The notes: generated by a model from the sequence alone, not told the origin. Counted from the stretch's first letter, positions 1 to 64,000 are shown. The stretch is 64,000 nt of DNA from an uncultured Thermoleophilia bacterium (GCA_903927755.1 CAIYOD010000164.1:742-64741); one strand, 5' to 3'. A program made the numbers and translations.

Positions 1-1247
1 ACCGCGGCTACTGCGATGAGCACGCCGAGGGCGAGCCACGGCTGCCGGCGAGCATCGGCGCCTCGACCCTCCGCGATCACAGCTGCCCGCGCCGGACCCG
101 CGACCGCCTCCAGAGCCCACGCCACGAAGACACCACTCGCCATGAGCCCTGGGAGCAGCCCCACGGGCGCGTTCACGTAGCCGGCGGCGCTGGTGAACGC
201 GGTCGTGGCGCCGGCGATCACCGCAGGCGCCCACACCCAGTAGAGCAGCCGGGCCCCGGCCTCCCGCTTCTCGCGCGGCACGAACAGGTACAAGTACGGC
301 GCGAGCAGGACGTAGACGATCACGAGTCCGCCCGAGTCCAGCAGAGGGCGCTGCCCGGCGAGCCACAGCGCCACCGGCAGCGCGGCGAGGAGGACGCGCC
401 CGACGCGCGGCCAGCGCGTGAAGACAAGGTAGACGAGCAGGGCCGCCACGACGAGATACGGCCGCGACCAGAGAAACCGCAGAAAGCCTTGGGCGACACC
501 ATAGGCCTTGTCGGCGCCGCCCAACTGGTCCAACTCGTCGGCCACCGACATGGTGTAGGCCCAGGACCCTTGCAGATTCGCGAGGCCGAAGCTGAGAGTG
601 AGCAGGCCGACCGGAACGAGCACGACGATGCCCCCCAGGACCCAGTAACTGATCGCCCGCCAGGCTGGATGCCCCGTGGGCGGGCCATCCGGGTCGGGCG
701 GCCGCGCGAACGCAAACTCCGCCAACATACCCACCGACCGTCTCCCCATGGCGAGAGCCATGAGGACGGCGTAGAAGGGCATGACGAACAGCAGCGTCGG
801 GTACGCGACCACGGCCAGGCCATAGGCGACGCCGGAGGCGAGAGCCCAGGCGCGGCCGCCGCTCCACGTCACGACCGCGAGGCCGAGCGCCGCGCCCAGC
901 GTCAGCAGCGCGGCGCCCATCGTGTTGTAACTCAGCTGCGGCGTCTCCCAGTGGATGAAGGTCACGAAGACGAGCGCCACAGCGACGGAGAGCTCCCAGC
1001 GCACCAGGCGACGCAAGACGACGAACACGACCACGGCGACGCCGATCATGAGCAGCAGGTAGAGGTGCCTCGTGTAGAGGACGAGGCCCGTGACGTCGTA
1101 GTCGCGGAGCACGCCGAAGATCTTGACGAACGGATACGAAAGGAAGCCGCTGACCTGGGCGAGGTTCTCCTCATCCACGAACGGCGTATCGCCGAGGGCC
1201 CACCTCCAGGGCACGAGGATGTAGAAGCTCTCGTCTTGCAGGTCCAT
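1..1247 (-). CDS. Polytopic membrane protein, ArnT/PMT_2-like GT-C glycosyltransferase. The 3' end runs off the left edge, so it is absent from the ORF track.
   Basis: Own minus-strand translation from ATG 1247: MDLQDESFYILVPWRWALGDTPFVDEENL..., then continuous hydrophobic helices with no stop down to base 1. The DE-x-F-Y loop motif resembles the first periplasmic loop of ArnT/PMT-type GT-C enzymes. An in-frame TM helix lies upstream, so the start may be ATT at 1403. Confidence 0.6.
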   Translation of the reverse strand, partial: MDLQDESFYILVPWRWALGDTPFVDEENLAQVSGFLSYPFVKIFGVLRDYDVTGLVLYTRHLYLLLMIGVAVVVFVVLRRLVRWELSVAVALVFVTFIHWETPQLSYNTMGAALLTLGAALGLAVVTWSGGRAWALASGVAYGLAVVAYPTLLFVMPFYAVLMALAMGRRSVGMLAEFAFARPPDPDGPPTGHPAWRAISYWVLGGIVVLVPVGLLTLSFGLANLQGSWAYTMSVADELDQLGGADKAYGVAQGFLRFLWSRPYLVVAALLVYLVFTRWPRVGRVLLAALPVALWLAGQRPLLDSGGLVIVYVLLAPYLYLFVPREKREAGARLLYWVWAPAVIAGATTAFTSAAGYVNAPVGLLPGLMASGVFVAWALEAVAGPARAAVIAEGRGADARRQPWLALGVLIAVAA

Positions 1248-1392
1248 CCCGAGAAAGAGACGCCGCCAGGTGAGGATGACCCCGGCGACCGCAGCCGCGA
1301 GCGCGGTGGCGCCGAAGAGGACGGCGGACGCAGAGCGGACGCCGCGCGCTTCGCCGTCCGAGGAGTGCGAGACGCCAGCGTCGGCGTCGGCT

Positions 1393-2349
1393 TCAGTCGA
1401 AATTGATGCGCTCCTTCTCGATCACCAGCGGGCGATGGTACACCTGTGTGTGGATCGACCCGATGTACTCACCCAGCATCCCGATGAAGAAGAGTTGCAC
1501 GCTGGCGAACAGATACACACCGATCACCAGCGGAGCCAGGCCGAGCTCGAACGTGTCCCACATCGTCAGCTTGAGGATGAGATAGACGAGCGCCACCAGG
1601 AGCGCCAGCAGCGACGACGCGAACCCGGCCATCGCCGCCAGGCGAAGCGGGACCTTGCTGTGGTTGGTGATGCCGAGCATGGCCATGTCGTACAGCGTGT
1701 AGAAGTTGTTCTTGGTGATGCCTCGATGTCGCGTCGGCTGGGTGTAGAGGATCTCGGCGCGCTCGTAGCCGAGGTCGCAGATCAGCCCGCGGAAGTACGG
1801 ATACGGGTCGTCGATCTCGCGGAGCGTGTCCATGACGACCCGGTCGTACAGCCCGAACCCCGTGAAGTTCCGCACCAGTGGAACCTCGCTGAGCCGGTCG
1901 ACGAGCCGGTAGAACATGCCGCGCAGGAAGAACATGGCGCGCTTCTCGCGGCTCTCCTGCTTCACGCCGACGACGACCTTGTAGCCCGCCTCCCACTTGG
2001 CGACGAAATCGCGGATCATCTCGGGCGGGTCCTGCAAGTCGGCGACGATGCTGATCACCGCGTCGCCGCGCGCCTGCAACAGCCCGTGGAACGGCGAGCG
2101 GATATGGCCGAAGTTGCGCGTGTTGACGATGACCTTGACTCTGCGGTCCTCGGCGCAGATCCCGCGAAGGATCTCGACGGTGCGGTCCGTCGACGCATTG
2201 TCGATGAATACGTGTTCCCAGGTGTAGGGCTCATCGCCGCGCGGGGGCAGCGTCTCGAGTACTTCGCGTACCTGACGATGCACCTCGGCGACGTTCTGCT
2301 CCTCGTTGAAACACGCTGTGACCACACTCAGCATGGGCACGCCGATCAC
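1393..2349 (-). CDS. GT2 polyprenol-phosphate glycosyltransferase (GtrB/DPM1/ArnC-like)
   Basis: MLSVVTACFNEEQN..FIDNASTDRT..IVADLQDPPEMI, plus two C-terminal TM helices. Start is either GTG 2349 (GTGA overlap with the upstream stop) or ATG 2334. The ORF track extends to 2385. Confidence 0.85.
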   Translation of the reverse strand: MIGVPMLSVVTACFNEEQNVAEVHRQVREVLETLPPRGDEPYTWEHVFIDNASTDRTVEILRGICAEDRRVKVIVNTRNFGHIRSPFHGLLQARGDAVISIVADLQDPPEMIRDFVAKWEAGYKVVVGVKQESREKRAMFFLRGMFYRLVDRLSEVPLVRNFTGFGLYDRVVMDTLREIDDPYPYFRGLICDLGYERAEILYTQPTRHRGITKNNFYTLYDMAMLGITNHSKVPLRLAAMAGFASSLLALLVALVYLILKLTMWDTFELGLAPLVIGVYLFASVQLFFIGMLGEYIGSIHTQVYHRPLVIEKERINFD

Positions 2350-3557
2350 ATCCTTCGTTCCTCGGGCACACCGTACACCACGCACTCGAACGAGTCGTGG
2401 CGATGCGCCCTAAGGTAGAGCGCGTAACCGTCGGTGAGTTCGGCCACCAGCCTGGGCAATTCCCATAAGTCGCCAGGACGATGATAGGCGGAAATAGCGA
2501 GCAGGGGTCTCTGCTCGCGAAGGAGAGCGCGCGCGCCGAGGAGCGTCGCGGCCTCGGCTCCTTCAACATCCATCTTGATGTACGTGACCCGCTCACCGCC
2601 GAGAACATCGTCCAACCGCGCGCACGGCACCGACACGGCCTCTTCGGCGTCGTACACGCCATCTACCAAGGCCGCGGTGCTGGAGGCCCCATCGCCGCCG
2701 GCGAAGACGCAGACTCCGTTCTCGGAACTGGTCGCGAGGCGGTGAACGGCGACTCGGCGACCGACGTCGTCGCCGAGCTCGTCGATTGTGCGCAGGAGGA
2801 CTTCGTGGTTGTCGGGGTCGGGTTCGAACGCGTGGATCGTCGCGAACGACGGCATCCTGTGCACCAGATCGACGATAGTGTCGCCCGTGTACGCCCCGCA
2901 GTCCACGAAGGCCTCGTCCTCGCGGAGGCGGACCACATCACACGGGAAGTACTGGTCCGGCTGCACGGCGTCGATCTCTGCGAAGTCGCCGGAGACCCGC
3001 CAGGCTATCTGCCCAATGTAGATCGTCATCGAAAGGTCGTCGGCCCAAACGCGCGCCTGTTCGAGGATGGAGTCGCGAGCGGCCAGAGTCGTAGTCGGCA
3101 GCGATGCCGCGTACTGCGGGAGGAGCGGCCCTCCCAGCGCGCGGACGATCTCCAGCCAAGAAGACACTCTGTGACAGCCCATCGCCTCCAGCCTCGCCCT
3201 GCTCTGCACAAACGAGTGGTCCCCGTTCCAGATCGCGACGACGAACAGGGCGTCCCCGCCCCAGCGACGCGCCGCGTCCTCGTGAGACACGACGGGCACG
3301 CCGAGCAGCCTGCTGCCGTGCAGTGCCCTATTGTGGTCGGCGAAGGCGATGACCGGCAGCGACCTCTTGAGCAGTTCGGCTCCGAGGCGCCGACCGAGTC
3401 CGCCCGCGCCGACGAGAACGACGGGAGGCGCGGTCGCGGATGTCAGCGCGACCGCCAGCCGACGCTCTCTCTCGCGTGCTGGTGCCGCCCCCTCGGCAAG
3501 CACGGCGTCCAGCTCGGGGACGCGCCCTGCGATCGGTGGGTGGTCGAGCGGCTGCAT
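2346..3557 (-). CDS. FkbM-family methyltransferase with N-terminal Rossmann-like domain
   Basis: C-terminal half has AFEPDPDNHEVL and IKMDVEGAEAATL, typical of FkbM SAM methyltransferases. The N-terminus has VVLVGAGGLGRRLG. Confidence 0.8.
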   Translation of the reverse strand: MQPLDHPPIAGRVPELDAVLAEGAAPARERERRLAVALTSATAPPVVLVGAGGLGRRLGAELLKRSLPVIAFADHNRALHGSRLLGVPVVSHEDAARRWGGDALFVVAIWNGDHSFVQSRARLEAMGCHRVSSWLEIVRALGGPLLPQYAASLPTTTLAARDSILEQARVWADDLSMTIYIGQIAWRVSGDFAEIDAVQPDQYFPCDVVRLREDEAFVDCGAYTGDTIVDLVHRMPSFATIHAFEPDPDNHEVLLRTIDELGDDVGRRVAVHRLATSSENGVCVFAGGDGASSTAALVDGVYDAEEAVSVPCARLDDVLGGERVTYIKMDVEGAEAATLLGARALLREQRPLLAISAYHRPGDLWELPRLVAELTDGYALYLRAHRHDSFECVVYGVPEERRM

Positions 3558-3561
3558 CCCC

Positions 3562-4128
3562 TCAATCCCTTTCTGCGGTCATCTCGTCAGTATCGCTGTC
3601 ACGCCGGAGTTGCTTCCCCTTTCCCCGCGCCCCCGCTCCGAAGCTGTAGTACTTGTGGCCCACGTAGCTCGCCACCACCACTCCGGCCGTGAACACCGCC
3701 TGGATCACGTATGCGTTCACAGGCAGGGCTCTCGAGGCAAGAGGAAAGAAGATCAGATTCACCGCCATTGTCACCAGATAGACAATCGAGAATCGCGGCA
3801 GCTCGTACAGCACCCGGCCGTGGCTCCGGAACACGACGTAGCGATAGCCGAGATACGCATTCGCGATGGAGACCATATACGACAACACGATGATGACGGC
3901 ATTGCTGAGCGCGCCGTTCAGCAGGTAGTAGAGGACGGCGAACACGCCGTAGCCGAAGAGGGTGTTCCAGGCGCCTATCGCGAGATACAGCAGCTGCTCT
4001 CGATAGCGCTGGAACCGGCACGGGATCAGACGATCGGCCGCATGTTGAACCCAGAGACGACGCGGGTGGACCTCGTCCTGCTCAGGCGCGGCCGGAGCCG
4101 TGCCCCCTGCCGCTCGGTGAGAAGACAA
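3562..4128 (-). CDS. GtrA-family membrane protein (putative polyprenol-phosphate-sugar flippase)
   Basis: Small four-helix membrane protein with LLYLAIGAWNTLFGYGVFAVLYYLL and GYRYVVFRS, both GtrA-like signatures. Confidence 0.75.
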   Translation of the reverse strand: MSSHRAAGGTAPAAPEQDEVHPRRLWVQHAADRLIPCRFQRYREQLLYLAIGAWNTLFGYGVFAVLYYLLNGALSNAVIIVLSYMVSIANAYLGYRYVVFRSHGRVLYELPRFSIVYLVTMAVNLIFFPLASRALPVNAYVIQAVFTAGVVVASYVGHKYYSFGAGARGKGKQLRRDSDTDEMTAERD

Positions 4129-4134
4129 GACCGG

Positions 4135-4926
4135 TCACCGCGTCCAGGCGGCAGGCGCGCGCCCGAGAATCGCCGGCACCTGCTCGACGCTCGCAAGTAC
4201 GCGCCCAAGAGGATCCTCGGAGGCATCCGGCGGCGTCGGGAGCTTCACCCCAGCTCCGGGAGCAGGAACGTACGCCCATGCACACCCGCATCGCCTGGCC
4301 ATCCCGATGTCGCTCGTCCATGAATCGCCCACGACCAGGATCTCGCGCGGCGCCAGACGGTGGTCCGCGGCAGCCCACTCGAGCATGAACGGCTCCGGCT
4401 TGCCGACGACCGCGTCCGCACTGCGCCCGCACTGCGTCTCCACGAGCGCGAGCACGCGGCCGCAGCCGGGCTTCGCAACCCCCGAGGGCCCCGGATAAGT
4501 GAGGTCGCGATTGCAGCCGACGAGCATGCACTCTCTCCGCGCCACCCTGACGGCCAGGGCCGCGGGCAGGAGCCGCGGCTCATCCCCCACCGCCTGCCTC
4601 CGGTCCAAGCCCACTACGACCGCGTCCGCCTCCCCCTCGTCCCGGACGACACGCATGCCGGCAGCGGCCAGCTCCGCGCCGAGGGCCAGCGTCCCGAGAA
4701 CCCACACACACTCGACGCTCTGGGCGCCGAGCCAGCGGGCCGTTACGGCCGCAGAGGAATACACGGCGTCGAGAGCCGCGGGAATCCCGATACCGACCAG
4801 CGCATCGCCGATTTCCCCCCGCGTCCTTCCCGACGCATTGGTCAGATAGAGCGCTTGGCGGCCAGTCGCACGGACCTCCGCCACCGCCTCAGAAGCTCCG
4901 GCCACCACCTCGCCGGCGAGCAGCAA
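4135..4926 (-). CDS. HAD-superfamily hydrolase, subfamily IIA (NagD-like phosphatase); true start probably upstream of 4926
   Basis: LYLTNASGRTR and VVGDSWTSDIGMA motifs. The catalytic motif I (FDLDGTLL) is encoded in frame at 4927-4944, upstream of the first ATG/GTG/TTG. Confidence 0.7.
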   Translation of the reverse strand: MLLAGEVVAGASEAVAEVRATGRQALYLTNASGRTRGEIGDALVGIGIPAALDAVYSSAAVTARWLGAQSVECVWVLGTLALGAELAAAGMRVVRDEGEADAVVVGLDRRQAVGDEPRLLPAALAVRVARRECMLVGCNRDLTYPGPSGVAKPGCGRVLALVETQCGRSADAVVGKPEPFMLEWAAADHRLAPREILVVGDSWTSDIGMARRCGCAWAYVPAPGAGVKLPTPPDASEDPLGRVLASVEQVPAILGRAPAAWTR

Positions 4927-4996
4927 CGTGCCGTCCAGGTCAAACGCGACCGCGCGGATTCCCTCGATCTGCCGCAGCGCACCTGTGTCGCGCGGG

Positions 4997-5815
4997 CTAT
5001 TCGTAGCGACCCCCCGCCGCCTCGATCATGCGATCGTAGCGGCTCTGGAGCATCTCGATGCGAGCATGGTCCTCCTCGAAGATACAGCCGTAAAAGTCGC
5101 GCTTGTTCTTGAGCCACATGAGCTCGAACCCGACGGCCTTGAGGATGCCCTTGTCGGCCTCGCCCCCAAGGCCTTCCGGACACGCGAAGACGACCTTGCG
5201 GGTCTCGTACCGGTCGATGCAGCGCTCGGGCAGACGGCGCATGAAATCCAGCGTTGCCGCCGACACCCCGCCTCCGAGCGCGCACTCCATGTCCAGCGCC
5301 TTGGCGCGCGTGAACAGCCTGGCCGCGACCTCGAAGACCTCGTCGCTGTTGATGTCCTCACGCGTTAGACCCATGGAACCGCACATGTCGACCCTGCCGA
5401 GGACGATGCCGTCGAGTTCGCGGACCTCGTCGAGTTCCAGCATAGAATCGAAGTTGGCCACACCGGTGACCGTTTCGATGTTCACGCAGAACGACACCTG
5501 ATCGCGTTCGTCTTCGGGAAACGCGAGCTTGACCGCCATGAGGAACTTGTGCAGCGCCCACGGCGACTCGACCATCGGGCCCACCACGCGGTCCACCCCG
5601 ATCACCCGCGCTTCGTACATGTCGCGCACGGCCTCGCACCCACCGACCTTCATGGTCAGCCCGAGGCCTGCGGCGGAGATGACCTCCTTCAGCCGGATGG
5701 CCTCCTCGAGGCGAGTACCCTCCGCCTCGAATTCCGCCTTGACGCCGATGACATGGTGGTTCTCCCGCAGATCCTGCAATTGCTCGACCATCTTGCGTTC
5801 GAGTTCGTTCATCAC
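4997..5815 (-). CDS. HpcH/HpaI-type aldolase / citrate-lyase-beta-like TIM-barrel protein
   Basis: VVGPMVESPWAL and NIETVTGVANFDSMLEL..LDGIVLGRVDMCGSMGL resemble the HpcH/HpaI core motifs. The N-terminal region is atypical. Confidence 0.55.
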   Translation of the reverse strand: MMNELERKMVEQLQDLRENHHVIGVKAEFEAEGTRLEEAIRLKEVISAAGLGLTMKVGGCEAVRDMYEARVIGVDRVVGPMVESPWALHKFLMAVKLAFPEDERDQVSFCVNIETVTGVANFDSMLELDEVRELDGIVLGRVDMCGSMGLTREDINSDEVFEVAARLFTRAKALDMECALGGGVSAATLDFMRRLPERCIDRYETRKVVFACPEGLGGEADKGILKAVGFELMWLKNKRDFYGCIFEEDHARIEMLQSRYDRMIEAAGGRYE

Positions 5816-5816
5816 T

Positions 5817-7784
5817 TCACCTCTCTTCGGCCGCGTACCGCGGCCCGATCATGTTCTGAGCGAACTCCTCAGAGCTCAGGAACGGGAACATGTCCTCCAG
5901 CGGCTTGGACACGAGACGCCCATCAGGAAGCCGCTGCGCGATGACCTTGGGCGTGAAGGCCCGCTCAGGATCCATGGCTACATCCACCAGCGCCGCTCCC
6001 TCGCTTGCGAGGGCGGCCCCGATGGCCTCGTCGAGCTCGTCGTGGCGGGTGACTCGGGTCGCCTCGATGCCATACGCGCCCGCAACGGCGACCATGTCCG
6101 GGAACGTGAGACCACTGCCCGGCCCCTCGCCCACCCTGTAGCCGTCGAAGATGTTGTCCTGCGTCTGCCGGATCGAGACATAGCCGGCGTTGTCGAACAC
6201 GAAGATCTTCACCGGCAGACGATGCTGCGCAATCGTCTGCAACTCCTGGATGTTCATCTGTATGCTCCCGTCTCCGGCCAGGCAGACCACGCGCCCCGGC
6301 GGAGTGGACGGCGCGGCGTCCCCACGGCGCGCGAACGCAGCACCGACGGCGGCTGGGACATCGTAGCCCATTCCGGCCGTGCCCGAGTTGACGAGCAGGC
6401 GTTGGCGGCGCTTGAAGGCGAAGGCCTGGATCGTGATCACACAGGCCGAACCATTCGCGCACACCACAAGGTCTCCTTCCTCCAACTGCGCCGACAGTCG
6501 CTCAACGAAGACATACGGGTCTATCGGCGTCGCACTGCCCCGGGCCTCAGGCAGCATCACCGGGTAGCGGCGACGGCGCTCCAGACACCACTCGATCCAC
6601 TTGGCATGGGGCTCGACGGGCTCTCGTGCGGCCAAGCGTGCCAGTTCCTCGAGGAAGAACCGCACGTCCGCCTGCACCGCCAGGTCCGGGAAGACCGTCG
6701 GCTTGGCGAGCTCCGCTTCGTCGATGTCCACGACGATGCGATAGGCATGGTGGGCGAACGCCGCGAACTCGTAACCCACCTGCCGGACGTTCAGCCGGCA
6801 TCCCAACACGAGGGCGAGGTCCGCGTTCTGCAGCGCGAAGTTCCCCGCCCGATCGCCGACGCTCCCCGGCCTTCCGGCGAACAGCGGATGACCGTCCCAC
6901 AGCAGGTCGCAGGCATTCCAGGCTGTGCACACAGGCACGCCGAGCGCATCGATGACCTCCAGGAGAAGGTCGTGCGCTCCGGTCAGGCGCACTGCCCCGC
7001 CGGCCAGGATGACCGGATGCTCCGCCGCGCGGAGGCGGTCGAGTGTCTCGCGCGCCGCGGCTCGTGCGGCCTCACGGTCGAAGCGGCCGCTGAGGGCCCC
7101 CGGCGCCTGGGCGGCCGGTTGGATGGCAGGCCACGGTTCAAGAGCAGGGCCGGGTGGCCGCGGTACCTGCTCATGGGCGCCAGACCGCCCGGTCGTCTCG
7201 GCGCCTTCCGTCTCGTCCTCGAACTCGGCCGGATCGAATCCGAACAGACGGACCGGATCCACTTCCGCCGCCTGGACGTCGAGAGGGAAGTCCAGCCACA
7301 CCGGGCCCGGACGGCCATGCGTGGCCAGCCACGCGGCTTTCTCGAAGTGATAGCGTGCGGTGGCCGGATCGGTGACCGACACCGCATACTTCGTAATGGG
7401 GGCGACCAGGCGGACGATGTCCGCCTCTTGGTCGCCCAGTTGGCGCAGCGGAAGTCCCGTGCTCGCGACGGTCGTGTCGCGCCGGACCTGTCCGGACACG
7501 CAGAGCCCTGCGATCGAGTCGTGCCACTGGCCGAGGACGCCAGTGATCGCGTTCGTGCCCCCCGGGCCGGTGGTGACGCAGGCCACACCGATGCCGCCCG
7601 ACGTCCTGGCATAGCCCTCGGCGGCGATCGTGCACGCCTGCTCATGATGGCAGAACACCAGGTCAAGGTCGTCCCGCCGTCCGAGGGCGTCGTCAAGATG
7701 CATGGCGCCGCCGCCGGTCACAAGGAAGACGTGATGTACGCCCAGACCGGCGACTGCTTCGGCCACATAGTCAGCGACTCTCAA
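5817..7784 (-). CDS. Thiamine-diphosphate-dependent enzyme of the acetolactate-synthase/YerE type (three-domain)
   Basis: N-terminus HHVFLVTGGGAMHL..HEQACTIAAEGYAR; ThDP-binding motif CLAGDGSIQMNIQELQT..VFDNAGY; has a low-complexity insert near residue 200. Confidence 0.85.
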   Translation of the reverse strand: MRVADYVAEAVAGLGVHHVFLVTGGGAMHLDDALGRRDDLDLVFCHHEQACTIAAEGYARTSGGIGVACVTTGPGGTNAITGVLGQWHDSIAGLCVSGQVRRDTTVASTGLPLRQLGDQEADIVRLVAPITKYAVSVTDPATARYHFEKAAWLATHGRPGPVWLDFPLDVQAAEVDPVRLFGFDPAEFEDETEGAETTGRSGAHEQVPRPPGPALEPWPAIQPAAQAPGALSGRFDREAARAAARETLDRLRAAEHPVILAGGAVRLTGAHDLLLEVIDALGVPVCTAWNACDLLWDGHPLFAGRPGSVGDRAGNFALQNADLALVLGCRLNVRQVGYEFAAFAHHAYRIVVDIDEAELAKPTVFPDLAVQADVRFFLEELARLAAREPVEPHAKWIEWCLERRRRYPVMLPEARGSATPIDPYVFVERLSAQLEEGDLVVCANGSACVITIQAFAFKRRQRLLVNSGTAGMGYDVPAAVGAAFARRGDAAPSTPPGRVVCLAGDGSIQMNIQELQTIAQHRLPVKIFVFDNAGYVSIRQTQDNIFDGYRVGEGPGSGLTFPDMVAVAGAYGIEATRVTRHDELDEAIGAALASEGAALVDVAMDPERAFTPKVIAQRLPDGRLVSKPLEDMFPFLSSEEFAQNMIGPRYAAEER

Positions 7785-7790
7785 GATAGC

Positions 7791-8678
7791 CTACCTATCG
7801 GTTTCAAAGGCGGAGACCTCGAGAGTATCCAGCCGGCCGGCGTACCAAGACAGGAGGCGGGAGACACCCTCCTCCGTCGTAGTGAAGGAAACGGCCGGCA
7901 GGGCCTCCGCGAGCTTCGCGCCGTCGCCAGAATATTCGTCACCGGCGCCCTGGTCCCTGACCACCACGGGCACGTCTCGGCCGGAAACGCGGATGACGAG
8001 GTCGGCCAGCTCACGCAGACTGACCGGATCTCCAGGAGTCACGTTGTAGGCCCCAGGGGGCAGCCCGGACGGACCGCAGTCGAGCGCGCGCTCAACGACC
8101 GCAACGAGATCATCCACCCAGACGTAGCTGAATCGCCGATCCTGACGGAGCGTGACCGGCATGCCGAGAAGCGCCTTGCAACAAGCGTTCGAGATGAACC
8201 TGATCGCGTAGTCCTCTCCCGGCCCGTAGACACCGAAGGGTCGCAACTCGACAGCGTTGTGATCGTTGGCCAGCCAGAGCGCCTCCACATACTTCGAGAA
8301 CCCATGCTCATCTGCTGGCACCCGGTCGCCCAGAGCCTCTTCAGGGACGCGCACCACGGGGCGCTGGGCGCCGTAGACCGCTCCCGAGCCCAGCACCACC
8401 AAGCGTCCGAAGGCGTCGCGGCAGCGGACGAGACTGTAGAACTGCCTGAGGTTGCGCTCGGCGAGGTGATCCCGGTCGGCCGCATTGCGATGCCCCGGCT
8501 TGACGGCCGCGTGGACGACAGCGTCAACCGGGTGCGCGGCCAGCCAGCGCCGGACTGCGTCTGCATCGACCAGATCGAGCTCCGCATGTGTCGGTGCAAG
8601 GACTCCATGGACGGCGCTCAGACCAAGGACGAGGCGTCGGCCGATGAAGCCGCTCCCGCCCGTCACCAGCACTCTCAC
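7791..8678 (-). CDS. NAD-dependent sugar epimerase/reductase (SDR), similar in size to CDP-abequose/paratose synthases
   Basis: MRVLVTGGSGFIGRRL Rossmann motif and a YxxxK-type motif (FSKYVEALW). GTGA overlap with the upstream gene. Confidence 0.85.
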   Translation of the reverse strand: MRVLVTGGSGFIGRRLVLGLSAVHGVLAPTHAELDLVDADAVRRWLAAHPVDAVVHAAVKPGHRNAADRDHLAERNLRQFYSLVRCRDAFGRLVVLGSGAVYGAQRPVVRVPEEALGDRVPADEHGFSKYVEALWLANDHNAVELRPFGVYGPGEDYAIRFISNACCKALLGMPVTLRQDRRFSYVWVDDLVAVVERALDCGPSGLPPGAYNVTPGDPVSLRELADLVIRVSGRDVPVVVRDQGAGDEYSGDGAKLAEALPAVSFTTTEEGVSRLLSWYAGRLDTLEVSAFETDR

Positions 8679-9946
8679 GCTCCCACTCCCTCCTCAGCGT
8701 CCGCCCGGATCCACGATCGCCTCCTGGTCGCCCCGTCTGTGAGGACGGCAACCAGGAGCAATGCAAGGAGCACAGGATACAGTGCGGTCGACCAGCTTGC
8801 CGTGATGCCGAAGCGGACGTAGTCGAGCGGCACCAGGAGAAGCCCGAACACGACGGCATACAGCCGCCCCCGTGACGAGCGCATTCCCCAGGCGCCCACG
8901 AGCGCCAGCGGCAGGTAGAGATGGACGAGTGTGTAGTCGTGGCTCTCCAACGGCAGAAGGAGAGCGCACACGATCAACGCCGTGAGCTTTCTCCACGCCT
9001 CGAGATCGTAGAGCAGCAGGCGAAGGAAGACCAGCGCGAACACCCCCAGCGCAGCCACCAGGTACAGAGGGGGTATGTGCACCATCATCTGCAGCGCGTA
9101 GCCCGTGGCGCGGTCGATGAACAGCACGAGGCCGTGGAGCGTGTGGCCGTGCTGAAACCCCCACTCGAGCCCACTCTGTCCGGCATGCCCCCTCAGCGTC
9201 GCGACAGTGTCCTTCAGGACCTCGGCGAAGCCTAGTCCTGAGATCGCCGCCAGGCTGACGGCGGACACGATGGTCACGATCACGGAGCCTGCCACGGCAA
9301 GCGCGAACTGCCTCCACCGCCGGTCGCTCAGAGGCAGCACCAGCAGGACGACCCAGTAGTACTTACCTGCGATGGCCAGCGCGAGCGGCAGCCAGGCCCA
9401 GCCCGAGCGGCGCACGTAATAAAGGTAGACGAAGGCGGCGAGCAACACGAAGATCAGCATCTCGAGGTTCGCGCGGTCGACGAGAAACAGGACCGGGTAC
9501 GAGAGGATGCAGAAGACCAAGACGTAAGCGTCGCGCAGACCCCGCGGGCCCAGGCGAGCAGTCACGCCGTACCAGAGCGTCATGACGAGCACGCAGGCGA
9601 AGAGAACTGTGACCGCAAGCCACGCCGGCAACTCGGGCAGCACCGCCAGCCCGCGCGTGACCATGTGCAGGAATCCCGAGTAGACGATGTTCGAGTCGCC
9701 GCCCCTGCCGTACCGCAGGACGTTTCCGTACACTTCCAGGAAGTCGCCGAAGCGATCCTCCGGCCGGAACAGGAACGTGGTGCTGGGCCAGCGCCGGTCC
9801 GTGAAAGCGGCGATGGCGCCATGGTAGGCGCCGCTCGCCAGTGTCCCCACGAAGACGATGACGCCGATCAGCCGGACCTCGACGCCGCCGTCACGCTGAA
9901 GATCGCTGAGGTCATCTCCGCGCAGGAACCCTCGAAGCGCGCTCAT
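8675..9946 (-). CDS. Polytopic GT-C-like membrane protein, divergent paralog (DUF2029/GT87-like)
   Basis: The first 120 codons of ORF 8675-10306 overlap the upstream gene out of frame, so the true start is ATG 9946 (ATGA overlap with the stop at 9943). Shares TTFLFRPEDRFGDF, VDRANLEMLIFVLL, QHGHTLHGL, HDYTLVHLYLP and LVPLDY with the two paralogs. Confidence 0.7.
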   Translation of the reverse strand: MSALRGFLRGDDLSDLQRDGGVEVRLIGVIVFVGTLASGAYHGAIAAFTDRRWPSTTFLFRPEDRFGDFLEVYGNVLRYGRGGDSNIVYSGFLHMVTRGLAVLPELPAWLAVTVLFACVLVMTLWYGVTARLGPRGLRDAYVLVFCILSYPVLFLVDRANLEMLIFVLLAAFVYLYYVRRSGWAWLPLALAIAGKYYWVVLLVLPLSDRRWRQFALAVAGSVIVTIVSAVSLAAISGLGFAEVLKDTVATLRGHAGQSGLEWGFQHGHTLHGLVLFIDRATGYALQMMVHIPPLYLVAALGVFALVFLRLLLYDLEAWRKLTALIVCALLLPLESHDYTLVHLYLPLALVGAWGMRSSRGRLYAVVFGLLLVPLDYVRFGITASWSTALYPVLLALLLVAVLTDGATRRRSWIRADAEEGVGA

Positions 9947-11232
9947 CGTGTCCGCGGCGGCGTCGCTGATAACTCGGCAGCAGACGGGCGTGCCCGATCC
10001 ACGATCGCCAGCGCCGTCAAGGCGATCATTGCCAGCGGATAGACGATCACCGAGATACTGATGCCGTCGGCGTAGAGCGCGAAATAGTGATAGTCCACGG
10101 GAATGAGCAGTACGCCGAACAGGCCCACGTAGACGAGATCCCAGCGCGACACACGCGGGGAGTTGATGAAGAAGACGATCGGGAAGTAGAGGTAGATCAG
10201 CGTGTAGTCCGCCGAGACGAACGGCAGCAGCAGCGCCGGCACGATGCTCAGCAGGACCCGCTTCCAGCGCTCCGTCTCGCGAAACACGACGTGGATGGCG
10301 ATGCACACGAAGATGAGGGCGACAGCGACCTCATACAGCGTCATCTGCCAGTCGGTGTTGGCCGCTCCCGACAGGAAGCCCGGCACGCGCAGGAGCCCCC
10401 ACAGCGTGTGCCCATGCTGGATGCCGCCGCCGCCCATCACCATCATGTTCTGATAGACGGCGCGGCCATTCGAGCTCATCTCCCAGAAGCGCTGGGGCCC
10501 GATGTGGCCGAGGGCGGGGACGAGCAGCGTGCTGACGGCCGTCATACCGATGGCCAGGCCCACGGTCTGCGCCAGAGTCCGGTAACGGCGCTCGGCAAGG
10601 AGCAGAAGGAGCAGAGTGGCCGGATACAGCTTGAAGGCGATCGCGGCGGCCAGGAACACAGCGGCAGCCCACGACGACCCGCGAACGTAGAGAGAGTAGA
10701 AGAAGCCCGCCAGGAGGACGAAGAGCAGCATCTCGAGGTTCGCACGATCGAGCACCCACAGCACCGGGTAGGCAAGGACGATGAGGACGAAGCCGTACTG
10801 AACCTTGGTCAACGTGTGCTCTGTACAGTCGAGCACCCATCCACGAAGCATCAAGACCATCGTGAAGAGAAAGGCCAGGATCATGGCGGCGAATCCGACA
10901 CGCATCGGAACGATGGTCGCGGCGAGCGTCGTGAGGATGGCGAAGGGGAAGTAGACCACCCAGATAGCCTCGCCCCTCAGGAAAGCGAGCGCGGCGAGGT
11001 ACGGGTTGTCCCAGTCATTGAAGTGGTCTTCCGGACGAAACAGGAACGTCGAGGACGGATACCCGTGACCAAGGTAGAAGGCCTCCCTGTAGTGGAAGAC
11101 GATGGACAGGACAGTGCCGACAAGGAGGATCGTCACCAGGACGCGGACGCGACGGGCCTTGGCTTCCCGCTCCACGAGCACGTCGCTGCCCATTCCGGGA
11201 GCCGCGACGGTCGACCGCACGCTCTGCCTCAC
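9943..11232 (-). CDS. Polytopic GT-C-like membrane protein, paralog (DUF2029/GT87-like)
   Basis: About 11 TM helices. Motifs: STFLFRPEDHFNDW, VLDRANLEMLLFVLLAGFFYSLYVR, AIAFKLYPATLLLLLLAERR, IQHGHTLWGLLR. Confidence 0.7.
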   Translation of the reverse strand: MRQSVRSTVAAPGMGSDVLVEREAKARRVRVLVTILLVGTVLSIVFHYREAFYLGHGYPSSTFLFRPEDHFNDWDNPYLAALAFLRGEAIWVVYFPFAILTTLAATIVPMRVGFAAMILAFLFTMVLMLRGWVLDCTEHTLTKVQYGFVLIVLAYPVLWVLDRANLEMLLFVLLAGFFYSLYVRGSSWAAAVFLAAAIAFKLYPATLLLLLLAERRYRTLAQTVGLAIGMTAVSTLLVPALGHIGPQRFWEMSSNGRAVYQNMMVMGGGGIQHGHTLWGLLRVPGFLSGAANTDWQMTLYEVAVALIFVCIAIHVVFRETERWKRVLLSIVPALLLPFVSADYTLIYLYFPIVFFINSPRVSRWDLVYVGLFGVLLIPVDYHYFALYADGISISVIVYPLAMIALTALAIVDRARPSAAELSATPPRTR

Positions 11233-12227
11233 AGGAACCTGTCTCTGACCACGTAGTTCGGCCTCTTCCTAACCTCCTCGTTGATGCGCCAGACGTATTC
11301 GCCGATCACACCCAGCATCACCATGATGAGCCCGCCCACAAGGAGGATGGCGATCATGATCGGGGCCCAGCCGGTGAAGGGCGTCTCGCCGAACGCCCAC
11401 CCCACGGCGATGACGATGCTGTAGACAAGCCCGCACACCGCGGTGATCATTCCGACCACCGAGATGAATCGGATCGGGAGGAACGAGGCATCGAGGATGG
11501 CGTCCAGAAAGACCTTGAGCTTCTTCGAGAAGTTGTACTGCGACACCCCGATCGTCCTCTTCATCCGGACGTAGGGAATGAAGCTGGTCCGGTAGCCCGT
11601 CCAGAGAACGTCACCCTGGAAGAACCGGTGCCGGACGTCGATGGAATTGAACGTGTCCATCGCTCGTCTGTCCATCAGCACGTAGTCGAAACCGCCCCTG
11701 GGAATCTGCGGGATCGAGATCCGCAGCATCCCGTAGGCCAGCCGAGACGCCACCTTGGCGAGCAGAGGATCGGAGCGATCGGTACGGTGGCAGATCACGA
11801 TCTCCGAGCCGGCCTGCCATTTCTCGACCATCTCGGGAATCAACTCCACCGGGTCCTGGAGGTCGGCGGAGATGTTGATGATCGCGTCGCCGGTCGCCTC
11901 CCGGAAGCCGGCGAGCATGGCCGCCATCTGGCCGAAGTTCCTCGTGAAGCTGATCGCGGTGACCTTCGGATCCTGCTCCCTCAGCGCCAGGATCTCCTGC
12001 AGCGACCCGTCCTTGGAGCCATCGTCCACGAACACGAACTCGTACTCGTACTCACTCAGGGCCGTCCCGAACAGCGATCGGATGCTCTCGTAGGTCTTGC
12101 TGATCGCACCCTCGTTCTGAAACACGGCTATCACGAACGAAACCTTCACCTGGTCCGCCTTTGCTCTCACCATCTTCGCCACTCGGCCAACGCTTCCCGA
12201 AGTCGATCCGGACCGGATCTCCGCCAC
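11229..12227 (-). CDS. GT2 polyprenol-phosphate glycosyltransferase (GtrB/DPM1-like), second copy
   Basis: VSFVIAVFQNEG..FVFVDDGSKDGS..ISADLQDPVELIPEMV, plus C-terminal TM helices. Its stop overlaps the downstream GT-C start (GTGA). Confidence 0.85.
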   Translation of the reverse strand: MAEIRSGSTSGSVGRVAKMVRAKADQVKVSFVIAVFQNEGAISKTYESIRSLFGTALSEYEYEFVFVDDGSKDGSLQEILALREQDPKVTAISFTRNFGQMAAMLAGFREATGDAIINISADLQDPVELIPEMVEKWQAGSEIVICHRTDRSDPLLAKVASRLAYGMLRISIPQIPRGGFDYVLMDRRAMDTFNSIDVRHRFFQGDVLWTGYRTSFIPYVRMKRTIGVSQYNFSKKLKVFLDAILDASFLPIRFISVVGMITAVCGLVYSIVIAVGWAFGETPFTGWAPIMIAILLVGGLIMVMLGVIGEYVWRINEEVRKRPNYVVRDRFL

Positions 12228-12314
12228 AGGAACAAGCCTTGGACTGCTTCGACAGGACCCAACGGCATCCCCCCGCGAGACGGAATGGGCCGGGGACCGC
12301 GCGCCGGCGCCGCG

Positions 12315-12322
12315 AGTATACT
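12315..12322. promoter_or_regulatory. Palindromic AGTATACT giving a TATACT -10-like box on both strands of the divergent intergenic region
   Basis: The only AT-rich element in the 181-nt gap between the divergent genes at 12227 (-) and 12409 (+). The same TATACT hexamer appears in the pyrG promoter candidate. Confidence 0.3.
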
Positions 12323-12408
12323 AGTCTCCACCTGCGACGGAGGCCCGCGGGTGACTCCGGGAGCTCGCGAAGGGTGTCGGGGCCGGACTCGGAACGCCAG
12401 GGATACCG

Positions 12409-12999
12409 ATGAATCAATCAATGTCCTACTACTCGCCTGATGAACTCGACGGCCTCGGCTTCGCCTCGTGCGGAAGCGACGTCCTCGTCAGCCGGAACGC
12501 CGCCATCCATCGCCCGGACAGGGTCAGCATCGGGGACCACGTCCGCATCGACGACTTCGTCGTCCTCACGGGCGGCGACGACGCGCTGGTGGCCATCGGC
12601 AGCTACGTCCACATCGCCGCTCACGCTGCCCTCTTCGGAAGCGCCGGCCTGGTGCTCGAGGACTTCGTGGGCGTGTCCGGGCGCGTGTCCCTCTACTCGA
12701 CCACGGATGACTACGGTGGTGACGTCCTCACCAACCCCACGGTCCCCGCTCGCTTCAAACGCGTGATCCGGGCGCCGGTCGTGCTACGGCGCCATGTCGT
12801 CGTCGGCGCCGGAAGTGTCATCCTGCCGGGCGTGACGATCGGCGAAGGCAGCGCGACGGGGGCTCTGACCCTGGTCAACCGCGACCTCGAGCCTTGGGGC
12901 ATCTACGTCGGGGCTCCTGCGCGGCTCCTGAAACGCCGTTCAGCGGGAGTGCTCGAGCTCGAGGCGGAGCTTCGCGCCTCCGACGAGGCAGACGCGTAG
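12409..12999 (+). CDS. Left-handed beta-helix (hexapeptide-repeat) acetyltransferase, probable sugar N/O-acetyltransferase
   Basis: Hexapeptide repeats: IGDHVRIDDFVVL, IGSYVHIAAHAAL, VVVGAGSVILPGVTIGEGSATGA. Confidence 0.8.
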   Translation: MNQSMSYYSPDELDGLGFASCGSDVLVSRNAAIHRPDRVSIGDHVRIDDFVVLTGGDDALVAIGSYVHIAAHAALFGSAGLVLEDFVGVSGRVSLYSTTDDYGGDVLTNPTVPARFKRVIRAPVVLRRHVVVGAGSVILPGVTIGEGSATGALTLVNRDLEPWGIYVGAPARLLKRRSAGVLELEAELRASDEADA

Positions 13000-13060
13000 C
13001 GGCACTGCGCTGATGTACCAGCGAGGATCCTGACCAACGACTCGTGATGAGGGGACCGAC

Positions 13061-14242
13061 GTGAGCACAGCTGAGCTGGCCATTCTGGGGGGAGAGCCCG
13101 AGTTCGCCGAACCGCTGCACGTCGGGAGACCGAATCTGGGCGATACCGGCAAGTTCCTTGAACGCGTCCGAGGCATCCTCGACGCGGCCTGGCTGACGAA
13201 CGACGGTCGCTGCGTCAGGGAGTTCGAGGAGCGCATCGCCGACCTCGCGCACGTCGAGCACTGCATCGCCATGTCCAGCGGCACGGCGGCCCTCGAGATC
13301 GCCAGCCGGGCGCTCGGCTTCTCCGAGGAGGTCATCATCCCGGCGTTCACGTTCGTGGCCACGGCACATGCACTGATGTGGCAAGGGGTGCGGCCCGTCT
13401 TCTGCGACATCACTCCAGACATCCACCACATCGATCCTGCGGCGATCGAGCCACTGATCACCCACCGCACGACCGGCATCATCGGCGTGCACCTCTGGGG
13501 GCAACCCTGTGATGCCGCCGCCCTCACGCAGGTGGCGAAGCGGCACGGATTGAAACTCATGTTCGACGCCGCCCACGCGCTTGGCGTGGAACGGGACGGC
13601 CGCCATGTAGGAGCGCTTGGAGACTGCGAGGTCTTCAGCTTCCACGCGACCAAGTTCCTGAACACACTGGAGGGCGGCGCAGTAGTCACGAACGACGACC
13701 AGCTCGCAGAGAAACTCCGCTTCATGCGGAACTTCGGTTTCTCAGGCGAGGACTGCGTCGCGCACCTCGGGACCAACGGCAAGATGAACGAGATCTCGGC
13801 CGCGATGGGCCTGACCCTGCTCGACCAGTACGACGACCTCATCTCGGCCAACAAGACGACGTACCAGGCGTTCGCCGACGAACTGCCGAGCGTCCCGGGG
13901 CTTCATGTCATCCAGTACCCCGACGACGGGCGCTACAACTACCAGCACGTGGTCGCCATGGTGGACGAAGCGGAGTCTGGACTGAGCCGAGACCGCATCG
14001 TTGCCGTGCTCCGCGCGGAGAACGTGCTCGCGAGGCGCTACTTCTATCCCGGCTGCCACCGCATGAAGCCCTACGCCGCGATGCACGAGTACGCCGGTCT
14101 CCACCTGCCGGTGACCGACGACGTCGCCGGGAGGGTCATCGTCTTCCCTGCAGGGCCCCAGTTGGCTCCCGCGGACGTCGGGCGCATCGGAGCGATCCTG
14201 CGCAAGGCATCTGACTCGGCACGGCGCATCACCGACGCCTAA
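13061..14242 (+). CDS. DegT/DnrJ/EryC1/StrS-family PLP-dependent sugar aminotransferase
   Basis: AMSSGTAALEIA, and the SFHATKFLNTLEGG motif with the PLP lysine retained. Confidence 0.85.
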   Translation: MSTAELAILGGEPEFAEPLHVGRPNLGDTGKFLERVRGILDAAWLTNDGRCVREFEERIADLAHVEHCIAMSSGTAALEIASRALGFSEEVIIPAFTFVATAHALMWQGVRPVFCDITPDIHHIDPAAIEPLITHRTTGIIGVHLWGQPCDAAALTQVAKRHGLKLMFDAAHALGVERDGRHVGALGDCEVFSFHATKFLNTLEGGAVVTNDDQLAEKLRFMRNFGFSGEDCVAHLGTNGKMNEISAAMGLTLLDQYDDLISANKTTYQAFADELPSVPGLHVIQYPDDGRYNYQHVVAMVDEAESGLSRDRIVAVLRAENVLARRYFYPGCHRMKPYAAMHEYAGLHLPVTDDVAGRVIVFPAGPQLAPADVGRIGAILRKASDSARRITDA

Positions 14243-14288
14243 GCGAAGCGCCGGTCACCGGGCAGTCCGGCCTGGCGTGTCGCTTCGC
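14243..14288. terminator. Inverted repeat between convergent genes (possible bidirectional terminator)
   Basis: GCGAAGCG (14243-14250) pairs with CGCTTCGC (14281-14288), separated by a GC-rich loop. No clear U-tract. Confidence 0.25.
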
Positions 14289-14312
14289 AGAGGATCGAAG
14301 GGCGGCCGGAGA

Positions 14313-15005
14313 TCACTCCCAAGCGTCGGTACGGATGTTCCCCTCCGGCACGCCGCGCCCACGCAGTTGCCTGGTGAGCCCGGCGAGCATCTCGGACGGG
14401 CCGCTCAGATAGAAGAGCGGCGCGTCGAGCCTCTCTATCGCCGGCCAGGCTGAGTCGACGTCGAGAACCCCTGCCGAGGCCTCCGCCACGAGCTTGCACG
14501 TGAGCGACGGCACCTCGCGGGCGCAGGCCTCGGCCAGCCGGCCGTAGATGAAGAGCTCCGGGGTCCGGGCGCCGTAGAACAGCAGCACCCTCGGCGCCGT
14601 CTTCGCCACCAGCGACTGCAAGAAGGCCGTGAACGCGGTCACGCCCGTGCCGCCGGCGAACAGGACGGCATCCCGGGAGGCATCCACAACGAACTCCCCG
14701 TATGGCAGCTTGAGCCAGACCTCACACCCCTCGGACAGCTCACGCTCCATCCTCGACGTGAACGCACCCTTAACGGCGTATGTGATCTCGAGGCGGTCCC
14801 TCTGCAGTGGCGGACTCGCGATCGAAAACACGCGGGAGTCCGGCCAGAAGCCGCCGGGCACGTACTCATCGAGCGCCAGGTGAAGGAACTGACCAGGCTT
14901 GAAGCGCGGCACCAGCGCGGATGGCCGCAGTTCCACGGTGTAGACGTGCTCTCCGTGATCAGTCACACGCTCGACACGGCAGGCGATCTTGCGGACGACG
15001 GCCAT
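14313..15005 (-). CDS. FNR-like FAD/NAD(P)H oxidoreductase, E3-type CDP-6-deoxy-delta-3,4-glucoseen reductase lacking the ferredoxin domain
   Basis: RVFSIAS (FAD-binding RxYS-like) and LFAGGTGVTAF (NAD-binding). Sits 9 nt downstream of rfbH. Only 230 aa, with no CX4CX2C motif. Confidence 0.65.
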   Translation of the reverse strand: MAVVRKIACRVERVTDHGEHVYTVELRPSALVPRFKPGQFLHLALDEYVPGGFWPDSRVFSIASPPLQRDRLEITYAVKGAFTSRMERELSEGCEVWLKLPYGEFVVDASRDAVLFAGGTGVTAFTAFLQSLVAKTAPRVLLFYGARTPELFIYGRLAEACAREVPSLTCKLVAEASAGVLDVDSAWPAIERLDAPLFYLSGPSEMLAGLTRQLRGRGVPEGNIRTDAWE

Positions 15006-15014
15006 GTGCGGCGC

Positions 15015-16370
15015 TCAGCGGTCCACGGGCGCGAGCGGCCCATGGTCCGCACCCTCACCGGTCGCGCGCTCGCCGGCCATGAATCGCCTGAAGGCCTCGA
15101 CCATGTACTCCAGGCGCGCCGCGTCGATGCCGGGGTAGACGCCGACGAAGAACGTCCGTTCCATGACGGCGTCGGTGGTCGCGAGGTCGCCGACCACCCG
15201 CCGTTCGATGCTCTCGAACGCGGGGTGCCGCAGGAGGTTCCCGCTGAAGAGATTGCGCGTTTCGATCCGGTTCGCTTCGAGGAAACCCGTGAGCTCGTTC
15301 CGGGTGAACCCGGCGTCCTCGCGAACGGTGATGACGAAGCAGAACCACGACGGCTCGGTGTGCGGCGGTGCGAACGGCAGGATGAGCCGGTCCTCGAACG
15401 GCCGCAGCGCCTCGAGCAGCCGCGCGTGGTTGTGCTTGCGCGCGGCGATGAACTCCGGGAGTCGCGCGAGCTGCGCGCAACCGATCGCGGCCTGCATGTC
15501 GGTCGCCTTGAGGTTGTAGCCCAGGTGACTGTAGACGTACTTGTGGTCGTAGCCATGCGGGAGGCTGCCGAACTGCTGCGTGAAGCGTTTGCCGCACGTG
15601 TTGTTCTCGCCGCCGGCGCAGTAGCAGTCGCGGCCCCAATCGCGGATCGAGCGGGCGATCCGAGCCAGCTCCTCGTCGTCGGTGACGACCATGCCGCCCT
15701 CACCGGTGGTGATGTGGTGGGCGGGATAGAACGAGAGCGCGGCGAGATGCCCGAACGTGCCGGTGAGGCGGTCCCGGTAGCGCGACCCGAGGGCGTCGCA
15801 ATCGTCTTCCACAAGCCACAGGTCGTGCTTCTCGACCAGTTCCATGACGGTGTCCAGGTCGTAGGGCACGCCCAAGGTGTGGGCCAGCATGATCGCGCGG
15901 GTGCGTTCGCCAACGGCGGCACGCAACTGCTCCGGATCGGCGTTGTAGTCGCCCAGCGTCACGTCCACGAACACAGGTACAAGGCCGTTCTGCACGATCG
16001 GGGCCACCGTGCTGGGGAAGCCGGCGGCCACCGTGATCACCTCGTCTCCGGGCCGCAGCGCGCGCTCACCGAGCTTCGGCGAGGTCAGTGCGGTCAGCGC
16101 GACCAGATTGGCCGACGATCCCGAGTTCACGAACAAGGCGTCGGAGACGCCGAGGTAGTCGGCGATACCCGCCTCGAACTCCTCGGTGAAGCGGCTCGCG
16201 GTGAGGTAGAAGTCGAGGCTGGAGTCGACCAGGTAGCGCAGCTCCTCCTCGCCGAACACGCGGCCGGCGTAGTGGACCGGGTCGTGCGCAGGGTCGAAGG
16301 GCTTCGCCGCGTGGCGCTCACCGTGGTACTTCCCCACGAGGTCCAGGATCTCTGTTCGGCGGTCGGTCAC
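15015..16370 (-). CDS. rfbH: CDP-6-deoxy-L-threo-D-glycero-4-hexulose-3-dehydrase (E1)
   Basis: DegT fold with His replacing the PLP Lys (SFYPAHHITTGEGG) and a C-X1-C-X7-C iron-sulfur motif (DCYCAGGENNTC). The N-terminal 150 codons of the listed ORF overlap rfbG; likely start is GTG 16370, just after the rfbG stop. Confidence 0.85.
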   Translation of the reverse strand: MTDRRTEILDLVGKYHGERHAAKPFDPAHDPVHYAGRVFGEEELRYLVDSSLDFYLTASRFTEEFEAGIADYLGVSDALFVNSGSSANLVALTALTSPKLGERALRPGDEVITVAAGFPSTVAPIVQNGLVPVFVDVTLGDYNADPEQLRAAVGERTRAIMLAHTLGVPYDLDTVMELVEKHDLWLVEDDCDALGSRYRDRLTGTFGHLAALSFYPAHHITTGEGGMVVTDDEELARIARSIRDWGRDCYCAGGENNTCGKRFTQQFGSLPHGYDHKYVYSHLGYNLKATDMQAAIGCAQLARLPEFIAARKHNHARLLEALRPFEDRLILPFAPPHTEPSWFCFVITVREDAGFTRNELTGFLEANRIETRNLFSGNLLRHPAFESIERRVVGDLATTDAVMERTFFVGVYPGIDAARLEYMVEAFRRFMAGERATGEGADHGPLAPVDR

Positions 16371-16374
16371 CTCG

Positions 16375-17535
16375 TCATCCTCGTCCCCTCGCAGCGTTCT
16401 CGTCCGCGACGGCCCAGGCGAGCCCCGCGGCACGAGCGTCTTCCTCATAGGCCTGCAACTGACGCTCCACGAGATCCGGCGCCTTCGCGGCCGCGTGCGC
16501 ATACTCGCGGTACCAGACGGCGGTGTGCCGCACGGCCGTCGCCGCGTCCCAGACCGGCGCCCACGCAAGCCGCTCCCGCGCCTTGGCGCTGTCGAGACCG
16601 AGCAGGTGCGCCTCGTGCGGCTCGCCCGCCGAGTCGAGCGGCGGCGCCCACGAGCCCGTCCCCCACTCCTCGAGGAAGCGGTCCACGACCCAGCGAACCG
16701 GCCGGGCCGCGTCGCCGTCGGCCGGGCCGAAGTTCCACGGTCCCTGATACGCGCGCCCGTCATCCAGCATGAGAGCCCCGAGCCGGAGATACCCTGCCAG
16801 CGGCTCGAGCACGTGCTGCCAGGGGCGCACGGCATCGGGGTTCCGCACGACCACCGTCTCGTCGGCGGTCAGCGCACGCACGCAGTCAGGAACGATGCGG
16901 TCCGGCGCCCAGTCGCCGCCGCCGATGACGTTGCCGGCGCGCACGGAGGCGACCGCCGCCGCCCCCTCGCCGGCAAAGAAGCTCAGCCGGTACGCGTCCG
17001 TGACGAGCTCAGTGCACCCCTTGCTGGCGCTATAGGGGTCGCGCCCGCCCACGGCGTCCTCCTCGCGATAGGCACGACCGGTCTCGAGGTTGCGGTAGCA
17101 CTTGTCGCTGGTGATCACGACGACCGCCGCGACCGAATCGCAGGCTCGCACTGCGTCAAGGAGGTTCACCGTCCCCATCACGTTCGTCTCAATGGTCAGA
17201 CGGGGCTCCGCGTAGCTCAGGCGAACGAGTGGCTGGGCGGCGAGGTGGAAGACCAGCGACGGCTGCGCCGCCGCCACCTCTCCCGTGAGCCGATCGCAGT
17301 CCCTGACGTCGGCGACGATGTGGTGCATGCGCTCGTCAAGGCCCAGCGCATCGAACAGGTTCGGCTCAGTCGGCGGGTCGAGGGCGTAGCCCGTGACGTC
17401 CGCCCCCAGCCCCAGCAACCAGGACGAGAGCCACGCCCCCTTGAACCCGGTGTGGCCGGTGACGAAGACCCGCCGCCCGGCATACGCGCCGCCGAACGTC
17501 ACCAGGTCTTCCACGGCGCGGCGCCGCGCTCCCAC
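16375..17535 (-). CDS. rfbG: CDP-glucose 4,6-dehydratase
   Basis: RRVFVTGHTGFKGAWLSSWLLGLGADVTGYAL and YSASKGCTELV. The start may lie a few codons downstream, since it overlaps the rfbF end. Confidence 0.85.
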   Translation of the reverse strand: MGARRRAVEDLVTFGGAYAGRRVFVTGHTGFKGAWLSSWLLGLGADVTGYALDPPTEPNLFDALGLDERMHHIVADVRDCDRLTGEVAAAQPSLVFHLAAQPLVRLSYAEPRLTIETNVMGTVNLLDAVRACDSVAAVVVITSDKCYRNLETGRAYREEDAVGGRDPYSASKGCTELVTDAYRLSFFAGEGAAAVASVRAGNVIGGGDWAPDRIVPDCVRALTADETVVVRNPDAVRPWQHVLEPLAGYLRLGALMLDDGRAYQGPWNFGPADGDAARPVRWVVDRFLEEWGTGSWAPPLDSAGEPHEAHLLGLDSAKARERLAWAPVWDAATAVRHTAVWYREYAHAAAKAPDLVERQLQAYEEDARAAGLAWAVADENAARGRG

Positions 17536-18272
17536 AAGTCATCGAGGGCGCGCTTGTCCCGCAGCGTGTCCATCGGCTGCCAGAAGCCGTGGTGCCGGTA
17601 CGCCGCGAGTTGGCCGTCGGACGCGAGCCGTTCGAGCGGCTCGCGCTCCCACAGCGTCGCATCGCCGTCGATGTAGTCCAGTGCTGCGGACTCCAGGACG
17701 AAGAACCCGCCGTTCATCCAGCCGCCGTCTCCCTCGGGCTTCTCCACGAACGAGCTCACCGACTCTTCGTCGGCGCCGAATTCCAGCGCCCCGAAGCGCC
17801 CCGGCGGCTGCACGGCGGTCACGGTCGCCAACTTGCCCTGGGATTCGTGGACGGCGAGCAGAGCGGAGAGGTCGATGTCGGCCAAGCCGTCGCCGTAGGT
17901 CATCATGAAGCGCTCGCCGCCGACGTACTCCGCCACCCGTTTGAGGCGGCCGCCGGTCTGTGTGTCCGGTCCGGTGTCGACCAGCGTCACCCGCCACGGC
18001 TCGGCGGCGTTCTGGTGGACCTCCATCTCCCGACCGCGCAGGTCGAATGTCACATCGGCGTTGTGCAGGAAGTAGTTGGCGAAGTACTCCTTTATGAGGT
18101 AGCCCTTGTACCCCAGGCACACCACGAACTCAGTGAACCCATGGCTCCCGTAGATCTTCATGATGTGCCACAGGATGGGGTGCTCGCCGATCTCTGCCAT
18201 GGGCTTGGGCTTGACCTGAGTCTCTTCCGAGAGGCGGGTGCCCAGCCCGCCGGCGAGTATCACGGCTTTCAT
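17499..18272 (-). CDS. rfbF: Glucose-1-phosphate cytidylyltransferase
   Basis: MKAVILAGGLGTRLSEET..KPKPMAEIGEHPILWHIMKIY. ATG 18272 is preceded by GGAGGA; the ORF track extends to 18320. Confidence 0.9.
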   Translation of the reverse strand: MKAVILAGGLGTRLSEETQVKPKPMAEIGEHPILWHIMKIYGSHGFTEFVVCLGYKGYLIKEYFANYFLHNADVTFDLRGREMEVHQNAAEPWRVTLVDTGPDTQTGGRLKRVAEYVGGERFMMTYGDGLADIDLSALLAVHESQGKLATVTAVQPPGRFGALEFGADEESVSSFVEKPEGDGGWMNGGFFVLESAALDYIDGDATLWEREPLERLASDGQLAAYRHHGFWQPMDTLRDKRALDDLWERGAAPWKTW

Positions 18273-18420
18273 GGATCCTCCGGCCACTATGTCTGTCGAT
18301 CTGTCTCTCGCCGTCCCCACCGTCGGGCCGGCGCCGTGACTGTCGATTCTACGTTCCTGAGCGTCGCGCTACTAGCCGGCAGCGTCGCCGGCCGGACAGA
18401 CCCCACGTCGCTGCCGCACC

Positions 18421-19752
18421 TCAGACGGCGTCGAGAGGCACCCCGCCCACCCCACGTACAGGCCGCCGACGATCGACGATCGCGACGACCATGAGGGCCA
18501 GGAGAACCACCGGGTAGACGACGACCGAGATGCTCACGCCATCGACTGCCAAGGAGAGGTAGCGGTAGTCCACCGGAACCAGCAGCAAGCCGAAGAGGAC
18601 GACGTAGACGACATCCCATCGTGAGACGCGCGGTGCATTCACGAAGAACACGAGCGGGAAGTACATCTGGATCAGCGTGTAGTCGGACGAGGCGAACGGC
18701 AGAAGTACCGCCGGCACCATGGCGAACAGCACTCGCTTCCAGCGCTCGCTCTCAACGAGGAGCACGTAGGCCGCCAGCGCGAGGAAGATGAATCCCGACG
18801 CCAGCGTGTACAGCTTGGTCTCCCAGCCGGCGACGGCCACCCCCCGAAGGAAGCCCGGCATGCGCAGCAGCCCCCACAGAGAATGCCCGTGCTGCAGACC
18901 GCCGTCGAGGTAGACCATGTACTGCTGGAACGCGTCCTTGTTCCCGGTGCTCATCGCCAGCACATCCGTGAGGCCGTGATGACCAAGCGCCGCGAGCGCG
19001 ATCACCCCGATGGCTGTGAGACCCACCGCGAAGGCTATGGACAGGACGAGGGGCTTGAACCGCCGCTCGGCCAGCAACAGCAAGAGCAGCGTCGCCGGAT
19101 ACAGCTTGAAGGCGATCGCGGCGCCCAGGAACAGCGCAGCGAGCCACGATGACTGGCGCACGTACAGCGAGTAGAAGAACCCCGCGATGAAGACGAAGAG
19201 CACCATCTCCAGATTGGCTCGATCCACCACGAAGATGACCGGATACGACAGGACGATCAGGATGAAGACGTACTGGACCTTGACGAGCACGCGCTCCTCG
19301 GCGTCGACGAACCACCCACGGAGCAGGAGAGCCAGTATCACCAGAAACGTAGCGATGACCAGCGCGAAGCCGACCCGGATCGGCGCGACGGTGGCCGCAG
19401 CGATCGTGAGGAAGGAGAACGGGAAGTAGACGAACGGCGCGGCCGGGTCCCCCCCAAGGAAGGCCTCGGCGTAGAGGTAGACGTTCTTCCAGTCCATGAA
19501 GTGGTCGGAGGGCTTGAACAGGAACGTGGACTGGGGGTACCCAAGGCCGAAGTAGAATCCGGTCACGTAGTGGTAGGCGATAGCCGAGACCGTCCCCACG
19601 AGCACAATCGTCGCCAAGAGGCGGACTCGGGAGCTCTTGACGCTCGGGTCCACCAAGAGGTGGCTGTCGTCGGTGGCGCTGTTCACGGTGGCCCCTTGTC
19701 GTTCCTCTGTCGGAAGTGCCCTTCGTCGCTGCTCCGACGGCCCGTCGCGCAT
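18421..19752 (-). CDS. Polytopic GT-C-like membrane protein, third paralog (DUF2029/GT87-like)
   Basis: STFLFKPSDHFMDW, VVDRANLEMVLFVFIAGFFYSLYVR, AIAFKLYPATLLLLLLAERR and LQHGHSLWGLLR are near-identical to the 9943-11232 product. Exact start uncertain. Confidence 0.7.
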   Translation of the reverse strand: MRDGPSEQRRRALPTEERQGATVNSATDDSHLLVDPSVKSSRVRLLATIVLVGTVSAIAYHYVTGFYFGLGYPQSTFLFKPSDHFMDWKNVYLYAEAFLGGDPAAPFVYFPFSFLTIAAATVAPIRVGFALVIATFLVILALLLRGWFVDAEERVLVKVQYVFILIVLSYPVIFVVDRANLEMVLFVFIAGFFYSLYVRQSSWLAALFLGAAIAFKLYPATLLLLLLAERRFKPLVLSIAFAVGLTAIGVIALAALGHHGLTDVLAMSTGNKDAFQQYMVYLDGGLQHGHSLWGLLRMPGFLRGVAVAGWETKLYTLASGFIFLALAAYVLLVESERWKRVLFAMVPAVLLPFASSDYTLIQMYFPLVFFVNAPRVSRWDVVYVVLFGLLLVPVDYRYLSLAVDGVSISVVVYPVVLLALMVVAIVDRRRPVRGVGGVPLDAV

Positions 19753-19812
19753 ATTACGCCATGCGACTGCCGAGCGCCTCGGGAGTCGTACCGCAGTGTC
19801 GGCGCCGCACCG

Positions 19813-20595
19813 TCAGAACCCTAGCACCAGCGTCAGCACGAAGTAGGCCGAGACGGACGTGAAGATCAGCGCGTCGAAGCGGTCGAGCACGCCGCCGTGC
19901 CCGGGGATGCCACGGCCGGAGTCCTTGATCTGCACGTCGCGCTTGACGAGGCTCTCGAAGAGGTCGCCCAGCGGCCCCGCGACGGCGATCACGGCGCCGA
20001 GGATGAGCGAGTCGGCCGGCCCGAGCGGCGTGTAGAGGCCGATGAAGACGACGAGCAGCACGGTGCTGATGGCGCCGCCGGCAAACCCCTCCCAGGTCTT
20101 CTTGGGGGAGAGCACCGGCGCCATGGGCGTGCTGCCGAAGAACCTGCCGGTGAAGTACGCCATCGTGTCGCCGGCCCAGGTGCCGAAGATGACCGTGAGC
20201 AGGATCAGCCCGTTCTCGTCCATCGGCCGCAGCATGAGGACGGCGCTGAAACCGAGTCCGATGTAGAGCATGCCGAGGAGCGTGTCCGCCATACGCACGG
20301 TCACGCCGGGCTTGGGGCCTGCCAGGAGTCCGAGCAGCGCTGTGAACAGCACGCCGGCGCAGATGGCGCCGAACACGGCGACGGGATCGAAGAACCACGC
20401 CATGCTGACCATGAGCGCCACACCCAGGAATCCGGCCAGGGGGAGCGGACGGTACTTCTTGGTCAGCCGGTAGAACTCGTTGAGGCCGAGCAGGGCGAGG
20501 ATCGCCATGAGCGCGAAGAAGATGAGGCCGCCGTGCGCGACCACGACGATCGCCAGCACGGCCAGGACGACGCCGGTGATGATGCGCGTCGTCAC
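19813..20595 (-). CDS. cdsA: Phosphatidate cytidylyltransferase
   Basis: Multi-TM protein with the C-terminal signature SLVKRDVQIKDSGRGIPGHGGVLDRFDALIF. Confidence 0.9.
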   Translation of the reverse strand: MTTRIITGVVLAVLAIVVVAHGGLIFFALMAILALLGLNEFYRLTKKYRPLPLAGFLGVALMVSMAWFFDPVAVFGAICAGVLFTALLGLLAGPKPGVTVRMADTLLGMLYIGLGFSAVLMLRPMDENGLILLTVIFGTWAGDTMAYFTGRFFGSTPMAPVLSPKKTWEGFAGGAISTVLLVVFIGLYTPLGPADSLILGAVIAVAGPLGDLFESLVKRDVQIKDSGRGIPGHGGVLDRFDALIFTSVSAYFVLTLVLGF

Positions 20596-21461
20596 GAGGC
20601 GCCGCCTTGCCCGGCGCCGGACGACGCCTGCGTCTCCGGAGCGGCCGCGCGGCGGCCGCCGAAGCGGCGCTGGCGGCCGGCGTAGTCGGCCAGCGCCGCG
20701 TCCAGGTCGTCCGGCCCGAAGTCAGGCCAGTACCTGTCGCTGAAGTACAGCTCCGAGTAGGCGCACTGCCAGAGCAGGAAGTTGCTGATGCGGAGCTCCC
20801 CGGAGGTGCGGATCAGCAGCTCCGGGTCGTGCATCTCGGGCGCGTAGAGGTGACGGCGGAGGTCGTCGTCGGTGAACTCGGGACGCTGGGCGCCGCCCGC
20901 TTCGCCGGGCGCGCCCTCCCCCGCTCCCCGCGAGGACACCGCGTACTCGGCCGCCAGGCCCTCCGCGGCGTCGAGCAGCTCTCGCCGCCCGCCGTAGCTG
21001 AAGGCGATGTACAGCGTCATCCTGGTGTTGCCTGCGGTCAGCGCCTCGGCCTCCTCGATGCGGCGCACCAGTTCGTCGGGCGCCCCTTCGCGACGCCCGA
21101 CGAAGCGCACGCGCGCACCCCGCTCGTGCATGTCGGGCACCTGGGAATCTATCATCTCCACGAACAGCTGCATCAGCGCCTCGACCTCGTCCTTGGGACG
21201 ATTCCAGTTCTCGGTGCTGAAGGAGTAGACCGTGACCTCCCGGATGCCGAGGTCGAGAGCGTGCTCGAGCACGAGGCGCAGCGACTTGGCGCCTGCCCGG
21301 TGCCCCGCGGCCACGGGCAGGCCCCGGCCCTGCGCCCAGCGGCCGTTGCCGTCCATGATGATGGCGAGATAGCTGCAGGTGGCGCCGCCGGCCGCCGGCT
21401 CCGCGGCGCCGCCCGTCCTGCGCAGGCGCCAGCCCGCCAGCCACGTACGCAGCGAGGCCAT
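20592..21461 (-). CDS. uppS: Isoprenyl transferase / undecaprenyl-diphosphate synthase
   Basis: LAIIMDGNGRWAQGRGLP..GHRAG, FSTENWNRPKDEV, and RTSGELRISNFLLWQ..YSELYF. Confidence 0.9.
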   Translation of the reverse strand: MASLRTWLAGWRLRRTGGAAEPAAGGATCSYLAIIMDGNGRWAQGRGLPVAAGHRAGAKSLRLVLEHALDLGIREVTVYSFSTENWNRPKDEVEALMQLFVEMIDSQVPDMHERGARVRFVGRREGAPDELVRRIEEAEALTAGNTRMTLYIAFSYGGRRELLDAAEGLAAEYAVSSRGAGEGAPGEAGGAQRPEFTDDDLRRHLYAPEMHDPELLIRTSGELRISNFLLWQCAYSELYFSDRYWPDFGPDDLDAALADYAGRQRRFGGRRAAAPETQASSGAGQGGAS

Positions 21462-21500
21462 GTCGGTGGGAGCTCGAGGTGACGCCGGCGGGAGGCCGAC

Positions 21501-22058
21501 TCAGACCTCGAGGATCTCGGCTTCCTTGTGCTTGAGGAGCTCGTCGATCTCGTGCACGTGCTCGTCCGTGTACTTCTGGAGCTCGTGCTCGGCGCGCTTC
21601 TCGGCGTCCTCGCCGACCTCGCCCTCGTGGACGAGCTCCTTGAGGTCCTTCATGCAGTCGCGGCGCACGTTGCGCACCGCGACGCGCCCGTCCTCGGCCA
21701 GCCGGTGGACGAGCTTCACGAGATCCCGGCGACGCTCTTCGGTGAGCGCAGGGATAGGCAGGCGGATCACGGTGCCGTCGCTGCTCGGATTGAGCCCGAG
21801 GTCGCTCTCCATGATCGCCTTCTCGATGCTCTTCATGGCCGTCTTGTCGAACGGCTGGATGGTCAGGAGGCGCGACTCGGGCGTGGCGATGTTCGCCATC
21901 TGCTTGAGGGGCGTCGAGGTGCCGTAGTAGTCCACGTGGATGCGGTCGAGCAGCCCCACGCTGGCGCGACCACTGCGGACGCTGTTGAACTCTGTCTTGA
22001 CGGCGTCTACCGCCCTGTTCATGCGATGCTTGGCGTCAGCGAGCAGCTCTTTCTCCAC
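21501..22058 (-). CDS. frr: Ribosome recycling factor
   Basis: 185 aa; VRSGRASVGLLDRIHVDYYG and LPIPALTEERRRDLVK. Confidence 0.95.
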   Translation of the reverse strand: MEKELLADAKHRMNRAVDAVKTEFNSVRSGRASVGLLDRIHVDYYGTSTPLKQMANIATPESRLLTIQPFDKTAMKSIEKAIMESDLGLNPSSDGTVIRLPIPALTEERRRDLVKLVHRLAEDGRVAVRNVRRDCMKDLKELVHEGEVGEDAEKRAEHELQKYTDEHVHEIDELLKHKEAEILEV

Positions 22059-22078
22059 CGGTCCTCCCTTTGGCGGGG

Positions 22079-22819
22079 TCAGCTCCCGGCGGGCGGCGTG
22101 TGCACCACAGTGCCCACGCGCTCACCGGACAACACGCGCACGATGTTGTCGCCGGTCATCTTGAACACATGGATCGGCATGCGATTGTCCATGCAGAGGC
22201 TGAGCGCGGTCGTGTCCATGACCTTGAGACCGCGCTCGATGGCATGCAGATGGGTGATCTCGGGGATGAACACCGCCGATGGGTCGAGCTCGGGGTCGGC
22301 GGAGTAGACACCGTCGAACTCGCGCTTGGCCATCAGGATGGCCTCGCACTCGAGCTCGAGCGAACGGAGAGCGGCGGCCGAGTCGGTGCTGAAGTACGGA
22401 TTGCCCGTGCCGGCGGCGCAGATGACGACGCGCCCCTTCTCGAGGTGCCGGATGGCGCGCCGGCGGATGTACGGCTCGCAGACCTCGCGGATCTCGATGG
22501 CGCTCATCACCCGCGTGTCGACGCCCTCGTCCTCCAGGGCGTCCTGGAGAGCGAGGGCGTTCTGCACGGTCGCCATCATGCCGATGTAGTCGCCGGTGGC
22601 GCGATCCATGCCGCCGGCGGCGGCGGCCATCCCGCGAAAGATGTTGCCGCCGCCGACGACGATGGCGATGTCGACGTCGAGGGCGCGGGCGGTCCTGAGC
22701 GTCCCGGCGATCGACTTCGTCGTCGCCGGGTCGATCGCCCGCGCCTCCGTGCCCAGGGCCTGGCCGCTGAGCTTGAGCAGGACGCGATGGAAGGCGTGAT
22801 CGCCCGGCTCGCCTTCCAC
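22079..22819 (-). CDS. pyrH: UMP kinase
   Basis: RVLLKLSGQALG, VVGGGNIFRG and TGNPYFSTDSAAALR. Confidence 0.95.
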   Translation of the reverse strand: MEGEPGDHAFHRVLLKLSGQALGTEARAIDPATTKSIAGTLRTARALDVDIAIVVGGGNIFRGMAAAAGGMDRATGDYIGMMATVQNALALQDALEDEGVDTRVMSAIEIREVCEPYIRRRAIRHLEKGRVVICAAGTGNPYFSTDSAAALRSLELECEAILMAKREFDGVYSADPELDPSAVFIPEITHLHAIERGLKVMDTTALSLCMDNRMPIHVFKMTGDNIVRVLSGERVGTVVHTPPAGS

Positions 22820-22824
22820 GCGGC

Positions 22825-23436
22825 TCAGCCCGCTACCGTGGTCTCGCCGAGCTGGAAGCGCACGAAGCGGCGCACCTCGACGTTCTCGCCGATGACGCCG
22901 ACGAGGTCGGTGCGGACCTGCTCGATGCTGCGGTCCGGGTCCTTCACGAAGGCCTGCTCCATGAGACAGGTCTCGCCGAAGAACTTCTCGAGCTTGCCGG
23001 TGATGATCTTCTCGACCACATTCTCCGGCTTGCCCTTGATCTGATCGGACGCGGCGTAGATGGCCTTCTCGCGCTCGACGATCTCCGCGGGGACCTCGTC
23101 ACGCGAGACCCACAGCGGCGACGCCGCGGCGACCTGCATGGCGAGGTCGTGGGTGAACTCCTTGAACGGCTCGCTGCGCGAGACGAAGTCGGTCTCGACG
23201 CCGACCTCGACGAGCACGCCGATCTTGCCGCCGGCGTGGATGTACGAATCCACGGCGCCGTCCTTGGTCGCGCGGGCGCTCTTCTTCTGAGCGCTCGCGA
23301 GGCCCGACTTGCGCAGCTCGTCCATCGCCTTCTCGAGGTCGCCGGCGGTGGCCGTCAGCGCCTTCTTGCAGTCCATCATGCCCGCCCCGCTCTTCTCGCG
23401 GAGCTCCTTTACCAGTGCAGCGGTGATCTCAGCCAC
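22825..23436 (-). CDS. tsf: Translation elongation factor Ts (short form)
   Basis: ITAALVKELREKSGAGMMDCKKAL, and its position downstream of rpsB. Confidence 0.9.
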   Translation of the reverse strand: MAEITAALVKELREKSGAGMMDCKKALTATAGDLEKAMDELRKSGLASAQKKSARATKDGAVDSYIHAGGKIGVLVEVGVETDFVSRSEPFKEFTHDLAMQVAAASPLWVSRDEVPAEIVEREKAIYAASDQIKGKPENVVEKIITGKLEKFFGETCLMEQAFVKDPDRSIEQVRTDLVGVIGENVEVRRFVRFQLGETTVAG

Positions 23437-23480
23437 AGCACGATCCTTTCGTAGGGTCGGCGTTGTTCGTCGTCAGGGTG

Positions 23481-24740
23481 TTACTCGGCCGGCTTCTCGG
23501 CCTCGGTCTTGGGCTCGTCGGCCTTCTCCGCCTTGGCCTCAGGCTTGGCTTCGGGCTTCTTGGCGGCCGGCTTGGCTTCGGCCTTGGGCTCCGCCTTCTC
23601 CGCCTTGGGAGCGGCCTTCGCCTCGGGCTTCTCGGCCTTCGGCTCCGCCTTCACCTCAGGCTTGGCCTCGGGCTTCTTGGCGGCCGGCTTGGCCTCGGCC
23701 TTGGGCTCCGCCTTCTCCGCCTTGGGAGCAGCCTTCGCCTCGGGCTTGTCGGACTTGGGCTCAGCCTTGGCCTCGGCCTTCGCTTCTGGCTTGGCCTCAG
23801 GCTTCTTGGCGGCCGGCTTGGGCGCGGCGGCCTTCTTGGGCTCCGCGTCCTTGACGGCCTCGGCGACGGCGGTCTCGCCGCCGGCCTTGACCGGCTTCTC
23901 TGCTTCGGCCTTGGCCTTGGCGGCGTCGGCGGCCGCGGCGGCGGCCTGCTCGGCGGCCTCCAGCTCGGCGGCGGCGACAGCCGCTGCGACGGCGGCCTCT
24001 TCGGCCGCCTTGCGCTCGGCCTCAGCCTTCATCTCGGCCTCGGTGAGCAGCTGGCGGCCCTGAGCGACGGCGTCGGCCATGACGCGGACGATGAGACCGC
24101 AACTGCGGATCGCGTCGTCGTTGCCGGGGATGATGTAGTCGATCTCGTCCGGGTCGCAGTTGGTGTCGACGAGCCCGATGATCGGAATCTTGAGCTTGCG
24201 GGCCTCCTTGACGACGATCGCCTCCTTGCGGGGGTCGACCACGAAGACGGCTGCCGGCAGGCGGTCCATGCCGCCGACGCCGCCGAGGTTCTGCTCGAGC
24301 TTGCGCAGGTCGGCGCGGAGCTGCATGGCCTCACGCGTCGGCAGCAGGTCGAGGGAGCCGTCCTCGGAGAGGTGACGGAGCTCGTGCATGCGCTTGATGC
24401 GCTTGTTCAGCGTCGCGAAGTTGGTGAGCAGGCCGCCCAGCCAACGGTTGGAGACGAAGGGCATGCCGACGCGCGCCGCCTGCTCCTGGATGGTCTCCTG
24501 GCACTGCTTCTTGGTGCCCACGAAGAGGACGCTGCCGCCGCGCTCGGCGGTCTTCTTGAGGAAGTCGCAGGCCTCGTCGATGAGGACCGTCGTCTTCTGC
24601 AGGTCGATGATGTAGATGCCGCCGCGCTCGCCGAAGATGAACTGCTTCATCTTGGGGTTCCAGCGCCGGGTCTGGTGGCCGAAGTGGACGCCGCTCGTGA
24701 GCAGGTCCTTCATGCTCACCGTGTGCTGGGGTGCAGGCAA
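23481..24740 (-). CDS. rpsB: 30S ribosomal protein S2 with a roughly 170-aa Lys/Ala/Glu/Pro repeat C-terminal extension
   Basis: [24 protein letters not shown]. Likely start is TTG 24740, 5 nt after AAGGAGG. The ORF track start at 24803 lacks an RBS. Confidence 0.9.
23509..23850 (-). repeat. In-frame tandem repeats of 117 nt (39 aa) inside the rpsB 3' region
   Basis: Units beginning at 23540 and 23657 are nearly identical, with degenerate copies on both sides. They encode [24 protein letters not shown]-type repeats. Confidence 0.85.
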
Positions 24741-24930
24741 GACTGCCTCCTTGTGAAGACGGTTGCTGGGGGCGCGTGGCCGGCGCGAGAGCGCCGGCGG
24801 CATACGCCACCTTCTGTTCCGGCAGACAGATCAGTGGAATCGAGCGTGGAGAACGCTCGCAAGCGCCTCCCACCCGACACCGCCACGGACCTGGGGGTCC
24901 GCCGGTTCGGCATGGACACAACGGTCGGCA

Positions 24931-24939
24931 ATACTACCA
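24931..24939 (-). promoter_or_regulatory. Candidate extended -10 promoter (TGGTAGTAT) for rpsB-tsf
   Basis: The minus strand reads TGG-TAGTAT about 190 nt upstream of the rpsB start, in an otherwise GC-rich 276-nt gap. Confidence 0.3.
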
Positions 24940-25016
24940 GAAACGGGTGCGCCGAGCCAGAAGACCCGCGGGCTGCGGCGCTCCGAGCGGGCCGCCGCGA
25001 CGGGACGGCGACCGCG

Positions 25017-25811
25017 TCAGCCGATCGCGGCCGGCTCGATCTCGTCGCGCAGGCGGCCCTTGAGCCGCAGGATCGCCTTGGTGTGCAACTGCGAGACGCG
25101 GGACTCGGTCACGCCGAGCACCTCCCCGATCTCACGCAGCGTCAGGTTCTCGTAGTAGTACAGCGCGATGACGATCTTCTCGCGCTTGGGCAGCGCGTCG
25201 ATGGCCGCCGCCAGGCGGGCCTTCATCTCGCTGAGGTCGAGCATGCGCGAGGGATCGCGGCTCTTGGGGTCCTCGAGCGTGTCGATGAGCGCCGCCTGGT
25301 CGCCGTCCGAGCCCGAGATGGACCACAGTTCGTCCAGCGCCACGATGCTCGTGTTGGCGATCTGCGTGAGCGACTGCTGGAACTCCGGCACGGAGATGTG
25401 CAGCTCGTCGGCGATCTCCTGGTCGGTCGGCGCGCGCTGCAGCCGGTTCTCGAGGATCGCGCAGCACTTCTCGATCTCGCGCGCCTTGCTGCGCACGGAG
25501 CGCGGCACCCAGTCGAGAGAGCGCAGCTCGTCGATGATCGAGCCCTTGATGCGCGAGATCGCGTACGTCTCGAACTTGATCTCGCGATCCGGGTCGAAGC
25601 GCTCCAGCGCGCCGATGAGGCCGAGCAGCCCGTAGCTGATCAGATCGGATTCCTCGATGTGCGAGGGCAGGCCGTTGCTCATGCGCCCGGCGACGTACTT
25701 GACCAGCGGAGAGTACGCGAGGATGAGACGGTCGCGCGCCGCCTTGTCACCCTGGAACTTGTACCGTCCCCAGAGTTCTCTGACCTTGTCTTCGTCCAGC
25801 CTGGCCATCAT
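25017..25811 (-). CDS. whiG: FliA/WhiG-family RNA polymerase sigma factor
   Basis: LILAYSPLVKYVAGR, ESDLISYGLLGLIGALERFDP, and YYYENLTLREIGEVLGVTESRVSQLH. Confidence 0.85.
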   Translation of the reverse strand: MMARLDEDKVRELWGRYKFQGDKAARDRLILAYSPLVKYVAGRMSNGLPSHIEESDLISYGLLGLIGALERFDPDREIKFETYAISRIKGSIIDELRSLDWVPRSVRSKAREIEKCCAILENRLQRAPTDQEIADELHISVPEFQQSLTQIANTSIVALDELWSISGSDGDQAALIDTLEDPKSRDPSRMLDLSEMKARLAAAIDALPKREKIVIALYYYENLTLREIGEVLGVTESRVSQLHTKAILRLKGRLRDEIEPAAIG

Positions 25812-25826
25812 CCCGCCCGTCTTCCC

Positions 25827-26816
25827 TCAAGCCCTCGGGTGGTGGAGATCGTAGGTGCGCCGCAGGTGCGCCCCGCTGACGTGCGTGTACACCTGCGTCG
25901 TCGAGACGGAGGCGTGCCCCAACAGTTCCTGGATGGCACGAAGATCGGCACCCCTCTCGAGCATGTGCGTCGCATATGCGTGCCGCAACATGTGCGGCGA
26001 CGCCGGATCGATACCCGCAAGCCGACTGTATTTTACTACGAGCCGGCGGATGTCCGAGGTGAGCAGCGCGCGGCCGCGGCGCGAGAGCAGCAGCGGGGCC
26101 GCGCGACGGGTGGTCGCAGCCTCGGCGGCGACGGGTCCAGCTAAGCCGCCGGCGCCTTCCAGCTCGCCGCGCCCGCGCTCAAGGTACCGGCGAAGAGCCG
26201 CCGCCGCCTCGTCGCCCAGAGGCACGATCCGCATCTTACCGCCCTTGCCGCGCACGATGAGCTGCGCTTGGGCAGCCTGCACGTCCCCCAGGCGCAGAGC
26301 GACGAGCTCCATGCTGCGCAGGCCACACCCGTAGAGCAACTCCAGGATGAGCCGGTCGCGAAGAGCGAGCGGGTCTGTCCCGTCAGTCGCCGCGACCAGC
26401 GAGTCCACGTCCGCCACGCTGAGGACCCGCGGCAGACGCCGCCGGCGGCGCGGCCCAGGCAGGCCGTGCGCCGGATCCGCGGCGAGGACGCCGGTCTCCG
26501 TGAGATGCCGCGTCAGACCACGCAGCGTCGAGAGCTTCCGCGCGAGCGTGGCCGGCGCGTAGCCGCGTCGCCCGAGATCGGCGGAGAAGGCCCGCACCTG
26601 ACGCCGGCTGAGGTCCGCGACGGTGAGGTCGTCTTCGGCCAGCCACTCGAGCAGCTGCTGCAGGTCGGACGAGTACGACCGCCTCGTCGCCGCGCTCGCG
26701 CCGCGCACCTCCAGGTCACGCAGGAACGCACGGCAGGATCCGTCCGGATCGGCCTGCGCCACTGCGGTGTCGATCGTCTCGGGCTGTTCAGAACGGGGCT
26801 CGCGCGGAACCGTCAC
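25827..26816 (-). CDS. xerC: Site-specific tyrosine recombinase XerC
   Basis: HMLRHAYATHMLERGADLRAIQELLGHASVSTTQVYTHV, in the conserved dprA-xerC-whiG context. Confidence 0.85.
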   Translation of the reverse strand: MTVPREPRSEQPETIDTAVAQADPDGSCRAFLRDLEVRGASAATRRSYSSDLQQLLEWLAEDDLTVADLSRRQVRAFSADLGRRGYAPATLARKLSTLRGLTRHLTETGVLAADPAHGLPGPRRRRRLPRVLSVADVDSLVAATDGTDPLALRDRLILELLYGCGLRSMELVALRLGDVQAAQAQLIVRGKGGKMRIVPLGDEAAAALRRYLERGRGELEGAGGLAGPVAAEAATTRRAAPLLLSRRGRALLTSDIRRLVVKYSRLAGIDPASPHMLRHAYATHMLERGADLRAIQELLGHASVSTTQVYTHVSGAHLRRTYDLHHPRA

Positions 26817-26881
26817 CAGGTACCCCCTGAGGCGACCTAGGTTTCAACGCCAGGCGCTCGCCTTCCTGCCTGCGCCGAGGC

Positions 26882-28120
26882 TCAGCCCCTGAGCAACCGG
26901 TACCTCCCTCCCTCGACGCGCCGCGCCAGACCCTCCACCTCGAGATCGCTCACCGCCGCGGCCACCTTCGCGACCGGGAGCTTGCAGCGCCCGGCCAGCT
27001 GATCGATCGTCAGCGACGCGGCCGTGAGTTCGTGCAGGACGTCGCGTACGGCCGCGCCGCCGTGATCGAGAACCAGAGCGGGAAGCGTCGGCAGGTCCGC
27101 GACGCCCGTCGCGCCGCCCGGCCCCGAATCGTCGACCGCGATCGCGAGCAGCACGTCTTTCGCGCTCTCGCAGACCCGCGCCCCGTCGCGAAGCAGGCGG
27201 TTGGGAGCCTCGCTGAGCCCGCGTCCCGCCTCACCGGGCACGCACAGCACATCTCGGCCGAGCTCGGCGCCGAACTCGGCGGTGATCCTCGCGCCGCTGC
27301 GTTCCCTGCCCTCGACGAGCACGACCGCCCTCCCCAGCGCCGCCATCACACGGTTGCGGGCGGGGAAGCGCCACCGCCGCGCGGGGACGCCCCAGGCGAA
27401 CTCGCTGACGATGAGGCCGCCGGCAGCGACCCGGGCGTAGAGAGCGGCGTTGCTGCGCGGATAGACGACGTCGGCGCCGCAGCCGAGCACGGCGACGGTC
27501 GCCGGATCCACCGGCGCGGCCGCGTCCACGGCGGCGGTCTGGGCGATCGCGTCGATCCCCATGGCCATCCCGCTGACGACCACGAGGCCGGCGCGCGCGA
27601 GGTCGCCCGCGACGACCCGCGCCATCTCTTCGCCGTAGGGCGAAGGAGTGCGCGTGCCCACCACGGCGACCAGCGGGGCGTCGACGATCGCCGAGAGCCT
27701 GGCGCGTGCCGTCGCAGCGTCGGCGCCGCCGCGGACGAACAGGCAGAGCGGCGGATCCCCGAGGTCGCGCAGCTGGTCCGGGTACAGCGCGTCGCTCCAG
27801 GCCACGACCAGATCCCCGGCCGGGCGGCGTTCAGCCCTGCCCAGACACGCGACCGGACCCTCGCGCAGCACGGCTTCGAAGGACCCTGCGTCCGAGGCCG
27901 TCTCCGCCTGCTCTCGCTCCCGTTCGCCGCGCTTCGTGCCGGAGCGAGCGCGGGCCGGGTGGCCGGCGGCGAAGGCCGCGATCTCGGCCGGAGGCCGCCC
28001 GAGCACATTCGCGGTCGTCCGGTAGCGGAGCACGAGCTGCTTGATGAACGCGGGGCGCCAGGAAGCCAGCGTGCCCAGCCACACGCACATGGCCCGGGCG
28101 CCGACAGGCTCCTCAGCCAC
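26882..28120 (-). CDS. dprA: DNA-processing protein DprA
   Basis: VVGTRTPSPYGEEMARVVAGDLARAGLVVVSGMAMGIDAIAQ and FPARNRVMAAL. Confidence 0.85.
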   Translation of the reverse strand: MAEEPVGARAMCVWLGTLASWRPAFIKQLVLRYRTTANVLGRPPAEIAAFAAGHPARARSGTKRGEREREQAETASDAGSFEAVLREGPVACLGRAERRPAGDLVVAWSDALYPDQLRDLGDPPLCLFVRGGADAATARARLSAIVDAPLVAVVGTRTPSPYGEEMARVVAGDLARAGLVVVSGMAMGIDAIAQTAAVDAAAPVDPATVAVLGCGADVVYPRSNAALYARVAAGGLIVSEFAWGVPARRWRFPARNRVMAALGRAVVLVEGRERSGARITAEFGAELGRDVLCVPGEAGRGLSEAPNRLLRDGARVCESAKDVLLAIAVDDSGPGGATGVADLPTLPALVLDHGGAAVRDVLHELTAASLTIDQLAGRCKLPVAKVAAAVSDLEVEGLARRVEGGRYRLLRG

Positions 28121-29651
28121 GGTACTCCCCCCTCCGGTCTCGGTAGCTCAGGCTCTCCGAGACGTGGGCGACCGTGATGATCTCGGCTCCCTCGAGGTCG
28201 GCGATGGTGCGCGCGACCTTGACGATCCTGTCGGCGGCACGCGCGCTCAGGCGCATGCGATCGTAGGCCCGGTCCAGCTTCGCAGTCGCCGCAGGCTCGA
28301 GCAGGCAGTAGCGCCGGAGGTGCCGGGCGGTCATGTGGGCATTGGCATAGGCGCCCGTGCCGGCCAGCCGCGCGGTCTGCCGTCGACGGGCGGCGCTCAC
28401 GCGCTCCCGGATGGCCGCCGAAGCCTCGGAGGGCTGCGCCGTCCGGCGATCCCTGGGCGGCACGCGAGGCACGTCCAGCCGCAGGTCGATGCGGTCGAGC
28501 AGGGGACCGCTCAGCCGCGAGCGGTACTGGCGGAGCCGGTGTGCGAGGCAGACGCACTCTCGCCCCGGATCGCCGGCGAAGCCGCACGGGCAGGGGTTCA
28601 TCGCGGCGACCAACATCAGGCGCGCAGGGTAGGTCACCGAGGTCAGCCTGCGGCTGATGGTCACCTCGCCGTCCTCGAGCGGCTGGCGTAGACCCTCGAG
28701 CGCCGAGAGCCGGTACTCGGGGAACTCGTCCAGGAACAGCACGCCGAGATGGGCGAGGCTCACCTCGCCGGGACGCGGCGTGCCGCCGCCTCCCACGAGA
28801 CCCGGCGACGAGATGGTGTGGTGCGGCGCGCGGAAGGGCCGCCGCACGACGAGCGGCTCGCCGGATGGAAGCAGACCGGCGACGCTGTGCACCCGGGTGA
28901 TCTCGATGGCCTCGTCGCGGGTCAGAGGCGGCATGATGCCGGGCAGCCGGCGCGCGAGCATGGTCTTGCCGGCGCCGGGCGGTCCCGTCATGAGTACGTT
29001 GTGGGCGCCGGCGACGGCCACCTCGAGCGCGCGCTTCACGCCGTCCTGCCCGAAGATGTCCGAGAAGTCGGCTTCACCCGGCGGGGCCGTGGTCAGTAGC
29101 CCGTCGAGGTCGACCGGCGGAGCCGCCGCCCCACCTCCGGCCTCGAACTGCGCGACGGCCTCGGAAAGGGATGCCGCCGCGTACACCTCCAGCCCGGAGA
29201 CGAGTGCGGCCTCTGCTGCGTTGCCGGCCGGCAGCACGAGGCCACGGACGCCGCGCGCTCTCAGGCTCTGCGCGACGGCGAGGGCCCCGGCGACGGGCCG
29301 AAGGGAGCCATCGAGCCCGAGCTCACCGACCGCGGCCAAAGGCCCCCTGCCGTCGGAGCCGTCCCGCACCTGCCCCGTCGCGAGCAGAAACGCCAGCGCG
29401 ATGGGCAGGTCGAACGAGGGGCCCTCCTTGCGAAGGTCGGCGGGAGCCAGGTTCACCGTGATGCGTCGCGAGGGGAACTCGTAGGACGAGTTGACGATCG
29501 CGGCGCGCACCCGCTCCCTGCTCTCCTGGACGGAGGCATCGGGGAGGCCCACCACGCTGAACGCCGGCGCCGCGGCGACCACGTCGGCCTCGACCACCAC
29601 CGGGTGGCCCTCCAGACCGCTCAGCGCCTCACTCGCGACTCGCGCCAGCAC
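28113..29651 (-). CDS. comM: YifB/ComM-family Mg-chelatase-like AAA+ ATPase
   Basis: GQDGVKRALEVAVAGAHNVLMTGPPGAGKTMLA and GVLFLDEFPE. Confidence 0.9.
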   Translation of the reverse strand: MLARVASEALSGLEGHPVVVEADVVAAAPAFSVVGLPDASVQESRERVRAAIVNSSYEFPSRRITVNLAPADLRKEGPSFDLPIALAFLLATGQVRDGSDGRGPLAAVGELGLDGSLRPVAGALAVAQSLRARGVRGLVLPAGNAAEAALVSGLEVYAAASLSEAVAQFEAGGGAAAPPVDLDGLLTTAPPGEADFSDIFGQDGVKRALEVAVAGAHNVLMTGPPGAGKTMLARRLPGIMPPLTRDEAIEITRVHSVAGLLPSGEPLVVRRPFRAPHHTISSPGLVGGGGTPRPGEVSLAHLGVLFLDEFPEYRLSALEGLRQPLEDGEVTISRRLTSVTYPARLMLVAAMNPCPCGFAGDPGRECVCLAHRLRQYRSRLSGPLLDRIDLRLDVPRVPPRDRRTAQPSEASAAIRERVSAARRRQTARLAGTGAYANAHMTARHLRRYCLLEPAATAKLDRAYDRMRLSARAADRIVKVARTIADLEGAEIITVAHVSESLSYRDRRGEYRG

Positions 29652-29714
29652 GGCTCCCCCCTCCTGTCACCACATCCACGCAGGGTCCGCCGGCTCCGGC
29701 CGGCCGCAGCGGCC

Positions 29715-30089
29715 TCATCCGTCCAGCGTGAACGCGCCGGCCAGGTGGCGGACGGCCGGCGGTCGCACCGCGCCGTCGACGGCGATCACATCGAAGCGGA
29801 CGTCGCTGACGCCGCGCAGGGCCCAGGGGCGCACCGAGAGCCAGAGCTCGGCCAGGCGCGCCACCTGGCGCCGCTTGCGTGCGTCCACGGCGTCCTCCGG
29901 CGCGCCGTACTCCGCCGTCCGCCGCGCCTTGACCTCGACGAAGGCGAGGACGTCACCGCGACGCGCGATGAGATCCAGCTCGCCGCGACCGATGCGCACG
30001 TTGCGGCCGAGGAGAGTCCATCCGCCTCGGACGAGGTACCGGGCGGCCGCCTCCTCGGCGGCCCGACCGAACTGTTGCCTTGCGTTCAT
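29715..30089 (-). CDS. yraN: YraN-family (UPF0102) endonuclease-like protein
   Basis: GRAAEEAAARYL..GELDLIARRGDVLAFVEVKAR. Confidence 0.85.
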   Translation of the reverse strand: MNARQQFGRAAEEAAARYLVRGGWTLLGRNVRIGRGELDLIARRGDVLAFVEVKARRTAEYGAPEDAVDARKRRQVARLAELWLSVRPWALRGVSDVRFDVIAVDGAVRPPAVRHLAGAFTLDG

Positions 30090-30245
30090 GGGAGGAGCCT
30101 AACGAGGTGCGCGGCGCACTCAGAGGGTGCCGAAGGGGCTGCCGGGATGACGTTTAGGGATCGCCAACCGGCCGGAGCGACGGGCCAGGCTCACGGCAGA
30201 GGCGAACGTCCACCACCGGACCAGCTCCGGCACACGGCTCGAGCC

Positions 30246-30905
30246 TCAGCGCTCGGAGGAAGCTCCCAGTCCAAGTCCGAGCTGCTGGTAGGCGGCGCTG
30301 GCGAACGACAGGCGGTGCAGCTCGCAGACGCCGTGCTCGCAGATCGCCGCCTGATGAGCGGCGGTCGCGTAGCCCACGTGGCTGTCGAAGCCGTAGGCGG
30401 GATAGCTCTCGTGCAAGCCGTGCATCACCCTGTCCCGGGTGACCTTGGCGACGATCGAAGCGGCGGCGATGGCGGCCGACAGACGATCGCCGCCCACGAC
30501 GGCCCGGTGCCCGCGGGCGCAGTCCGGGAGTCGGAAGCCGTCCACGAGTGAGACGTCCGGCGCCGGGTCGATGCGCTCCAGAGCTCTCGCGAGGCCGCGC
30601 AGGTTGCAGCGGTGCAGGCCGTCCCGGTCGATGGTGGCGGGCGAGAAGAGAACGACGACGACCTGGCGAGCCAGGCGGACGATCTCGGGGTAGAGCGCCT
30701 CCCGCCGCAGGCGAGTGAGGCGCTTCGAGTCGTCGAGGCCGGAGAGAGCTTCGCGGCCGGCCTCGTCGAGCGCCGCGTAGTCGAAGCAGACGGCGGCGGC
30801 GGCAAGAGGGCCGGCGAGGCATCCCCGTCCGGCCTCGTCCGCGCCGGCGACGGAAGCACCCTCGGCGCCGGCGGCCGCGAGATCGAAGGCGAAGCGTTCG
30901 TTCAC
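30246..30905 (-). CDS. rnhB: Ribonuclease HII
   Basis: AGADEAGRGCLAGPLAAAAV and LDDSKRL. The true start is probably GTG 30905 (VNERFAFDL), after the lepB stop. The listed ORF extends to 31097 and overlaps lepB. Confidence 0.85.
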   Translation of the reverse strand: MNERFAFDLAAAGAEGASVAGADEAGRGCLAGPLAAAAVCFDYAALDEAGREALSGLDDSKRLTRLRREALYPEIVRLARQVVVVLFSPATIDRDGLHRCNLRGLARALERIDPAPDVSLVDGFRLPDCARGHRAVVGGDRLSAAIAAASIVAKVTRDRVMHGLHESYPAYGFDSHVGYATAAHQAAICEHGVCELHRLSFASAAYQQLGLGLGASSER

Positions 30906-30925
30906 GGCCGCGGGTCCGGCCCCTT

Positions 30926-31531
30926 CTAGTTGACGCCGCCGATGCGGTCCGGCGGCCAGTACCGCGCGAACGCATTCCCGACCAGCTGGCCGCGGGGCAC
31001 CGGACCGAACTCGCGGCTGTCGCCGCTGTCGATGCGGTTGTCGCCCATCACGAAGTAATTGCCGGCCGGCACCTTGTAGGGCGCCTGCAGCGACCACGGC
31101 AGCCCGTTGTCGAACGGGTCCGATGGGACCGCCCGACCGTCGATCCGGCGCACGTACGGCTCGTCGAGCTTGTCGCCGTTCACGTACACGGCGCCGTCCT
31201 CGAGCGAGATCGTGTCACCCGGCATGCCGATGATGCGCTTGATGAGCACGGGACCGGCGAACGGCGGGTGGAAGACGACGATGTCCTGCCGGGACGGATC
31301 CGAGAACCGCCACGAGACTCGGTCGACCAGCACGCGGTCGCCGATGAGCAGTGTGTTCTCCATGGAGGCGGAGGGGATGCGATACGGCTTGACGAGGAAC
31401 GCCTGGATGAGCAGCGCCACGGCGATCGCGACGACCGCCAGCACGACGTACTCGAGGATGGTGCGGCCGGTCGAGGTCTTCTTGCCGCCCTTGCCGGCGG
31501 GCTCGGAGCCCGCGTCCTGACTGCTGTTCAT
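30926..31531 (-). CDS. lepB: Signal peptidase I
   Basis: IPSASMENTLLIGDRVLV and MGDNRIDSGDSREFG. Confidence 0.9.
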   Translation of the reverse strand: MNSSQDAGSEPAGKGGKKTSTGRTILEYVVLAVVAIAVALLIQAFLVKPYRIPSASMENTLLIGDRVLVDRVSWRFSDPSRQDIVVFHPPFAGPVLIKRIIGMPGDTISLEDGAVYVNGDKLDEPYVRRIDGRAVPSDPFDNGLPWSLQAPYKVPAGNYFVMGDNRIDSGDSREFGPVPRGQLVGNAFARYWPPDRIGGVN

Positions 31532-31561
31532 CTCTCTCCTGATCCGCCGGGCGGGAGTGTA

Positions 31562-32122
31562 TCAGAGCGCCCGAAGGCGCGAGAACGGCCAGTATGTGGC
31601 CAGCCCTTCGCCGACGATCGCCGTCCGCGGCACGGTGCCCCAATCGCGGCTGTCGTCACTGTCCGTACGATTGTCACCCATCACGAAGTAGTGGCTGCCG
31701 GGCACGCGGTACGGTTCGGCCAGCGACCAGGGATCGTGCATGGTGCTGCCGGCGATCGCCGCCTGCGCCACCGTGGGGTCGATGTGACCCCCGGAGCGGT
31801 GGACGTAGGGCTCGGCCAGCCGGCGGCCGTTCACGTAGAGACGGCCGTCCCTCACCTCGAGCGTGTCGCCCGGCACCCCGACGACGCGCTTGATGAAGAC
31901 CACGTCCGGGTCCTCGGGGTAGTGGAACACGATGACGTCACCGCGATGTGGGTCTCGCAGGTGATACACGACCCGGTTGACCAGCACGCGGTCGCCCGGC
32001 CGCAGCGTGTCCAGCATCGACTCGGACGGGATGCGATACGGCTTGACCAGCCACGACTGCACGGCAAGCGCCACCAGGACGGCCACCACGACGATCGCGA
32101 CGTACTCGAGGGCGCGCTTCAC
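31562..32122 (-). CDS. lepB: Signal peptidase I (tandem second copy)
   Basis: IPSESMLDTLRPGDRVLV and MGDNRTDSDDSRDWG. Confidence 0.9.
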   Translation of the reverse strand: MKRALEYVAIVVVAVLVALAVQSWLVKPYRIPSESMLDTLRPGDRVLVNRVVYHLRDPHRGDVIVFHYPEDPDVVFIKRVVGVPGDTLEVRDGRLYVNGRRLAEPYVHRSGGHIDPTVAQAAIAGSTMHDPWSLAEPYRVPGSHYFVMGDNRTDSDDSRDWGTVPRTAIVGEGLATYWPFSRLRAL

Positions 32123-32151
32123 GGCGCTGACGGCCTCGCCGCCCCCTCAGG

Positions 32152-32496
32152 TCAGCGCTGCTTCTCGCGGACGCGCGCCTGCTTGCCGACCTTCTGGCGC
32201 AGGTAGTACAGCTTCGCGCGACGGACGTCGCCGATGGCCGTGACCTCGATCTTGTCGATCTTGGGCGAGTGCACGGGGAACGTACGCTCGACACCCACGC
32301 CGAAGGACTGCTTGCGGACGGTGAAGGTCTCGCGCACACCCTGACCCTGACGCTTGATCACGATGCCCTGGAAGACCTGGATGCGGTGCCGGCTGCCCTC
32401 GACCACCTTGAAGTGGACCTTGACGCTGTCCCCGGCCTTGAACTGGGGGATGTCGTCGCGCAACTGCTCGCGCTCGATGTTCTCGATGATGTTCAC
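32152..32496 (-). CDS. rplS: 50S ribosomal protein L19
   Basis: [32 protein letters not shown]. Confidence 0.95.
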
Positions 32497-32592
32497 GGAC
32501 CCTCGTCTTTCGTCAGAAAAGCGGCGGCTAGTCTAGCAGGGCGGGCCGGGCATGGCAAAACGCTCACCGGCCTCCGGCCACGAAGAGGTATC

Positions 32593-33252
32593 TTACCGCT
32601 TTCTGACCTGTTCCGCGCGCCAGCGCTCGATGGCGGCGTGGTGCCCGCTGCGCAGCACCTCGGGCACCTCCCACCCGCGGAACTCGGCCGGACGGGTGTA
32701 GTGCGGGTACTCCGCCCCGCCGTCGAGCTCCGGCGCATGCGACTCGCTGACGACGCTGTCCGGATTGCTGATGGCGCCGGGGAGCTTGCGTGTCACGGCG
32801 TCGAGCGTCGCCATGGCGGCGATCTCGCCGCCCGACAGGACGTAGGGGCCGATGGACACGCGGTCGGTGACGAGGTGCGTGACGCGCTCGTCGATACCCT
32901 CATATCGGCCGCACAGCAGGACGAGGTCACCGCCGGCGAGCTCCGTCGCGAGCTCGTCGTCGAGTTGCCGTCCCTTGGGAGTGAGCTCGACGACCCGACG
33001 GTCGTCCTTGACGCACTCGGCGTCGACGCCGAACGCGGCCTCGAGCGCGGCGCAGACCACGTCGATGCGCAGCACCATGCCGGCCCCGCCCCCGAACGGC
33101 GCGTCGTCGACCTGGAGGTGGCTCAGCGGCGTGTGGTCCCGGTAGTTCGTGAGGACGAACTCGTGACCGAGGTCCACGGCGGCCCGGATGTGCACCTGGC
33201 CGAGGTACCAGTCGAAAGCCTCGGGGAACAGGGTGAAGACGTCGAAGCGCAC
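32593..33252 (-). CDS. trmD: tRNA (guanine37-N1)-methyltransferase
   Basis: [26 protein letters not shown] and [11 protein letters not shown]. Confidence 0.95.
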
Positions 33253-33254
33253 GA

Positions 33255-33767
33255 TCAGCTCGCGGGCTCGTCGAGCAGGCCGTCGACGACGACGAGCCCG
33301 TCGTCCTCGAGACTCACGAGCTCGTCGACCAGGGGGATGAGCACGTCGGCGCCGTCCGGCGCCCGCACCACCAGGATCTCGTGTGCAGGCGTCTCGAGCA
33401 CTTCGCGCACGTCGCCGACCAGACGGCCGGAGGCGGTCCGCAGCGGCTGCTCCAGCAGGTCGCCGACACGATAGTGGGGCTGCGCATCCAGCTCGGCGCC
33501 GGCCGCGAGGAGCTCGCGACCCTGCAGCGCGACGGCCTCTTCGCGCGTGGTCGCGAGGTCGAGAAGCACGAGAGGGCGCCGGTCCGTCCCGCCCACGCGC
33601 GTTACCGCGCAGGGGCGGGGCTCACCGGCGCCCTCTTCGGATACGTAGAAACGCTCGCCGAGCTCGAGTCTGTCGAGCCCGCCGGGCGCGAGATTCAGGT
33701 AGAGCTGGCCGCGGAGTCCATGGACTTTGCCCAGGACCCCGCAGGACCAGAGAGCAGACTCAGTCAA
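33255..33767 (-). CDS. rimM: 16S rRNA processing protein RimM
   Basis: [12 protein letters not shown] plus a PRC-barrel C-terminus, in the rpsP-KH-rimM-trmD order. Confidence 0.85.
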
Positions 33768-33997
33768 TCAATGATCTCCACGATGGCGCGCTTGCCGTCG
33801 CGGACGGCCGAGGCCTTGACGATGGTGCGCAGCGCCCGGGCGATGCGTCCCTGCTTGCCGATGACCTTGCCGACGTCGTCCTTCGCCACTGAGAGCTCCA
33901 ACACGACGGTGGTGTCGGTTTCCGTAGCCTCCACGTGGACCTCGTCTGGATTGTCGACCAGCGACTTGGCCAGATACTCGAGCAGGTCCTTCAACAT
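33764..33997 (-). CDS. KH-domain RNA-binding protein (YlqC family)
   Basis: LEYLAKSLVDNPDEV and VGKVIGKQGRIARALRTIV. Confidence 0.8.
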   Translation of the reverse strand: MLKDLLEYLAKSLVDNPDEVHVEATETDTTVVLELSVAKDDVGKVIGKQGRIARALRTIVKASAVRDGKRAIVEIID

Positions 33998-34033
33998 CCC
34001 ACTACTCCCTCCGTCGTCTCCGAGAGGACATCC

Positions 34034-34279
34034 TTACTTGTCGATGCCCTTGATGGAGAGCAGCTTCTTGACCGTCCGCGAGGGCTGCGCGCCCTCACCC
34101 AGCCACTTCTTGGCCTTCTCAGCATCGATCTCGATGAGCGACGGCTCCATACGCGGGTTGTACTGGCCGATGGTCTCGATAGCGCGACCGTCACGCCGGG
34201 CGCGGGAATCCACGACGACGATACGGTAGACAGGGTTCTTGGTGCTCCCTACCCGGGTCAATCTGATTCGTACTGCCAA
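34034..34279 (-). CDS. rpsP: 30S ribosomal protein S16
   Basis: [22 protein letters not shown]; TTG start. Confidence 0.95.
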
Positions 34280-34346
34280 CTTGTGTCACCCCCTCAGGGT
34301 AGTAGAACGGCGCGCTGCGACCGCACAGGGCCGCAGCGGTGTGTGA

Positions 34347-34375
34347 ACCTTATGCGACCCGGCTTCGGGCCGCAA
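34347..34375 (-). promoter_or_regulatory. Candidate sigma-70-type promoter for the rpsP operon
   Basis: The minus strand reads TTGCGG-N17-TAAGGT, just downstream of the ffh stop and about 70 nt upstream of the rpsP start. Confidence 0.4.
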
Positions 34376-34386
34376 GAATCGCTAGT

Positions 34387-35715
34387 TTACCCGCTCATGC
34401 CGGGCAGGCGAAACCCCTTCATCTTGCCGCCCGCGAACATCTTGAGCATCTTCTGCATCTCGCGGTACTGCTTGAGCAGGTTGTTCACGTCCTGGACGGA
34501 GGTGCCGCTGCCCGCCGCGATGCGGCGCCGGCGGCTGCCGTCGATGATGTCCGGGTGCCGGCGCTCCTGCCCGGTCATGCTGAAGATCATCGCCTCGATC
34601 CGGTCGAGCTGGCGGTCGTCGACCTGGACGTTCTTGAGGTCCTTCATGCCGGGCACCCCGGGCAGCATGCCGAGGATGCTCGAGAGCGAACCCATCTTGC
34701 GCACCTGCTTGAGCTGGTCCAGGAAGTCCTCGAAGGTGAACTCGGCGCGGCGAAGCTTCGCCTCCATCTCCGCCGCCTGCTTCGAGTCGAGCGACTCCTC
34801 GGCCTTCTCGATGAGGCTGAGTACGTCGCCCATGCCGAGGATGCGGCTGGCCATGCGGTCCGGGTGGAAGACGTCGAAGTCGTCCAGCTTCTCGCCGGTG
34901 CTCGCGAACTTGATGGGCTTGCCGGTCACGGCGCGGACGCTCAGCGCGGCGCCACCGCGGGCGTCGCCGTCGAGCTTGGTGAGTACGACGCCGTCGAGAT
35001 CGACGTGCCCCTTGAAGGCGTCGGCGGCGTTCACGGCGTCCTGGCCGGTCATGGCGTCGACGACGAGCAGCACGTTGCGCGGCTTGACGGCGTCGCGGAT
35101 GTTGACCAGCTCGGCCATGAGCTCCTCGTCGACGTGCAGGCGGCCGGCCGTGTCGATGATGGCCACGTCGCCGTGAGAGCGCGCGTAGGCGACGCCGTCG
35201 CGCGCGATGTCGACGGGGTCGAGATCGGCGCCGGGCGCGTAGCAGGGCACGCCGACGCGCTCGGCCAGGGTCTGGAGCTGGTCGATGGCCGCCGGGCGAT
35301 AGACGTCGGCGGCGATGAGCACCGGCTGCTTGCCGTCCTTCTTGAGCAGCTTGGCCAGCTTGGCGCAGGTGGTCGTCTTGCCCGAGCCCTGGAGGCCGGC
35401 CAGGAGCACGACGGTCGGCGGATGGCCGCTGAAGGCGAGCCTGGAATCGCCGCTGCCCATGAGCGCAACAAGCTCCTCGTTCACGATCTTCACGACCTGC
35501 TGCGCCGGCGTGAGGCTCTCCATGACCTCGGAGCCGAGGGCGCGCTCCTTGACGTGCGCCACGAACTCGCGCACGACCTTGAAGTTCACGTCCGCCTCGA
35601 GGAGCGCCAGACGGATCTCGCGCATGGCCGCGTCGATGTCCTCGGCGGTGAGCTTGCCATGGCTCTTGAGGCTCTGCATGACGCCCTGGAGGCGGTCGGT
35701 GAGTGCGTCGAACAT
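34387..35715 (-). CDS. ffh: Signal recognition particle protein Ffh
   Basis: MFDALTDRLQGVMQSL, LAGLQGSGKTTTCAKLA, DTAGRLH, and a Met-rich C-terminus. True start is ATG 35715; the ORF track extends to 35817. Confidence 0.95.
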   Translation of the reverse strand: MFDALTDRLQGVMQSLKSHGKLTAEDIDAAMREIRLALLEADVNFKVVREFVAHVKERALGSEVMESLTPAQQVVKIVNEELVALMGSGDSRLAFSGHPPTVVLLAGLQGSGKTTTCAKLAKLLKKDGKQPVLIAADVYRPAAIDQLQTLAERVGVPCYAPGADLDPVDIARDGVAYARSHGDVAIIDTAGRLHVDEELMAELVNIRDAVKPRNVLLVVDAMTGQDAVNAADAFKGHVDLDGVVLTKLDGDARGGAALSVRAVTGKPIKFASTGEKLDDFDVFHPDRMASRILGMGDVLSLIEKAEESLDSKQAAEMEAKLRRAEFTFEDFLDQLKQVRKMGSLSSILGMLPGVPGMKDLKNVQVDDRQLDRIEAMIFSMTGQERRHPDIIDGSRRRRIAAGSGTSVQDVNNLLKQYREMQKMLKMFAGGKMKGFRLPGMSG

Positions 35716-35791
35716 GCGTGATCCTCGATCGGTTTCGGGACGGTCCATGGTAGCACGAGCGGCGATCGAGACCTTGCTCGCAGGACGAACC

Positions 35792-35815
35792 GGTCTTACT
35801 CTTACCGGTAAGACC
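35792..35815 (+). promoter_or_regulatory. Palindromic operator candidate upstream of vapB
   Basis: GGTCTTAC-T-CTTACCGGTAAGACC contains a perfect 12-nt palindrome, CTTACCGGTAAG (35801-35812). It ends 16 nt before the vapB GTG and precedes GGGGAGG. Confidence 0.5.
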
Positions 35816-35831
35816 ATCGAGGGGAGGCGTC

Positions 35832-36062
35832 GTGAGGATCACCAGCAAGGGACAGGTCACCATCCCACAGGACATACGCGAGCGCTTCGGTCTGCTCCCG
35901 CACACCGAGGTCGAGTTCGTCGTCGAGGGCGACGTGGTGGTCGTGCGCAAGGCAGACACCGGCAGTTCCAGAGCTCGGGAGTGGATCCGCAGGTTCCGCG
36001 GGAGCGCAGACGCCGGAATGTCGACTGACGAGCTGATGCGCCTCACGCGCGGTGAGGACTGA
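35832..36062 (+). CDS. vapB: AbrB/SpoVT-fold antitoxin (VapB-like)
   Basis: RITSKGQVTIPQDIRERFGL; 76 aa. Its stop overlaps the toxin start (TGATG). Confidence 0.75.
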   Translation: MRITSKGQVTIPQDIRERFGLLPHTEVEFVVEGDVVVVRKADTGSSRAREWIRRFRGSADAGMSTDELMRLTRGED

Positions 36063-36475
36063 TGCCGACCCGCATTCTCGTCGACGCGAACGTGATCCTC
36101 GACGTGCTCACGCCCGGCTCCCCCTGGGAGGCGTGGTCCGGCGACGCCATCATGGCCTGTTCAGATCACGCGCGTCTCGTCATCGACCCCATCATCTACG
36201 CAGAGGTCTCTGTCGGCTACACCACGATGGCGGGGATCGACCTGCCGTTGTCGGACGACCTCTTCGCGCGCGAACCGCTCCCCTGGCGCGCCGCCTTCCT
36301 CGCGGGCAAGGCGTTCGAGCAGTACCGGCGGCGCGGCGGCGCGCGGCGCTCACCGCTCCCCGACTTCTACATCGGCGCACACGCAGCGGTGACCGGCATG
36401 CCGCTGCTGACTCGCGACGCGGCGCGGTATCGCACCTACTTCCCCACCGTGGAGCTGATCGCGCCGGACGCCTGA
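36062..36475 (+). CDS. vapC: PIN-domain toxin (VapC family)
   Basis: ILVDANVILDVL (first acidic residue) and LLTRDAARY (distal Asp); 137 aa. Confidence 0.8.
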   Translation: MPTRILVDANVILDVLTPGSPWEAWSGDAIMACSDHARLVIDPIIYAEVSVGYTTMAGIDLPLSDDLFAREPLPWRAAFLAGKAFEQYRRRGGARRSPLPDFYIGAHAAVTGMPLLTRDAARYRTYFPTVELIAPDA

Positions 36476-36517
36476 GACGGGACCGGTCCGAAGGCCCCTC
36501 AAGCTGGCGTCGGTGCG

Positions 36518-37564
36518 TCAGTCGGCGACGTCCCCGGCGGAGGCGTCGGAGGCCGATTCGTAGCCGTCGGCGGACCCGAAGATCGCGCGTGCGAAGATGT
36601 CCGGCTCGAATGGCCGCAGATCTTCGAGCTGTTCCCCCACGCCGATGAGCTTGATGGGGATGCCGAGAGTCTCATGGATGGCGACGACGATGCCGCCCTT
36701 GGCGGTGCCGTCGAGCTTGGTGAGCACCACACCGCTGATGTCCACGGCCTGCTTGAACTCCTGCGCTTGGCGCAGGCCGTTCTGCCCCGTCGTCGCGTCC
36801 AGGACCAGCAGCGTCTCGTGGGGCGCGCCGGGCAACTGCTTCTCGATGACCCGGCGCACCTTCTCGAGCTCGCGCATCAGGTTGACCTGCGTGTGCAGGC
36901 GGCCGGCCGTGTCGACGAGGACGACGTCGGCGCCGCGCGAGCGCGCCGCGGCCACGCCGTCGAACACCACGGCCGCCGGGTCGGCGTCCGCCGCCTGCTT
37001 GACGATGTCGCAGCCGACGCGGTCGGCCCACTGGCTGAGCTGCTCGACGGCGGCGGCGCGGAACGTGTCGCCGGCGACCATGAGCGGCGTCTTCCCCATC
37101 TCCTTGAGGCGCCAGGCGATCTTGCCGATCGTCGTCGTCTTGCCGGTGCCGTTGACGCCGACCATGAGGATCACGGTGGGCTGCTCAGTGACGTCGATGC
37201 GCTGGCGCTCCGGATCGTCCGGCTGCAACAGCTCGGCGACCACGTCCGCCAGCTCGTTCTGGAACGGCTCCTGGGTCTCGATCTTCTTGGCCGTGCAGCG
37301 CTGCTCGAGCTCGTCGACGATCTTGATGGTGCCGTCGACGCCCACGTCGGCGGCGATCAGCATCTCCTCGGTCTGCTCGTAGAGCCTGCGGTCGACGCCC
37401 ACATAGACGGCGCTCTTGAGCGCGTCCGAGACGGCGCCGCGGGCCTTGCCCAGGTTGCGGCGCAGGCGGCCGAAGAGGCCCCTGCGCTCCTGCGCTTCTT
37501 CTTCCAGCACCTCCGCGGACACCGCGGACGCGTCGACGCCCTTGAACACCTCGTGCCACTCCAC
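36518..37564 (-). CDS. ftsY: Signal recognition particle receptor FtsY
   Basis: ILMVGVNGTGKTTTIGKIA, DTAGRLH and VVLTKLDGTAKGG. Confidence 0.9.
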   Translation of the reverse strand: MEWHEVFKGVDASAVSAEVLEEEAQERRGLFGRLRRNLGKARGAVSDALKSAVYVGVDRRLYEQTEEMLIAADVGVDGTIKIVDELEQRCTAKKIETQEPFQNELADVVAELLQPDDPERQRIDVTEQPTVILMVGVNGTGKTTTIGKIAWRLKEMGKTPLMVAGDTFRAAAVEQLSQWADRVGCDIVKQAADADPAAVVFDGVAAARSRGADVVLVDTAGRLHTQVNLMRELEKVRRVIEKQLPGAPHETLLVLDATTGQNGLRQAQEFKQAVDISGVVLTKLDGTAKGGIVVAIHETLGIPIKLIGVGEQLEDLRPFEPDIFARAIFGSADGYESASDASAGDVAD

Positions 37565-37610
37565 GCCTGTCAGTCTCCAGTCAGCGGCCGCCGCACGGCG
37601 GCCGGTCGGT

Positions 37611-40600
37611 TCAGGTCGACGGCGCGCCCGGCTGCTTCGCCCTGGCGCGCTCCTCGCGCTCGATCTCCTCTTCGGCCATACGGGCGCTCACGACCTGCGA
37701 TGCCCCGTCCTGCCCCATCGTCACACCGTAGAGCACGTCGGCCGCCTCCATGGTGCGCTTCTGGTGCGTGATCATCACGAACTGGGTGCGCTCGCGGTAG
37801 TCGCGAAGCAACTGCACCAGGCGGCCGATGTTGACGTCGTCCAGCGCCGCCTCGATCTCGTCCAGGATGTAGAAGGGACACGGCCGCGCGAGCACGAGCG
37901 CCATGAGGAAGGCGATCGCCACGAGCGCGCGCTCTCCGCCGGAGAGCAGCTGCAGCCGCTTGCCGAGCTTCTTGGCGGGCTTGACCTCCACGGCGACCCC
38001 GCCCTGGGGGTGGTCCTCGTCAGGCTCGACCAGCCTGAGGCTGCCGCGGCCGCCGGGGAACAGCACCGTCACCATGTGGCTGAACTGCTCCTGGACGGCG
38101 TCGAACGTGGCCGCGAACTCCGCGTCCACCTGAGCCGTGAGCTCCTTGATGAGCGCCTCGAGGTCGTCGATGGACTTCTCGAGATCGCGACGCTGCTCGC
38201 GGAGGAAGGAAGCGCGCTCCGAGAGCTCCGCGCACTCGGCCTCCGCGAGCGGGTTCACCGGGCCGATACGCTCGCGGCGCCGCGAGAGCCTCTCGACGCG
38301 CTCCCTCAGCGTCACCCGCTCGGCCTCATCCGTCGGCGCCGCGAACCCCGCCTGGTCGAGCTGCTCGCTCACCTCGTCGAGGCTGGCGGCGAGCTCCGCG
38401 CGCCGGTCCTCGAGGCGGGCCAGCGCCACCTGGATCACCGTGCGGCGCTCACCGGCCGCCTCGAGCTCGCGGCGCAACTGCGACTCCTCGTCCGCGAGCC
38501 GGCGCAGCTCGCCGCGTTCGAGACCGCCGCCGTCCTCGTCGCCCACGTCGAGCTGCGCGATGAGGCGCGTGGAGTGCGCGCGCAGGGCGCCGGTACGCGC
38601 CTCCACCGCGGTGCAGGCGGCGCGCACCTCGGGAAGGTCGGCCAGCCGGCGCTCGAGCTCCTTGAGCCGCTCGCGATCGGCCACGGCGCGGCGACGTGCG
38701 GCCTCGCGGCGCTCCGCCGCGCGCTCGGCAGAGGCGCGCCGCTCTTCGAGCTCGACGCGGCGCCGCGTGACCATCGCGAGGGACGTCGAGTGGACTCCCT
38801 CCGCGCGGTGCAGGGCCGTCTCCGCGTCGTCGGCGGCGGGCCTGAGCTGTTCGATCTGCAGCAGCGCGTTCGCCGCCGCGGCGTCTGCGGTCTCTTTGCC
38901 GGCGGCGGCCTCGGCGAGCTCGGCCGCGATCCCCTCGACGGCGCGACGGTCGCGCTGCAGATGCTCCTCGAGGTCGCGACGCCGGGAGCGGAGCTGGCTG
39001 AGGGCACGCTCGGCGGTCTCCGCGGCGATGCGTGCCTCCCGCTCCGCCGCTGCCGCCGCGTCCGCAGCCTCGCGCGCCGCGGCATGCCGCCCGGCGGCCA
39101 GCGTGACCGACGCCTCCTCGCGCAGCTCGCGCGCCGAGACGCCGTCGCTCTTCTCGCAGACGCGCTCGAGCGACGCGCGCCGCTCGAGCAGCAAGGCCGC
39201 CGGGACACCGCTGGCCAAGCCGATCTGCCCGTCGGCCGGGCGGTAATACTCGCCTTCCCGGGTGACCGCCAACCCGGTGAACTCGGCGGGCACGGCGCGC
39301 AGGTCGTCGACGATCACGACATCGGCGAGCGCGCCCTCGAGCCCCTCGTGCTCGCCGAAGCTGACCTTGTCCGCCAGCGGCGCCGCTCCCGGAAAGGCCA
39401 CCGAGGGCCGTCGGCGAGCAGGGACGATGAGACGAACGAGCCCGATCCCGGCCTTCTTGAGCGCGTCGAGCAACGACCACTGGTCGACCCCACCCGGCAC
39501 CGCGAGCGCGCCCGAGAGCTGCGCCAGCGCGGCGGCGAGGGCGCGCTCGTAGCCGGGCTCGCAGGAGACGCTGCCGGCGAGCGACACCGTGCCGGGGAAC
39601 TCGCCGGCCACGTCCAGGATCTCCCCGCCCACGTCCTCCATGTCGAGGAGCGCGGCGCGCAAGTGATCGGCCTCGGCGTCGAGAGCGCGCCGCTCGACGA
39701 GCGTCGCGCGGTGTGCGTCCTCGGCCTCTGTGACTTCGCGCGCCGCGTCGACCACGGCGGCCGCGTCTGCGGAGGCGGCGGTCTCGGCGGCGCGCAGAGC
39801 CTCGCGCGCCGCCGCCTCGGCGGCCACGGCGGCGATCTCTTCGCCGGCTTTGCCGGCGACCTCGGCGTCGAGCGCCTCGTGCTGCCTGGTGAGGCGCTCC
39901 TGCTCGCCGGTGAGCGCCTCCCTGCGACGCTCGAGCCTGGCTGCCGTGGCCAGCGCGCTCTCGCGCTCCACGGCCAGGCGGTCGAGCGCCAGGCGGCGCT
40001 CGCTCATCGCCTGCCGCGCGGCCTCCAGCTCCGCGGAGACGCGTGCGTGCTCCGCCTCGGCCGCCTCGAAGTCGTCCGTCAGGCGGCGCTCCTCCTGCGG
40101 CCACGTGTCGTCGTCGCGCTCTTCCGGACGTCCGGCGAGCTCCGAGACGAGGCGCTCGCGCTCGGCCGACGCCGCCCGCTCGACCTCGTCCAGGAGGAGC
40201 CGGCGCTGCTCGGCGAGTCGGCGCACGCTCTCGAGCCGCCCGTCCAGCACACGCGCGCGCAGCAGTCGCCGCGCGCTCCGCTCGCGTTCGGCAAGCTTCC
40301 GGGCGAACGTCTCCTCTTCGCGGGCGCGGGCGGCCGCGACCTTGCCCAGTCCGTCTTCGTACCTCGCCCGGTCCCCGTCGACCGCCTTGAGCTCGTCGCG
40401 ACGCCCGGCGAGCTCAACGTCCAGGGCCGTGACGTCGCCGGTGAGCAGCCGCCCCCTGGTCTCCGCGATCTCGCTCTCGACCGTGCGGAGCTGCTCGGCC
40501 GCCGTCGCCTGCCGGCGCAGCGGGGCGAGCTGCGAGCCGACCTCGCGCTCGAGCAGCAGCGCTCGTTCCAGGTTGCGCCGCACCTCCCGGAGTTTCAGCC

Positions 40601-41132
40601 CAGCGCGCTCGCGGCGGCGCTTGTACGCACCGAGCCCGGCGGCCTCCTCGATCTGGCTGCGCCGGTCCTCAGGCTTCCCGGCCAGGAACGATTCGACCTT
40701 GCCCTGGCCGATGATGGAGTGCAGTTCCTTGCCTAGACCGACCTGGGCCAGCAACTCGACGATGTCGGTGAGCCGGCACGTCGACTGGTTGATGGAGTAG
40801 TGCGAGGAGCCGTCGCGCGCCACGCGGCGCATCACGCTGACCTCAGGCGTGGGCAGGGGCAGCGCTCCGTCTTCGTTGTCGAAGGTGAGCTCCACCTCGG
40901 CAGATCCGCTGGCGCGACGGCCGTCGCTGCCGGCGAAGATCACGTCCTGCATGGAAGAGCCGCGGATGGTGGTGGGGCTCTGCTCGCCGAGCGCCCAGAT
41001 GACGGCGTCGGCGAGATTGCTCTTGCCGCTGCCGTTGGGACCGATGATCACGCCGACGCCGGGCTCGAAGAGCAGCTCGGTCTGTTTGGGGAACGACTTG
41101 AAGCCTTTGAGGCGAAGCGCCTTGAGATACAC
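37611..41132 (-). CDS. smc: Chromosome segregation protein SMC
   Basis: VYLKALRLKGFKSFP..IIGPNGSGKSNLADA at the N-terminus, LSGGERALVAIAF..YILDEIEAALD at the C-terminus, and long coiled coils. Likely start is GTG 41132, 1 nt after the rnc stop; the track extends to 41405. Confidence 0.9.
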   Translation of the reverse strand: MYLKALRLKGFKSFPKQTELLFEPGVGVIIGPNGSGKSNLADAVIWALGEQSPTTIRGSSMQDVIFAGSDGRRASGSAEVELTFDNEDGALPLPTPEVSVMRRVARDGSSHYSINQSTCRLTDIVELLAQVGLGKELHSIIGQGKVESFLAGKPEDRRSQIEEAAGLGAYKRRRERAGLKLREVRRNLERALLLEREVGSQLAPLRRQATAAEQLRTVESEIAETRGRLLTGDVTALDVELAGRRDELKAVDGDRARYEDGLGKVAAARAREEETFARKLAERERSARRLLRARVLDGRLESVRRLAEQRRLLLDEVERAASAERERLVSELAGRPEERDDDTWPQEERRLTDDFEAAEAEHARVSAELEAARQAMSERRLALDRLAVERESALATAARLERRREALTGEQERLTRQHEALDAEVAGKAGEEIAAVAAEAAAREALRAAETAASADAAAVVDAAREVTEAEDAHRATLVERRALDAEADHLRAALLDMEDVGGEILDVAGEFPGTVSLAGSVSCEPGYERALAAALAQLSGALAVPGGVDQWSLLDALKKAGIGLVRLIVPARRRPSVAFPGAAPLADKVSFGEHEGLEGALADVVIVDDLRAVPAEFTGLAVTREGEYYRPADGQIGLASGVPAALLLERRASLERVCEKSDGVSARELREEASVTLAAGRHAAAREAADAAAAAEREARIAAETAERALSQLRSRRRDLEEHLQRDRRAVEGIAAELAEAAAGKETADAAAANALLQIEQLRPAADDAETALHRAEGVHSTSLAMVTRRRVELEERRASAERAAERREAARRRAVADRERLKELERRLADLPEVRAACTAVEARTGALRAHSTRLIAQLDVGDEDGGGLERGELRRLADEESQLRRELEAAGERRTVIQVALARLEDRRAELAASLDEVSEQLDQAGFAAPTDEAERVTLRERVERLSRRRERIGPVNPLAEAECAELSERASFLREQRRDLEKSIDDLEALIKELTAQVDAEFAATFDAVQEQFSHMVTVLFPGGRGSLRLVEPDEDHPQGGVAVEVKPAKKLGKRLQLLSGGERALVAIAFLMALVLARPCPFYILDEIEAALDDVNIGRLVQLLRDYRERTQFVMITHQKRTMEAADVLYGVTMGQDGASQVVSARMAEEEIEREERARAKQPGAPST

Positions 41133-41133
41133 C

Positions 41134-41979
41134 TCAGCCGACCCCGCCGACCCCGGTGTCGCCCGGCTCGCCGCCGGCGTCCGGGCCGGGGACATCGACG
41201 TCGACGGGCACGGCCGGCGCGGTCTCGTCCGAGCCGGCTCCCGCTTCCAATTCCGGCTTGCGCGACCGGCTGCCCCGGAGACGCGCCCTGCGGGCGCTCC
41301 GCCGGGCCTTGGACTGCAGCTCGTGCAGCGCCTCGGCCGCGGCCTCCTGCTCGGCGCGCTTCTTGCTGGTGCCGAACCCGCGACCCAGCGACTCCCCCTC
41401 GACAACGGCGTCGATCTCGAACTCGCGGTTGTGAGGCGGCCCGCTGAAGCCGAGGACCTTGTACGCCACCGACTGGCCGCTGCGCGCCAGGTGCTCCTGC
41501 AGCTCGGTCTTGTGGTCGATGTAGCTGCCCTCGGCGAACACGATGTGCTCGTCGAAGACCTCGATCACCGCCGGACGCACGGCCTCGTAACCGAAGGTGA
41601 GGTACACGGCGCCGATGAGCGACTCCGTGAGGTCGGCGAGGACGTTCTGGTTGCTCTGCAGCTGCGCGGCGTCGCCGCCCTCCGACCCCTGGTCGGCGTA
41701 GTGGCGCAGCAGCTTGCCGAGGCCGAGCTTGGCGGCCACGCGGGAGCAGGTGGCGCGGCTGACGATGTAGGCCCGCAGACGGGCGAGGTGCCCTTCGGCG
41801 AAGTCGGGAAAGCGCCGGTACAGCTCGGTGGTGATGCAGAGGCTCAGGACGCTGTCACCGAGGAACTCGAGCCGCTCGTAGGACTGCACCCTGTCCGGCG
41901 CCCACGAGGTGTGCGTGAACACCTGGCGCAGGGTCGCCTGGTCAAGCTGCTGTGCGAGCGTGAGAAGTCGCTGTGTCAA
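41134..41979 (-). CDS. rnc: Ribonuclease III with a roughly 55-aa Arg-rich/acidic C-terminal extension
   Basis: FTHTSW..YERLEFLGDSVL catalytic signature, plus a dsRBD. TTG start preceded by GGAG. Confidence 0.9.
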   Translation of the reverse strand: MTQRLLTLAQQLDQATLRQVFTHTSWAPDRVQSYERLEFLGDSVLSLCITTELYRRFPDFAEGHLARLRAYIVSRATCSRVAAKLGLGKLLRHYADQGSEGGDAAQLQSNQNVLADLTESLIGAVYLTFGYEAVRPAVIEVFDEHIVFAEGSYIDHKTELQEHLARSGQSVAYKVLGFSGPPHNREFEIDAVVEGESLGRGFGTSKKRAEQEAAAEALHELQSKARRSARRARLRGSRSRKPELEAGAGSDETAPAVPVDVDVPGPDAGGEPGDTGVGGVG

Positions 41980-41994
41980 CGTGCGTACTCCAAC

Positions 41995-42043
41995 GACGAC
42001 GAGGGGACGCCTCCTGTCATGCAGGAGACACCCCCTCGTCGTC
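41995..42043 (-). promoter_or_regulatory. Long hairpin between acpP and rnc (acpP terminator and/or RNase III processing site)
   Basis: GACGACGAGGGG (41995-42006) pairs perfectly with CCCCTCGTCGTC (42032-42043). An inner CTCCTG/CAGGAG stem with a 5-nt loop gives about 18 bp paired over a roughly 22-bp helical span. The 3' arm abuts the rnc SD. No U-tract. Confidence 0.5.
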
Positions 42044-42063
42044 CCCCGAAGGGATCGGCGCGG

Positions 42064-42309
42064 TTAGGCGTCCACCCGCGTCATGACGAAGTCGACCGCG
42101 TCGCCGACGGTCTTGATGTCGGCGGCCTCTTCGTCGGTGATCTTGATGCCGAACTTCTCTTCCATGGTCATGACGAGCTCGACCAGGTCGAGGGAATCGG
42201 TCTCGAGGTCCTCCTGGAAACGCGCATCCATGGTGACCTTGTCTTCGTCGACGCTCAGGGTCTCGACGAGGATCCCCTTCACGTGCTCGAACACCTCTTC
42301 ACGGGTCAT
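42064..42309 (-). CDS. acpP: Acyl carrier protein
   Basis: FQEDLETDSLDLVELVMTMEEKFG (DSL phosphopantetheine site). True start is ATG 42309. Confidence 0.9.
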   Translation of the reverse strand: MTREEVFEHVKGILVETLSVDEDKVTMDARFQEDLETDSLDLVELVMTMEEKFGIKITDEEAADIKTVGDAVDFVMTRVDA

Positions 42310-42340
42310 GCAGTGAACCTCCGGGCGAGTTTGAGAGAGT

Positions 42341-43417
42341 CTACACCGAGCCGGTCTTCGTCCCAAGCTCCCGCGCGATCGTCGGGAGCAGGTCGCTGAC
42401 GGCGCCGCGCCGGCCCATGCGGACCGCCTGCGCGATGCCGCGCGCTTTGGAGTTGCCGTGGGCGATCACGACCGGCGCGTTCATGCCGACGAGCAGCGCG
42501 CCCCCGAACTCCTCCGGATTGAGCGCGTCCTTGAGGATCTGCAGGTCCTTCTGCAGCAACAGCCCGCCCAGCTTGGTCTTGGCGCTCCACATGATCGTGG
42601 CCTTGAGCGCCCCGAGGATGGCCTTGGCGGAACCCTCGATGGTCTTGAGGCCCACGTTGCCGGTGAACCCGTCGGTGACGATGACGTCGACCAGGCGGTT
42701 CATGATGTCGCGGCCCTCGATGTTGCCGTAGAAGTGGGCGATGCGCTGGTCGTTCGCGATGAGTTGATGCGCTTCGATGACGTCGGGCGTGCCCTTGGTG
42801 GGCTCCTCGCCGATGCTGAGCAGGCCGATGGTCGGCTCCGGGATGCTCATGACCTCACGAGCGAACGCCTGGCCCATGATCGCGAACTGGCGCAGGAACT
42901 CGGCCCTGACCTCGGCGTTGGCGCCGACGTCGAGGAAGGCGACCGGCGCGGGCATGGCCGGCATGATCGTACAGATGGCCGGCCGCTTCACGCCGGGAAT
43001 GCGGCGCACGTAGAGCACACTCGCCGCGACCACGGCGCCGGTGTTGCCGGCGCTCACGAAGGCGTCGGCTTCGCCGGCGTGCACCAGCTTGAGGCCGATG
43101 ACGATGCTGGAGCCGGTCTTGGCGCGCGCGGCCGTCGCAGGCTCCTCGTTGTAGCCGATCACGTCGGGGGCGTGCACGACGCGGACGTACTGCACGCCCT
43201 GGGGCAGCAGCGCGCGGATGCGCGGCTCGTCGCCGACGAGGATGACGTGGAGCTGCGGGCCGACGGCGTCGAGCGCGCCGCGGACGATCTCGTCCGGCGC
43301 GTTGTCCCCGCCGGCGGCGTCGACCACCACGCGCACGACGCGGTCGTCGGCGATGGCGCTCCACGCATCGGTCACCCAGTGGGGTGACGTATACGGACGG
43401 CCCCGGTCGCCTCTCAT
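42341..43417 (-). CDS. plsX: Phosphate acyltransferase PlsX
   Basis: [16 protein letters not shown] and VTDGFTGNVGLKTIEG. The ATG 43417 start overlaps the upstream stop (ATGA); an internal GTG near 43350 is an alternative. Confidence 0.85.
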   Translation of the reverse strand: MRGDRGRPYTSPHWVTDAWSAIADDRVVRVVVDAAGGDNAPDEIVRGALDAVGPQLHVILVGDEPRIRALLPQGVQYVRVVHAPDVIGYNEEPATAARAKTGSSIVIGLKLVHAGEADAFVSAGNTGAVVAASVLYVRRIPGVKRPAICTIMPAMPAPVAFLDVGANAEVRAEFLRQFAIMGQAFAREVMSIPEPTIGLLSIGEEPTKGTPDVIEAHQLIANDQRIAHFYGNIEGRDIMNRLVDVIVTDGFTGNVGLKTIEGSAKAILGALKATIMWSAKTKLGGLLLQKDLQILKDALNPEEFGGALLVGMNAPVVIAHGNSKARGIAQAVRMGRRGAVSDLLPTIARELGTKTGSV

Positions 43418-44478
43418 ACCTGCAAGTCGCTCACCAGGCGGTCGAGGTCGACAGACTCGTCGATGAGCCTGGCGATGAGCTCGATCTTGCTACGCTCCTT
43501 GACGCGCAGGCGGCCGAAGAGGCGGCGCATGCCGTCCGCGGCGGAGACGGTGTCGGTCTCGACCGACACGAGCGGCACGCCGCGCTCCTCCGCCCGCTCG
43601 AGAACGGCGGGGCTCGGGACGTAGTTGCCGGTGAGCACCACGGCCACGGTGGGCGTGTCGAGCGCGGCGAGCACGATCTCGGCGCGGTCGCCGCCCACGA
43701 TGACGACCTTGTTCGGCGTGAGCTGGAAGTACCTGAGCGCGTGCTCGGAGCTCATCGCGCCGATCATGTAGGTCTCGGCGAGGCGCTCGCCGTAGCGCTC
43801 GCCCGTGACAAAGGTGCCGCCGAGCGCCTCGACGATCTCGGAGACGGAGACGGCCGAGAGCATCGCGCTCGAGACGAGCGCCCCGTAGCTCTCGACGTCG
43901 TTCTTGGCGAGGAAGCGCGTGTACTCGTCCCGCACGAGCGAGAGACGGGACTCGGGCACCATGTTGAAGAGGACGCCCAGGAGGTGCTGCTTGAGGGCGT
44001 CCTTGACGTAGATGATGTCGTCGAGCAGGCGGGCCCCTGCGAACTTGGCGACGAGCAGCGTGCCGAGGTCGAGCTCGGCCACCACCTCGGCGCCGCTGGT
44101 GCGCAGGAACCGCCCCTGCCAGATCTCACCGAGGCCCTCGCAGACGACGACGTCGCGCCCGGCGCGGATGCGCTCGTAGGCGGTCTTGACCCGAGCCATG
44201 GCGTCGACCTCGGTGCCGCTCAGGACGTCGTGCAGCGCGTCTTCGTCGAGGACGACCGGGCAGATGTCGGTGAGGTCGTCCTCGAGTTCCAGCAGTTCGG
44301 CGACGAACTCGGCGTCCTCATCGAGCAGCACGCCGTCGGCGTGCGCCGCCAGCGTGCCCACGGGCTTGAAGTAGCCTGCGTCGAGGCCCCGCTCGCGCAG
44401 GGCCATGCAGAGGCCGACGGCGATGGTGGTCTTGCCGCCGCTGCCTTGGGTGGAGGCGATGTAGAGCGATCGCAGCAT
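43414..44478 (-). CDS. Standalone BioD-like P-loop + DRTGG-domain protein, homologous to the N-terminal regulatory half of phosphotransacetylase
   Basis: LYIASTQGSGGKTTIAVGLCMALRERGLDAGYFKPVG, VVVCEGLG, VVIVGGDRAEIVLAAL, AVVLTGNY and GVPLVSVETDT line up with the E. coli Pta N-terminal region as recalled from memory. Confidence 0.65.
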   Translation of the reverse strand: MLRSLYIASTQGSGGKTTIAVGLCMALRERGLDAGYFKPVGTLAAHADGVLLDEDAEFVAELLELEDDLTDICPVVLDEDALHDVLSGTEVDAMARVKTAYERIRAGRDVVVCEGLGEIWQGRFLRTSGAEVVAELDLGTLLVAKFAGARLLDDIIYVKDALKQHLLGVLFNMVPESRLSLVRDEYTRFLAKNDVESYGALVSSAMLSAVSVSEIVEALGGTFVTGERYGERLAETYMIGAMSSEHALRYFQLTPNKVVIVGGDRAEIVLAALDTPTVAVVLTGNYVPSPAVLERAEERGVPLVSVETDTVSAADGMRRLFGRLRVKERSKIELIARLIDESVDLDRLVSDLQV

Positions 44479-44535
44479 CGCTCAGCCCTGCCGGGCCCTA
44501 CTCCGTCCGCCGCGGGGCCCATCGGGCCAGCGGCC

Positions 44536-44580
44536 GCTCAATAGCGCTCCGTCCACTCCGTGGCACTACGAGCATTAGTC
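44536..44580 (-). other. Conserved intergenic motif, copy A
   Basis: Plus strand reads GCTCAATAG-CG-CTCCGT-N19-GCATTAGTC. Same blocks, order and spacing as at 63657-63700. Confidence 0.6.
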
Positions 44581-44757
44581 AGCTTCGAGGACGATGACCT
44601 CGCGGCCCTTGTAGGTGCCGCACTTGGGGCAGGCGCGATGCGGGAGCTTGGGGCTCTTGCACTGCGGGCAGACGCTCGCGGTCTCGACGACGAGCTTCTG
44701 CTGCGACCGACGCTGGTCGCGGCGCCGCTGAGAGGTCTTCTTCTTGGGTACGGGCAT
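44575..44757 (-). CDS. rpmF: 50S ribosomal protein L32 (zinc-ribbon form)
   Basis: MPVPKKKTSQRRRDQRR..CPQCKSPKLPHRACPKCG. Confidence 0.9.
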   Translation of the reverse strand: MPVPKKKTSQRRRDQRRSQQKLVVETASVCPQCKSPKLPHRACPKCGTYKGREVIVLEAD

Positions 44758-44810
44758 TGTTGCTTCTCCTCAGGTCAAACAGACATGGCACTGTACCACA
44801 CGGCCGCCAT

Positions 44811-45314
44811 TCACGCTTCCTCGTGCCGATGTTCAGGGTCGGCGTTGAGGTCGGCGCCACACACCGGGCACAGGCCGCGACACTCGTCACGGCAGAGGAT
44901 CTTCACCGGCAGCGCCTCTGCGATGAGGTCGCGCGCCCAGCGCTCGAGGTCGATCTGGTGCGCGACGACGTAAGCCTCTTCATCCTCGTCCTCGCCGGTG
45001 GCCCCCGAATCACCGTGGCGCACGTACTCGACGCCTCGAGCCTGCACGGCCACGTCCGCGTCGGCGAGGCAACGCTGGCACGACCCGCGGACGAAGGTGT
45101 CGACGTCGAGCGTGAGCGTCAGGTTGTCGCCGACGCGCGCCGCCGTGAGGCGGGTCTCTGCAAGGTCCTCAGGCACGCGGTACTCGAGGCCGCCGTACGT
45201 GAACGGTGCGACCTCGACGGGAAGCGTGCGCCACGTCTCGCTGGCGTCATGGAAACGCAGTGAATGAAGGTCGAATCGTCGCATGTGAGCCCGCCCGGGT
45301 GGGCGTGTCGTCAC
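44811..45314 (-). CDS. YceD/DUF177-family protein
   Basis: C-terminal CRDECRGLCPVCGADLN, and its conserved position upstream of rpmF. Confidence 0.8.
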   Translation of the reverse strand: MTTRPPGRAHMRRFDLHSLRFHDASETWRTLPVEVAPFTYGGLEYRVPEDLAETRLTAARVGDNLTLTLDVDTFVRGSCQRCLADADVAVQARGVEYVRHGDSGATGEDEDEEAYVVAHQIDLERWARDLIAEALPVKILCRDECRGLCPVCGADLNADPEHRHEEA

Positions 45315-45317
45315 GCC

Positions 45318-45794
45318 TTAGGGCTGCAGGTCGTCGTTGGCGCCGCGCCCCTGAAGACGCTCGCGGCCACGACGCACCGCGGCGATGAACTTGTCGAGGT
45401 TCATCTCGAGATTGCCGAGGACCTCGTCGGCGTAGTCCTCGGCGCCGAGCCGGACCTCGCGCTCGCGCTCGCGGGCGTCTTCCATGATCTGGTGCGCGTT
45501 CTTCTCGGCCAGCCGGACGACCTCGGTGTCGGAGGCGAGCTTCTCGGCGCGCTCCTGCGCCTCGGCGAGCACGCGGTCGGCCTCCTGCTTGGCCTCCGAG
45601 AGCATCTCCTGGCGCTCCTTGACGATCCAGCGCGCCTGCTTGATCTCTTCAGGGATGGTCGAGCGCATCTGATCGAGGATGTCGTAGATCTCCTCACGGT
45701 CGATCATGACGCTGTCGGTGAGCGGCACCGATCGTGCGTTGTGGATGATGTCATCCAGTTTGTCGATGAGAACGAGGACGTCCATACTCAGCAA
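45318..45794 (-). CDS. Hypothetical coiled-coil protein (ATP-synthase-b-like heptad sequence)
   Basis: 158 aa, Glu/Arg/Ala-rich helix (EAKQEADRVLAEAQERAEKLASD). Tightly packed between coaD and yceD. No catalytic motif recognised. Confidence 0.5.
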   Translation of the reverse strand: MLSMDVLVLIDKLDDIIHNARSVPLTDSVMIDREEIYDILDQMRSTIPEEIKQARWIVKERQEMLSEAKQEADRVLAEAQERAEKLASDTEVVRLAEKNAHQIMEDAREREREVRLGAEDYADEVLGNLEMNLDKFIAAVRRGRERLQGRGANDDLQP

Positions 45795-45809
45795 CCCTCC
45801 TTGGGTAGC

Positions 45810-46313
45810 CTAGGCCTTGCTCCCCGGCGGATACTTCTCCGCGAGGCGGCGGGCAACGGCCGGGGGCACCAGATCAACGACGGAGCCTCCGAACGCGGCA
45901 ATCTCTCTGACGCCGCTCGAGCTGAGGAAGCTGTGCTCGGGCGAAGCCATCATGAACACTGTTTCTATGTCGGGCGCCAGCTTCCTATTGAGCTGTGCCA
46001 TGGCGAACTCGTACTCGAAGTCGGAGATCGCGCGCAGACCCTTCAGGATCACGTGCGCATCCCACTTGCGCGCGAACTCGACGACGAGCTGGTTGAAGCG
46101 GTCGACGACGATGTTGTCGTGACCGACGAGGGCATCCCGAAGGAAGACCTCACGCTCCTCCGGCGTGAACAGCGGCGACTTGCGCTGCGGCTCTTCGATG
46201 AGCCCGACGATGACGCGGCCGAACTTGGTGGCGCCGCGCGTGATGATGTCGAGGTGACCCACGGTGACAGGGTCGAACGTGCCCGGACAGATGGCGGTGA
46301 TGTTGCTGGGCAT
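45810..46313 (-). CDS. coaD: Pantetheine-phosphate adenylyltransferase
   Basis: ICPGTFDPVTVGHLDII. True start is ATG 46313, overlapping the rsmD stop; the track extends to 46409. Confidence 0.9.
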   Translation of the reverse strand: MPSNITAICPGTFDPVTVGHLDIITRGATKFGRVIVGLIEEPQRKSPLFTPEEREVFLRDALVGHDNIVVDRFNQLVVEFARKWDAHVILKGLRAISDFEYEFAMAQLNRKLAPDIETVFMMASPEHSFLSSSGVREIAAFGGSVVDLVPPAVARRLAEKYPPGSKA

Positions 46314-47044
46314 CAGTCTGCTGCTTCTCCTTCCGCCGGCGAGGCGGCGCCTGTCACGAGGAACGTGACGCGTGTGTCGCCGTAGCGTTTCTCCTTCACG
46401 ACGGCCCACGGCAGCCCGGCCGGCGTGCCGGCGGCGGACTCGACGACCAGCACCGCGCCGGAGACGAGCACCCGCCCCAGCAATCTCACGAGGGCGGGAC
46501 GGACCTGCTCGTACGCTTCGTAGGGCGGGTCCGCAAACACGAGAGTATATCTCGCGCCGCGACGGGCGTCAGCCGCGAGGGCGCGGCGGACGTCGGTCCC
46601 GAGCACGACGGCGTGCCTGCCGGCGGCGGCGGGCAGCCCCCGCCGCTCCCCCCCGCCACCGCGCGCGAGGGGCACGCCGAGCCGCTCGAGGTTGCCGCGC
46701 AGAGCGCGCAGAGCGGGCGGCGCCGACTCCACGAAGGTACACGTGGCGGCGCCGCGCGAGAGCGCCTCGATGCCGAGCGCGCCGCTGCCGGCGAAGAGGT
46801 CGAGGACGGCGTGGCCGGCGAGCGCGCCTCCGATCGTACCGCCGGACGACCCGGGCTCGGCGGCGGCTGCGTGCGTCTCGAGGCCGGCGGCGGCCGTGAG
46901 GCCGTCGAGCGCCGCGGCGGCCTCCGGCAACGCGCCGAGCACATCGAACACGGCCTCGCGGACCCTGTCGGAGGTCGGCCGCGTGTTCCGCCCTGCGGGC
47001 GCCCGCAGCGGCCTGCTGCGCCAGGCGCCGCCGACCACCCTCAC
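46313..47044 (-). CDS. rsmD: 16S rRNA (guanine966-N2)-methyltransferase RsmD, with Ala/Gly-rich insertions
   Basis: RPTSDRVREAVFDVLG, LDLFAGSGALGIEALSRGA and VFADPPY. Confidence 0.8.
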   Translation of the reverse strand: MRVVGGAWRSRPLRAPAGRNTRPTSDRVREAVFDVLGALPEAAAALDGLTAAAGLETHAAAAEPGSSGGTIGGALAGHAVLDLFAGSGALGIEALSRGAATCTFVESAPPALRALRGNLERLGVPLARGGGGERRGLPAAAGRHAVVLGTDVRRALAADARRGARYTLVFADPPYEAYEQVRPALVRLLGRVLVSGAVLVVESAAGTPAGLPWAVVKEKRYGDTRVTFLVTGAASPAEGEAAD

Positions 47045-47057
47045 GCGGCGACCTTCA

Positions 47058-48365
47058 TCAGCCGGCGGTCGCCGCGTCCTCGCGGCCGAGGACGATGCGC
47101 CGCGCCGGCGGCGCGTCCGGGCCGACGGTGAACGCGGTCTCGAGCACGGTGCTCGCCTCCCGCCGCCGCGCGGGATCGCGCGAGAACACGGCCGCCAGCG
47201 ACTCGCCGGACTGCACGGCGTCGCCCACCGAACGCTCGAGCAGGACCCCGGCGGCCGCGTCGACGGTGTCGTCCACGGTGCGGCGGCCGGCCCCGGCGAG
47301 CTGGGCGGCGCGCCCGACGGCGAGCGCGTCGACGGCCGTCACGTACCCGGCCGCCGGCGCCTTCACCTCGTGCGCGGCAAGCCGGTGGAACTCGCCGGGC
47401 TGCCAGCGGCCGCCTTGCACGTAGCACCAGCGCTCGAAGTGCTCGGCCGCGCGCCCGTCGTCGAGCGCGGCCTCCGCCCGGGCGCGGGCCTCCGCCGCGT
47501 CCAAGCCGAGGTCGGCCAGCGGCAGCAACTCCGCGGCGAGCGCGAGCGTCACCTCGCGCACGTCACCCGGCCCCTCGCCCTTCAGCACCTGCCATGCCTC
47601 CTCGACCTCGAGCCGGTTGCCGACGGTACGCCCGAGCGGCGCGTCCATGGCGGTGTAGAGGCAGGTCGTCGGGCGCCCGTAGGCGGTCCCGATCGCGCGG
47701 CACAGGCGGCCGATCTCCTTGGCCTGCGCCAGATCGGCCGCGAACGCGCCGCGGCCCACCTTGAGGTCGAGCACGAGCGCCGAGGTGCCGCTGGCCACCT
47801 TCTTGGCCATGATGCTCGCCGCGATCAGCCCGTTGCACTCCACGGTCCCTGTGACGTCGCGGAGCGCGTACAGCAGACGGTCCGCCGGCACGATGCGCTC
47901 GCTCTGGCTGACGACCGCGACACCGATGCGCTCGAGCTGCCGCAGGAAGTCCCCCTGCGGAAGCTGCACACGGAAGCCGGGGATGGATTCGAGCTTGTCC
48001 AGCGTGCCGCCGGTGTGTCCGAGGCCCCGGCCTGACATCTTGCCGAAGACGGCGCCGCAGGCGGCGACGAGCGGCGCGAGCACGAGCGTGACCTTGTCGC
48101 CCACGCCGCCACTCGAATGCTTGTCCAGCACGGGGCGGCGCAGGACGCTGAGGTCCAGCAGCTTGCCGCTGTCGATCATCGCGCGAGCCAGCCAGAGCGT
48201 CTCGTCGTCGCTCAGCCCGCGCAGCACCATGGCCATGAGGAGGGCGCTCGCCTGGTACGAGGGGACGGCTCCGCTCACGACCCCGTCGACGAACGCGCGC
48301 ACGCGTGGCTCGTCGAGCTCCCGGCCGTCGCGCTTCCAGGCGATCACGTCGTGCACGAAGTCCAC
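47058..48365 (-). CDS. deoA: Pyrimidine-nucleoside (thymidine) phosphorylase
   Basis: IAWKRDG, SYQASALLMAMVLRG, DKHSSGGVGDK and SGRGLGHTGGTLDKLE. Start is GTG 48365 or 48371; the upstream part of the listed ORF is Arg-rich noise. Confidence 0.85.
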   Translation of the reverse strand: MDFVHDVIAWKRDGRELDEPRVRAFVDGVVSGAVPSYQASALLMAMVLRGLSDDETLWLARAMIDSGKLLDLSVLRRPVLDKHSSGGVGDKVTLVLAPLVAACGAVFGKMSGRGLGHTGGTLDKLESIPGFRVQLPQGDFLRQLERIGVAVVSQSERIVPADRLLYALRDVTGTVECNGLIAASIMAKKVASGTSALVLDLKVGRGAFAADLAQAKEIGRLCRAIGTAYGRPTTCLYTAMDAPLGRTVGNRLEVEEAWQVLKGEGPGDVREVTLALAAELLPLADLGLDAAEARARAEAALDDGRAAEHFERWCYVQGGRWQPGEFHRLAAHEVKAPAAGYVTAVDALAVGRAAQLAGAGRRTVDDTVDAAAGVLLERSVGDAVQSGESLAAVFSRDPARRREASTVLETAFTVGPDAPPARRIVLGREDAATAG

Positions 48366-48376
48366 GGTCACTCCCC

Positions 48377-49168
48377 TCAGAGCGTGCCTTGCAGGTCCGG
48401 CCAGCGCGCGAACGCGGCCCGCGTGAAGCCGGCGGCCAGCAGTCCGGCGAGGCGGGCGCCGGCGGCGAGCACGTCTTCGTGGGAGCCCACCGCGGCCGCG
48501 ACGTTGGCCACGAGCGCCAGAAGACAGCACTCTACGCCCGTCTCGGCGGCGGCGCGAGCCTCCGGCGCCGCCGACATGCCTACGACGTCGCCGTAGCGGG
48601 CGAGCCAGGCGACCTCGGCCGGGGTCTCGAACTGGGGGCCACATACCGAGACGTAGGCGCCGGCGTGCTGCGCCGCGCCCTCGCCAAGTGCCGCGGCGAC
48701 CCGCACGGCGACCTCGTCGCAGCACAACGGCAGAGTCTCCGGCGTGTCGCCGACGGGTGGCCGCTGCAGGTCCGTGACGGACGAGCACACGACCGCACGG
48801 CCGATGCCGGCCTCCGGGCGCAGAGCTCCGCACGAGTTGGTCAGCAGGAGGCGGGTCACGCCGGCGGCCGCAAGCGCGCGCACCGGCAGTTCGAGCTCGT
48901 CGTCGTCCCAGCCCTCGTACCGATGCGGCCGGCCGCAGGCGAGCGCCAGACGCAGCTCGCGGTCGTCACCGGCCGGCACGCTCGCCAGCTTGAGCAGGTT
49001 CAGGTGGCCGGGCACGGAGCCGGCCGGCCATCCGAGCGCGTCGTAGGGCACTTCGTCCACGACGCGCCCGCCCTCCGGGAGCGCCCAGAGTCCCGAGCCA
49101 TAGACCGCCGCGAGGTGCGGGCCCCAGGCGGCCACCCGCGCCAGAGCCGCCTCGGACTCCCCGCCCAT
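48377..49168 (-). CDS. Purine nucleoside phosphorylase (PunA-type)
   Basis: GRPHRYEGW, VSVCGPQFETPAE and GDVVGMSAAPEA. Start is ATG 49168, overlapping the deoB stop. The rest of the 646-aa listed ORF is an out-of-frame overlap with deoB. Confidence 0.7.
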   Translation of the reverse strand: MGGESEAALARVAAWGPHLAAVYGSGLWALPEGGRVVDEVPYDALGWPAGSVPGHLNLLKLASVPAGDDRELRLALACGRPHRYEGWDDDELELPVRALAAAGVTRLLLTNSCGALRPEAGIGRAVVCSSVTDLQRPPVGDTPETLPLCCDEVAVRVAAALGEGAAQHAGAYVSVCGPQFETPAEVAWLARYGDVVGMSAAPEARAAAETGVECCLLALVANVAAAVGSHEDVLAAGARLAGLLAAGFTRAAFARWPDLQGTL

Positions 49169-50301
49169 CAGCCTATCGGCCGACCGGGGAGCTGAGGCTC
49201 CTCCCCCGTGAGGTGGGCGAACGCCGTGGCGCCGACGTCCTCCTGCACGCCGTCGTACCGCCCGGGGGTGAGCCCGAGCGCGAGCAGCGGGGAGTACTCG
49301 CGCGAGTGGTCCGTGCCCTCGGTGGTGGGATCGACGCCGTGGTCGGCGCAGAGGATCATGACGTCCTCCTCGCCCAGCAGTCCCTCCCAGGCGGGCAGCG
49401 CCGCGTCCACCTCGGCAAGGCCGCCGGCGAACCCGGTCACGTCGTTGCGGTGGCCCCACACCGAGTCGAAGTCCACGAGGTTGGCGAACAGGAACCCGTC
49501 CTCCATCTCGCGGAGGTGTCGCGTGCACGCGGCGATGCCGGCGGTGTTGTCGGTGGTGTGGTCGTCGACGTCCACGCCGCGCTGCACGAAGATCTCGCCG
49601 ATCTTGCCGACGCCGACCACGGGGACGCCACGCTCCTGAAGAAGGTCCAGATAGGTGGGTCCCGGCGGCTCCAGCGAGTAGTCGCGGCGCCGCGACGTGC
49701 GCGCGTAGTGGCCCGACGCACCGTCGAACGGTCGCGCGATGACGCGCCCGACCGCGTGCGGACCCTGCAGCTGGGCGCGCGCCGTCTCGCACCACGCGTA
49801 GAGCTCGGGGACCGGGACGACCTCTTCGTGACAGGCGATCTGGAAGACCGAGTCCGCGGAGGTGTACACGATCGGCCGTCCGGTGGCCACGTGCTCGTCG
49901 CCGAGCTTGTCGATGATGCCCGTCCCGGAGGCCGGCCGGTTGCACAGCACCTGCCGGCCGATCGCCGCCTCGAACGGCCCGATGACCTCGGGTGGAAAGC
50001 CGTCGGGATACGTGGGGAACGGCCGCTCGAGCACGACTCCCATCATCTCCCAGTGGCCGGTCGTCGTGTCCTTGCCGGCGCCGCGCTCGGCCAGGCGGCC
50101 GTAGGTCGCGTCGCGGCGCGGCGTTCCGAGCGGCAGGCCCACGACCTCGCCGAGGCCCAGTGCGGCGAGATTGGGCAGGGGCACATCCACGCGCTCCAGC
50201 ACGTGCCGCAGCGTGTCCGATCCTTCGTCCCCATACGCGGCGGCGTCCGGCAGCGCGCCTGCGCCGCAGCCGTCCAGCACACACACGAACACTCTGCTCA
50301 T
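49168..50301 (-). CDS. deoB: Phosphopentomutase
   Basis: VFVCVLDGCGAG, GKDTTTGHWEMMG and DFDSVWGHRND. Confidence 0.9.
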   Translation of the reverse strand: MSRVFVCVLDGCGAGALPDAAAYGDEGSDTLRHVLERVDVPLPNLAALGLGEVVGLPLGTPRRDATYGRLAERGAGKDTTTGHWEMMGVVLERPFPTYPDGFPPEVIGPFEAAIGRQVLCNRPASGTGIIDKLGDEHVATGRPIVYTSADSVFQIACHEEVVPVPELYAWCETARAQLQGPHAVGRVIARPFDGASGHYARTSRRRDYSLEPPGPTYLDLLQERGVPVVGVGKIGEIFVQRGVDVDDHTTDNTAGIAACTRHLREMEDGFLFANLVDFDSVWGHRNDVTGFAGGLAEVDAALPAWEGLLGEEDVMILCADHGVDPTTEGTDHSREYSPLLALGLTPGRYDGVQEDVGATAFAHLTGEEPQLPGRPIG

Positions 50302-51251
50302 GGATCCTCCTTCTCACCGCGCCGTCGCCGCGCCCGCGGGTGCGTCTCCAGGAATACCTCGCGCAGGTGCTCGACGGTCACGTGAGTGTACAACTGGGTG
50401 GTGGCCACGTTGGCGTGCCCGAGCATCTCTTGCACGCTGCGCAGATCCGCGCCGGCGGCCAGCAGGTGCGTCGCGAAGGAGTGCCGGAACGTGTGTGCGC
50501 TCGCGACGCCGAGCATGTCGGCGCGCGCCAGCACGCGCCGAAGGATGTAGTCGAACCCTTGGCGCGTGAGCGGACCGCCGCGGGCATTGAGGATCAACTC
50601 CGGGCGGCGGCGGCCGCGCAGCAGCGTTCGCCGCCCGTCTGCGACGTACCGGCTGACCGCCGCGGCGGCGGCGCCCCCCATCGGCACCACGCGCTCCTTG
50701 TCGCCCTTGCCGACACAGCGCACCAGGCCGCCCTCCACGTCCACGTCGCCGTCCCGAAGCCCCACGAGCTCGCTGACCCGCAGCCCACAGCCGTACAGCA
50801 GCTCGAGCGCGGCGAGGTCGCGCTGCCCGAGAGGTCCGGCGGGCACGACGGAGGCGAGGATCTCCTCGACCTCCTCGACCGACAGCACCCGAGGCAAGTC
50901 CTGCGGCCGCCTGGGCGTGCGCAGGAGCGCCGCCGGGTCGTCCTCGCGCACGCCCTCGCGCACGAGGTAGGCGTAGAAGGCGCGCACGGCAGCGGTACGG
51001 CGCGCCACGCTCGAGGCCGCGCCGTCGCCGCCGGAGCCGGCGAAGTAGGCGCGCACCTCCCCGGCCGTGGCCTTCCCCGGAGAGGCGCCGGTCGTGATGA
51101 GGAAGGCGGAGAAGGCGGCGAGATCGCGGCCGTATGCCGTCACCGTGTTGGGGCTGAGGCCGCGCTCGTAGCGCACGTAGTCGAGGAACTCGGCCACCAG
51201 CGGGTCGGACGGCGGCGCCGACGTCCCCCTCTGGCTGCCGCGGGCAGGCAC
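50298..51251 (-). CDS. xerD: Site-specific tyrosine recombinase XerD
   Basis: EFLDYVRYERGLSPNTVTAYGRDL and TFRHSFATHLLAAGADLRSVQEMLGHANVATTQLYTHV. Confidence 0.85.
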   Translation of the reverse strand: MPARGSQRGTSAPPSDPLVAEFLDYVRYERGLSPNTVTAYGRDLAAFSAFLITTGASPGKATAGEVRAYFAGSGGDGAASSVARRTAAVRAFYAYLVREGVREDDPAALLRTPRRPQDLPRVLSVEEVEEILASVVPAGPLGQRDLAALELLYGCGLRVSELVGLRDGDVDVEGGLVRCVGKGDKERVVPMGGAAAAAVSRYVADGRRTLLRGRRRPELILNARGGPLTRQGFDYILRRVLARADMLGVASAHTFRHSFATHLLAAGADLRSVQEMLGHANVATTQLYTHVTVEHLREVFLETHPRARRRRGEKEDP

Positions 51252-51268
51252 GCGCCGCTCCGCGGCCG

Positions 51269-54168
<2,900 letters not shown>

Positions 54169-54225
54169 CTAACTTGACGGGCCGGCACGACGATATGCCC
54201 GGCGAGCCCTCGGATCACGTCGGCA

Positions 54226-54253
54226 AGTATACCATCGGGCCCGGCCGCCGCAA
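54226..54253 (-). promoter_or_regulatory. Candidate promoter for pyrG
   Basis: The minus strand reads TTGCGG-N16-TATACT about 210 nt upstream of the pyrG ATG. It has the same -35 hexamer as the rpsP promoter candidate. Confidence 0.4.
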
Positions 54254-54291
54254 GGACCGTCGGGCCGGGACGCAGACGGGCGGGGCCGCAC

Positions 54292-55941
54292 TCAGGAGGT
54301 CGCCGACGCCTTGGCCAGAAGGCTCTCGGCATGGCTTCGCGCAGCCTCGTCGTCCGGGGCCGCGCCGAGCATCCGGCACAGCTCCTCGAGACGCGCCTCA
54401 CCCTCCACCAGACGGACCACGGTCTCCGTGGTGCCTTCGCCCACGTCGCTCTCCTTGGCGATGGCGAACTGCCGGTCGGCGAAGGCGGCCACCTGCGGGA
54501 GATGGGTGATGCAGAGCACCTGACGGCGCTCGGCCAGCCGGCGAAGCCGTTCTCCGAGCGCCGCGGCAGTGACGCCGCCGATCCCTGTGTCGACCTCGTC
54601 GAAGATGAGGGTCTCGACATCGTCGCCGAGGTTCACGAGCCCGCGGATGGCAAGCATGGCGCGCGACAGCTCGCCGCCGGAGGCCGTCTCCCTCAGGGGT
54701 CGCGGCGGCACGCCGGGATTCGCGCCGAAGACGAACTCCACGTCGTCGGCGCCGTGCGGCCCCAGGCCGTCCCAGCCGCCGTCGCGCGCCTTGACCTCGA
54801 TGACGAACGTGGCATGCGGCATGGCGAGGCCGCGGAGCTCCTTCTCGATGCGCGCGGCCACCTGCGGCGCGAGCCGCTGCCTGGCTTCCGAGAGCCGCGC
54901 AGCCGCGCGGACCGCACCCGTCTGCGCCGCCGTGACCCTCGCCACCAGAGACTCCTCGTCGGCGGCGAACTCCTCGAGGGCGGCCAGGCGGGCGCGCGCG
55001 TCCTCGAGATAGCCGAGCACCTCGTCGGCGGAGCCGCCGTACTTGCGCATGAGCGCCTTGAGCTTGTCGAAGCGAAGCTCGAGGGCATCCCGGTGGGCGG
55101 CGTCGACGTCGAGTCCGTCGATGTAGTCGCGCAGCGCCGCCGCCAGGTCATCGAGCTCCACCGTGAGCGTGCCGAGTCGCTCCGCCAGCGGCGCCAGACT
55201 CTCGTCGAGCAGCGCCGCCTCGTCGACCAGGCGCTGCGCCACGCGCACGCCGTCCAGCGCCGCGGCCTCCGACTCGCCGGCCAGAAGGGCAAGCGCGCCA
55301 CCGGTGCGCTCGAGCAGCTTGCCGGCGTGCCGCGCCCGCTCGCGGTCCACGGCGAGGCGCTCGTCCTCACCCGGCTCCACGCCTGCCGCCTCGATCTCCG
55401 CGACCTGGTAGCGCAGCATGTCGAGCTCGCGCTCGCGGTCCCGCCCCGCGCCGCGCAGGTCGTCGAGCTCGCGGGTGAGCGCGCGGGCGCCGGCGTAGGC
55501 GCCCGCGTAGTTCGCCTTGAGCGGCTCGACCTCGTCGGCGACCGCGCCGTCGAGCAGGTCCAGTTGGCGCTCGAGTTGCAGCAGGCGAGTGTGCTCGAGC
55601 TGGCCGTAGAAGGCGAGGCGCCGCCGCAGGGCGTCTTCGACGGCGGCGGCCGAACTCAGCAGACCGTCCATCCGGGCCCGCGACCGGCCGCCCCGCGGCA
55701 GCTCGCGGGCCACCGCCAGCGAGTCGTCGCCGTTCTCGAAGAGCGCCTGCACGAGCGCGCGCGCAGCGCCAGGCCTCACGAGCTCGTCGCCGCCCTTCTG
55801 GCCCATGAGCAGGCCGATCGCCTGCGCGAGCAGGCTCTTCCCCGCGCCCGTCTCCCCCGTGATGACGTTGAGGCCCGGCGAGAACTCCAGCCGGGCCGCG
55901 GCGATCAGGACCAGGTCGTCGATGCTCAGTTCAGCGAGCAT
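54292..55941 (-). CDS. recN: DNA repair protein RecN
   Basis: LNVITGETGAGKSLL, ASGGELSRAMLAI, IFDEVDTGIGG. Confidence 0.9.
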   Translation of the reverse strand: MLAELSIDDLVLIAAARLEFSPGLNVITGETGAGKSLLAQAIGLLMGQKGGDELVRPGAARALVQALFENGDDSLAVARELPRGGRSRARMDGLLSSAAAVEDALRRRLAFYGQLEHTRLLQLERQLDLLDGAVADEVEPLKANYAGAYAGARALTRELDDLRGAGRDRERELDMLRYQVAEIEAAGVEPGEDERLAVDRERARHAGKLLERTGGALALLAGESEAAALDGVRVAQRLVDEAALLDESLAPLAERLGTLTVELDDLAAALRDYIDGLDVDAAHRDALELRFDKLKALMRKYGGSADEVLGYLEDARARLAALEEFAADEESLVARVTAAQTGAVRAAARLSEARQRLAPQVAARIEKELRGLAMPHATFVIEVKARDGGWDGLGPHGADDVEFVFGANPGVPPRPLRETASGGELSRAMLAIRGLVNLGDDVETLIFDEVDTGIGGVTAAALGERLRRLAERRQVLCITHLPQVAAFADRQFAIAKESDVGEGTTETVVRLVEGEARLEELCRMLGAAPDDEAARSHAESLLAKASATS

Positions 55942-56818
55942 CGCGGCGGTCGAAGAGCTTCTCCTCGACGTTCTGGTAGAACGATCCCTCGCTCTGCATG
56001 AGGAGGCGCGCGACCTGATGCCCGGCCGTCACGCGCACCTCGTCGCCGCAGCACAGCCGTCCGACCACGTCGCCGTCGGCGACGACCTCGCACTCCTGCA
56101 GCGGCGAGACGTTGCGCGCTGTGATCACGTGGTCGGGCCGGAGGATCACCGGACGGAAGCCCAACGAGTGCGGTGCGATGAAGTTCAGCACGAGCACACC
56201 CGCGTTCCACTCCACGATGGGCCCGTTGCAGGAGAGGTTGTAGGCGGTGGAGCCGGTCGGTGATGCGATGATGAGCCCGTCGCAGAACATGCTGCCGACG
56301 GTGACCCCGGCGACCTCGTATTCGAGCTGGAGCACGTGGCGTGGCGCGACGCGGCTGAGGATGACGTCGTTGACGGCGCTGTAGTGCTCGCCGCCCAGCA
56401 AGACGTCGACCGTGAGCAACTCGACGACGCGGTAGTCGCCCGTCAGGATCTTCTCGAGGCCGGCCTCCCAGCCCTCACGCGGAAGCGAGGCGAGAAAGCC
56501 GACGTTGCCGTAGTTGACCCCGAGGGTGGGCACATCCGTGCCCAGGAGACGCGAGAGACTCCGAAGGATGGTGCCGTCACCGCCGAACACGAGGCAGAGG
56601 TCGGCGCTGCGCAGGCCGGCCTCGTCGACGGACCGATAGCCCAACCCCGCGGCAGCAGGGTGCTTCGCCGCCTCTTCCGCCGGCATGAGGAGTTCGAGTC
56701 CCAGGCGGTCCGCGGCCGCGGCCAGCTCCGCCAGCGCGGCCGCCGTCGCCCCGGTGAGGTAGTGCGTGAGCACCGCGATGCGGCGCAGGGGCTCACCCAT
56801 GAGCCGCCTCCACCGCAT
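55931..56818 (-). CDS. nadK: NAD kinase
   Basis: VFGGDGTILR, NYGNVGFL and SPTGSTAYNLS. The start may be the internal Met at 56800. Confidence 0.85.
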   Translation of the reverse strand: MRWRRLMGEPLRRIAVLTHYLTGATAAALAELAAAADRLGLELLMPAEEAAKHPAAAGLGYRSVDEAGLRSADLCLVFGGDGTILRSLSRLLGTDVPTLGVNYGNVGFLASLPREGWEAGLEKILTGDYRVVELLTVDVLLGGEHYSAVNDVILSRVAPRHVLQLEYEVAGVTVGSMFCDGLIIASPTGSTAYNLSCNGPIVEWNAGVLVLNFIAPHSLGFRPVILRPDHVITARNVSPLQECEVVADGDVVGRLCCGDEVRVTAGHQVARLLMQSEGSFYQNVEEKLFDRRDAR

Positions 56819-57590
56819 CGAGCACGAGGTCGGTCGCCGGCCTCGGAGCCGCTGTGCCGGTGGTCGCGTCGCTGAAGAGGATGAAGTACTCCACGTTGCC
56901 TTTCGGTCCCGGATGCCCCGAGTCGCAGACGCCTTGCACCGTCGCGCCCCTTGCCTGCAGCCAGCCGGCCACCTGGTCGAGCACGTCCCGGTGGACGGCC
57001 GGGTCGCGGACCACGCCGCCCTTGCCGACCCGCTCCCTCCCGGCCTCGAACTGCGGCTTGACCAGGACGAGGCCGCGGTAGCCCGTGCGCAGGCATTCTA
57101 GCACCGGCCCAAGAGCCACCGTCAGGGAGATGAACGACAGGTCCGCGGTGACGAACGAGGGCACGAACGGGAGACGTTCGGCGGTCAGCTGTCGGGCGTT
57201 GGTGCGCTCGAGCACGGTCACTCGCGGGTCCCCACGCAGCTTCCAGTCGAGCTGTCCGTAGCCGACGTCCACGGCGATCACGCGAGCGGCGCCGCCCTGC
57301 AGCAGCCGGTCGACGAACCCGCCGGTGGAGGCGCCGAGATCGAGAACATCCTCTCCCGCCACGTCGACGCCGAGACGAGTGAGTGCGGTATCGAGCTTGT
57401 CGCCACCGCGCGAGACGTACCGGCGGCGCGCGGCCGCCTCGATGGTCGCCGCGTCGCCGATCTGGGTGCCGGGCTTGTCGACCATGCAGCCGTCCACGGT
57501 GATCTCTCCGGCGAGGACGGCGGCGCGGGCCTGGGCCCGGGTGATGAAGAGGCCACGCTCGACGAGCAGCACGTCCAGCCGCTCGCGCAT
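56793..57590 (-). CDS. tlyA: TlyA-family rRNA 2'-O-methyltransferase
   Basis: RLDVLLVERGL (S4 domain), VSRGGDKL and LDLGASTGGF. Confidence 0.85.
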   Translation of the reverse strand: MRERLDVLLVERGLFITRAQARAAVLAGEITVDGCMVDKPGTQIGDAATIEAAARRRYVSRGGDKLDTALTRLGVDVAGEDVLDLGASTGGFVDRLLQGGAARVIAVDVGYGQLDWKLRGDPRVTVLERTNARQLTAERLPFVPSFVTADLSFISLTVALGPVLECLRTGYRGLVLVKPQFEAGRERVGKGGVVRDPAVHRDVLDQVAGWLQARGATVQGVCDSGHPGPKGNVEYFILFSDATTGTAAPRPATDLVLDAVEAAHG

Positions 57591-57599
57591 CCGGCGGCC

Positions 57600-59477
57600 C
57601 TACTTGACGCGCGTCAGCGCCGGACTGTGCGCCCGCGCCGCAAGCGCCACGGCCTGCGGCGTGAGCCCGATGTCCGCGAGCACGCGCGCCCGGTCACCGT
57701 GCGCGACGAAGGCGTCCGGCAGCCCGAACCGCACGACCTCGACGGAGTTGCCGACCGCCTCGAGGACAGCGCTGCCGAAGCCGCCGGCGAGGGCGTTCTC
57801 CTCCACGGTGACGAGGCGGCTGTGCCCGGCGGCGAGCCGCAGGAGCAGCTCCGTGTCCAGCGGCTTCACGAAGCGCGCGTCGACGACGGTCGGCGCGGCG
57901 CCCTCGGCGGCCAGCAGCTCGGCCGCCTCGCGGGCGATGCCGACCCCGGTGCCGATACCGACAAGCGCCACGTCGGCGCCCTCCTGGAGCACCGCGCCGC
58001 GTCCCACCTCGAGCGGCTCGATCTCGTCGAGCGGCGCGGACGGAGCAGCCAGCCCGCGCGGGTAGCGCAGCGCCGCGGGTCCATCCAGCGTGAGAGCGGT
58101 CGCCAGCATGCGCTGCAGCTCCTCCTGGCTGGACGGCGCCATCACGGTCATTCCGGGGATCACGCGCAAGAAGGACAGGTCGAAGGCGCCGTGGTGGGTC
58201 GGGCCGTCGTCGCCGACGAGGCCGGCCCTGTCCACGGCGAACGTCACCGGCAGGTGTTGCAGCCCGATGTCCTGGACGAGCATGTCGAAGGCGCGCTGCA
58301 GGAAGGTCGAGTAGAGAGCGACGACCGGGCGCATGCCGCCGATGGCGAGCCCGGCGGCGAACACGGCCGCGTGCTCCTCGGCGATGCCGACGTCGTAGAA
58401 GCGGTCCGGGAACCGCCGTTCGAATGCCTCCAGGCCGGTCCCCTGCGTCATGGCCGCGGTGATGGCCACGACGCGCTCGTCCCGCTCCGCGAGCCGCACG
58501 AGCGCCTGGCCGAACGCGTCGGTGTAACTCGTACCGACCGCCACGGCTTTGCGCGCGCCGTTTCCGAGGTGGAACGGCCCGGTCCCGTGATAGGTGTCCG
58601 GCCGGGCCTCCGCGGGCTCGTAGCCCTTGCCCTTGACCGTCTTGACGTGGACGACCACCGGCCGGCGCGTGTCGATCGCCTGGCGGATGCTCGAGCGCAG
58701 GGCGTGCATGTCGTGCCCGTCGACGACCCCGATGTAGGCGAACCCCAGCTCCTCGAAGAGCATGCCCGGGACGAGCAGCGCCTTCATCGACTCCTTGACG
58801 TCCTTGCCCAGGCGGTACGCCTGGCGGCCGATGGCCGGGATCTTCGCGACGCCATGCTCGAGGTCCTCGCGCAGACGGGTGAGGGTCGGGTCGAGGCGGA
58901 TGCGGTTGAGGTAGAGCTGCAGGGCGCCCACGTTGGCGCGAATGGACATCTCGTTGTCGTTGATGACCACCACGAGCGGGGTCCGCAGGTGGCCGGCCTG
59001 ATTCAGAGCTTCGAAGGCGACCCCACCCGTGAGGGCGCCGTCGCCGAGGACGCAGACGACCTTGCCGTCGTTCTCCCGGGCGATGCGCTCGGCCTCGACG
59101 AGCCCGAGCCCATAGCTGATCGACGTCGAGGCGTGCCCTGTGCCGATGATGTCGTGCGGCGACTCAGCCCGCTGCGGGAACCCCGAGAGGCCACCGTACT
59201 GGCGGATGGTCCCGAAGCGGTCTCGCCGCCCCGTGAGCAGCTTGTGCGCGTAGCACTGATGGCCGACGTCCCAGACGATCTTGTCCTTCGGGCTCTGCAG
59301 CACGCTGTGCAACGCCACGGTGAGCTCGACGGTGCCCAGGCTGGCGGCGAGGTGACCGCCGGTCTCGCTGACACAGGAGAGGATGGTCTCGCGGACCTCG
59401 TCTGCGAGCAGCGTCAGTTCCCGCTCGGAGAATGTCTGGAGGTCGGCGGGGTCTGAGATCTTGTCCAGATACCGCAT
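57600..59477 (-). CDS. dxs: 1-deoxy-D-xylulose-5-phosphate synthase
   Basis: MRYLDKISDPADL, GGHLAASLG and LGDGALTGG. True start is ATG 59477; the track extends to 60140. Confidence 0.95.
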   Translation of the reverse strand: MRYLDKISDPADLQTFSERELTLLADEVRETILSCVSETGGHLAASLGTVELTVALHSVLQSPKDKIVWDVGHQCYAHKLLTGRRDRFGTIRQYGGLSGFPQRAESPHDIIGTGHASTSISYGLGLVEAERIARENDGKVVCVLGDGALTGGVAFEALNQAGHLRTPLVVVINDNEMSIRANVGALQLYLNRIRLDPTLTRLREDLEHGVAKIPAIGRQAYRLGKDVKESMKALLVPGMLFEELGFAYIGVVDGHDMHALRSSIRQAIDTRRPVVVHVKTVKGKGYEPAEARPDTYHGTGPFHLGNGARKAVAVGTSYTDAFGQALVRLAERDERVVAITAAMTQGTGLEAFERRFPDRFYDVGIAEEHAAVFAAGLAIGGMRPVVALYSTFLQRAFDMLVQDIGLQHLPVTFAVDRAGLVGDDGPTHHGAFDLSFLRVIPGMTVMAPSSQEELQRMLATALTLDGPAALRYPRGLAAPSAPLDEIEPLEVGRGAVLQEGADVALVGIGTGVGIAREAAELLAAEGAAPTVVDARFVKPLDTELLLRLAAGHSRLVTVEENALAGGFGSAVLEAVGNSVEVVRFGLPDAFVAHGDRARVLADIGLTPQAVALAARAHSPALTRVK

Positions 59478-59569
59478 CGTCACCGGAGTATAGCACCGGC
59501 TCTCGCTCGACCTTGGAGCACCTGCCGACGCGACCGACGGCCGGGCTCGGAGCCGGCGATCGCGCGCCG

Positions 59570-60454
59570 TCAGCGCCGGCGATCGTGGATGAAACGGGCG
59601 ACCGCGGCGAGGTCGGCGGTGTCGGCGGGCAGCTCGCCCAGCAGGGTGTGCGCGCGGTCCCGGGCCTCGTCGGCCAGCTGTGCCGCCCGCTCCATGCCGA
59701 ACCTGGAGACGTACGTGACCTTCTCCAGCGCGCGGTCCTTGCCCACGCTCTTGCCGAGCTCGTCGACGGCGCCGGTCTCGTCGAGGATGTCGTCGACGAT
59801 CTGGAACAGAAGCCCCAGCTCGGCGGCATAGGCGCGGTACGGCTCCACGTCCTCCGCGCCGGTGAGCAGCGCACCGCACACCACCGACGCCTGGATCAGG
59901 CGGCCGGTCTTGAGCGCGTGCAACGTCCGCAGGTCGTCGTCGGCGGCGGCCTCTCCCGCGACGTCCATGTACTGGCCGCCGACCATGCCCTGGACGCCGG
60001 TCGCAGCGGCGATCTCGGCAAGCGCGCCGAGCACCGCCTCGCAACCGCCGGTCTGACGGGTGAGGACGAGGCTGAAGGCCTCCGCGAAGAGGCCGTCGCC
60101 GGCCAGGATGGCCACGTCCTCTCCGAAGGCGACGTGGCACGTGGGCCGGCCGCGACGCAGCGTGTCGTCGTCGATCGCCGGCAGATCGTCGTGGATGAGC
60201 GAGTAGGTGTGGATGAGCTCGAGCGCCGCCGCGGTCGGCAGGACCGTGTGCGCGTCGGCGCCGCGGCCTCTCGCGGTCGCGAGCGTCAGGACCGGCCGGA
60301 TCCGCTTGCCCCCCGCGAGCAGCGAGTAGCGCATCGCCTCGGTGAGCCGTGCGGCGCGATGATCGACGCCGAAGTCCAGCGTCCCCAGGTAGTCCTCGAC
60401 GGTCGCCAGCAGGTCAGCCGGATAACCGTCCGTCGGCGCTTGACTCACAGCCAC
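59570..60454 (-). CDS. ispA: Polyprenyl (farnesyl/geranylgeranyl) diphosphate synthase
   Basis: YSLIHDDLPAIDDD and FQIVDDILD aspartate-rich motifs. Confidence 0.85.
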   Translation of the reverse strand: MAVSQAPTDGYPADLLATVEDYLGTLDFGVDHRAARLTEAMRYSLLAGGKRIRPVLTLATARGRGADAHTVLPTAAALELIHTYSLIHDDLPAIDDDTLRRGRPTCHVAFGEDVAILAGDGLFAEAFSLVLTRQTGGCEAVLGALAEIAAATGVQGMVGGQYMDVAGEAAADDDLRTLHALKTGRLIQASVVCGALLTGAEDVEPYRAYAAELGLLFQIVDDILDETGAVDELGKSVGKDRALEKVTYVSRFGMERAAQLADEARDRAHTLLGELPADTADLAAVARFIHDRRR

Positions 60455-60458
60455 CGCC

Positions 60459-60668
60459 TCACCCGGCGACGCGGCCGAGCTGCTCCAGCAGCCGTCCGGC
60501 CTCCTCGACCTGCTCGGTGGCGCGCTCCAGCAGCGTCATCTCCACCTCGGCGGACGACGACGCGGCCAACCGGGGCTCCAGCTCCTCGAGCTGGCCAAGC
60601 AGTTCCTTGAGCCGCGCCAGCGCCTGCGCCCGCGTCAGCTCGGGGCCGGCCTGCGGCGCGTCAGCCAT
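60459..60668 (-). CDS. Small helical protein of 69 aa, possibly a divergent exonuclease VII small subunit
   Basis: MADAPQAGPELTRAQALARLKELLGQLEE... Its start overlaps the nusB stop, and its position immediately upstream of ispA matches the usual xseB slot. Sequence similarity is weak by eye. Confidence 0.35.
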   Translation of the reverse strand: MADAPQAGPELTRAQALARLKELLGQLEELEPRLAASSSAEVEMTLLERATEQVEEAGRLLEQLGRVAG

Positions 60669-61137
60669 CGTCGCGCTCTGCGTCCGGTGCGCCGCCCGAC
60701 TCAGGTCGGCCCTCCGCCTCATCCGCCTCGTCTTCGCCCGCGCGCATGATGCCGCCGAGCACGCCGTTGACGAACCCGCCGGCCTCATCGGTCGAATAGC
60801 GCTTGGTGAGGCGCACGGCTTCGTCGATGGCGACCTCCGGAGGTGTCGCCTCGGACTGGATCTCCCACACGGCCAGACGGAGGATGCTGCGCTCGAGCGG
60901 GGCGACGCGGTCGACAGGCCAGCCCTTGGAGTGGGCCTCCAGCACCACGTCGATCTCTTCCCTGGAGGCCAGCACGCCGGCGACGGCCTTGATGGTGAAC
61001 TCGTCGGGGGCGTACCCCTCCCGGAGCCGCTGGCCGTTCACGAGCTCGGCCATGGAGAGGTCGGTGACTTCCGTCTGATAGAGCAGGAAGACGGCGTCGC
61101 GACGCGCCTGCTTGCGACTCGGACCGGCCGGCGCCAC
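60661..61137 (-). CDS. nusB: Transcription antitermination factor NusB
   Basis: RKQARRDAVFLLYQ, ERSILRLAVWEI and AIDEAVRLTKRYSTDEAGGFVNGVLG. Likely start is GTG 61137; the listed 868-aa ORF is mostly an out-of-frame overlap. Confidence 0.85.
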   Translation of the reverse strand: MAPAGPSRKQARRDAVFLLYQTEVTDLSMAELVNGQRLREGYAPDEFTIKAVAGVLASREEIDVVLEAHSKGWPVDRVAPLERSILRLAVWEIQSEATPPEVAIDEAVRLTKRYSTDEAGGFVNGVLGGIMRAGEDEADEAEGRPESGGAPDAERDDG

Positions 61138-61154
61138 GCTGATCGGCCCCCGCC

Positions 61155-62996
61155 TCAGGCGGATTCGATGGCGAAGAGCGGCTGACCGTACTGCACGGTC
61201 TCGCCGTTCTCCACGAGGATCTCGCGGACCACACCGGCGACGTCGGCCGTCAACTCGTTCATCATCTTCATCATCTCGAGGATGCAGAGCGTCTGCCCGG
61301 CCTCGACCGCGTCGCCCACCTCGACGAACGAGGGCAACTGCGGCGACGGCGAGCGGTAGAACGTGGCCACCCACTTGGACTTGACCAGGTGATAGCCGTT
61401 GGCGTTCTCGTCGCCGGCCGCGCTCGCCGCCGGAGCCTGCGGCGCGGCGGCGGCCGGAGCGGCCGCGGCAGCCGGCTCGACCCCCGCCTTGCGCACGGTG
61501 ATCTTGAGGTCGCCCTCCTCGACGACGACCTCGTCCACCTCGCTCTCCTCGATCATCCCGAGGATGTCCTTGACGCGATCGGCGCTCTGCCCGAGCAGGT
61601 CGGCGCCGGGCTGCGAGCTGATGTACTGGTCGTGGACGCCGAAGACGTCGGACTCGGGACCGATGTGATGCCGCTCGAGGTAGACGCGCGCCGTCTGCGG
61701 GAACAGCGCGTAGCTGAGGAGGTCCTCCTCGGAGCGCACCAGCTCGCCGATCTCCGGACGATAGTCCTCGAGCGTCTCCTCGATCAGGTCGGCCGGCCGA
61801 ACGCCGATGGGCTCCTCTCCCTCGAGCACGCGCGAGAGCACCTCGCGCGACACGGGACCCGGCGCGGCGCCGTACTTGCCGCGCAGGTACTGCTTCATCT
61901 CGTCGGGCACGATGTGCCAGCGCCTGCCGGAGAGCACGTTGAGCACCGCCTGCGTACCGACGATCTGGCTCATCGGCGTGACCAGCGGGGGGAATCCGAC
62001 CTCGGCGCGCACGATCGGGATCTCCTCGAGTACCTCGGGGAGACGGTCGAGGGCGCTCTGCTCCTTGAGCTGGCTCTCGAGGTTGCTGATCATGCCGCCG
62101 GGCACCTGATGCGAGTAGACCTGCATGTGCGTGAGGGACGTGACGCCGCGGTCCCAGCCACCTTCCTGACGGACCTTCTCGAAGTACTTGGCCATCTCGA
62201 ACAGCTTCTCGAGGTCGAGGCCGCTGTCGTAGGGCGAGCCGGTGAGCGCGGACACGACCATCTCCGTGGCCGGCTGCGAGTTGCCGAAAGCGAGCGGCAC
62301 CGTGGCCGTGTCGATGACGTCCACGCCGGCCTCGACTGCCTTGAGATAGGTCATCGGGGCGAGGCCACCGATGTAGTGGCAGTGCAACTGGATCGGCACC
62401 TTGAGCTCGGCCTTGAGGCGGCCGACGAGCTGCTCCGCGTAGAACGGGGAGAGCAGAGCCGCCATGTCCTTGATGCAGATGGAGTCGGCGCCCATGTCGA
62501 CGAGCTTGTGCGCGACGTCCACGTAGTGGTCGAGCGAGTGCACCGGCGAGATCGTGTAGACCACGGCGCCCTGGAAGTGCTTGCCGGTCTCCTTGATCGC
62601 CGCGGCGGCGGTCTCGTAGTTGCGGATGTCGTTGAGGGCGTCGAAGACGCGGAAGACGTCCATGCCGTTCTCCGCCGCCTTGTAGACGAACCGCCGCACG
62701 ATGTCGTCGCCGTAGTGGCGGTAGCCGACGAGGTTCTGGCCGCGCAGCAGCATCTGCAGCGGCGTGCGCACGACGTGCCTCTTGATGAGACGCAGGCGCT
62801 CCCAAGGGTCTTCGTCCAGGAAGCGCAGAGACGCGTCGAAGGTCGCGCCGCCCCAGCATTCGAGCGAGTGGAAGCCGACGGAGTCCATGAGCTCGAGGAC
62901 CGGGATCATCTCGGAGGTGCGCATCCGCGTCGCCCACAGCGACTGGTGCCCGTCCCGGAGGGTGGTGTCGGTGATGCCTACCTGGCGTGCGCGCAT
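61155..62996 (-). CDS. Carboxyltransferase (5S/PycB/OadA-alpha type) fused to a biotinyl carrier domain
   Basis: ITDTTLRDGHQSL at the N-terminus, and C-terminal LCILEMMKMMNEL (biotinyl-lysine motif). Confidence 0.8.
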   Translation of the reverse strand: MRARQVGITDTTLRDGHQSLWATRMRTSEMIPVLELMDSVGFHSLECWGGATFDASLRFLDEDPWERLRLIKRHVVRTPLQMLLRGQNLVGYRHYGDDIVRRFVYKAAENGMDVFRVFDALNDIRNYETAAAAIKETGKHFQGAVVYTISPVHSLDHYVDVAHKLVDMGADSICIKDMAALLSPFYAEQLVGRLKAELKVPIQLHCHYIGGLAPMTYLKAVEAGVDVIDTATVPLAFGNSQPATEMVVSALTGSPYDSGLDLEKLFEMAKYFEKVRQEGGWDRGVTSLTHMQVYSHQVPGGMISNLESQLKEQSALDRLPEVLEEIPIVRAEVGFPPLVTPMSQIVGTQAVLNVLSGRRWHIVPDEMKQYLRGKYGAAPGPVSREVLSRVLEGEEPIGVRPADLIEETLEDYRPEIGELVRSEEDLLSYALFPQTARVYLERHHIGPESDVFGVHDQYISSQPGADLLGQSADRVKDILGMIEESEVDEVVVEEGDLKITVRKAGVEPAAAAAPAAAAPQAPAASAAGDENANGYHLVKSKWVATFYRSPSPQLPSFVEVGDAVEAGQTLCILEMMKMMNELTADVAGVVREILVENGETVQYGQPLFAIESA

Positions 62997-63017
62997 GGCG
63001 TGTTCCCCGGAGCGCGC

Positions 63018-63584
63018 TCAGGCGCGGCCGAGGTACTCCCCGCTGCGGGTGTCGACCTTGACCTTCTCGCCCTCTTCGATGAAGAGCGGCACCTGGATGA
63101 CGGCGCCCGACTCGAGAGTGGCAGGCTTGGTGGCCCCCTGGGCGGTGTTGCCCTGCACGCCGGGGTCGGATTGGGTGATGATGAGCTCGACGAAGTTGGG
63201 AGGAGTCACCTCGAAGGGCTGGCCGTTGAGGTACATCACCTCGACCTCCATGTTCTCGACCACCCACTTGAGGGCGTTCTCGGCCATGGCCGGCGAGACC
63301 GAGACCTGCTCGAAGGTCTCGTTGTCCATGAGCACGACCTCATCATCGGTCGAGTACAGATAGGCGATCTTGCGCGACTGCGTGTGTATGCGTTCGAACT
63401 TCTCGCCGGCGCGAAAGGTCTTGTCGAGCACCGCGCCGGTCGCGATGTTGCGGACCTTGGTGCGCACGAACGCCCCGCCCTTGCCGGGCTTGACGTGCTG
63501 GGACTCGACGATGGTGAACGGCTGGCCGTCGATCTCGATGGCCATGCCCGACTTGAACTGATTGGTGGTGACGACGTCTGCCAT
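63018..63584 (-). CDS. efp: Translation elongation factor P
   Basis: FKSGMAIEIDGQPFTIVESQHVKPGKGGAFVRTKVRN. Confidence 0.95.
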   Translation of the reverse strand: MADVVTTNQFKSGMAIEIDGQPFTIVESQHVKPGKGGAFVRTKVRNIATGAVLDKTFRAGEKFERIHTQSRKIAYLYSTDDEVVLMDNETFEQVSVSPAMAENALKWVVENMEVEVMYLNGQPFEVTPPNFVELIITQSDPGVQGNTAQGATKPATLESGAVIQVPLFIEEGEKVKVDTRSGEYLGRA

Positions 63585-63656
63585 GTGGTCCTACTCAGGA
63601 GTCGTGGGGCTGGAGTGAACGGTAGTCCGCCTCGCCTGTGCCCGCTGTGGCGAGTC

Positions 63657-63700
63657 GCTCAATAGTACTCCGTGTTCTACTTACTCTACGGGCATTAGTC
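63657..63700 (-). other. Conserved intergenic motif, copy B
   Basis: Plus strand reads GCTCAATAG-TA-CTCCGT-N18-GCATTAGTC, in the gap upstream of efp. Confidence 0.6.
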
Positions 63701-63739
63701 CGACATGATACAGCAAGGCCGCCCGCGCAGGCACACCGG

Positions 63740-64000
63740 TCAATCGACGACCTGGAGCTCCTTGGGGTGGTTCGTGAGGCGCTCGGCGCCGTCGGCGGTG
63801 ACGAGGACGGTGTCCTCGATACGCACTCCCGCCACGCCCTCAAGGTAGATGCCGGGCTCGACGGTGCATATCATGCCGGTCTCGAGCCGGTCGCCGCGAG
63901 TGCGGCCCAGCGACGGCGCCTCGTGCACCTCGAGGCCGACGCCGTGCCCCGTGCCGTGCCCGAAGCGCTCGCCGTAGCCGGCGGCGTCGATCACGGCGCG
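63740..64000 (-). CDS. M24-family Xaa-Pro aminopeptidase, C-terminal fragment (5' end off the right edge)
   Basis: [20 protein letters not shown] and [19 protein letters not shown]. The reading frame continues to base 64000. Confidence 0.7.

Follow-up and report, generated by a model that had tools for sequence, protein, structure and literature searches.

In this study we describe an island of 18 genes from an uncultured Thermoleophilia bacterium in which a CDP-made branched sugar is most likely handed to a membrane lipid carrier and attached outside the cell, judging by the genes it carries and by a comparison with about 90 related loci of other bacteria. On balance we favor a three-component system for extracytoplasmic glycosylation as the function of the island, with a CDP-activated C4 acyl-branched 3,6-dideoxyhexose as the main donor and a second amino-sugar module. 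If this is true, the lipid-carrier route, which has so far been described for common sugars only, would be extended to a rare CDP-sugar.

Gene content and boundaries of the island

The island lies at one end of the analyzed DNA (the window, 64 kb). Genes were assigned by Pfam and NCBIfam profiles and then by hydropathy and motifs, and the sugar and transfer gene classes named in the original prediction were recovered together with their coordinates. That gene list was incomplete, however: two genes had been overlooked, one at 4997-5815 for an HpcH/HpaI-type aldolase and one at 4135-5025 for a HAD-IIA phosphatase. The features are as follows:

g1, 1-1421, minus strand: polytopic membrane protein, GT-C fold by the model of a homologue
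g2, 1393-2334, minus strand: GtrB/ArnC-like polyprenyl-phosphate GT2; proposed CDP-sugar:polyprenyl-P transferase
g3, 2346-3557, minus strand: FkbM-family methyltransferase with an N-terminal extension of ~200 aa
g4, 3562-4128, minus strand: small GtrA-family membrane protein; putative flippase of the lipid-linked sugar
g5, 4135-5025, minus strand: HAD-IIA phosphatase
g6, 4997-5815, minus strand: HpcH/HpaI aldolase/citrate-lyase family; proposed source of the 2-keto-acid donor
g7, 5817-7784, minus strand: ThDP-dependent carboligase, YerE-like
g8, 7791-8678, minus strand: SDR/epimerase-family reductase in the YerF position
g9, 8675-9946, minus strand: polytopic GT87 (GT-C) glycosyltransferase
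g10, 9943-11232, minus strand: polytopic GT87 (GT-C) glycosyltransferase, immediately downstream of g11
g11, 11229-12227, minus strand: second GtrB/ArnC-like polyprenyl-phosphate GT2
g12, 12409-12999, plus strand: acyl/acetyltransferase with hexapeptide repeats
g13, 13061-14242, plus strand: DesI-like sugar 4-aminotransferase
g14, 14313-15005, minus strand: FNR-type flavin reductase, E3 role, without [2Fe-2S] domain
g15, 15015-16376, minus strand: RfbH (E1), CDP-6-deoxy-4-keto-hexose 3-dehydrase
g16, 16375-17535, minus strand: RfbG, CDP-glucose 4,6-dehydratase
g17, 17499-18320, minus strand: RfbF, glucose-1-phosphate cytidylyltransferase
g18, 18421-19752, minus strand: polytopic GT87 (GT-C) glycosyltransferase
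cdsA, 19813-20595, minus strand: PF01148; housekeeping flank of the island
uppS, 20592-21461, minus strand: PF01255 and TIGR00055; housekeeping flank of the island

Related loci were also used to look beyond the first base of the window. Their gene order is uppS-cdsA-[island or g1 alone]-dxr, and the genes beyond g1 (dxr, rseP, ispG) are housekeeping genes with no export genes among them. The locus is thus not the end of a conserved block, as had been supposed, but sits between cdsA and dxr. Its position next to uppS and cdsA was given correctly; this adjacency is conserved synteny and no evidence of function. Whether the segment is an insertion after cdsA had also been asked. Relatives carry at this site either the island or g1 alone, with g1 immediately following cdsA in L089, L091 and L101, and in L081, L086 and L087 the island has been lost via a deletion that ends within g2 and leaves g1 intact and conserved.

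As predicted, Pfam and hydropathy revealed no Wzx, Wzy, ABC exporter, priming transferase or Leloir glycosyltransferase within the 64-kb window. A Pfam scan of 30 further ORFs of the window returned housekeeping genes throughout, and to the right of 21.5 kb hydropathy found no ORF with four or more TM-like segments; for some small ORFs and for the stretches 45.8-49.1 kb and 57.6-59.5 kb hydropathy was the sole check.

Could the island be partly decayed and non-functional here, a remnant of a mobile cassette? Its G+C content lies below that of the flanks, it is deleted in sister lineages, no canonical start codon precedes the conserved first TM helix of g1, whose first ATG is at 1247, and in g5 the first canonical start codon (4926) comes only after HAD motif I (FDLDGT). 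However, all 18 reading frames are open, full length and of high GC3, the codons of the first TM helix of g1 show protein-level conservation, and the overlapping stop and start codons at g9/g10, g10/g11 and g15/g16 point to intact operons. We therefore consider decay very unlikely.

A probable CDP-linked branched sugar

RfbF (g17, 431.8 bits to TIGR02623, cut-off 300), RfbG (g16, 461.2 bits to TIGR02622, cut-off 278) and RfbH (g15, 685.8 bits to NF011936, cut-off 423) were assigned by curated equivalog models and would, together with g14, produce CDP-4-keto-3,6-dideoxyglucose. The predicted E3-like reductase corresponds in part to g14: the FAD/NAD module is present (matches to NAD_binding_1, FAD_binding_8 and NAD(P)H-flavin reductase models), but the profile search found no [2Fe-2S] domain. 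Orthologues of g14 that are 68-72% identical adjoin rfbH in L001, L038 and L042.

A scheme in which an aldolase, a ThDP enzyme and a reductase act on CDP-4-keto-3,6-dideoxyglucose has been published (PMC9306805), and with the aldolase and the HAD phosphatase added, the pathway of the island reads as one of the yersiniose/erwiniose/caryophyllose class. The aldolase candidate g6 matches PF03328 at 37 bits (cut-off 25) and has homologues from other phyla at 41-86% identity; a PDB sequence search gave no match. In the caryophyllose cluster, MMAR_2331 has been placed in the same HpcH/citrate-lyase family (PMC9306805). The phosphatase g5 matches Hydrolase_6/Hydrolase_like and TIGR01460. Three TPP_enzyme domains (Pfam) were found in g7, whose best PDB match is the YerE-like JanthE 8RPH (E 1e-117; acetolactate synthases reach 1e-62), and g8, which matches PF01370 (E 5e-25), adjoins the ThDP gene in relatives. 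The methyltransferase g3 matches PF05050 (E 3e-16) and TIGR01444. Homologues of g7 occur in 48 of 80 g2 loci (thresholds as in the linkage count below) and those of g3 in 11.

Following the published YerE/ErwE/MMAR_2332 scheme, g6, perhaps with g5, would provide a hydroxy-2-keto acid, which g7 would decarboxylate, joining the product to C4. The side-chain ketone would then be reduced by g8, and g3 would probably O-methylate the sugar. Because aldolase, YerE-like enzyme and reductase are all present, the sugar is probably a C4 acyl-branched 3,6-dideoxyhexose. Of the CDP-3,6-dideoxyhexose originally proposed, the RfbF/G/H assignments thus stand, but the plain form is unlikely.

The glycosyltransferase g2 and its relatives

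Two GtrB-like GT2 enzymes with C-terminal TM helices had been proposed, and indeed both g2 and g11 carry the ADLQDP motif and two such helices. g2 matches PF00535 and can be aligned over its full length to the PgfS and ArnC models; the alignment to GtrB 5EKP (E 6e-49) also covers the full length, including both TM helices. Its subfamily, with 59-82% identity across many phyla, spans Actinomycetota, Bacteroidota, Nitrospirota, Bacillota and Pseudomonadota (at least 566 confirmed loci) and has conserved motifs of its own (IDNAS, RNFGHIRSP, TGFGLYD).

For the linkage count we used the 54 loci with full 10-kb flanks. In 49 of them the g2 homologue is no more than 10 kb from a gene for RfbF, RfbG, RfbH or a YerE-like enzyme, and 26 have both RfbH and the ThDP enzyme. 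Linkage to CDP genes falls with identity to g2. It is kept in plasmid-borne GT2s that are 37-40% identical (Methylovirgula, Sinorhizobium, Labrenzia, Leisingera), which are flanked by rfbF and rfbG, with GtrA annotated in each of the three RefSeq records that have an annotation, the Sinorhizobium record having none. It is gone at 33-36% (Cupriavidus pMOL30, Bacillus), where GtrA is present but no CDP genes are found in the RefSeq annotation. Many Gram-negative g2 loci sit in larger polysaccharide clusters that have Leloir glycosyltransferases too, e.g. GT4.

GtrA-like and large polytopic genes recur beside g2 homologues; a crude GtrA HMM found the former in 38 of 80 loci. In the island this gene is g4, which matches PF04138 (50.7 bits, cut-off 26.1) and has 4 TM-like segments by hydropathy. 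The polytopic neighbors are highly diverse, and a conserved GT2 beside diverse polytopic proteins is the arrangement of Gtr systems, in which the GT2 is specific for the donor and the GT-C for the acceptor. As g2 is homologous to GtrB and ArnC over its full length and its gene linkage extends across phyla, we infer that it would load the CDP-sugar onto polyprenyl phosphate. The lipid-linked sugar would be flipped by g4, and g1 and the GT87 protein g9 would put it onto an envelope glycan outside the membrane. Genes for the remaining synthesis of this acceptor are absent from the window.

To our knowledge every characterized GtrB, ArnC and DPMS enzyme uses UDP- or GDP-sugars. Hence the GtrB-like pair might use UDP-Glc, UDP-GlcNAc or GDP-Man, with an unlinked Leloir transferase taking the CDP-sugar and the co-location being coincidental. 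That g11 is so highly conserved (75-84%) between cassettes whose tailoring genes differ would fit this, and our sequence view is limited to 64 kb of the genome. However, we see a subfamily-specific linkage, rfbF and rfbG being kept at 37-40% identity but neither at 33-36% nor in the g11 family. Moreover, the GT-A motifs of the g2 subfamily carry invariant substitutions relative to GtrB and g11, and a Leloir glycosyltransferase was found neither in the island nor beyond it in relatives. We thus regard a common donor as quite unlikely.

The polytopic transferases

Profile searches upheld the GtrA and GT2 assignments and, among the four GT-C-like proteins proposed, three as GT87 by PF09594 (31.9-46.4 bits, cut-off 25): g9 (31.9 bits, 37% identical to g18), g10 (45.4 bits, 59% identical to g18) and g18 (46.4 bits, ~12 TM-like segments). 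Genes like g9 follow rfbH in L008, L082 and L090. The fourth protein, g1, has no Pfam or NCBIfam match and its 224 homologues are all unannotated, but it is GT-C-like in fold as judged from the AlphaFold (AF2) model of a homologue (P0002, 84% identical, pLDDT 88), whose top 24 Foldseek PDB matches are all GT-C enzymes; the Foldseek matches include ArnT. An invariant D..E lies right behind the first TM helix of g1. The C-terminus extends past the window edge (577 aa in the database gene call). g1 directly follows g2 even in relatives at 37-40% identity. As it also persists in relatives without the island, it may draw on a different lipid-linked donor.

The persistence of g1 without g2 also fits another explanation: g2, and possibly g11, might act at the cytoplasmic face and move the CDP-sugar straight onto a membrane-bound glycolipid or a lipid-linked oligosaccharide, not onto polyprenyl phosphate. 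GtrA, g1 and the GT87 proteins would in that case work with other lipid-linked donors, e.g. polyprenyl-P-mannose, the donor most familiar for GT87 enzymes. Direct transfer has also been raised as an alternative for DPM-like GT2s in the work on M. kansasii LOS (PMC4403928), and MMAR_2333, the transferase required for caryophyllose addition in M. marinum, is listed just as 'GT-A type' (PMC9306805, PMC4403928). Nevertheless we hold direct transfer to be unlikely, since both TM helices of g2 are part of its alignment to GtrB/ArnC, GtrA lies beside the GT2 on plasmids of cultured strains with rfbF and rfbG, and the g2-g1 pairing is kept down to 37% g1 identity. In addition, the profile search found no ppm1-like third GT2 in the window that could feed the four GT-C enzymes. 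Loading of the lipid carrier by g2 is therefore the reading we prefer.

A proposed second module with an amino sugar

g11 (314 aa in the database gene call) matches PF00535 and, over its full length, PgfS (209 bits) and ArnC (147 bits). Its family, 75-84% identical across phyla, is at home in DegT-WbqC-GNAT-GtrA cassettes, and in four independent contexts of this family, taken as a control, we found no RfbF/G/H or YerE-like gene. The claim for a CDP donor is thus limited to g2. The original prediction of GtrB-like loading, GtrA flipping and GT-C addition of a CDP-sugar agrees with the comparative evidence on g2 but not with that on g11, and the second module may not be CDP-fed. It would comprise g13, g12, g11, g10 and g18, would have been acquired separately and would lead to a 4-acetamido-deoxyhexose installed by the same lipid-carrier route. 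The aminotransferase g13 matches PF01041 (353 bits) and TIGR04427 DesI (483 bits, under the model cut-off of 650), with DesI 2PO3 as best PDB match (E 4e-111); g12 matches PF00132 and, weakly, WcaF and NeuD/PglB/VioB-type models. The nucleotide could be CDP, via the 4-keto product of RfbG; it may as well be dTDP or UDP, made by genes elsewhere.

Relation to known systems

The island resembles the Gtr systems of Shigella and Salmonella phages in its ADLQDP-bearing GT2 with a pair of C-terminal TM helices, its GtrA-family protein and its polytopic GT-C-type transferases, and likewise in the combination of a conserved GT2 with divergent polytopic partners. It differs in the proposed donor (a CDP-based branched dideoxyhexose, UDP-Glc in Gtr), in having four GT-C candidates and two GT2s together, and in its host, a monoderm actinobacterium without O-antigen; nor is it phage-borne. 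ArnC and ArnT offer a precedent for a route from a locus-encoded rare-sugar nucleotide pathway via a GtrB-like Und-P transferase to a GT-C enzyme, and both g2 and g11 match ArnC models and structures. However, Arn uses a UDP-sugar (giving Und-P-L-Ara4FN), ArnE/F flippases and lipid A as acceptor, whereas the island would use CDP for g2 and has GtrA as the flippase candidate.

With the YerE/YerF, ErwE/F/I/J and MMAR_2331-2333 clusters the island shares RfbF/G/H, aldolase, YerE-like ThDP enzyme and reductase (PMC9306805), and a methyltransferase is found in the island as in the published branched-sugar pathway of R. palustris. Transfer in these clusters has been ascribed to an uncharacterized 'glycosyltransferase' (PMC9306805); a lipid-phosphate carrier, GtrA or GT-C is proposed neither in the papers on them nor in a 2025 review. 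The three GT87 proteins in an actinobacterium, and the principle of a lipid-P-sugar as donor outside the cytoplasm, recall Ppm1 with GT87 enzymes of the PimE and Rv2181 type, but the island has no Ppm1-type GDP-Man enzyme and its GT2s are GtrB/ArnC-like and linked to rare-sugar pathways. Finally, the pentofuranose three-component systems of Kelly et al. 2024 (PMC11127046) are a widespread case in which the route has been widened to a new donor class. Their sugars are pentofuranoses, and the lipid is charged from PRPP by an enzyme other than a GtrB-type GT2 (PMC11127046).

Gene content of the island

In our analysis we found 18 open frames (g1 to g18) in the island, which covers window positions 1-19752. 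The G+C content of the window is high (63-76%), and the minus strand carries nearly all real genes. Genes were assigned with Pfam and NCBIfam profiles and by TM-like segments and motifs. The profiles confirm the gene inventory of the original prediction, which was incomplete in that it had overlooked an aldolase-family gene (g6) and a phosphatase gene (g5).

Genes of the island, with profile scores and cut-offs in bits
g1: polytopic protein without family match, extends past the left edge of the window
g2: GT2 (PF00535), full-length alignment to PgfS and ArnC models
g3: FkbM methyltransferase
g4: GtrA (PF04138), 50.7, cut-off 26.1
g5: HAD-IIA phosphatase
g6: HpcH/HpaI aldolase-family protein
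g7: ThDP enzyme, all three domains
g8: SDR, generic
g9: GT87, 31.9, cut-off 25
g10: GT87, 45.4, cut-off 25
g11: GT2 (PF00535), full-length alignment to PgfS and ArnC models
g12: hexapeptide acyltransferase
g13: DesI-like aminotransferase, closest solved relative DesI (2PO3), E 4e-111
g14: FNR-type flavin reductase, 230 aa, FAD/NAD-binding modules, no [2Fe-2S] domain
g15: RfbH, 685.8, cut-off 423 (NCBIfam equivalog)
g16: RfbG, 461.2, cut-off 278 (NCBIfam equivalog)
g17: RfbF, 431.8, cut-off 300 (NCBIfam equivalog)
g18: GT87, 46.4, cut-off 25

The HAD nucleophile motif FDLDGT of g5 (window 4927-5025) is in frame, lies 5' of the first canonical start (a TTG at 4926) and overlaps the end of g6. 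Because the motif precedes the first canonical start codon, either the real start of g5 is non-canonical or its annotation is uncertain.

The sugar pathway

The core of a CDP-3,6-dideoxyhexose pathway is formed by RfbF, RfbG and RfbH (cytidylyltransferase, 4,6-dehydratase and PMP/[2Fe-2S] E1), all of which exceed their equivalog cut-offs. An E3-like reductase had also been proposed. This reading of g14 stands as far as the FNR-like FAD/NAD modules are concerned and fails for the plant-type [2Fe-2S] domain of canonical E3. The gene adjoins rfbH in three homologous loci of other genomes as well (L001, L038 and L042); being conserved there, it may therefore act like an E3 without being a canonical one. 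An ordinary acetolactate synthase was considered for g7 and rejected, since the protein scores below all acetolactate synthase equivalog cut-offs and is much nearer to the solved YerE-like carboligase JanthE (8RPH; E 1e-117 vs 1e-62 for acetolactate synthase). This places g7 among the YerE-like ThDP carboligases, apart from acetolactate synthase. The aldolase-family protein g6 exceeds the HpcH_HpaI gathering score with a match that leaves some of the profile uncovered, and a sequence comparison with the PDB gave no match for it; g6 and g8 adjoin the ThDP gene in relatives.

For erwiniose, caryophyllose and gastriose, Steitz et al. 2022 (PMC9306805) showed one shared scheme, in which an aldolase delivers a hydroxy-2-keto acid, a YerE-like enzyme couples it to CDP-4-keto-3,6-dideoxyglucose and a YerF-like reductase completes the branch. 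In the same work MMAR_2331, the aldolase of the caryophyllose cluster, is a member of the aldolase/citrate-lyase family; in the R. palustris cluster a methyltransferase joins the set. The genes g17, g16, g15, g14, g6, g7, g8 and g3 appear to reproduce this scheme, with g6 as the candidate aldolase and g8 as the candidate for the side-chain reductase. The predicted product would be a 4-C-(hydroxyalkyl)-3,6-dideoxyhexose linked to CDP, which may be O-methylated and has a branch whose length is not readable from sequence.

A transfer machinery of the Gtr/Arn type

Both GT2 enzymes, g2 and g11, carry the ADLQDP motif and two C-terminal TM helices and thus have the build of the GtrB/ArnC/DPMS-like component. 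The first of them aligns with the GtrB structure 5EKP over residues 2-305 (E 6e-49), and ArnC structures align as well. A flippase candidate of the GtrA family is present in g4, and GT-C proteins are present too, as g9, g10 and g18 exceed the GT87 gathering score. Judged by sequence, these components make up three-component machinery of the Gtr/Arn type. Gene linkage suggests that a polyprenyl-P-monosaccharide would be made from the nucleotide sugar and used outside the membrane, and we regard this as probable, if by a modest measure. The main alternative to such a lipid-phosphate donor is that a membrane GT2 glycosylates a lipid-linked acceptor directly.

A further GT-C candidate is g1, the polytopic protein at the left edge, for which we found 224 homologues, none of them annotated. 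A homologue 84% identical to g1 (P0002) was modelled with AlphaFold2 from 43 sequences (mean pLDDT 88, pTM 0.89). When the model was compared with the PDB by Foldseek, the first 24 places were all taken by GT-C enzymes, among them AglB, STT3, PglB, ArnT, AftA, DPY19, ALG9 and Pmt4, with probabilities of 0.98-1.00, yet TM-scores of merely 0.38-0.54. Immediately past the first TM helix, D53 and E57 are invariant in the family, in line with the acidic motif that GT-C transferases have in their first outer loop, and the order g2-then-g1 is kept in relatives down to 37-40% identity (L002, L008). On the strength of the model we classify g1 as a GT-C, with the caveat for its role that the gene persists intact in genomes with g2 deleted. 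Its start in the window is unusual: ATG, GTG and TTG are all absent 5' of the conserved codons of the first TM helix, and a start at the first ATG, window 1247, would fall right at the invariant D..E motif. In this region (window 1247-1421 in g1) relatives do have a GTG 5' of the helix. A non-canonical start, a truncated protein and a sequencing error are all possibilities.

Linkage of g2 to CDP-sugar genes

When one genome for each GTDB species was scanned with g2, at least 566 relatives came up. Among these, the 80 best are 59-82% identical and belong to Chloroflexota, Actinomycetota, Bacillota, Nitrospirota, Bacteroidota, Verrucomicrobiota, Pseudomonadota and candidate phyla. When genes within 10 kb of the g2 homologue were counted at E ≤1e-10 and coverage ≥50%, the best 80 of the at least 566 loci contained YerE-like genes in 59, RfbH in 47, RfbF in 44 and RfbG in 43 cases, counts that include some cross-family matches. 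A second count applied identity thresholds and was restricted to the 54 of the best 80 loci with full flanks. Here at least one of RfbF, RfbG, RfbH and YerE-like lay within 10 kb in 49 of 54 loci, and RfbH and a ThDP enzyme occurred together in 26 of 54. By a crude HMM, GtrA-like ORFs were seen in 38/80 loci. The polytopic neighbours, classed as such by TM count alone, have 500-900 aa and 7-15 TM-like segments and are mutually unrelated; ten of them searched against Pfam were mostly without family, two giving weak PMT or PMT_2 matches. This corresponds to the Gtr pattern, in that g2 is conserved while its polytopic partners vary.

As a graded control we used g2 homologues at 33-40% identity on RefSeq plasmids.

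Neighbourhoods of more distant g2 homologues, with identity to g2
Methylovirgula sp. HY1 (40%): GtrA, GT2, split transketolase, rfbH, oxidoreductase, rfbG, rfbF
Labrenzia and Leisingera (~37%): GtrA, ~550-aa hypothetical, rfbF, rfbG, DegT, methyltransferase, oxidoreductase, GT2
S. meliloti pSymB (37%): rfbF, rfbG and an RfbH-like gene beside GT2 (tblastn)
Cupriavidus pMOL30 (35%): methyltransferase, GT39, GtrA, GT2; CDP genes absent
Bacillus thuringiensis (33%): GtrA, GT2; CDP genes absent

The Methylovirgula plasmid pHY1 (L111:9560-16940) carries its GtrA and GtrB-like GT2 beside split transketolase, rfbH, oxidoreductase, rfbG and rfbF. Instead of the YerE-like enzyme it has a transketolase-type ThDP enzyme, which points to another branching chemistry that may feed into the same lipid-carrier route. 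In the g2 subfamily several GT-A motifs take invariant forms that are peculiar to it, namely IDNAS for (D/N)DGS, RNFGHIRSP, and TGFGLYD for DF(R/V)LMD. Uracil-contact residues from which nucleotide specificity might be read were not found in the paper searched, so these differences carry no reading of nucleotide choice.

The sugars known from three-component glycosylation are Glc, Gal, GlcNAc, Man, Ara4N and GalN, joined by pentofuranoses since 2024 (Kelly et al., PMC11127046), and every characterised GtrB-type charging enzyme in the searched papers takes a UDP- or GDP-sugar. The same papers yielded no work joining GtrB, GtrA, GT-C or polyprenol with CDP-, dideoxy or branched sugars; neither the 2024 three-component paper (PMC11127046) nor the 2025 YerE review mentions a junction of CDP-sugars with such a system. 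Gtr/Arn-type machinery and the YerE-type sugar scheme are each already known, and their junction appears to be undescribed. The proposed mechanism as a whole, in which a CDP-sugar would pass over a lipid carrier by a three-component route, seems to us rather probable. It is an evenly balanced matter whether the g2 clade (~37-82% identity) consists of pan-bacterial, horizontally mobile CDP-sugar:polyprenyl-phosphate glycosyltransferases, with CDP-derived sugars of the yersiniose, erwiniose and caryophyllose type, deoxy and acyl-branched, commonly added outside the membrane from lipid-phosphate by GT-C enzymes and not by cytoplasmic Leloir transferases.

If this were true, the g2 clade would bring CDP dependence into the GtrB/ArnC/DPMS enzyme class for the first time, and a general rule would follow that predicts side-chain decoration in many uncharacterised glycans. 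A CDP-dependent subfamily would broaden the donor chemistry of GtrB-type enzymes and account for the transfer of acyl-branched dideoxy sugars, a step so far missing; in several bacteria these sugars act as antigenic determinants. The g2 subfamily might serve as a simple genomic marker that predicts such sugars, and their addition outside the membrane, across hundreds of bacteria, cultured as well as uncultured. Subfamily genes are carried by the cultured Paenibacillus sp. GM2, Flavihumibacter soli and Sphingomonas deserti, and more distant ones by Methylovirgula sp. HY1 (pHY1) and by Roseibium/Labrenzia plasmids; these cultured carriers make the idea of a CDP-dependent subfamily directly testable.

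A second module around g11

The second GT2, g11, comes from a different and highly conserved family, whose members in Bacteroidales, Nitrospira, Rhodoferax, Pseudomonas, Polaromonas and Methylomonas are 75-84% identical. Four independent contexts were examined (Methylomonas EFPC1, Pseudomonas sp. IT-P12 and two metagenome contigs), and all four show the same cassette of DegT, WbqC, (3HCDH), methyltransferase, two ~320-aa proteins, GNAT, methyltransferase, GT2, (methyltransferase) and GtrA, accompanied by a protein of roughly 540-810 aa that belongs to the PMT family or is unclassified. The original prediction had the GtrB-like enzymes fed by CDP-sugars. This holds up only for g2, with its link to CDP genes; RfbF, RfbG, RfbH and YerE-like genes occur in none of the four contexts of the g11 family. 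The cassette appears to be a three-component system, one that serves a heavily tailored amino sugar. It is strikingly conserved and apparently mobile (L102:900-12600, L105:2250-11340, L107:3420-11500, L108:3170-14580, from Methylomonas, Pseudomonas and uncultured bacteria); its 3HCDH is a 3-hydroxyacyl-CoA dehydrogenase, and the ~320-aa pair is unclassified.

From this cassette the window contains the GT2 alone. Here g11 is joined to the DesI-like aminotransferase g13, the hexapeptide acyltransferase g12 and the GT87 protein g10, of which g18 is a paralogue (59% identical); g13 is merely 34-36% identical to the DegT protein of the cassette. The donor of this module is likely to be a 4-acetamido-4,6-dideoxy- or 3,4,6-trideoxy-hexose, and its nucleotide could be CDP, by way of the RfbG product, or else dTDP or UDP supplied by genes that are not linked to the island. 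The window reaches its G+C minimum (0.625) at 10-12 kb, coinciding with g10 and g11 (window 10000-12400), and the first-codon-position G+C of g11 is just 0.56. Because g11 is so similar to proteobacterial and Bacteroidales proteins, this low G+C is in keeping with a second module that was recently acquired from another phylum.

Surroundings and loss of the island

To the right of the island lies an actinobacterial housekeeping block, which includes cdsA, uppS, frr, pyrH, tsf and rpsB, a sigma factor, xerC, dprA, comM, two lepB, ffh, ftsY and smc, as well as rnc, plsX, xerD, pyrG, recN and nadK. Among the 50 window ORFs scanned there is no priming phosphoglycosyltransferase, Leloir glycosyltransferase, Wzx/Wzy/Wzz or Wzm/Wzt, and right of 21.5 kb no ORF has four or more TM-like segments. 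A primary pathway for the acceptor glycan is absent from the window and from the flanks of relatives. The DNA beyond the left edge was judged from relatives, by a metagenome scan with g1 that gave 20 loci at 60-85% identity. Two of them (L087 and L101) show the order uppS-cdsA-g1-dxr-rseP-epimerase-ispG, followed further downstream in L087 by a class II tRNA synthetase gene, and in a close relative (L083) g2 and g1 precede a 1010-aa ORF (L083:3115-6144, with two GT87-matching stretches) and then dxr. The claimed lack of Wzx/Wzy, ABC, priming and Leloir genes is therefore borne out in the scanned window ORFs and in relatives, where dxr, rseP and ispG follow beyond g1. Since dxr lies there, the island sits between cdsA and dxr, inside the conserved block and not at its end as had been proposed. 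A functional carrier-lipid link with the adjacent uppS was rejected, because uppS-cdsA-dxr is also the order in relatives without the island.

How did the relatives come to differ? Twelve g1 loci with readable upstream DNA have an intact g2 ahead of g1. In six loci (L081, L086, L087, L089, L091 and L101) g1 directly follows cdsA, and in L092 a 57-aa remnant of g2 stands between the two. DNA alignment shows that L081, L086 and L087 retain the last ~75 nt of g2, nearly unaltered, just 5' of g1 (L081:3810-4110, L086:650-950 and L087:1715-2015, compared with window 1393-1470), with homology stopping at one common junction. The remaining 3' end indicates that the island was lost in these three by a deletion ending inside g2, and the common junction points to a single deletion in their clade, after which g1 stayed intact and conserved. 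Insertion of the island into a naive site was rejected, these three loci being deletion derivatives. Within the window, G+C and GC3 of the island are below those of its flanks.

Two further observations concern the housekeeping block. Two signal peptidase I (S26) paralogues stand in tandem at window 30926-32146, and the rpsB ORF (window 23481-24830) has ~450 codons, with the S2 domain at residues 43-258 and a long C-terminal extension.

Follow-up and report, generated by a model that had tools for sequence, protein, structure and literature searches.

The window analysed here is a stretch of 64,000 nucleotides from an uncultured Thermoleophilia bacterium (GCA_903927755.1 CAIYOD010000164.1:742-64741). 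Four genes named in the initial annotation, encoding an SDR, a ThDP enzyme, an HpcH-like aldolase and a HAD-IIA phosphatase, were found where it had placed them, all on the minus strand:

7791-8678, minus strand: extended SDR, 295 aa, with a Pfam Epimerase match; proposed to reduce the C-1' ketone of the side chain, as YerF does
5817-7784, minus strand: predicted YerE-like ThDP carboligase, 655 aa, with three ThDP domains and a match to JanthE
4997-5815, minus strand: MMAR_2331-type pyruvate aldolase (class II, HpcH-like), by a Pfam HpcH_HpaI match
4135-4977, minus strand (listed open reading frame 4135-4926): HAD-IIA phosphatase in the position called slot X below, with motifs I-IV on read-through

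In the order SDR, ThDP enzyme, aldolase and HAD, the genes form a single close-packed operon. The SDR and ThDP genes are separated by 6 nt and the ThDP and aldolase genes by 1 nt, and a GT87 gene lying upstream overlaps the start of the SDR gene by 4 nt.

Enzymes of the module and genes for the acceptor sugar

The ThDP enzyme matched the Pfam domains TPP_enzyme_N, TPP_enzyme_M and TPP_enzyme_C (E values of 3e-29, 1e-29 and 5e-36). It carries GDGS at residue 504, followed by FDNAGY, and its HHEQA motif, containing the catalytic Glu, aligns with the equivalent motif of JanthE. JanthE of Janthinobacterium sp. HH01 (PDB 8rph, 8rpi and 8rpj), a characterised enzyme described as YerE-like, is the closest solved relative, and the match spans both halves of the protein. 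The two differ in the ThDP motif, which is CDG in JanthE and GDGS in the window enzyme, and in the linker between the N and middle domains (residues 183-240 of the window enzyme), which is about 44 residues longer than that of JanthE.

The initial annotation had named membership of the acetolactate synthase (ALS) family as a case against its reading, and the comparison went the other way. The best PDB match was JanthE (8rph; E value 1e-117, 397 bits), while the top ALS match scored 215 bits. The enzyme fell below every ALS equivalog cut-off, including TIGR00118 (321 bits against a cut-off of 538), and the same genome encodes separate ALS-like paralogues with 27-38% identity to it. On these three grounds we classify the enzyme, from its sequence, as a YerE-like carboligase, with JanthE standing for the YerE group in the comparison.

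The aldolase scored 37 bits against Pfam HpcH_HpaI (gathering score 25). The ATG at 5812 is the likely start codon, as family members are 271 aa long. An AF2 model (pLDDT 87.7) was matched by Foldseek to HpaI, HpcH, YfaU and SwHKA with a probability of 1.0, but with a TM-score of only about 0.55. Glu114 and Asp143, in the motifs NIET and GRVD, align with the metal-ligand motifs QVES and GPAD of HpaI. The invariant Lys56 lies roughly where the catalytic Arg70 of HpaI sits, a placement to be read with the profile alignment stopping short of that strand. Scores against the HpaI and GarL equivalogs were only 19-20 bits, compared with cut-offs of 369-393. Judged by these comparisons, the protein belongs to a separate, uncharacterised subfamily of HpcH/HpaI class II pyruvate aldolases, whose members are 60-87% identical and occur in at least 489 species from most phyla.

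The SDR is of the extended type (Pfam Epimerase PF01370, E value 5e-25) and has the Rossmann motif GGSGFIG. An ordinary C-4 ketoreductase, an alternative that the initial annotation itself had raised, would also fit this description, as CDP-paratose and CDP-abequose synthases are extended SDRs of similar size; the product would then be an unbranched 3,6-dideoxyhexose, with the ThDP enzyme and aldolase serving another pathway. We consider this extremely improbable. The SDR matched none of the known sugar reductase equivalogs (the best score was 52 bits against a cut-off of 275), and it carries a family-specific H-x3-K-Y in place of Y-x3-K, a motif present in 40 of 59 SDR copies. Moreover, the operon is translationally packed, and in most loci with the cassette described below the SDR gene is the immediate upstream neighbour of the ThDP gene, with 33-73% identity among the SDRs.

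The HAD gene encodes a protein of the HAD-IIA type with the Pfam domains Hydrolase_6 and Hydrolase_like (Hydrolase_6 at 63.7 bits on read-through). The listed reading frame, which is truncated at the N terminus, scored 80.8 bits against TIGR01460 (cut-off 100). When the gene was read from the upstream stop, all four HAD motifs were intact, and DLDGT, LTNAS, GKP and GDSWTSD align with those of 11 cassette HAD-IIA proteins. Motif I (DLDGT, 4941-4927) lies upstream of the first ATG, GTG or TTG, leaving the full-length protein with no canonical start codon and in need of the CTG at 4977 or the ATC at 4968. This might mean poor expression or an assembly error.

The genes for the acceptor sugar, which the initial annotation had assigned to the same strand block, were also recovered there:

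17499-18320, minus strand: rfbF, glucose-1-phosphate cytidylyltransferase, which makes CDP-glucose (TIGR02623 equivalog)
16375-17535, minus strand: rfbG, CDP-glucose 4,6-dehydratase (TIGR02622 equivalog)
15015-16400, minus strand: rfbH (E1), CDP-6-deoxy-4-keto-glucose 3-dehydrase (NF011936 RfbH equivalog)
14313-15005, minus strand: E3-like flavin reductase of 230 aa that lacks a ferredoxin domain (Pfam NAD_binding_1)

The first three pass their NCBIfam equivalog cut-offs, with 431.8 bits for rfbF against TIGR02623 (cut-off 300), 461.2 bits for rfbG against TIGR02622 (cut-off 278) and 687.1 bits for rfbH against NF011936 (cut-off 423). The rfbH reading frame was listed up to 16835, and its real start is probably near 16400. 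The E3 protein resembles NAD(P)H-flavin reductases, and an orthologue of equal size was found in at least 13 cassette loci. Identity to cassette copies was 80-89% for rfbH (copies from Chloroflexota and Thermoleophilia), and 54-68% among the copies of rfbF. The chemistry of the RfbF, RfbG, RfbH and E3 families is established, and together they would supply CDP-4-keto-3,6-dideoxy-D-glucose.

Gene order across loci and the kind of pathway

We compared synteny, and the content of slot X, across 80 fetched loci from many phyla. The conserved order was found to be rfbFGH-(E3)-SDR-ThDP-aldolase-[slot X]-GtrB-like GT2, and the arrangement of the SDR, ThDP and aldolase genes was retained in most of the 80 loci. 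The ThDP enzyme of the window is 41-77% identical to those of the other cassettes.

Long acyl-branched sugars, including erwiniose, caryophyllose and gastriose, are covered by a published unifying scheme, in which a 4-hydroxy-2-oxoacid formed by a pyruvate aldolase is joined to CDP-4-keto-3,6-dideoxyglucose through a YerE-like ThDP enzyme, and the branch is then completed by a reductase (Steitz 2022, PMC9306805). The erwiniose (ErwE/F/I/J) and gastriose (MyGE/MygI/MygF) systems have this pathway logic in common with the window, although the aldolase ErwI is of the BphI type and has an acetaldehyde dehydrogenase as its partner, whereas the aldolase of the window is HpcH-like. The closest parallel in gene content is the caryophyllose sub-locus of the Mycobacterium marinum LOS cluster (MMAR_2327-2335), annotated as encoding GT87 (MMAR_2327), a DHQS-family protein (MMAR_2329), a ThDP-binding protein (MMAR_2332), GT2 (MMAR_2333) and RfbH (MMAR_2335). 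As in the window, a gene of the aldolase/citrate-lyase family adjoins the ThDP gene there. Both loci also contain GT2, GT87, glucose-1-phosphate cytidylyltransferase and RfbH, a likeness drawn from annotation and gene order. Mutants in MMAR_2331, MMAR_2332 and MMAR_2333 are without caryophyllose, and loss of MMAR_2331 or MMAR_2332 abolishes its addition; MMAR_2332 was assayed with surrogate substrates only (PMC9306805; PMC5706390).

The initial annotation had proposed a yersiniose-like, C-C extended 3,6-dideoxy sugar. The logic of extension is borne out by the YerE-like ThDP enzyme and the conserved gene order, but yersiniose itself is not the expected product. In the yersiniose A pathway of Yersinia pseudotuberculosis, an ALS-superfamily ThDP flavoenzyme (YerE) and a reductase (YerF) likewise act on the RfbH product, but pyruvate is used directly and the branch has two carbons, with neither an aldolase nor a phosphatase, while the window has genes for both. 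Such a sugar could still be made if the aldolase-like and HAD proteins were unrelated to it, since no more than the ThDP enzyme and SDR would be required, YerE/YerF are the founding example, and the related enzyme MyGE takes pyruvate in vitro (PMC9306805, Table 1). We regard this as very improbable, as 73 of 78 loci have the aldolase gene next to the ThDP gene, mostly immediately downstream, and at 60-87% identity across phyla the association is tighter than would be expected for a bystander. In addition, mutation of the aldolase in M. marinum leads to loss of caryophyllose, and ErwE rejects pyruvate (PMC9306805). The published scheme covers branches of more than two carbons made with an aldolase, and therefore a product of the caryophyllose or gastriose type is expected.

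We thus read positions 4135-8678 of the window as the side-chain module of a caryophyllose-type pathway to an acyl-branched 3,6-dideoxyhexose, with a probability of roughly 70%. The kind of pathway is already published and is widespread. The initial annotation had set the aldolase-like and HAD proteins outside the known yersiniose route. The aldolase does have a place in known routes, given the scheme and the M. marinum neighbours. The phosphatase is the only undescribed member among the module genes of the window; the main text of PMC9306805 makes no mention of a phosphatase or a DHQS-like enzyme.

Slot X and the end of the branch

Slot X, the position after the aldolase gene, was occupied by a FabG-like SDR (cSDR) and a DHQS-like enzyme in 47 loci, the M. 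marinum type included, and by a HAD phosphatase in 28 loci (HAD-IA in 16 and HAD-IIA in 12). Only one type was present in 74 of the 75 loci with any option. The remaining one, L010, has DHQS, cSDR and HAD-IIA together, and five or six loci have neither option beside the aldolase. Mapped onto the aldolase tree, slot X changes type many times, and differing types accompany aldolases that are nearly identical (L052/L058 and L011/L014). The closest relative, L088, has the same uppS-cdsA chromosomal context, an aldolase that is 87% identical and a ThDP enzyme that is 77% identical, but has cSDR and DHQS precisely at the position of the window's HAD gene. M. marinum, with MMAR_2329, differs from the window in the same way.

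The DHQS-like protein scored 392 bits against TIGR04425, 'AroB-related putative sugar phosphate phospholyase'. In its K-x13-R-x3-N-x2-H-x3-H block, the K, R, N, H and H match H. pylori DHQS; we take these residues to be those binding carboxylate, phosphate and metal in DHQS structures. The window locus has neither a DHQS-family gene nor a FabG-like SDR beside the aldolase. The single DHQS homologue in the genome (34% identity) lies 58 kb away and is probably aroB.

A long-branched sugar might also be made with a HAD protein that has no part in the side chain. The aldehyde would then be unphosphorylated, as Steitz et al. drew it for caryophyllose (PMC9306805), the DHQS-like enzyme of the relatives would act elsewhere, and the HAD protein could serve, for example, in lipid-carrier recycling or as a phosphatase acting generally on sugar phosphates or nucleotides. 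The coexistence of both options in L010, the loci with neither, and the missing canonical start of the window's HAD gene are consistent with this, as is the finding that no aldolase, ThDP or SDR residues co-vary with slot-X type above the permutation null. Nevertheless, we consider it unlikely. Unrelated HAD-IA, HAD-IIA and DHQS-SDR options share the position after the aldolase, almost always one type to a locus, and are swapped precisely between close relatives, and all three are enzymes that remove phosphate esters.

Under the preferred reading, in which the phosphatase takes part in side-chain synthesis, the HpcH-like aldolase would join pyruvate to an aldose to give a 4-hydroxy-2-oxoacid, as its fold, metal ligands and the published scheme indicate. 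The aldose would probably be phosphorylated, with erythrose-4-phosphate as the likeliest candidate. Its phosphate would be removed by the HAD-IIA phosphatase before or after the aldol step, a role suggested by the replacement in the gene slot. By homology, the YerE-like enzyme would decarboxylate the 2-oxoacid and attach the resulting acyl anion at C-4 of the CDP-ketosugar, after which the extended SDR, like YerF, would reduce the new C-1' ketone. The earlier idea that the aldolase-like and phosphatase pair may supply or process the 2-oxoacid donor fits this logic and is supported by the affinity of the ThDP enzyme and the conserved gene order.

In the relatives, the DHQS-like phospholyase and the FabG-like SDR would generate the CH3 end of caryophyllose. 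Since this pair is read as giving CH3 and a phosphatase takes its place in the window, the branch made here is predicted to end probably in CH2OH. The predicted branch would resemble that of gastriose, which ends in CH2OH and is O-methylated. Tentatively, and at somewhat less than even odds, slot X may be a natural switch of the branch end, with DHQS and the FabG-like SDR giving CH3 from CH2-O-phosphate and HAD giving CH2OH. If so, the aldehyde partner of caryophyllose-type pathways would be a sugar phosphate such as erythrose-4-phosphate, the 2-oxoacid would be a DAHP-like 3-deoxy-heptulosonate 7-phosphate, and the window would make an undescribed 6'-hydroxy, possibly O-methylated, caryophyllose analogue.

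Predicted methylation and transfer genes downstream

Four further genes follow the module on the same strand:

3562-4128, minus strand: GtrA-like small membrane protein, putative flippase component (Pfam GtrA_DPMS_TM, E value 2e-13)
2346-3557, minus strand: FkbM-family methyltransferase (Pfam Methyltransf_21, TIGR01444)
1393-2385, minus strand: GtrB-like GT2, similar to PgfS and ArnC, a putative transferase of the branched sugar to polyprenyl phosphate
3-1247, minus strand: GT-C type membrane glycosyltransferase, 56% identical to the product of the gene after GT2 in L088

The FkbM methyltransferase is an addition of the window relative to the M. marinum sub-locus and has no counterpart in L088. 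Homologues were found in only 2 of the 80 loci, L010 and L058, both with HAD-IIA, and the enzyme may O-methylate a CH2OH-ended branch. The GtrA-like gene shows 74% nucleotide identity to its L088 counterpart. The GT2 is 58-88% identical across phyla, lies downstream of the aldolase in 51 loci and is the proposed counterpart of M. marinum LosA/MMAR_2333, likewise a GT2. A Pfam search with the GT-C gene returned no match; its product is likely the final transferase.

This set of genes resembles Gtr-type glycan modification systems (GtrA/GtrB/GtrC) in that a GtrB-like GT2, a GtrA protein and a polytopic GT-C protein follow the sugar genes. By analogy, the GT2 would load the sugar onto polyprenyl phosphate, GtrA would flip it and the GT-C enzyme would attach it to a surface glycan. 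The donor of the Gtr systems is UDP-glucose, whereas that of the window would be a CDP-linked branched dideoxy sugar.

Gene content of the glycan locus

The host MAG (3.5 Mb, 87% complete) is GC-rich, and the window belongs to its contig CAIYOD010000164.1 (C164). The nearest matches of its UMP kinase are proteins of MAGs labelled Actinobacteria or Actinomycetota. Positions 1-19752 of the minus strand were found to form a glycan locus directly downstream of rpsB-tsf-pyrH-frr-uppS-cdsA. The four adjacent genes from which the initial annotation had proposed a branched-chain sugar are real and tightly packed, at the following sites:

7791-8678, minus strand: extended SDR; shares 4 nt, at its start, with the stop end of the preceding GT87 gene
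5817-7784, minus strand: ThDP enzyme of 655 aa; begins 6 nt downstream of the SDR gene
4997-5815, minus strand: HpcH-like aldolase; begins 1 nt downstream of the ThDP enzyme gene
4135-~4977, minus strand: HAD-IIA phosphatase

The rfbFGH/E3 genes reported on the same strand were likewise recovered. They lie upstream of the four genes. Glucose-1-phosphate cytidylyltransferase, CDP-glucose 4,6-dehydratase and RfbH each pass their NCBIfam equivalog cut-offs, with a flavin-reductase-like E3 next to them, which gives good support for a supply of CDP-4-keto-3,6-dideoxyglucose.

The initial annotation had left the ThDP enzyme to be placed relative to YerE, acetolactate synthase (ALS), sulfoacetaldehyde acetyltransferase and phosphonopyruvate decarboxylase. 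The PDB ranking favored a YerE-like identity, and neither it nor the NCBIfam ranking backed any of the other three. The top solved relative was 8rph (E 1e-117, 397 bits, both halves aligned), which is JanthE, termed a YerE-like enzyme, while the top acetolactate synthase reached 215 bits. The score was far under the cut-off of every ALS equivalog model in NCBIfam, and separate ALS-like genes, 27-38% identical to the ThDP enzyme, were found on other contigs of the same genome. The protein carries the motifs GDGS...DNAGY and the catalytic-Glu motif HHEQ. Judged by sequence, the ThDP enzyme is YerE-like and not an ALS. The segment that connects its N-terminal and middle domains (residues 183-240) is about 44 residues longer than that of JanthE. 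The relatives of the ThDP enzyme fall into two length classes of about 600-610 aa and 640-690 aa.

The aldolase belongs to a family of 271 residues that is sharply conserved (60-87% identity across phyla). The best fold matches of its AlphaFold model (pLDDT 87.7) were the class II pyruvate aldolases HpaI, HpcH, YfaU and SwHKA (probability 1.0, TM ~0.55); pyruvate kinase barrels matched as well. A profile alignment placed the aldolase motifs NIET and GRVD opposite QVES and GPAD of HpaI, which contain the two HpaI metal ligands, Glu149 and Asp175. The extended SDR has the motif DEHG(F/Y/L)SKY around residue 125, with a conserved Tyr right after the Lys, and the catalytic Tyr of Y-x3-K is replaced by His in 40 of 59 cassette copies across phyla. 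The motif suggests an active-site variant specific to this family.

HAD motifs I-IV are intact in the phosphatase. Motif I (DLDGT, 4941-4927) precedes the first ATG, GTG or TTG of the frame, so that, barring misassembly, the start must be CTG (4977-4975) or ATC (4968-4966). These are the only in-frame candidates 3' of the aldolase stop, and an AGG precedes them at a distance of a few bases. In the start region (4924-4999), either the start codon is non-canonical or the assembly is at fault.

Distribution of the cassette

We scanned species-representative genomes for the aldolase, found relatives in at least 489 species and fetched the best 80 loci. Gene order was determined by tblastn with the window proteins and all-against-all ORF clustering of the fetched loci. 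The recurring order was rfbF-rfbG-rfbH-(E3)-extended SDR-ThDP enzyme-aldolase-[slot X]-GtrB-like GT2-GtrA, where slot X is the position directly 3' of the aldolase. The GtrB-like GT2 of these loci was 58-82% identical across phyla. The E3-like reductase of the window (14313-15005) has 230 aa and no ferredoxin domain. In at least 13 cassette loci, rfbH is followed by an orthologue of this size, so the short form is not a truncation artefact; most of the 80 fetched loci contain no E3.

The hosts included Actinomycetota, Chloroflexota, Bacillota, gut Bacteroidales, Elusimicrobiota, Geobacteraceae, Nitrosomonadaceae and Rickettsiales, candidate phyla (Margulisbacteria, Saganbacteria and Saccharibacteria) and others. 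Given this spread, sugar enzymes are probably encoded by many of the genes now labelled 'acetolactate synthase', 'citrate lyase beta' or 'dehydroquinate synthase'. None of the best 80 aldolase loci came from M. marinum, M. gastri, R. palustris or Yersinia, and a plasmid search gave distant matches only, in Novosphingobium and Ilyobacter. The aldolase was not found in 36 other species genomes of the genus or in 24 genomes of the same class, so the cassette is an accessory surface trait in the host organism. The G+C content is 0.62-0.69 across the glycan locus (1-20000) and 0.72-0.75 in the housekeeping region 26000-30000. The lower G+C and the lack of aldolase matches in the 36 congeners fit horizontal acquisition.

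Slot X and the proposed origin of the branch

Slot X was found to be variable. Among the 80 fetched loci, 46 carry a FabG-like SDR and a dehydroquinate synthase (DHQS)-like protein in this position, 16 a HAD-IA phosphatase and about 12 a HAD-IIA phosphatase, the type of the window; five or six have neither option beside the aldolase. One further locus, L010 from Actinomycetota, is the only one with the DHQS pair and a HAD together: the FabG-like SDR, the DHQS-like enzyme and a HAD-IIA phosphatase follow the aldolase in a row (6594-9073). It is possible that L010 represents an intermediate state of a swap in slot X. In the aldolase tree the slot type switches many times, and near-identical aldolases are found with different types. 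Nothing pointed to an adaptation of the partner enzymes to the slot type: across 7-10 independent close pairs, the best columns of the aldolase, ThDP enzyme and SDR tracking the type lay within the label-swap null.

The DHQS-like protein scored 392 bits on TIGR04425 ('AroB-related putative sugar phosphate phospholyase'; cut-off 400) and resembles true DHQS more than it does other sugar-phosphate cyclases. The only DHQS homologue of the host genome lies just past the window end (C164:66246-66980), is 34% identical to the cassette DHQS-like proteins and is probably the housekeeping aroB. An MBL-fold hydrolase was considered as a fourth option for slot X and rejected. Six loci (L012, L018, L036, L062, L065 and L069; e.g., L069:6540-7280) encode it immediately 5' of the extended SDR, but these have DHQS (three loci), HAD-IA (one locus) or neither.

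Caryophyllose, gastriose and other 3,6-dideoxy sugars with long branches are rare surface sugars of immunological relevance, and we know of no established origin for their side-chain precursor. A unifying scheme for branched sugars has been proposed and partly tested (Steitz et al. 2022, PMC9306805). There, a pyruvate aldolase first builds a 4-hydroxy-2-oxoacid, a YerE-like ThDP enzyme (ErwE, MMAR_2332 or MyGE) joins it to CDP-4-keto-3,6-dideoxyglucose, and a YerF-like reductase completes the branch, giving erwiniose, caryophyllose or gastriose. The type of pathway is thus already known and published. In the annotation table of the M. marinum caryophyllose cluster (PMC12395582), MMAR_2327 is a GT87, MMAR_2332 a ThDP-binding protein, MMAR_2333 a GT2 and MMAR_2335 RfbH; compared through annotation tables, the parts list of the window matches this cluster in all but one slot. 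In the papers searched, we found no link of a DHQS-like enzyme, a phosphatase or erythrose to caryophyllose, nor any mention of a phosphatase or DHQS-like enzyme in these routes.

Three unrelated protein types that remove phosphate esters share the slot beside the aldolase, and the type with DHQS is that of an organism producing a sugar with a C6 branch that ends in methyl. This suggests that the aldehyde partner of the aldolase may be a sugar phosphate. The simplest candidate, erythrose-4-phosphate, would yield a DAHP-like C7 acid with pyruvate. DHQS-type chemistry (oxidation, phosphate elimination and reduction) followed by ketoreduction would then lead to a 3,7-dideoxy-heptulosonate for caryophyllose. 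Plain hydrolysis in the HAD variant would keep the CH2OH end, and the window product is predicted to be a 6'-hydroxy analogue of caryophyllose, possibly O-methylated. Gastriose, whose branch is CH2OH-ended and methoxylated, would resemble this sugar. A carbocyclic, caryose-like product of the DHQS-like enzyme was also considered and rejected, as the gene is absent from the window and such a product fits poorly with acyclic caryophyllose made from the same parts in M. marinum.

Replacement of slot X in the closest relative

The closest relative found was L088, a metagenome contig with an aldolase 87% and a ThDP enzyme 77% identical to those of the window. It shares the uppS-cdsA context, with 88% nucleotide identity in the flank, and is collinear with the window apart from three places. 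The SDR and DHQS-like genes (L088:10814-12616) lie exactly where the window has the HAD gene (4069-4999), and L088 lacks both the FkbM methyltransferase and the inserted second-sugar block (8677-14313) of the window. FkbM homologues were found in only two of the 80 loci, both of the HAD-IIA type. Particular to the window are the phosphatase-only variant, the co-occurring FkbM methyltransferase and the fact that a near relative differs by a clean exchange of this one slot. The two loci form a natural pair with a HAD phosphatase in one and a DHQS-like enzyme plus reductase in the other, which brings the origin of the aldehyde and the role of the DHQS-like enzyme within reach of a straightforward side-by-side enzyme comparison.

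In L088, rfbF and rfbG (1637-3449) match in pieces spread over several frames, owing to frameshifts or assembly errors, and the acceptor pathway there may be defective or badly assembled. The inserted block of the window comprises a tandem pair of GT87 genes, another GtrB-like GT2 gene and, on the plus strand, an acetyltransferase gene paired with a DegT aminotransferase gene, and probably specifies a second, N-acetylated amino-sugar decoration. The GT87 gene at 18421-19752 is likewise extra in the window relative to L088.
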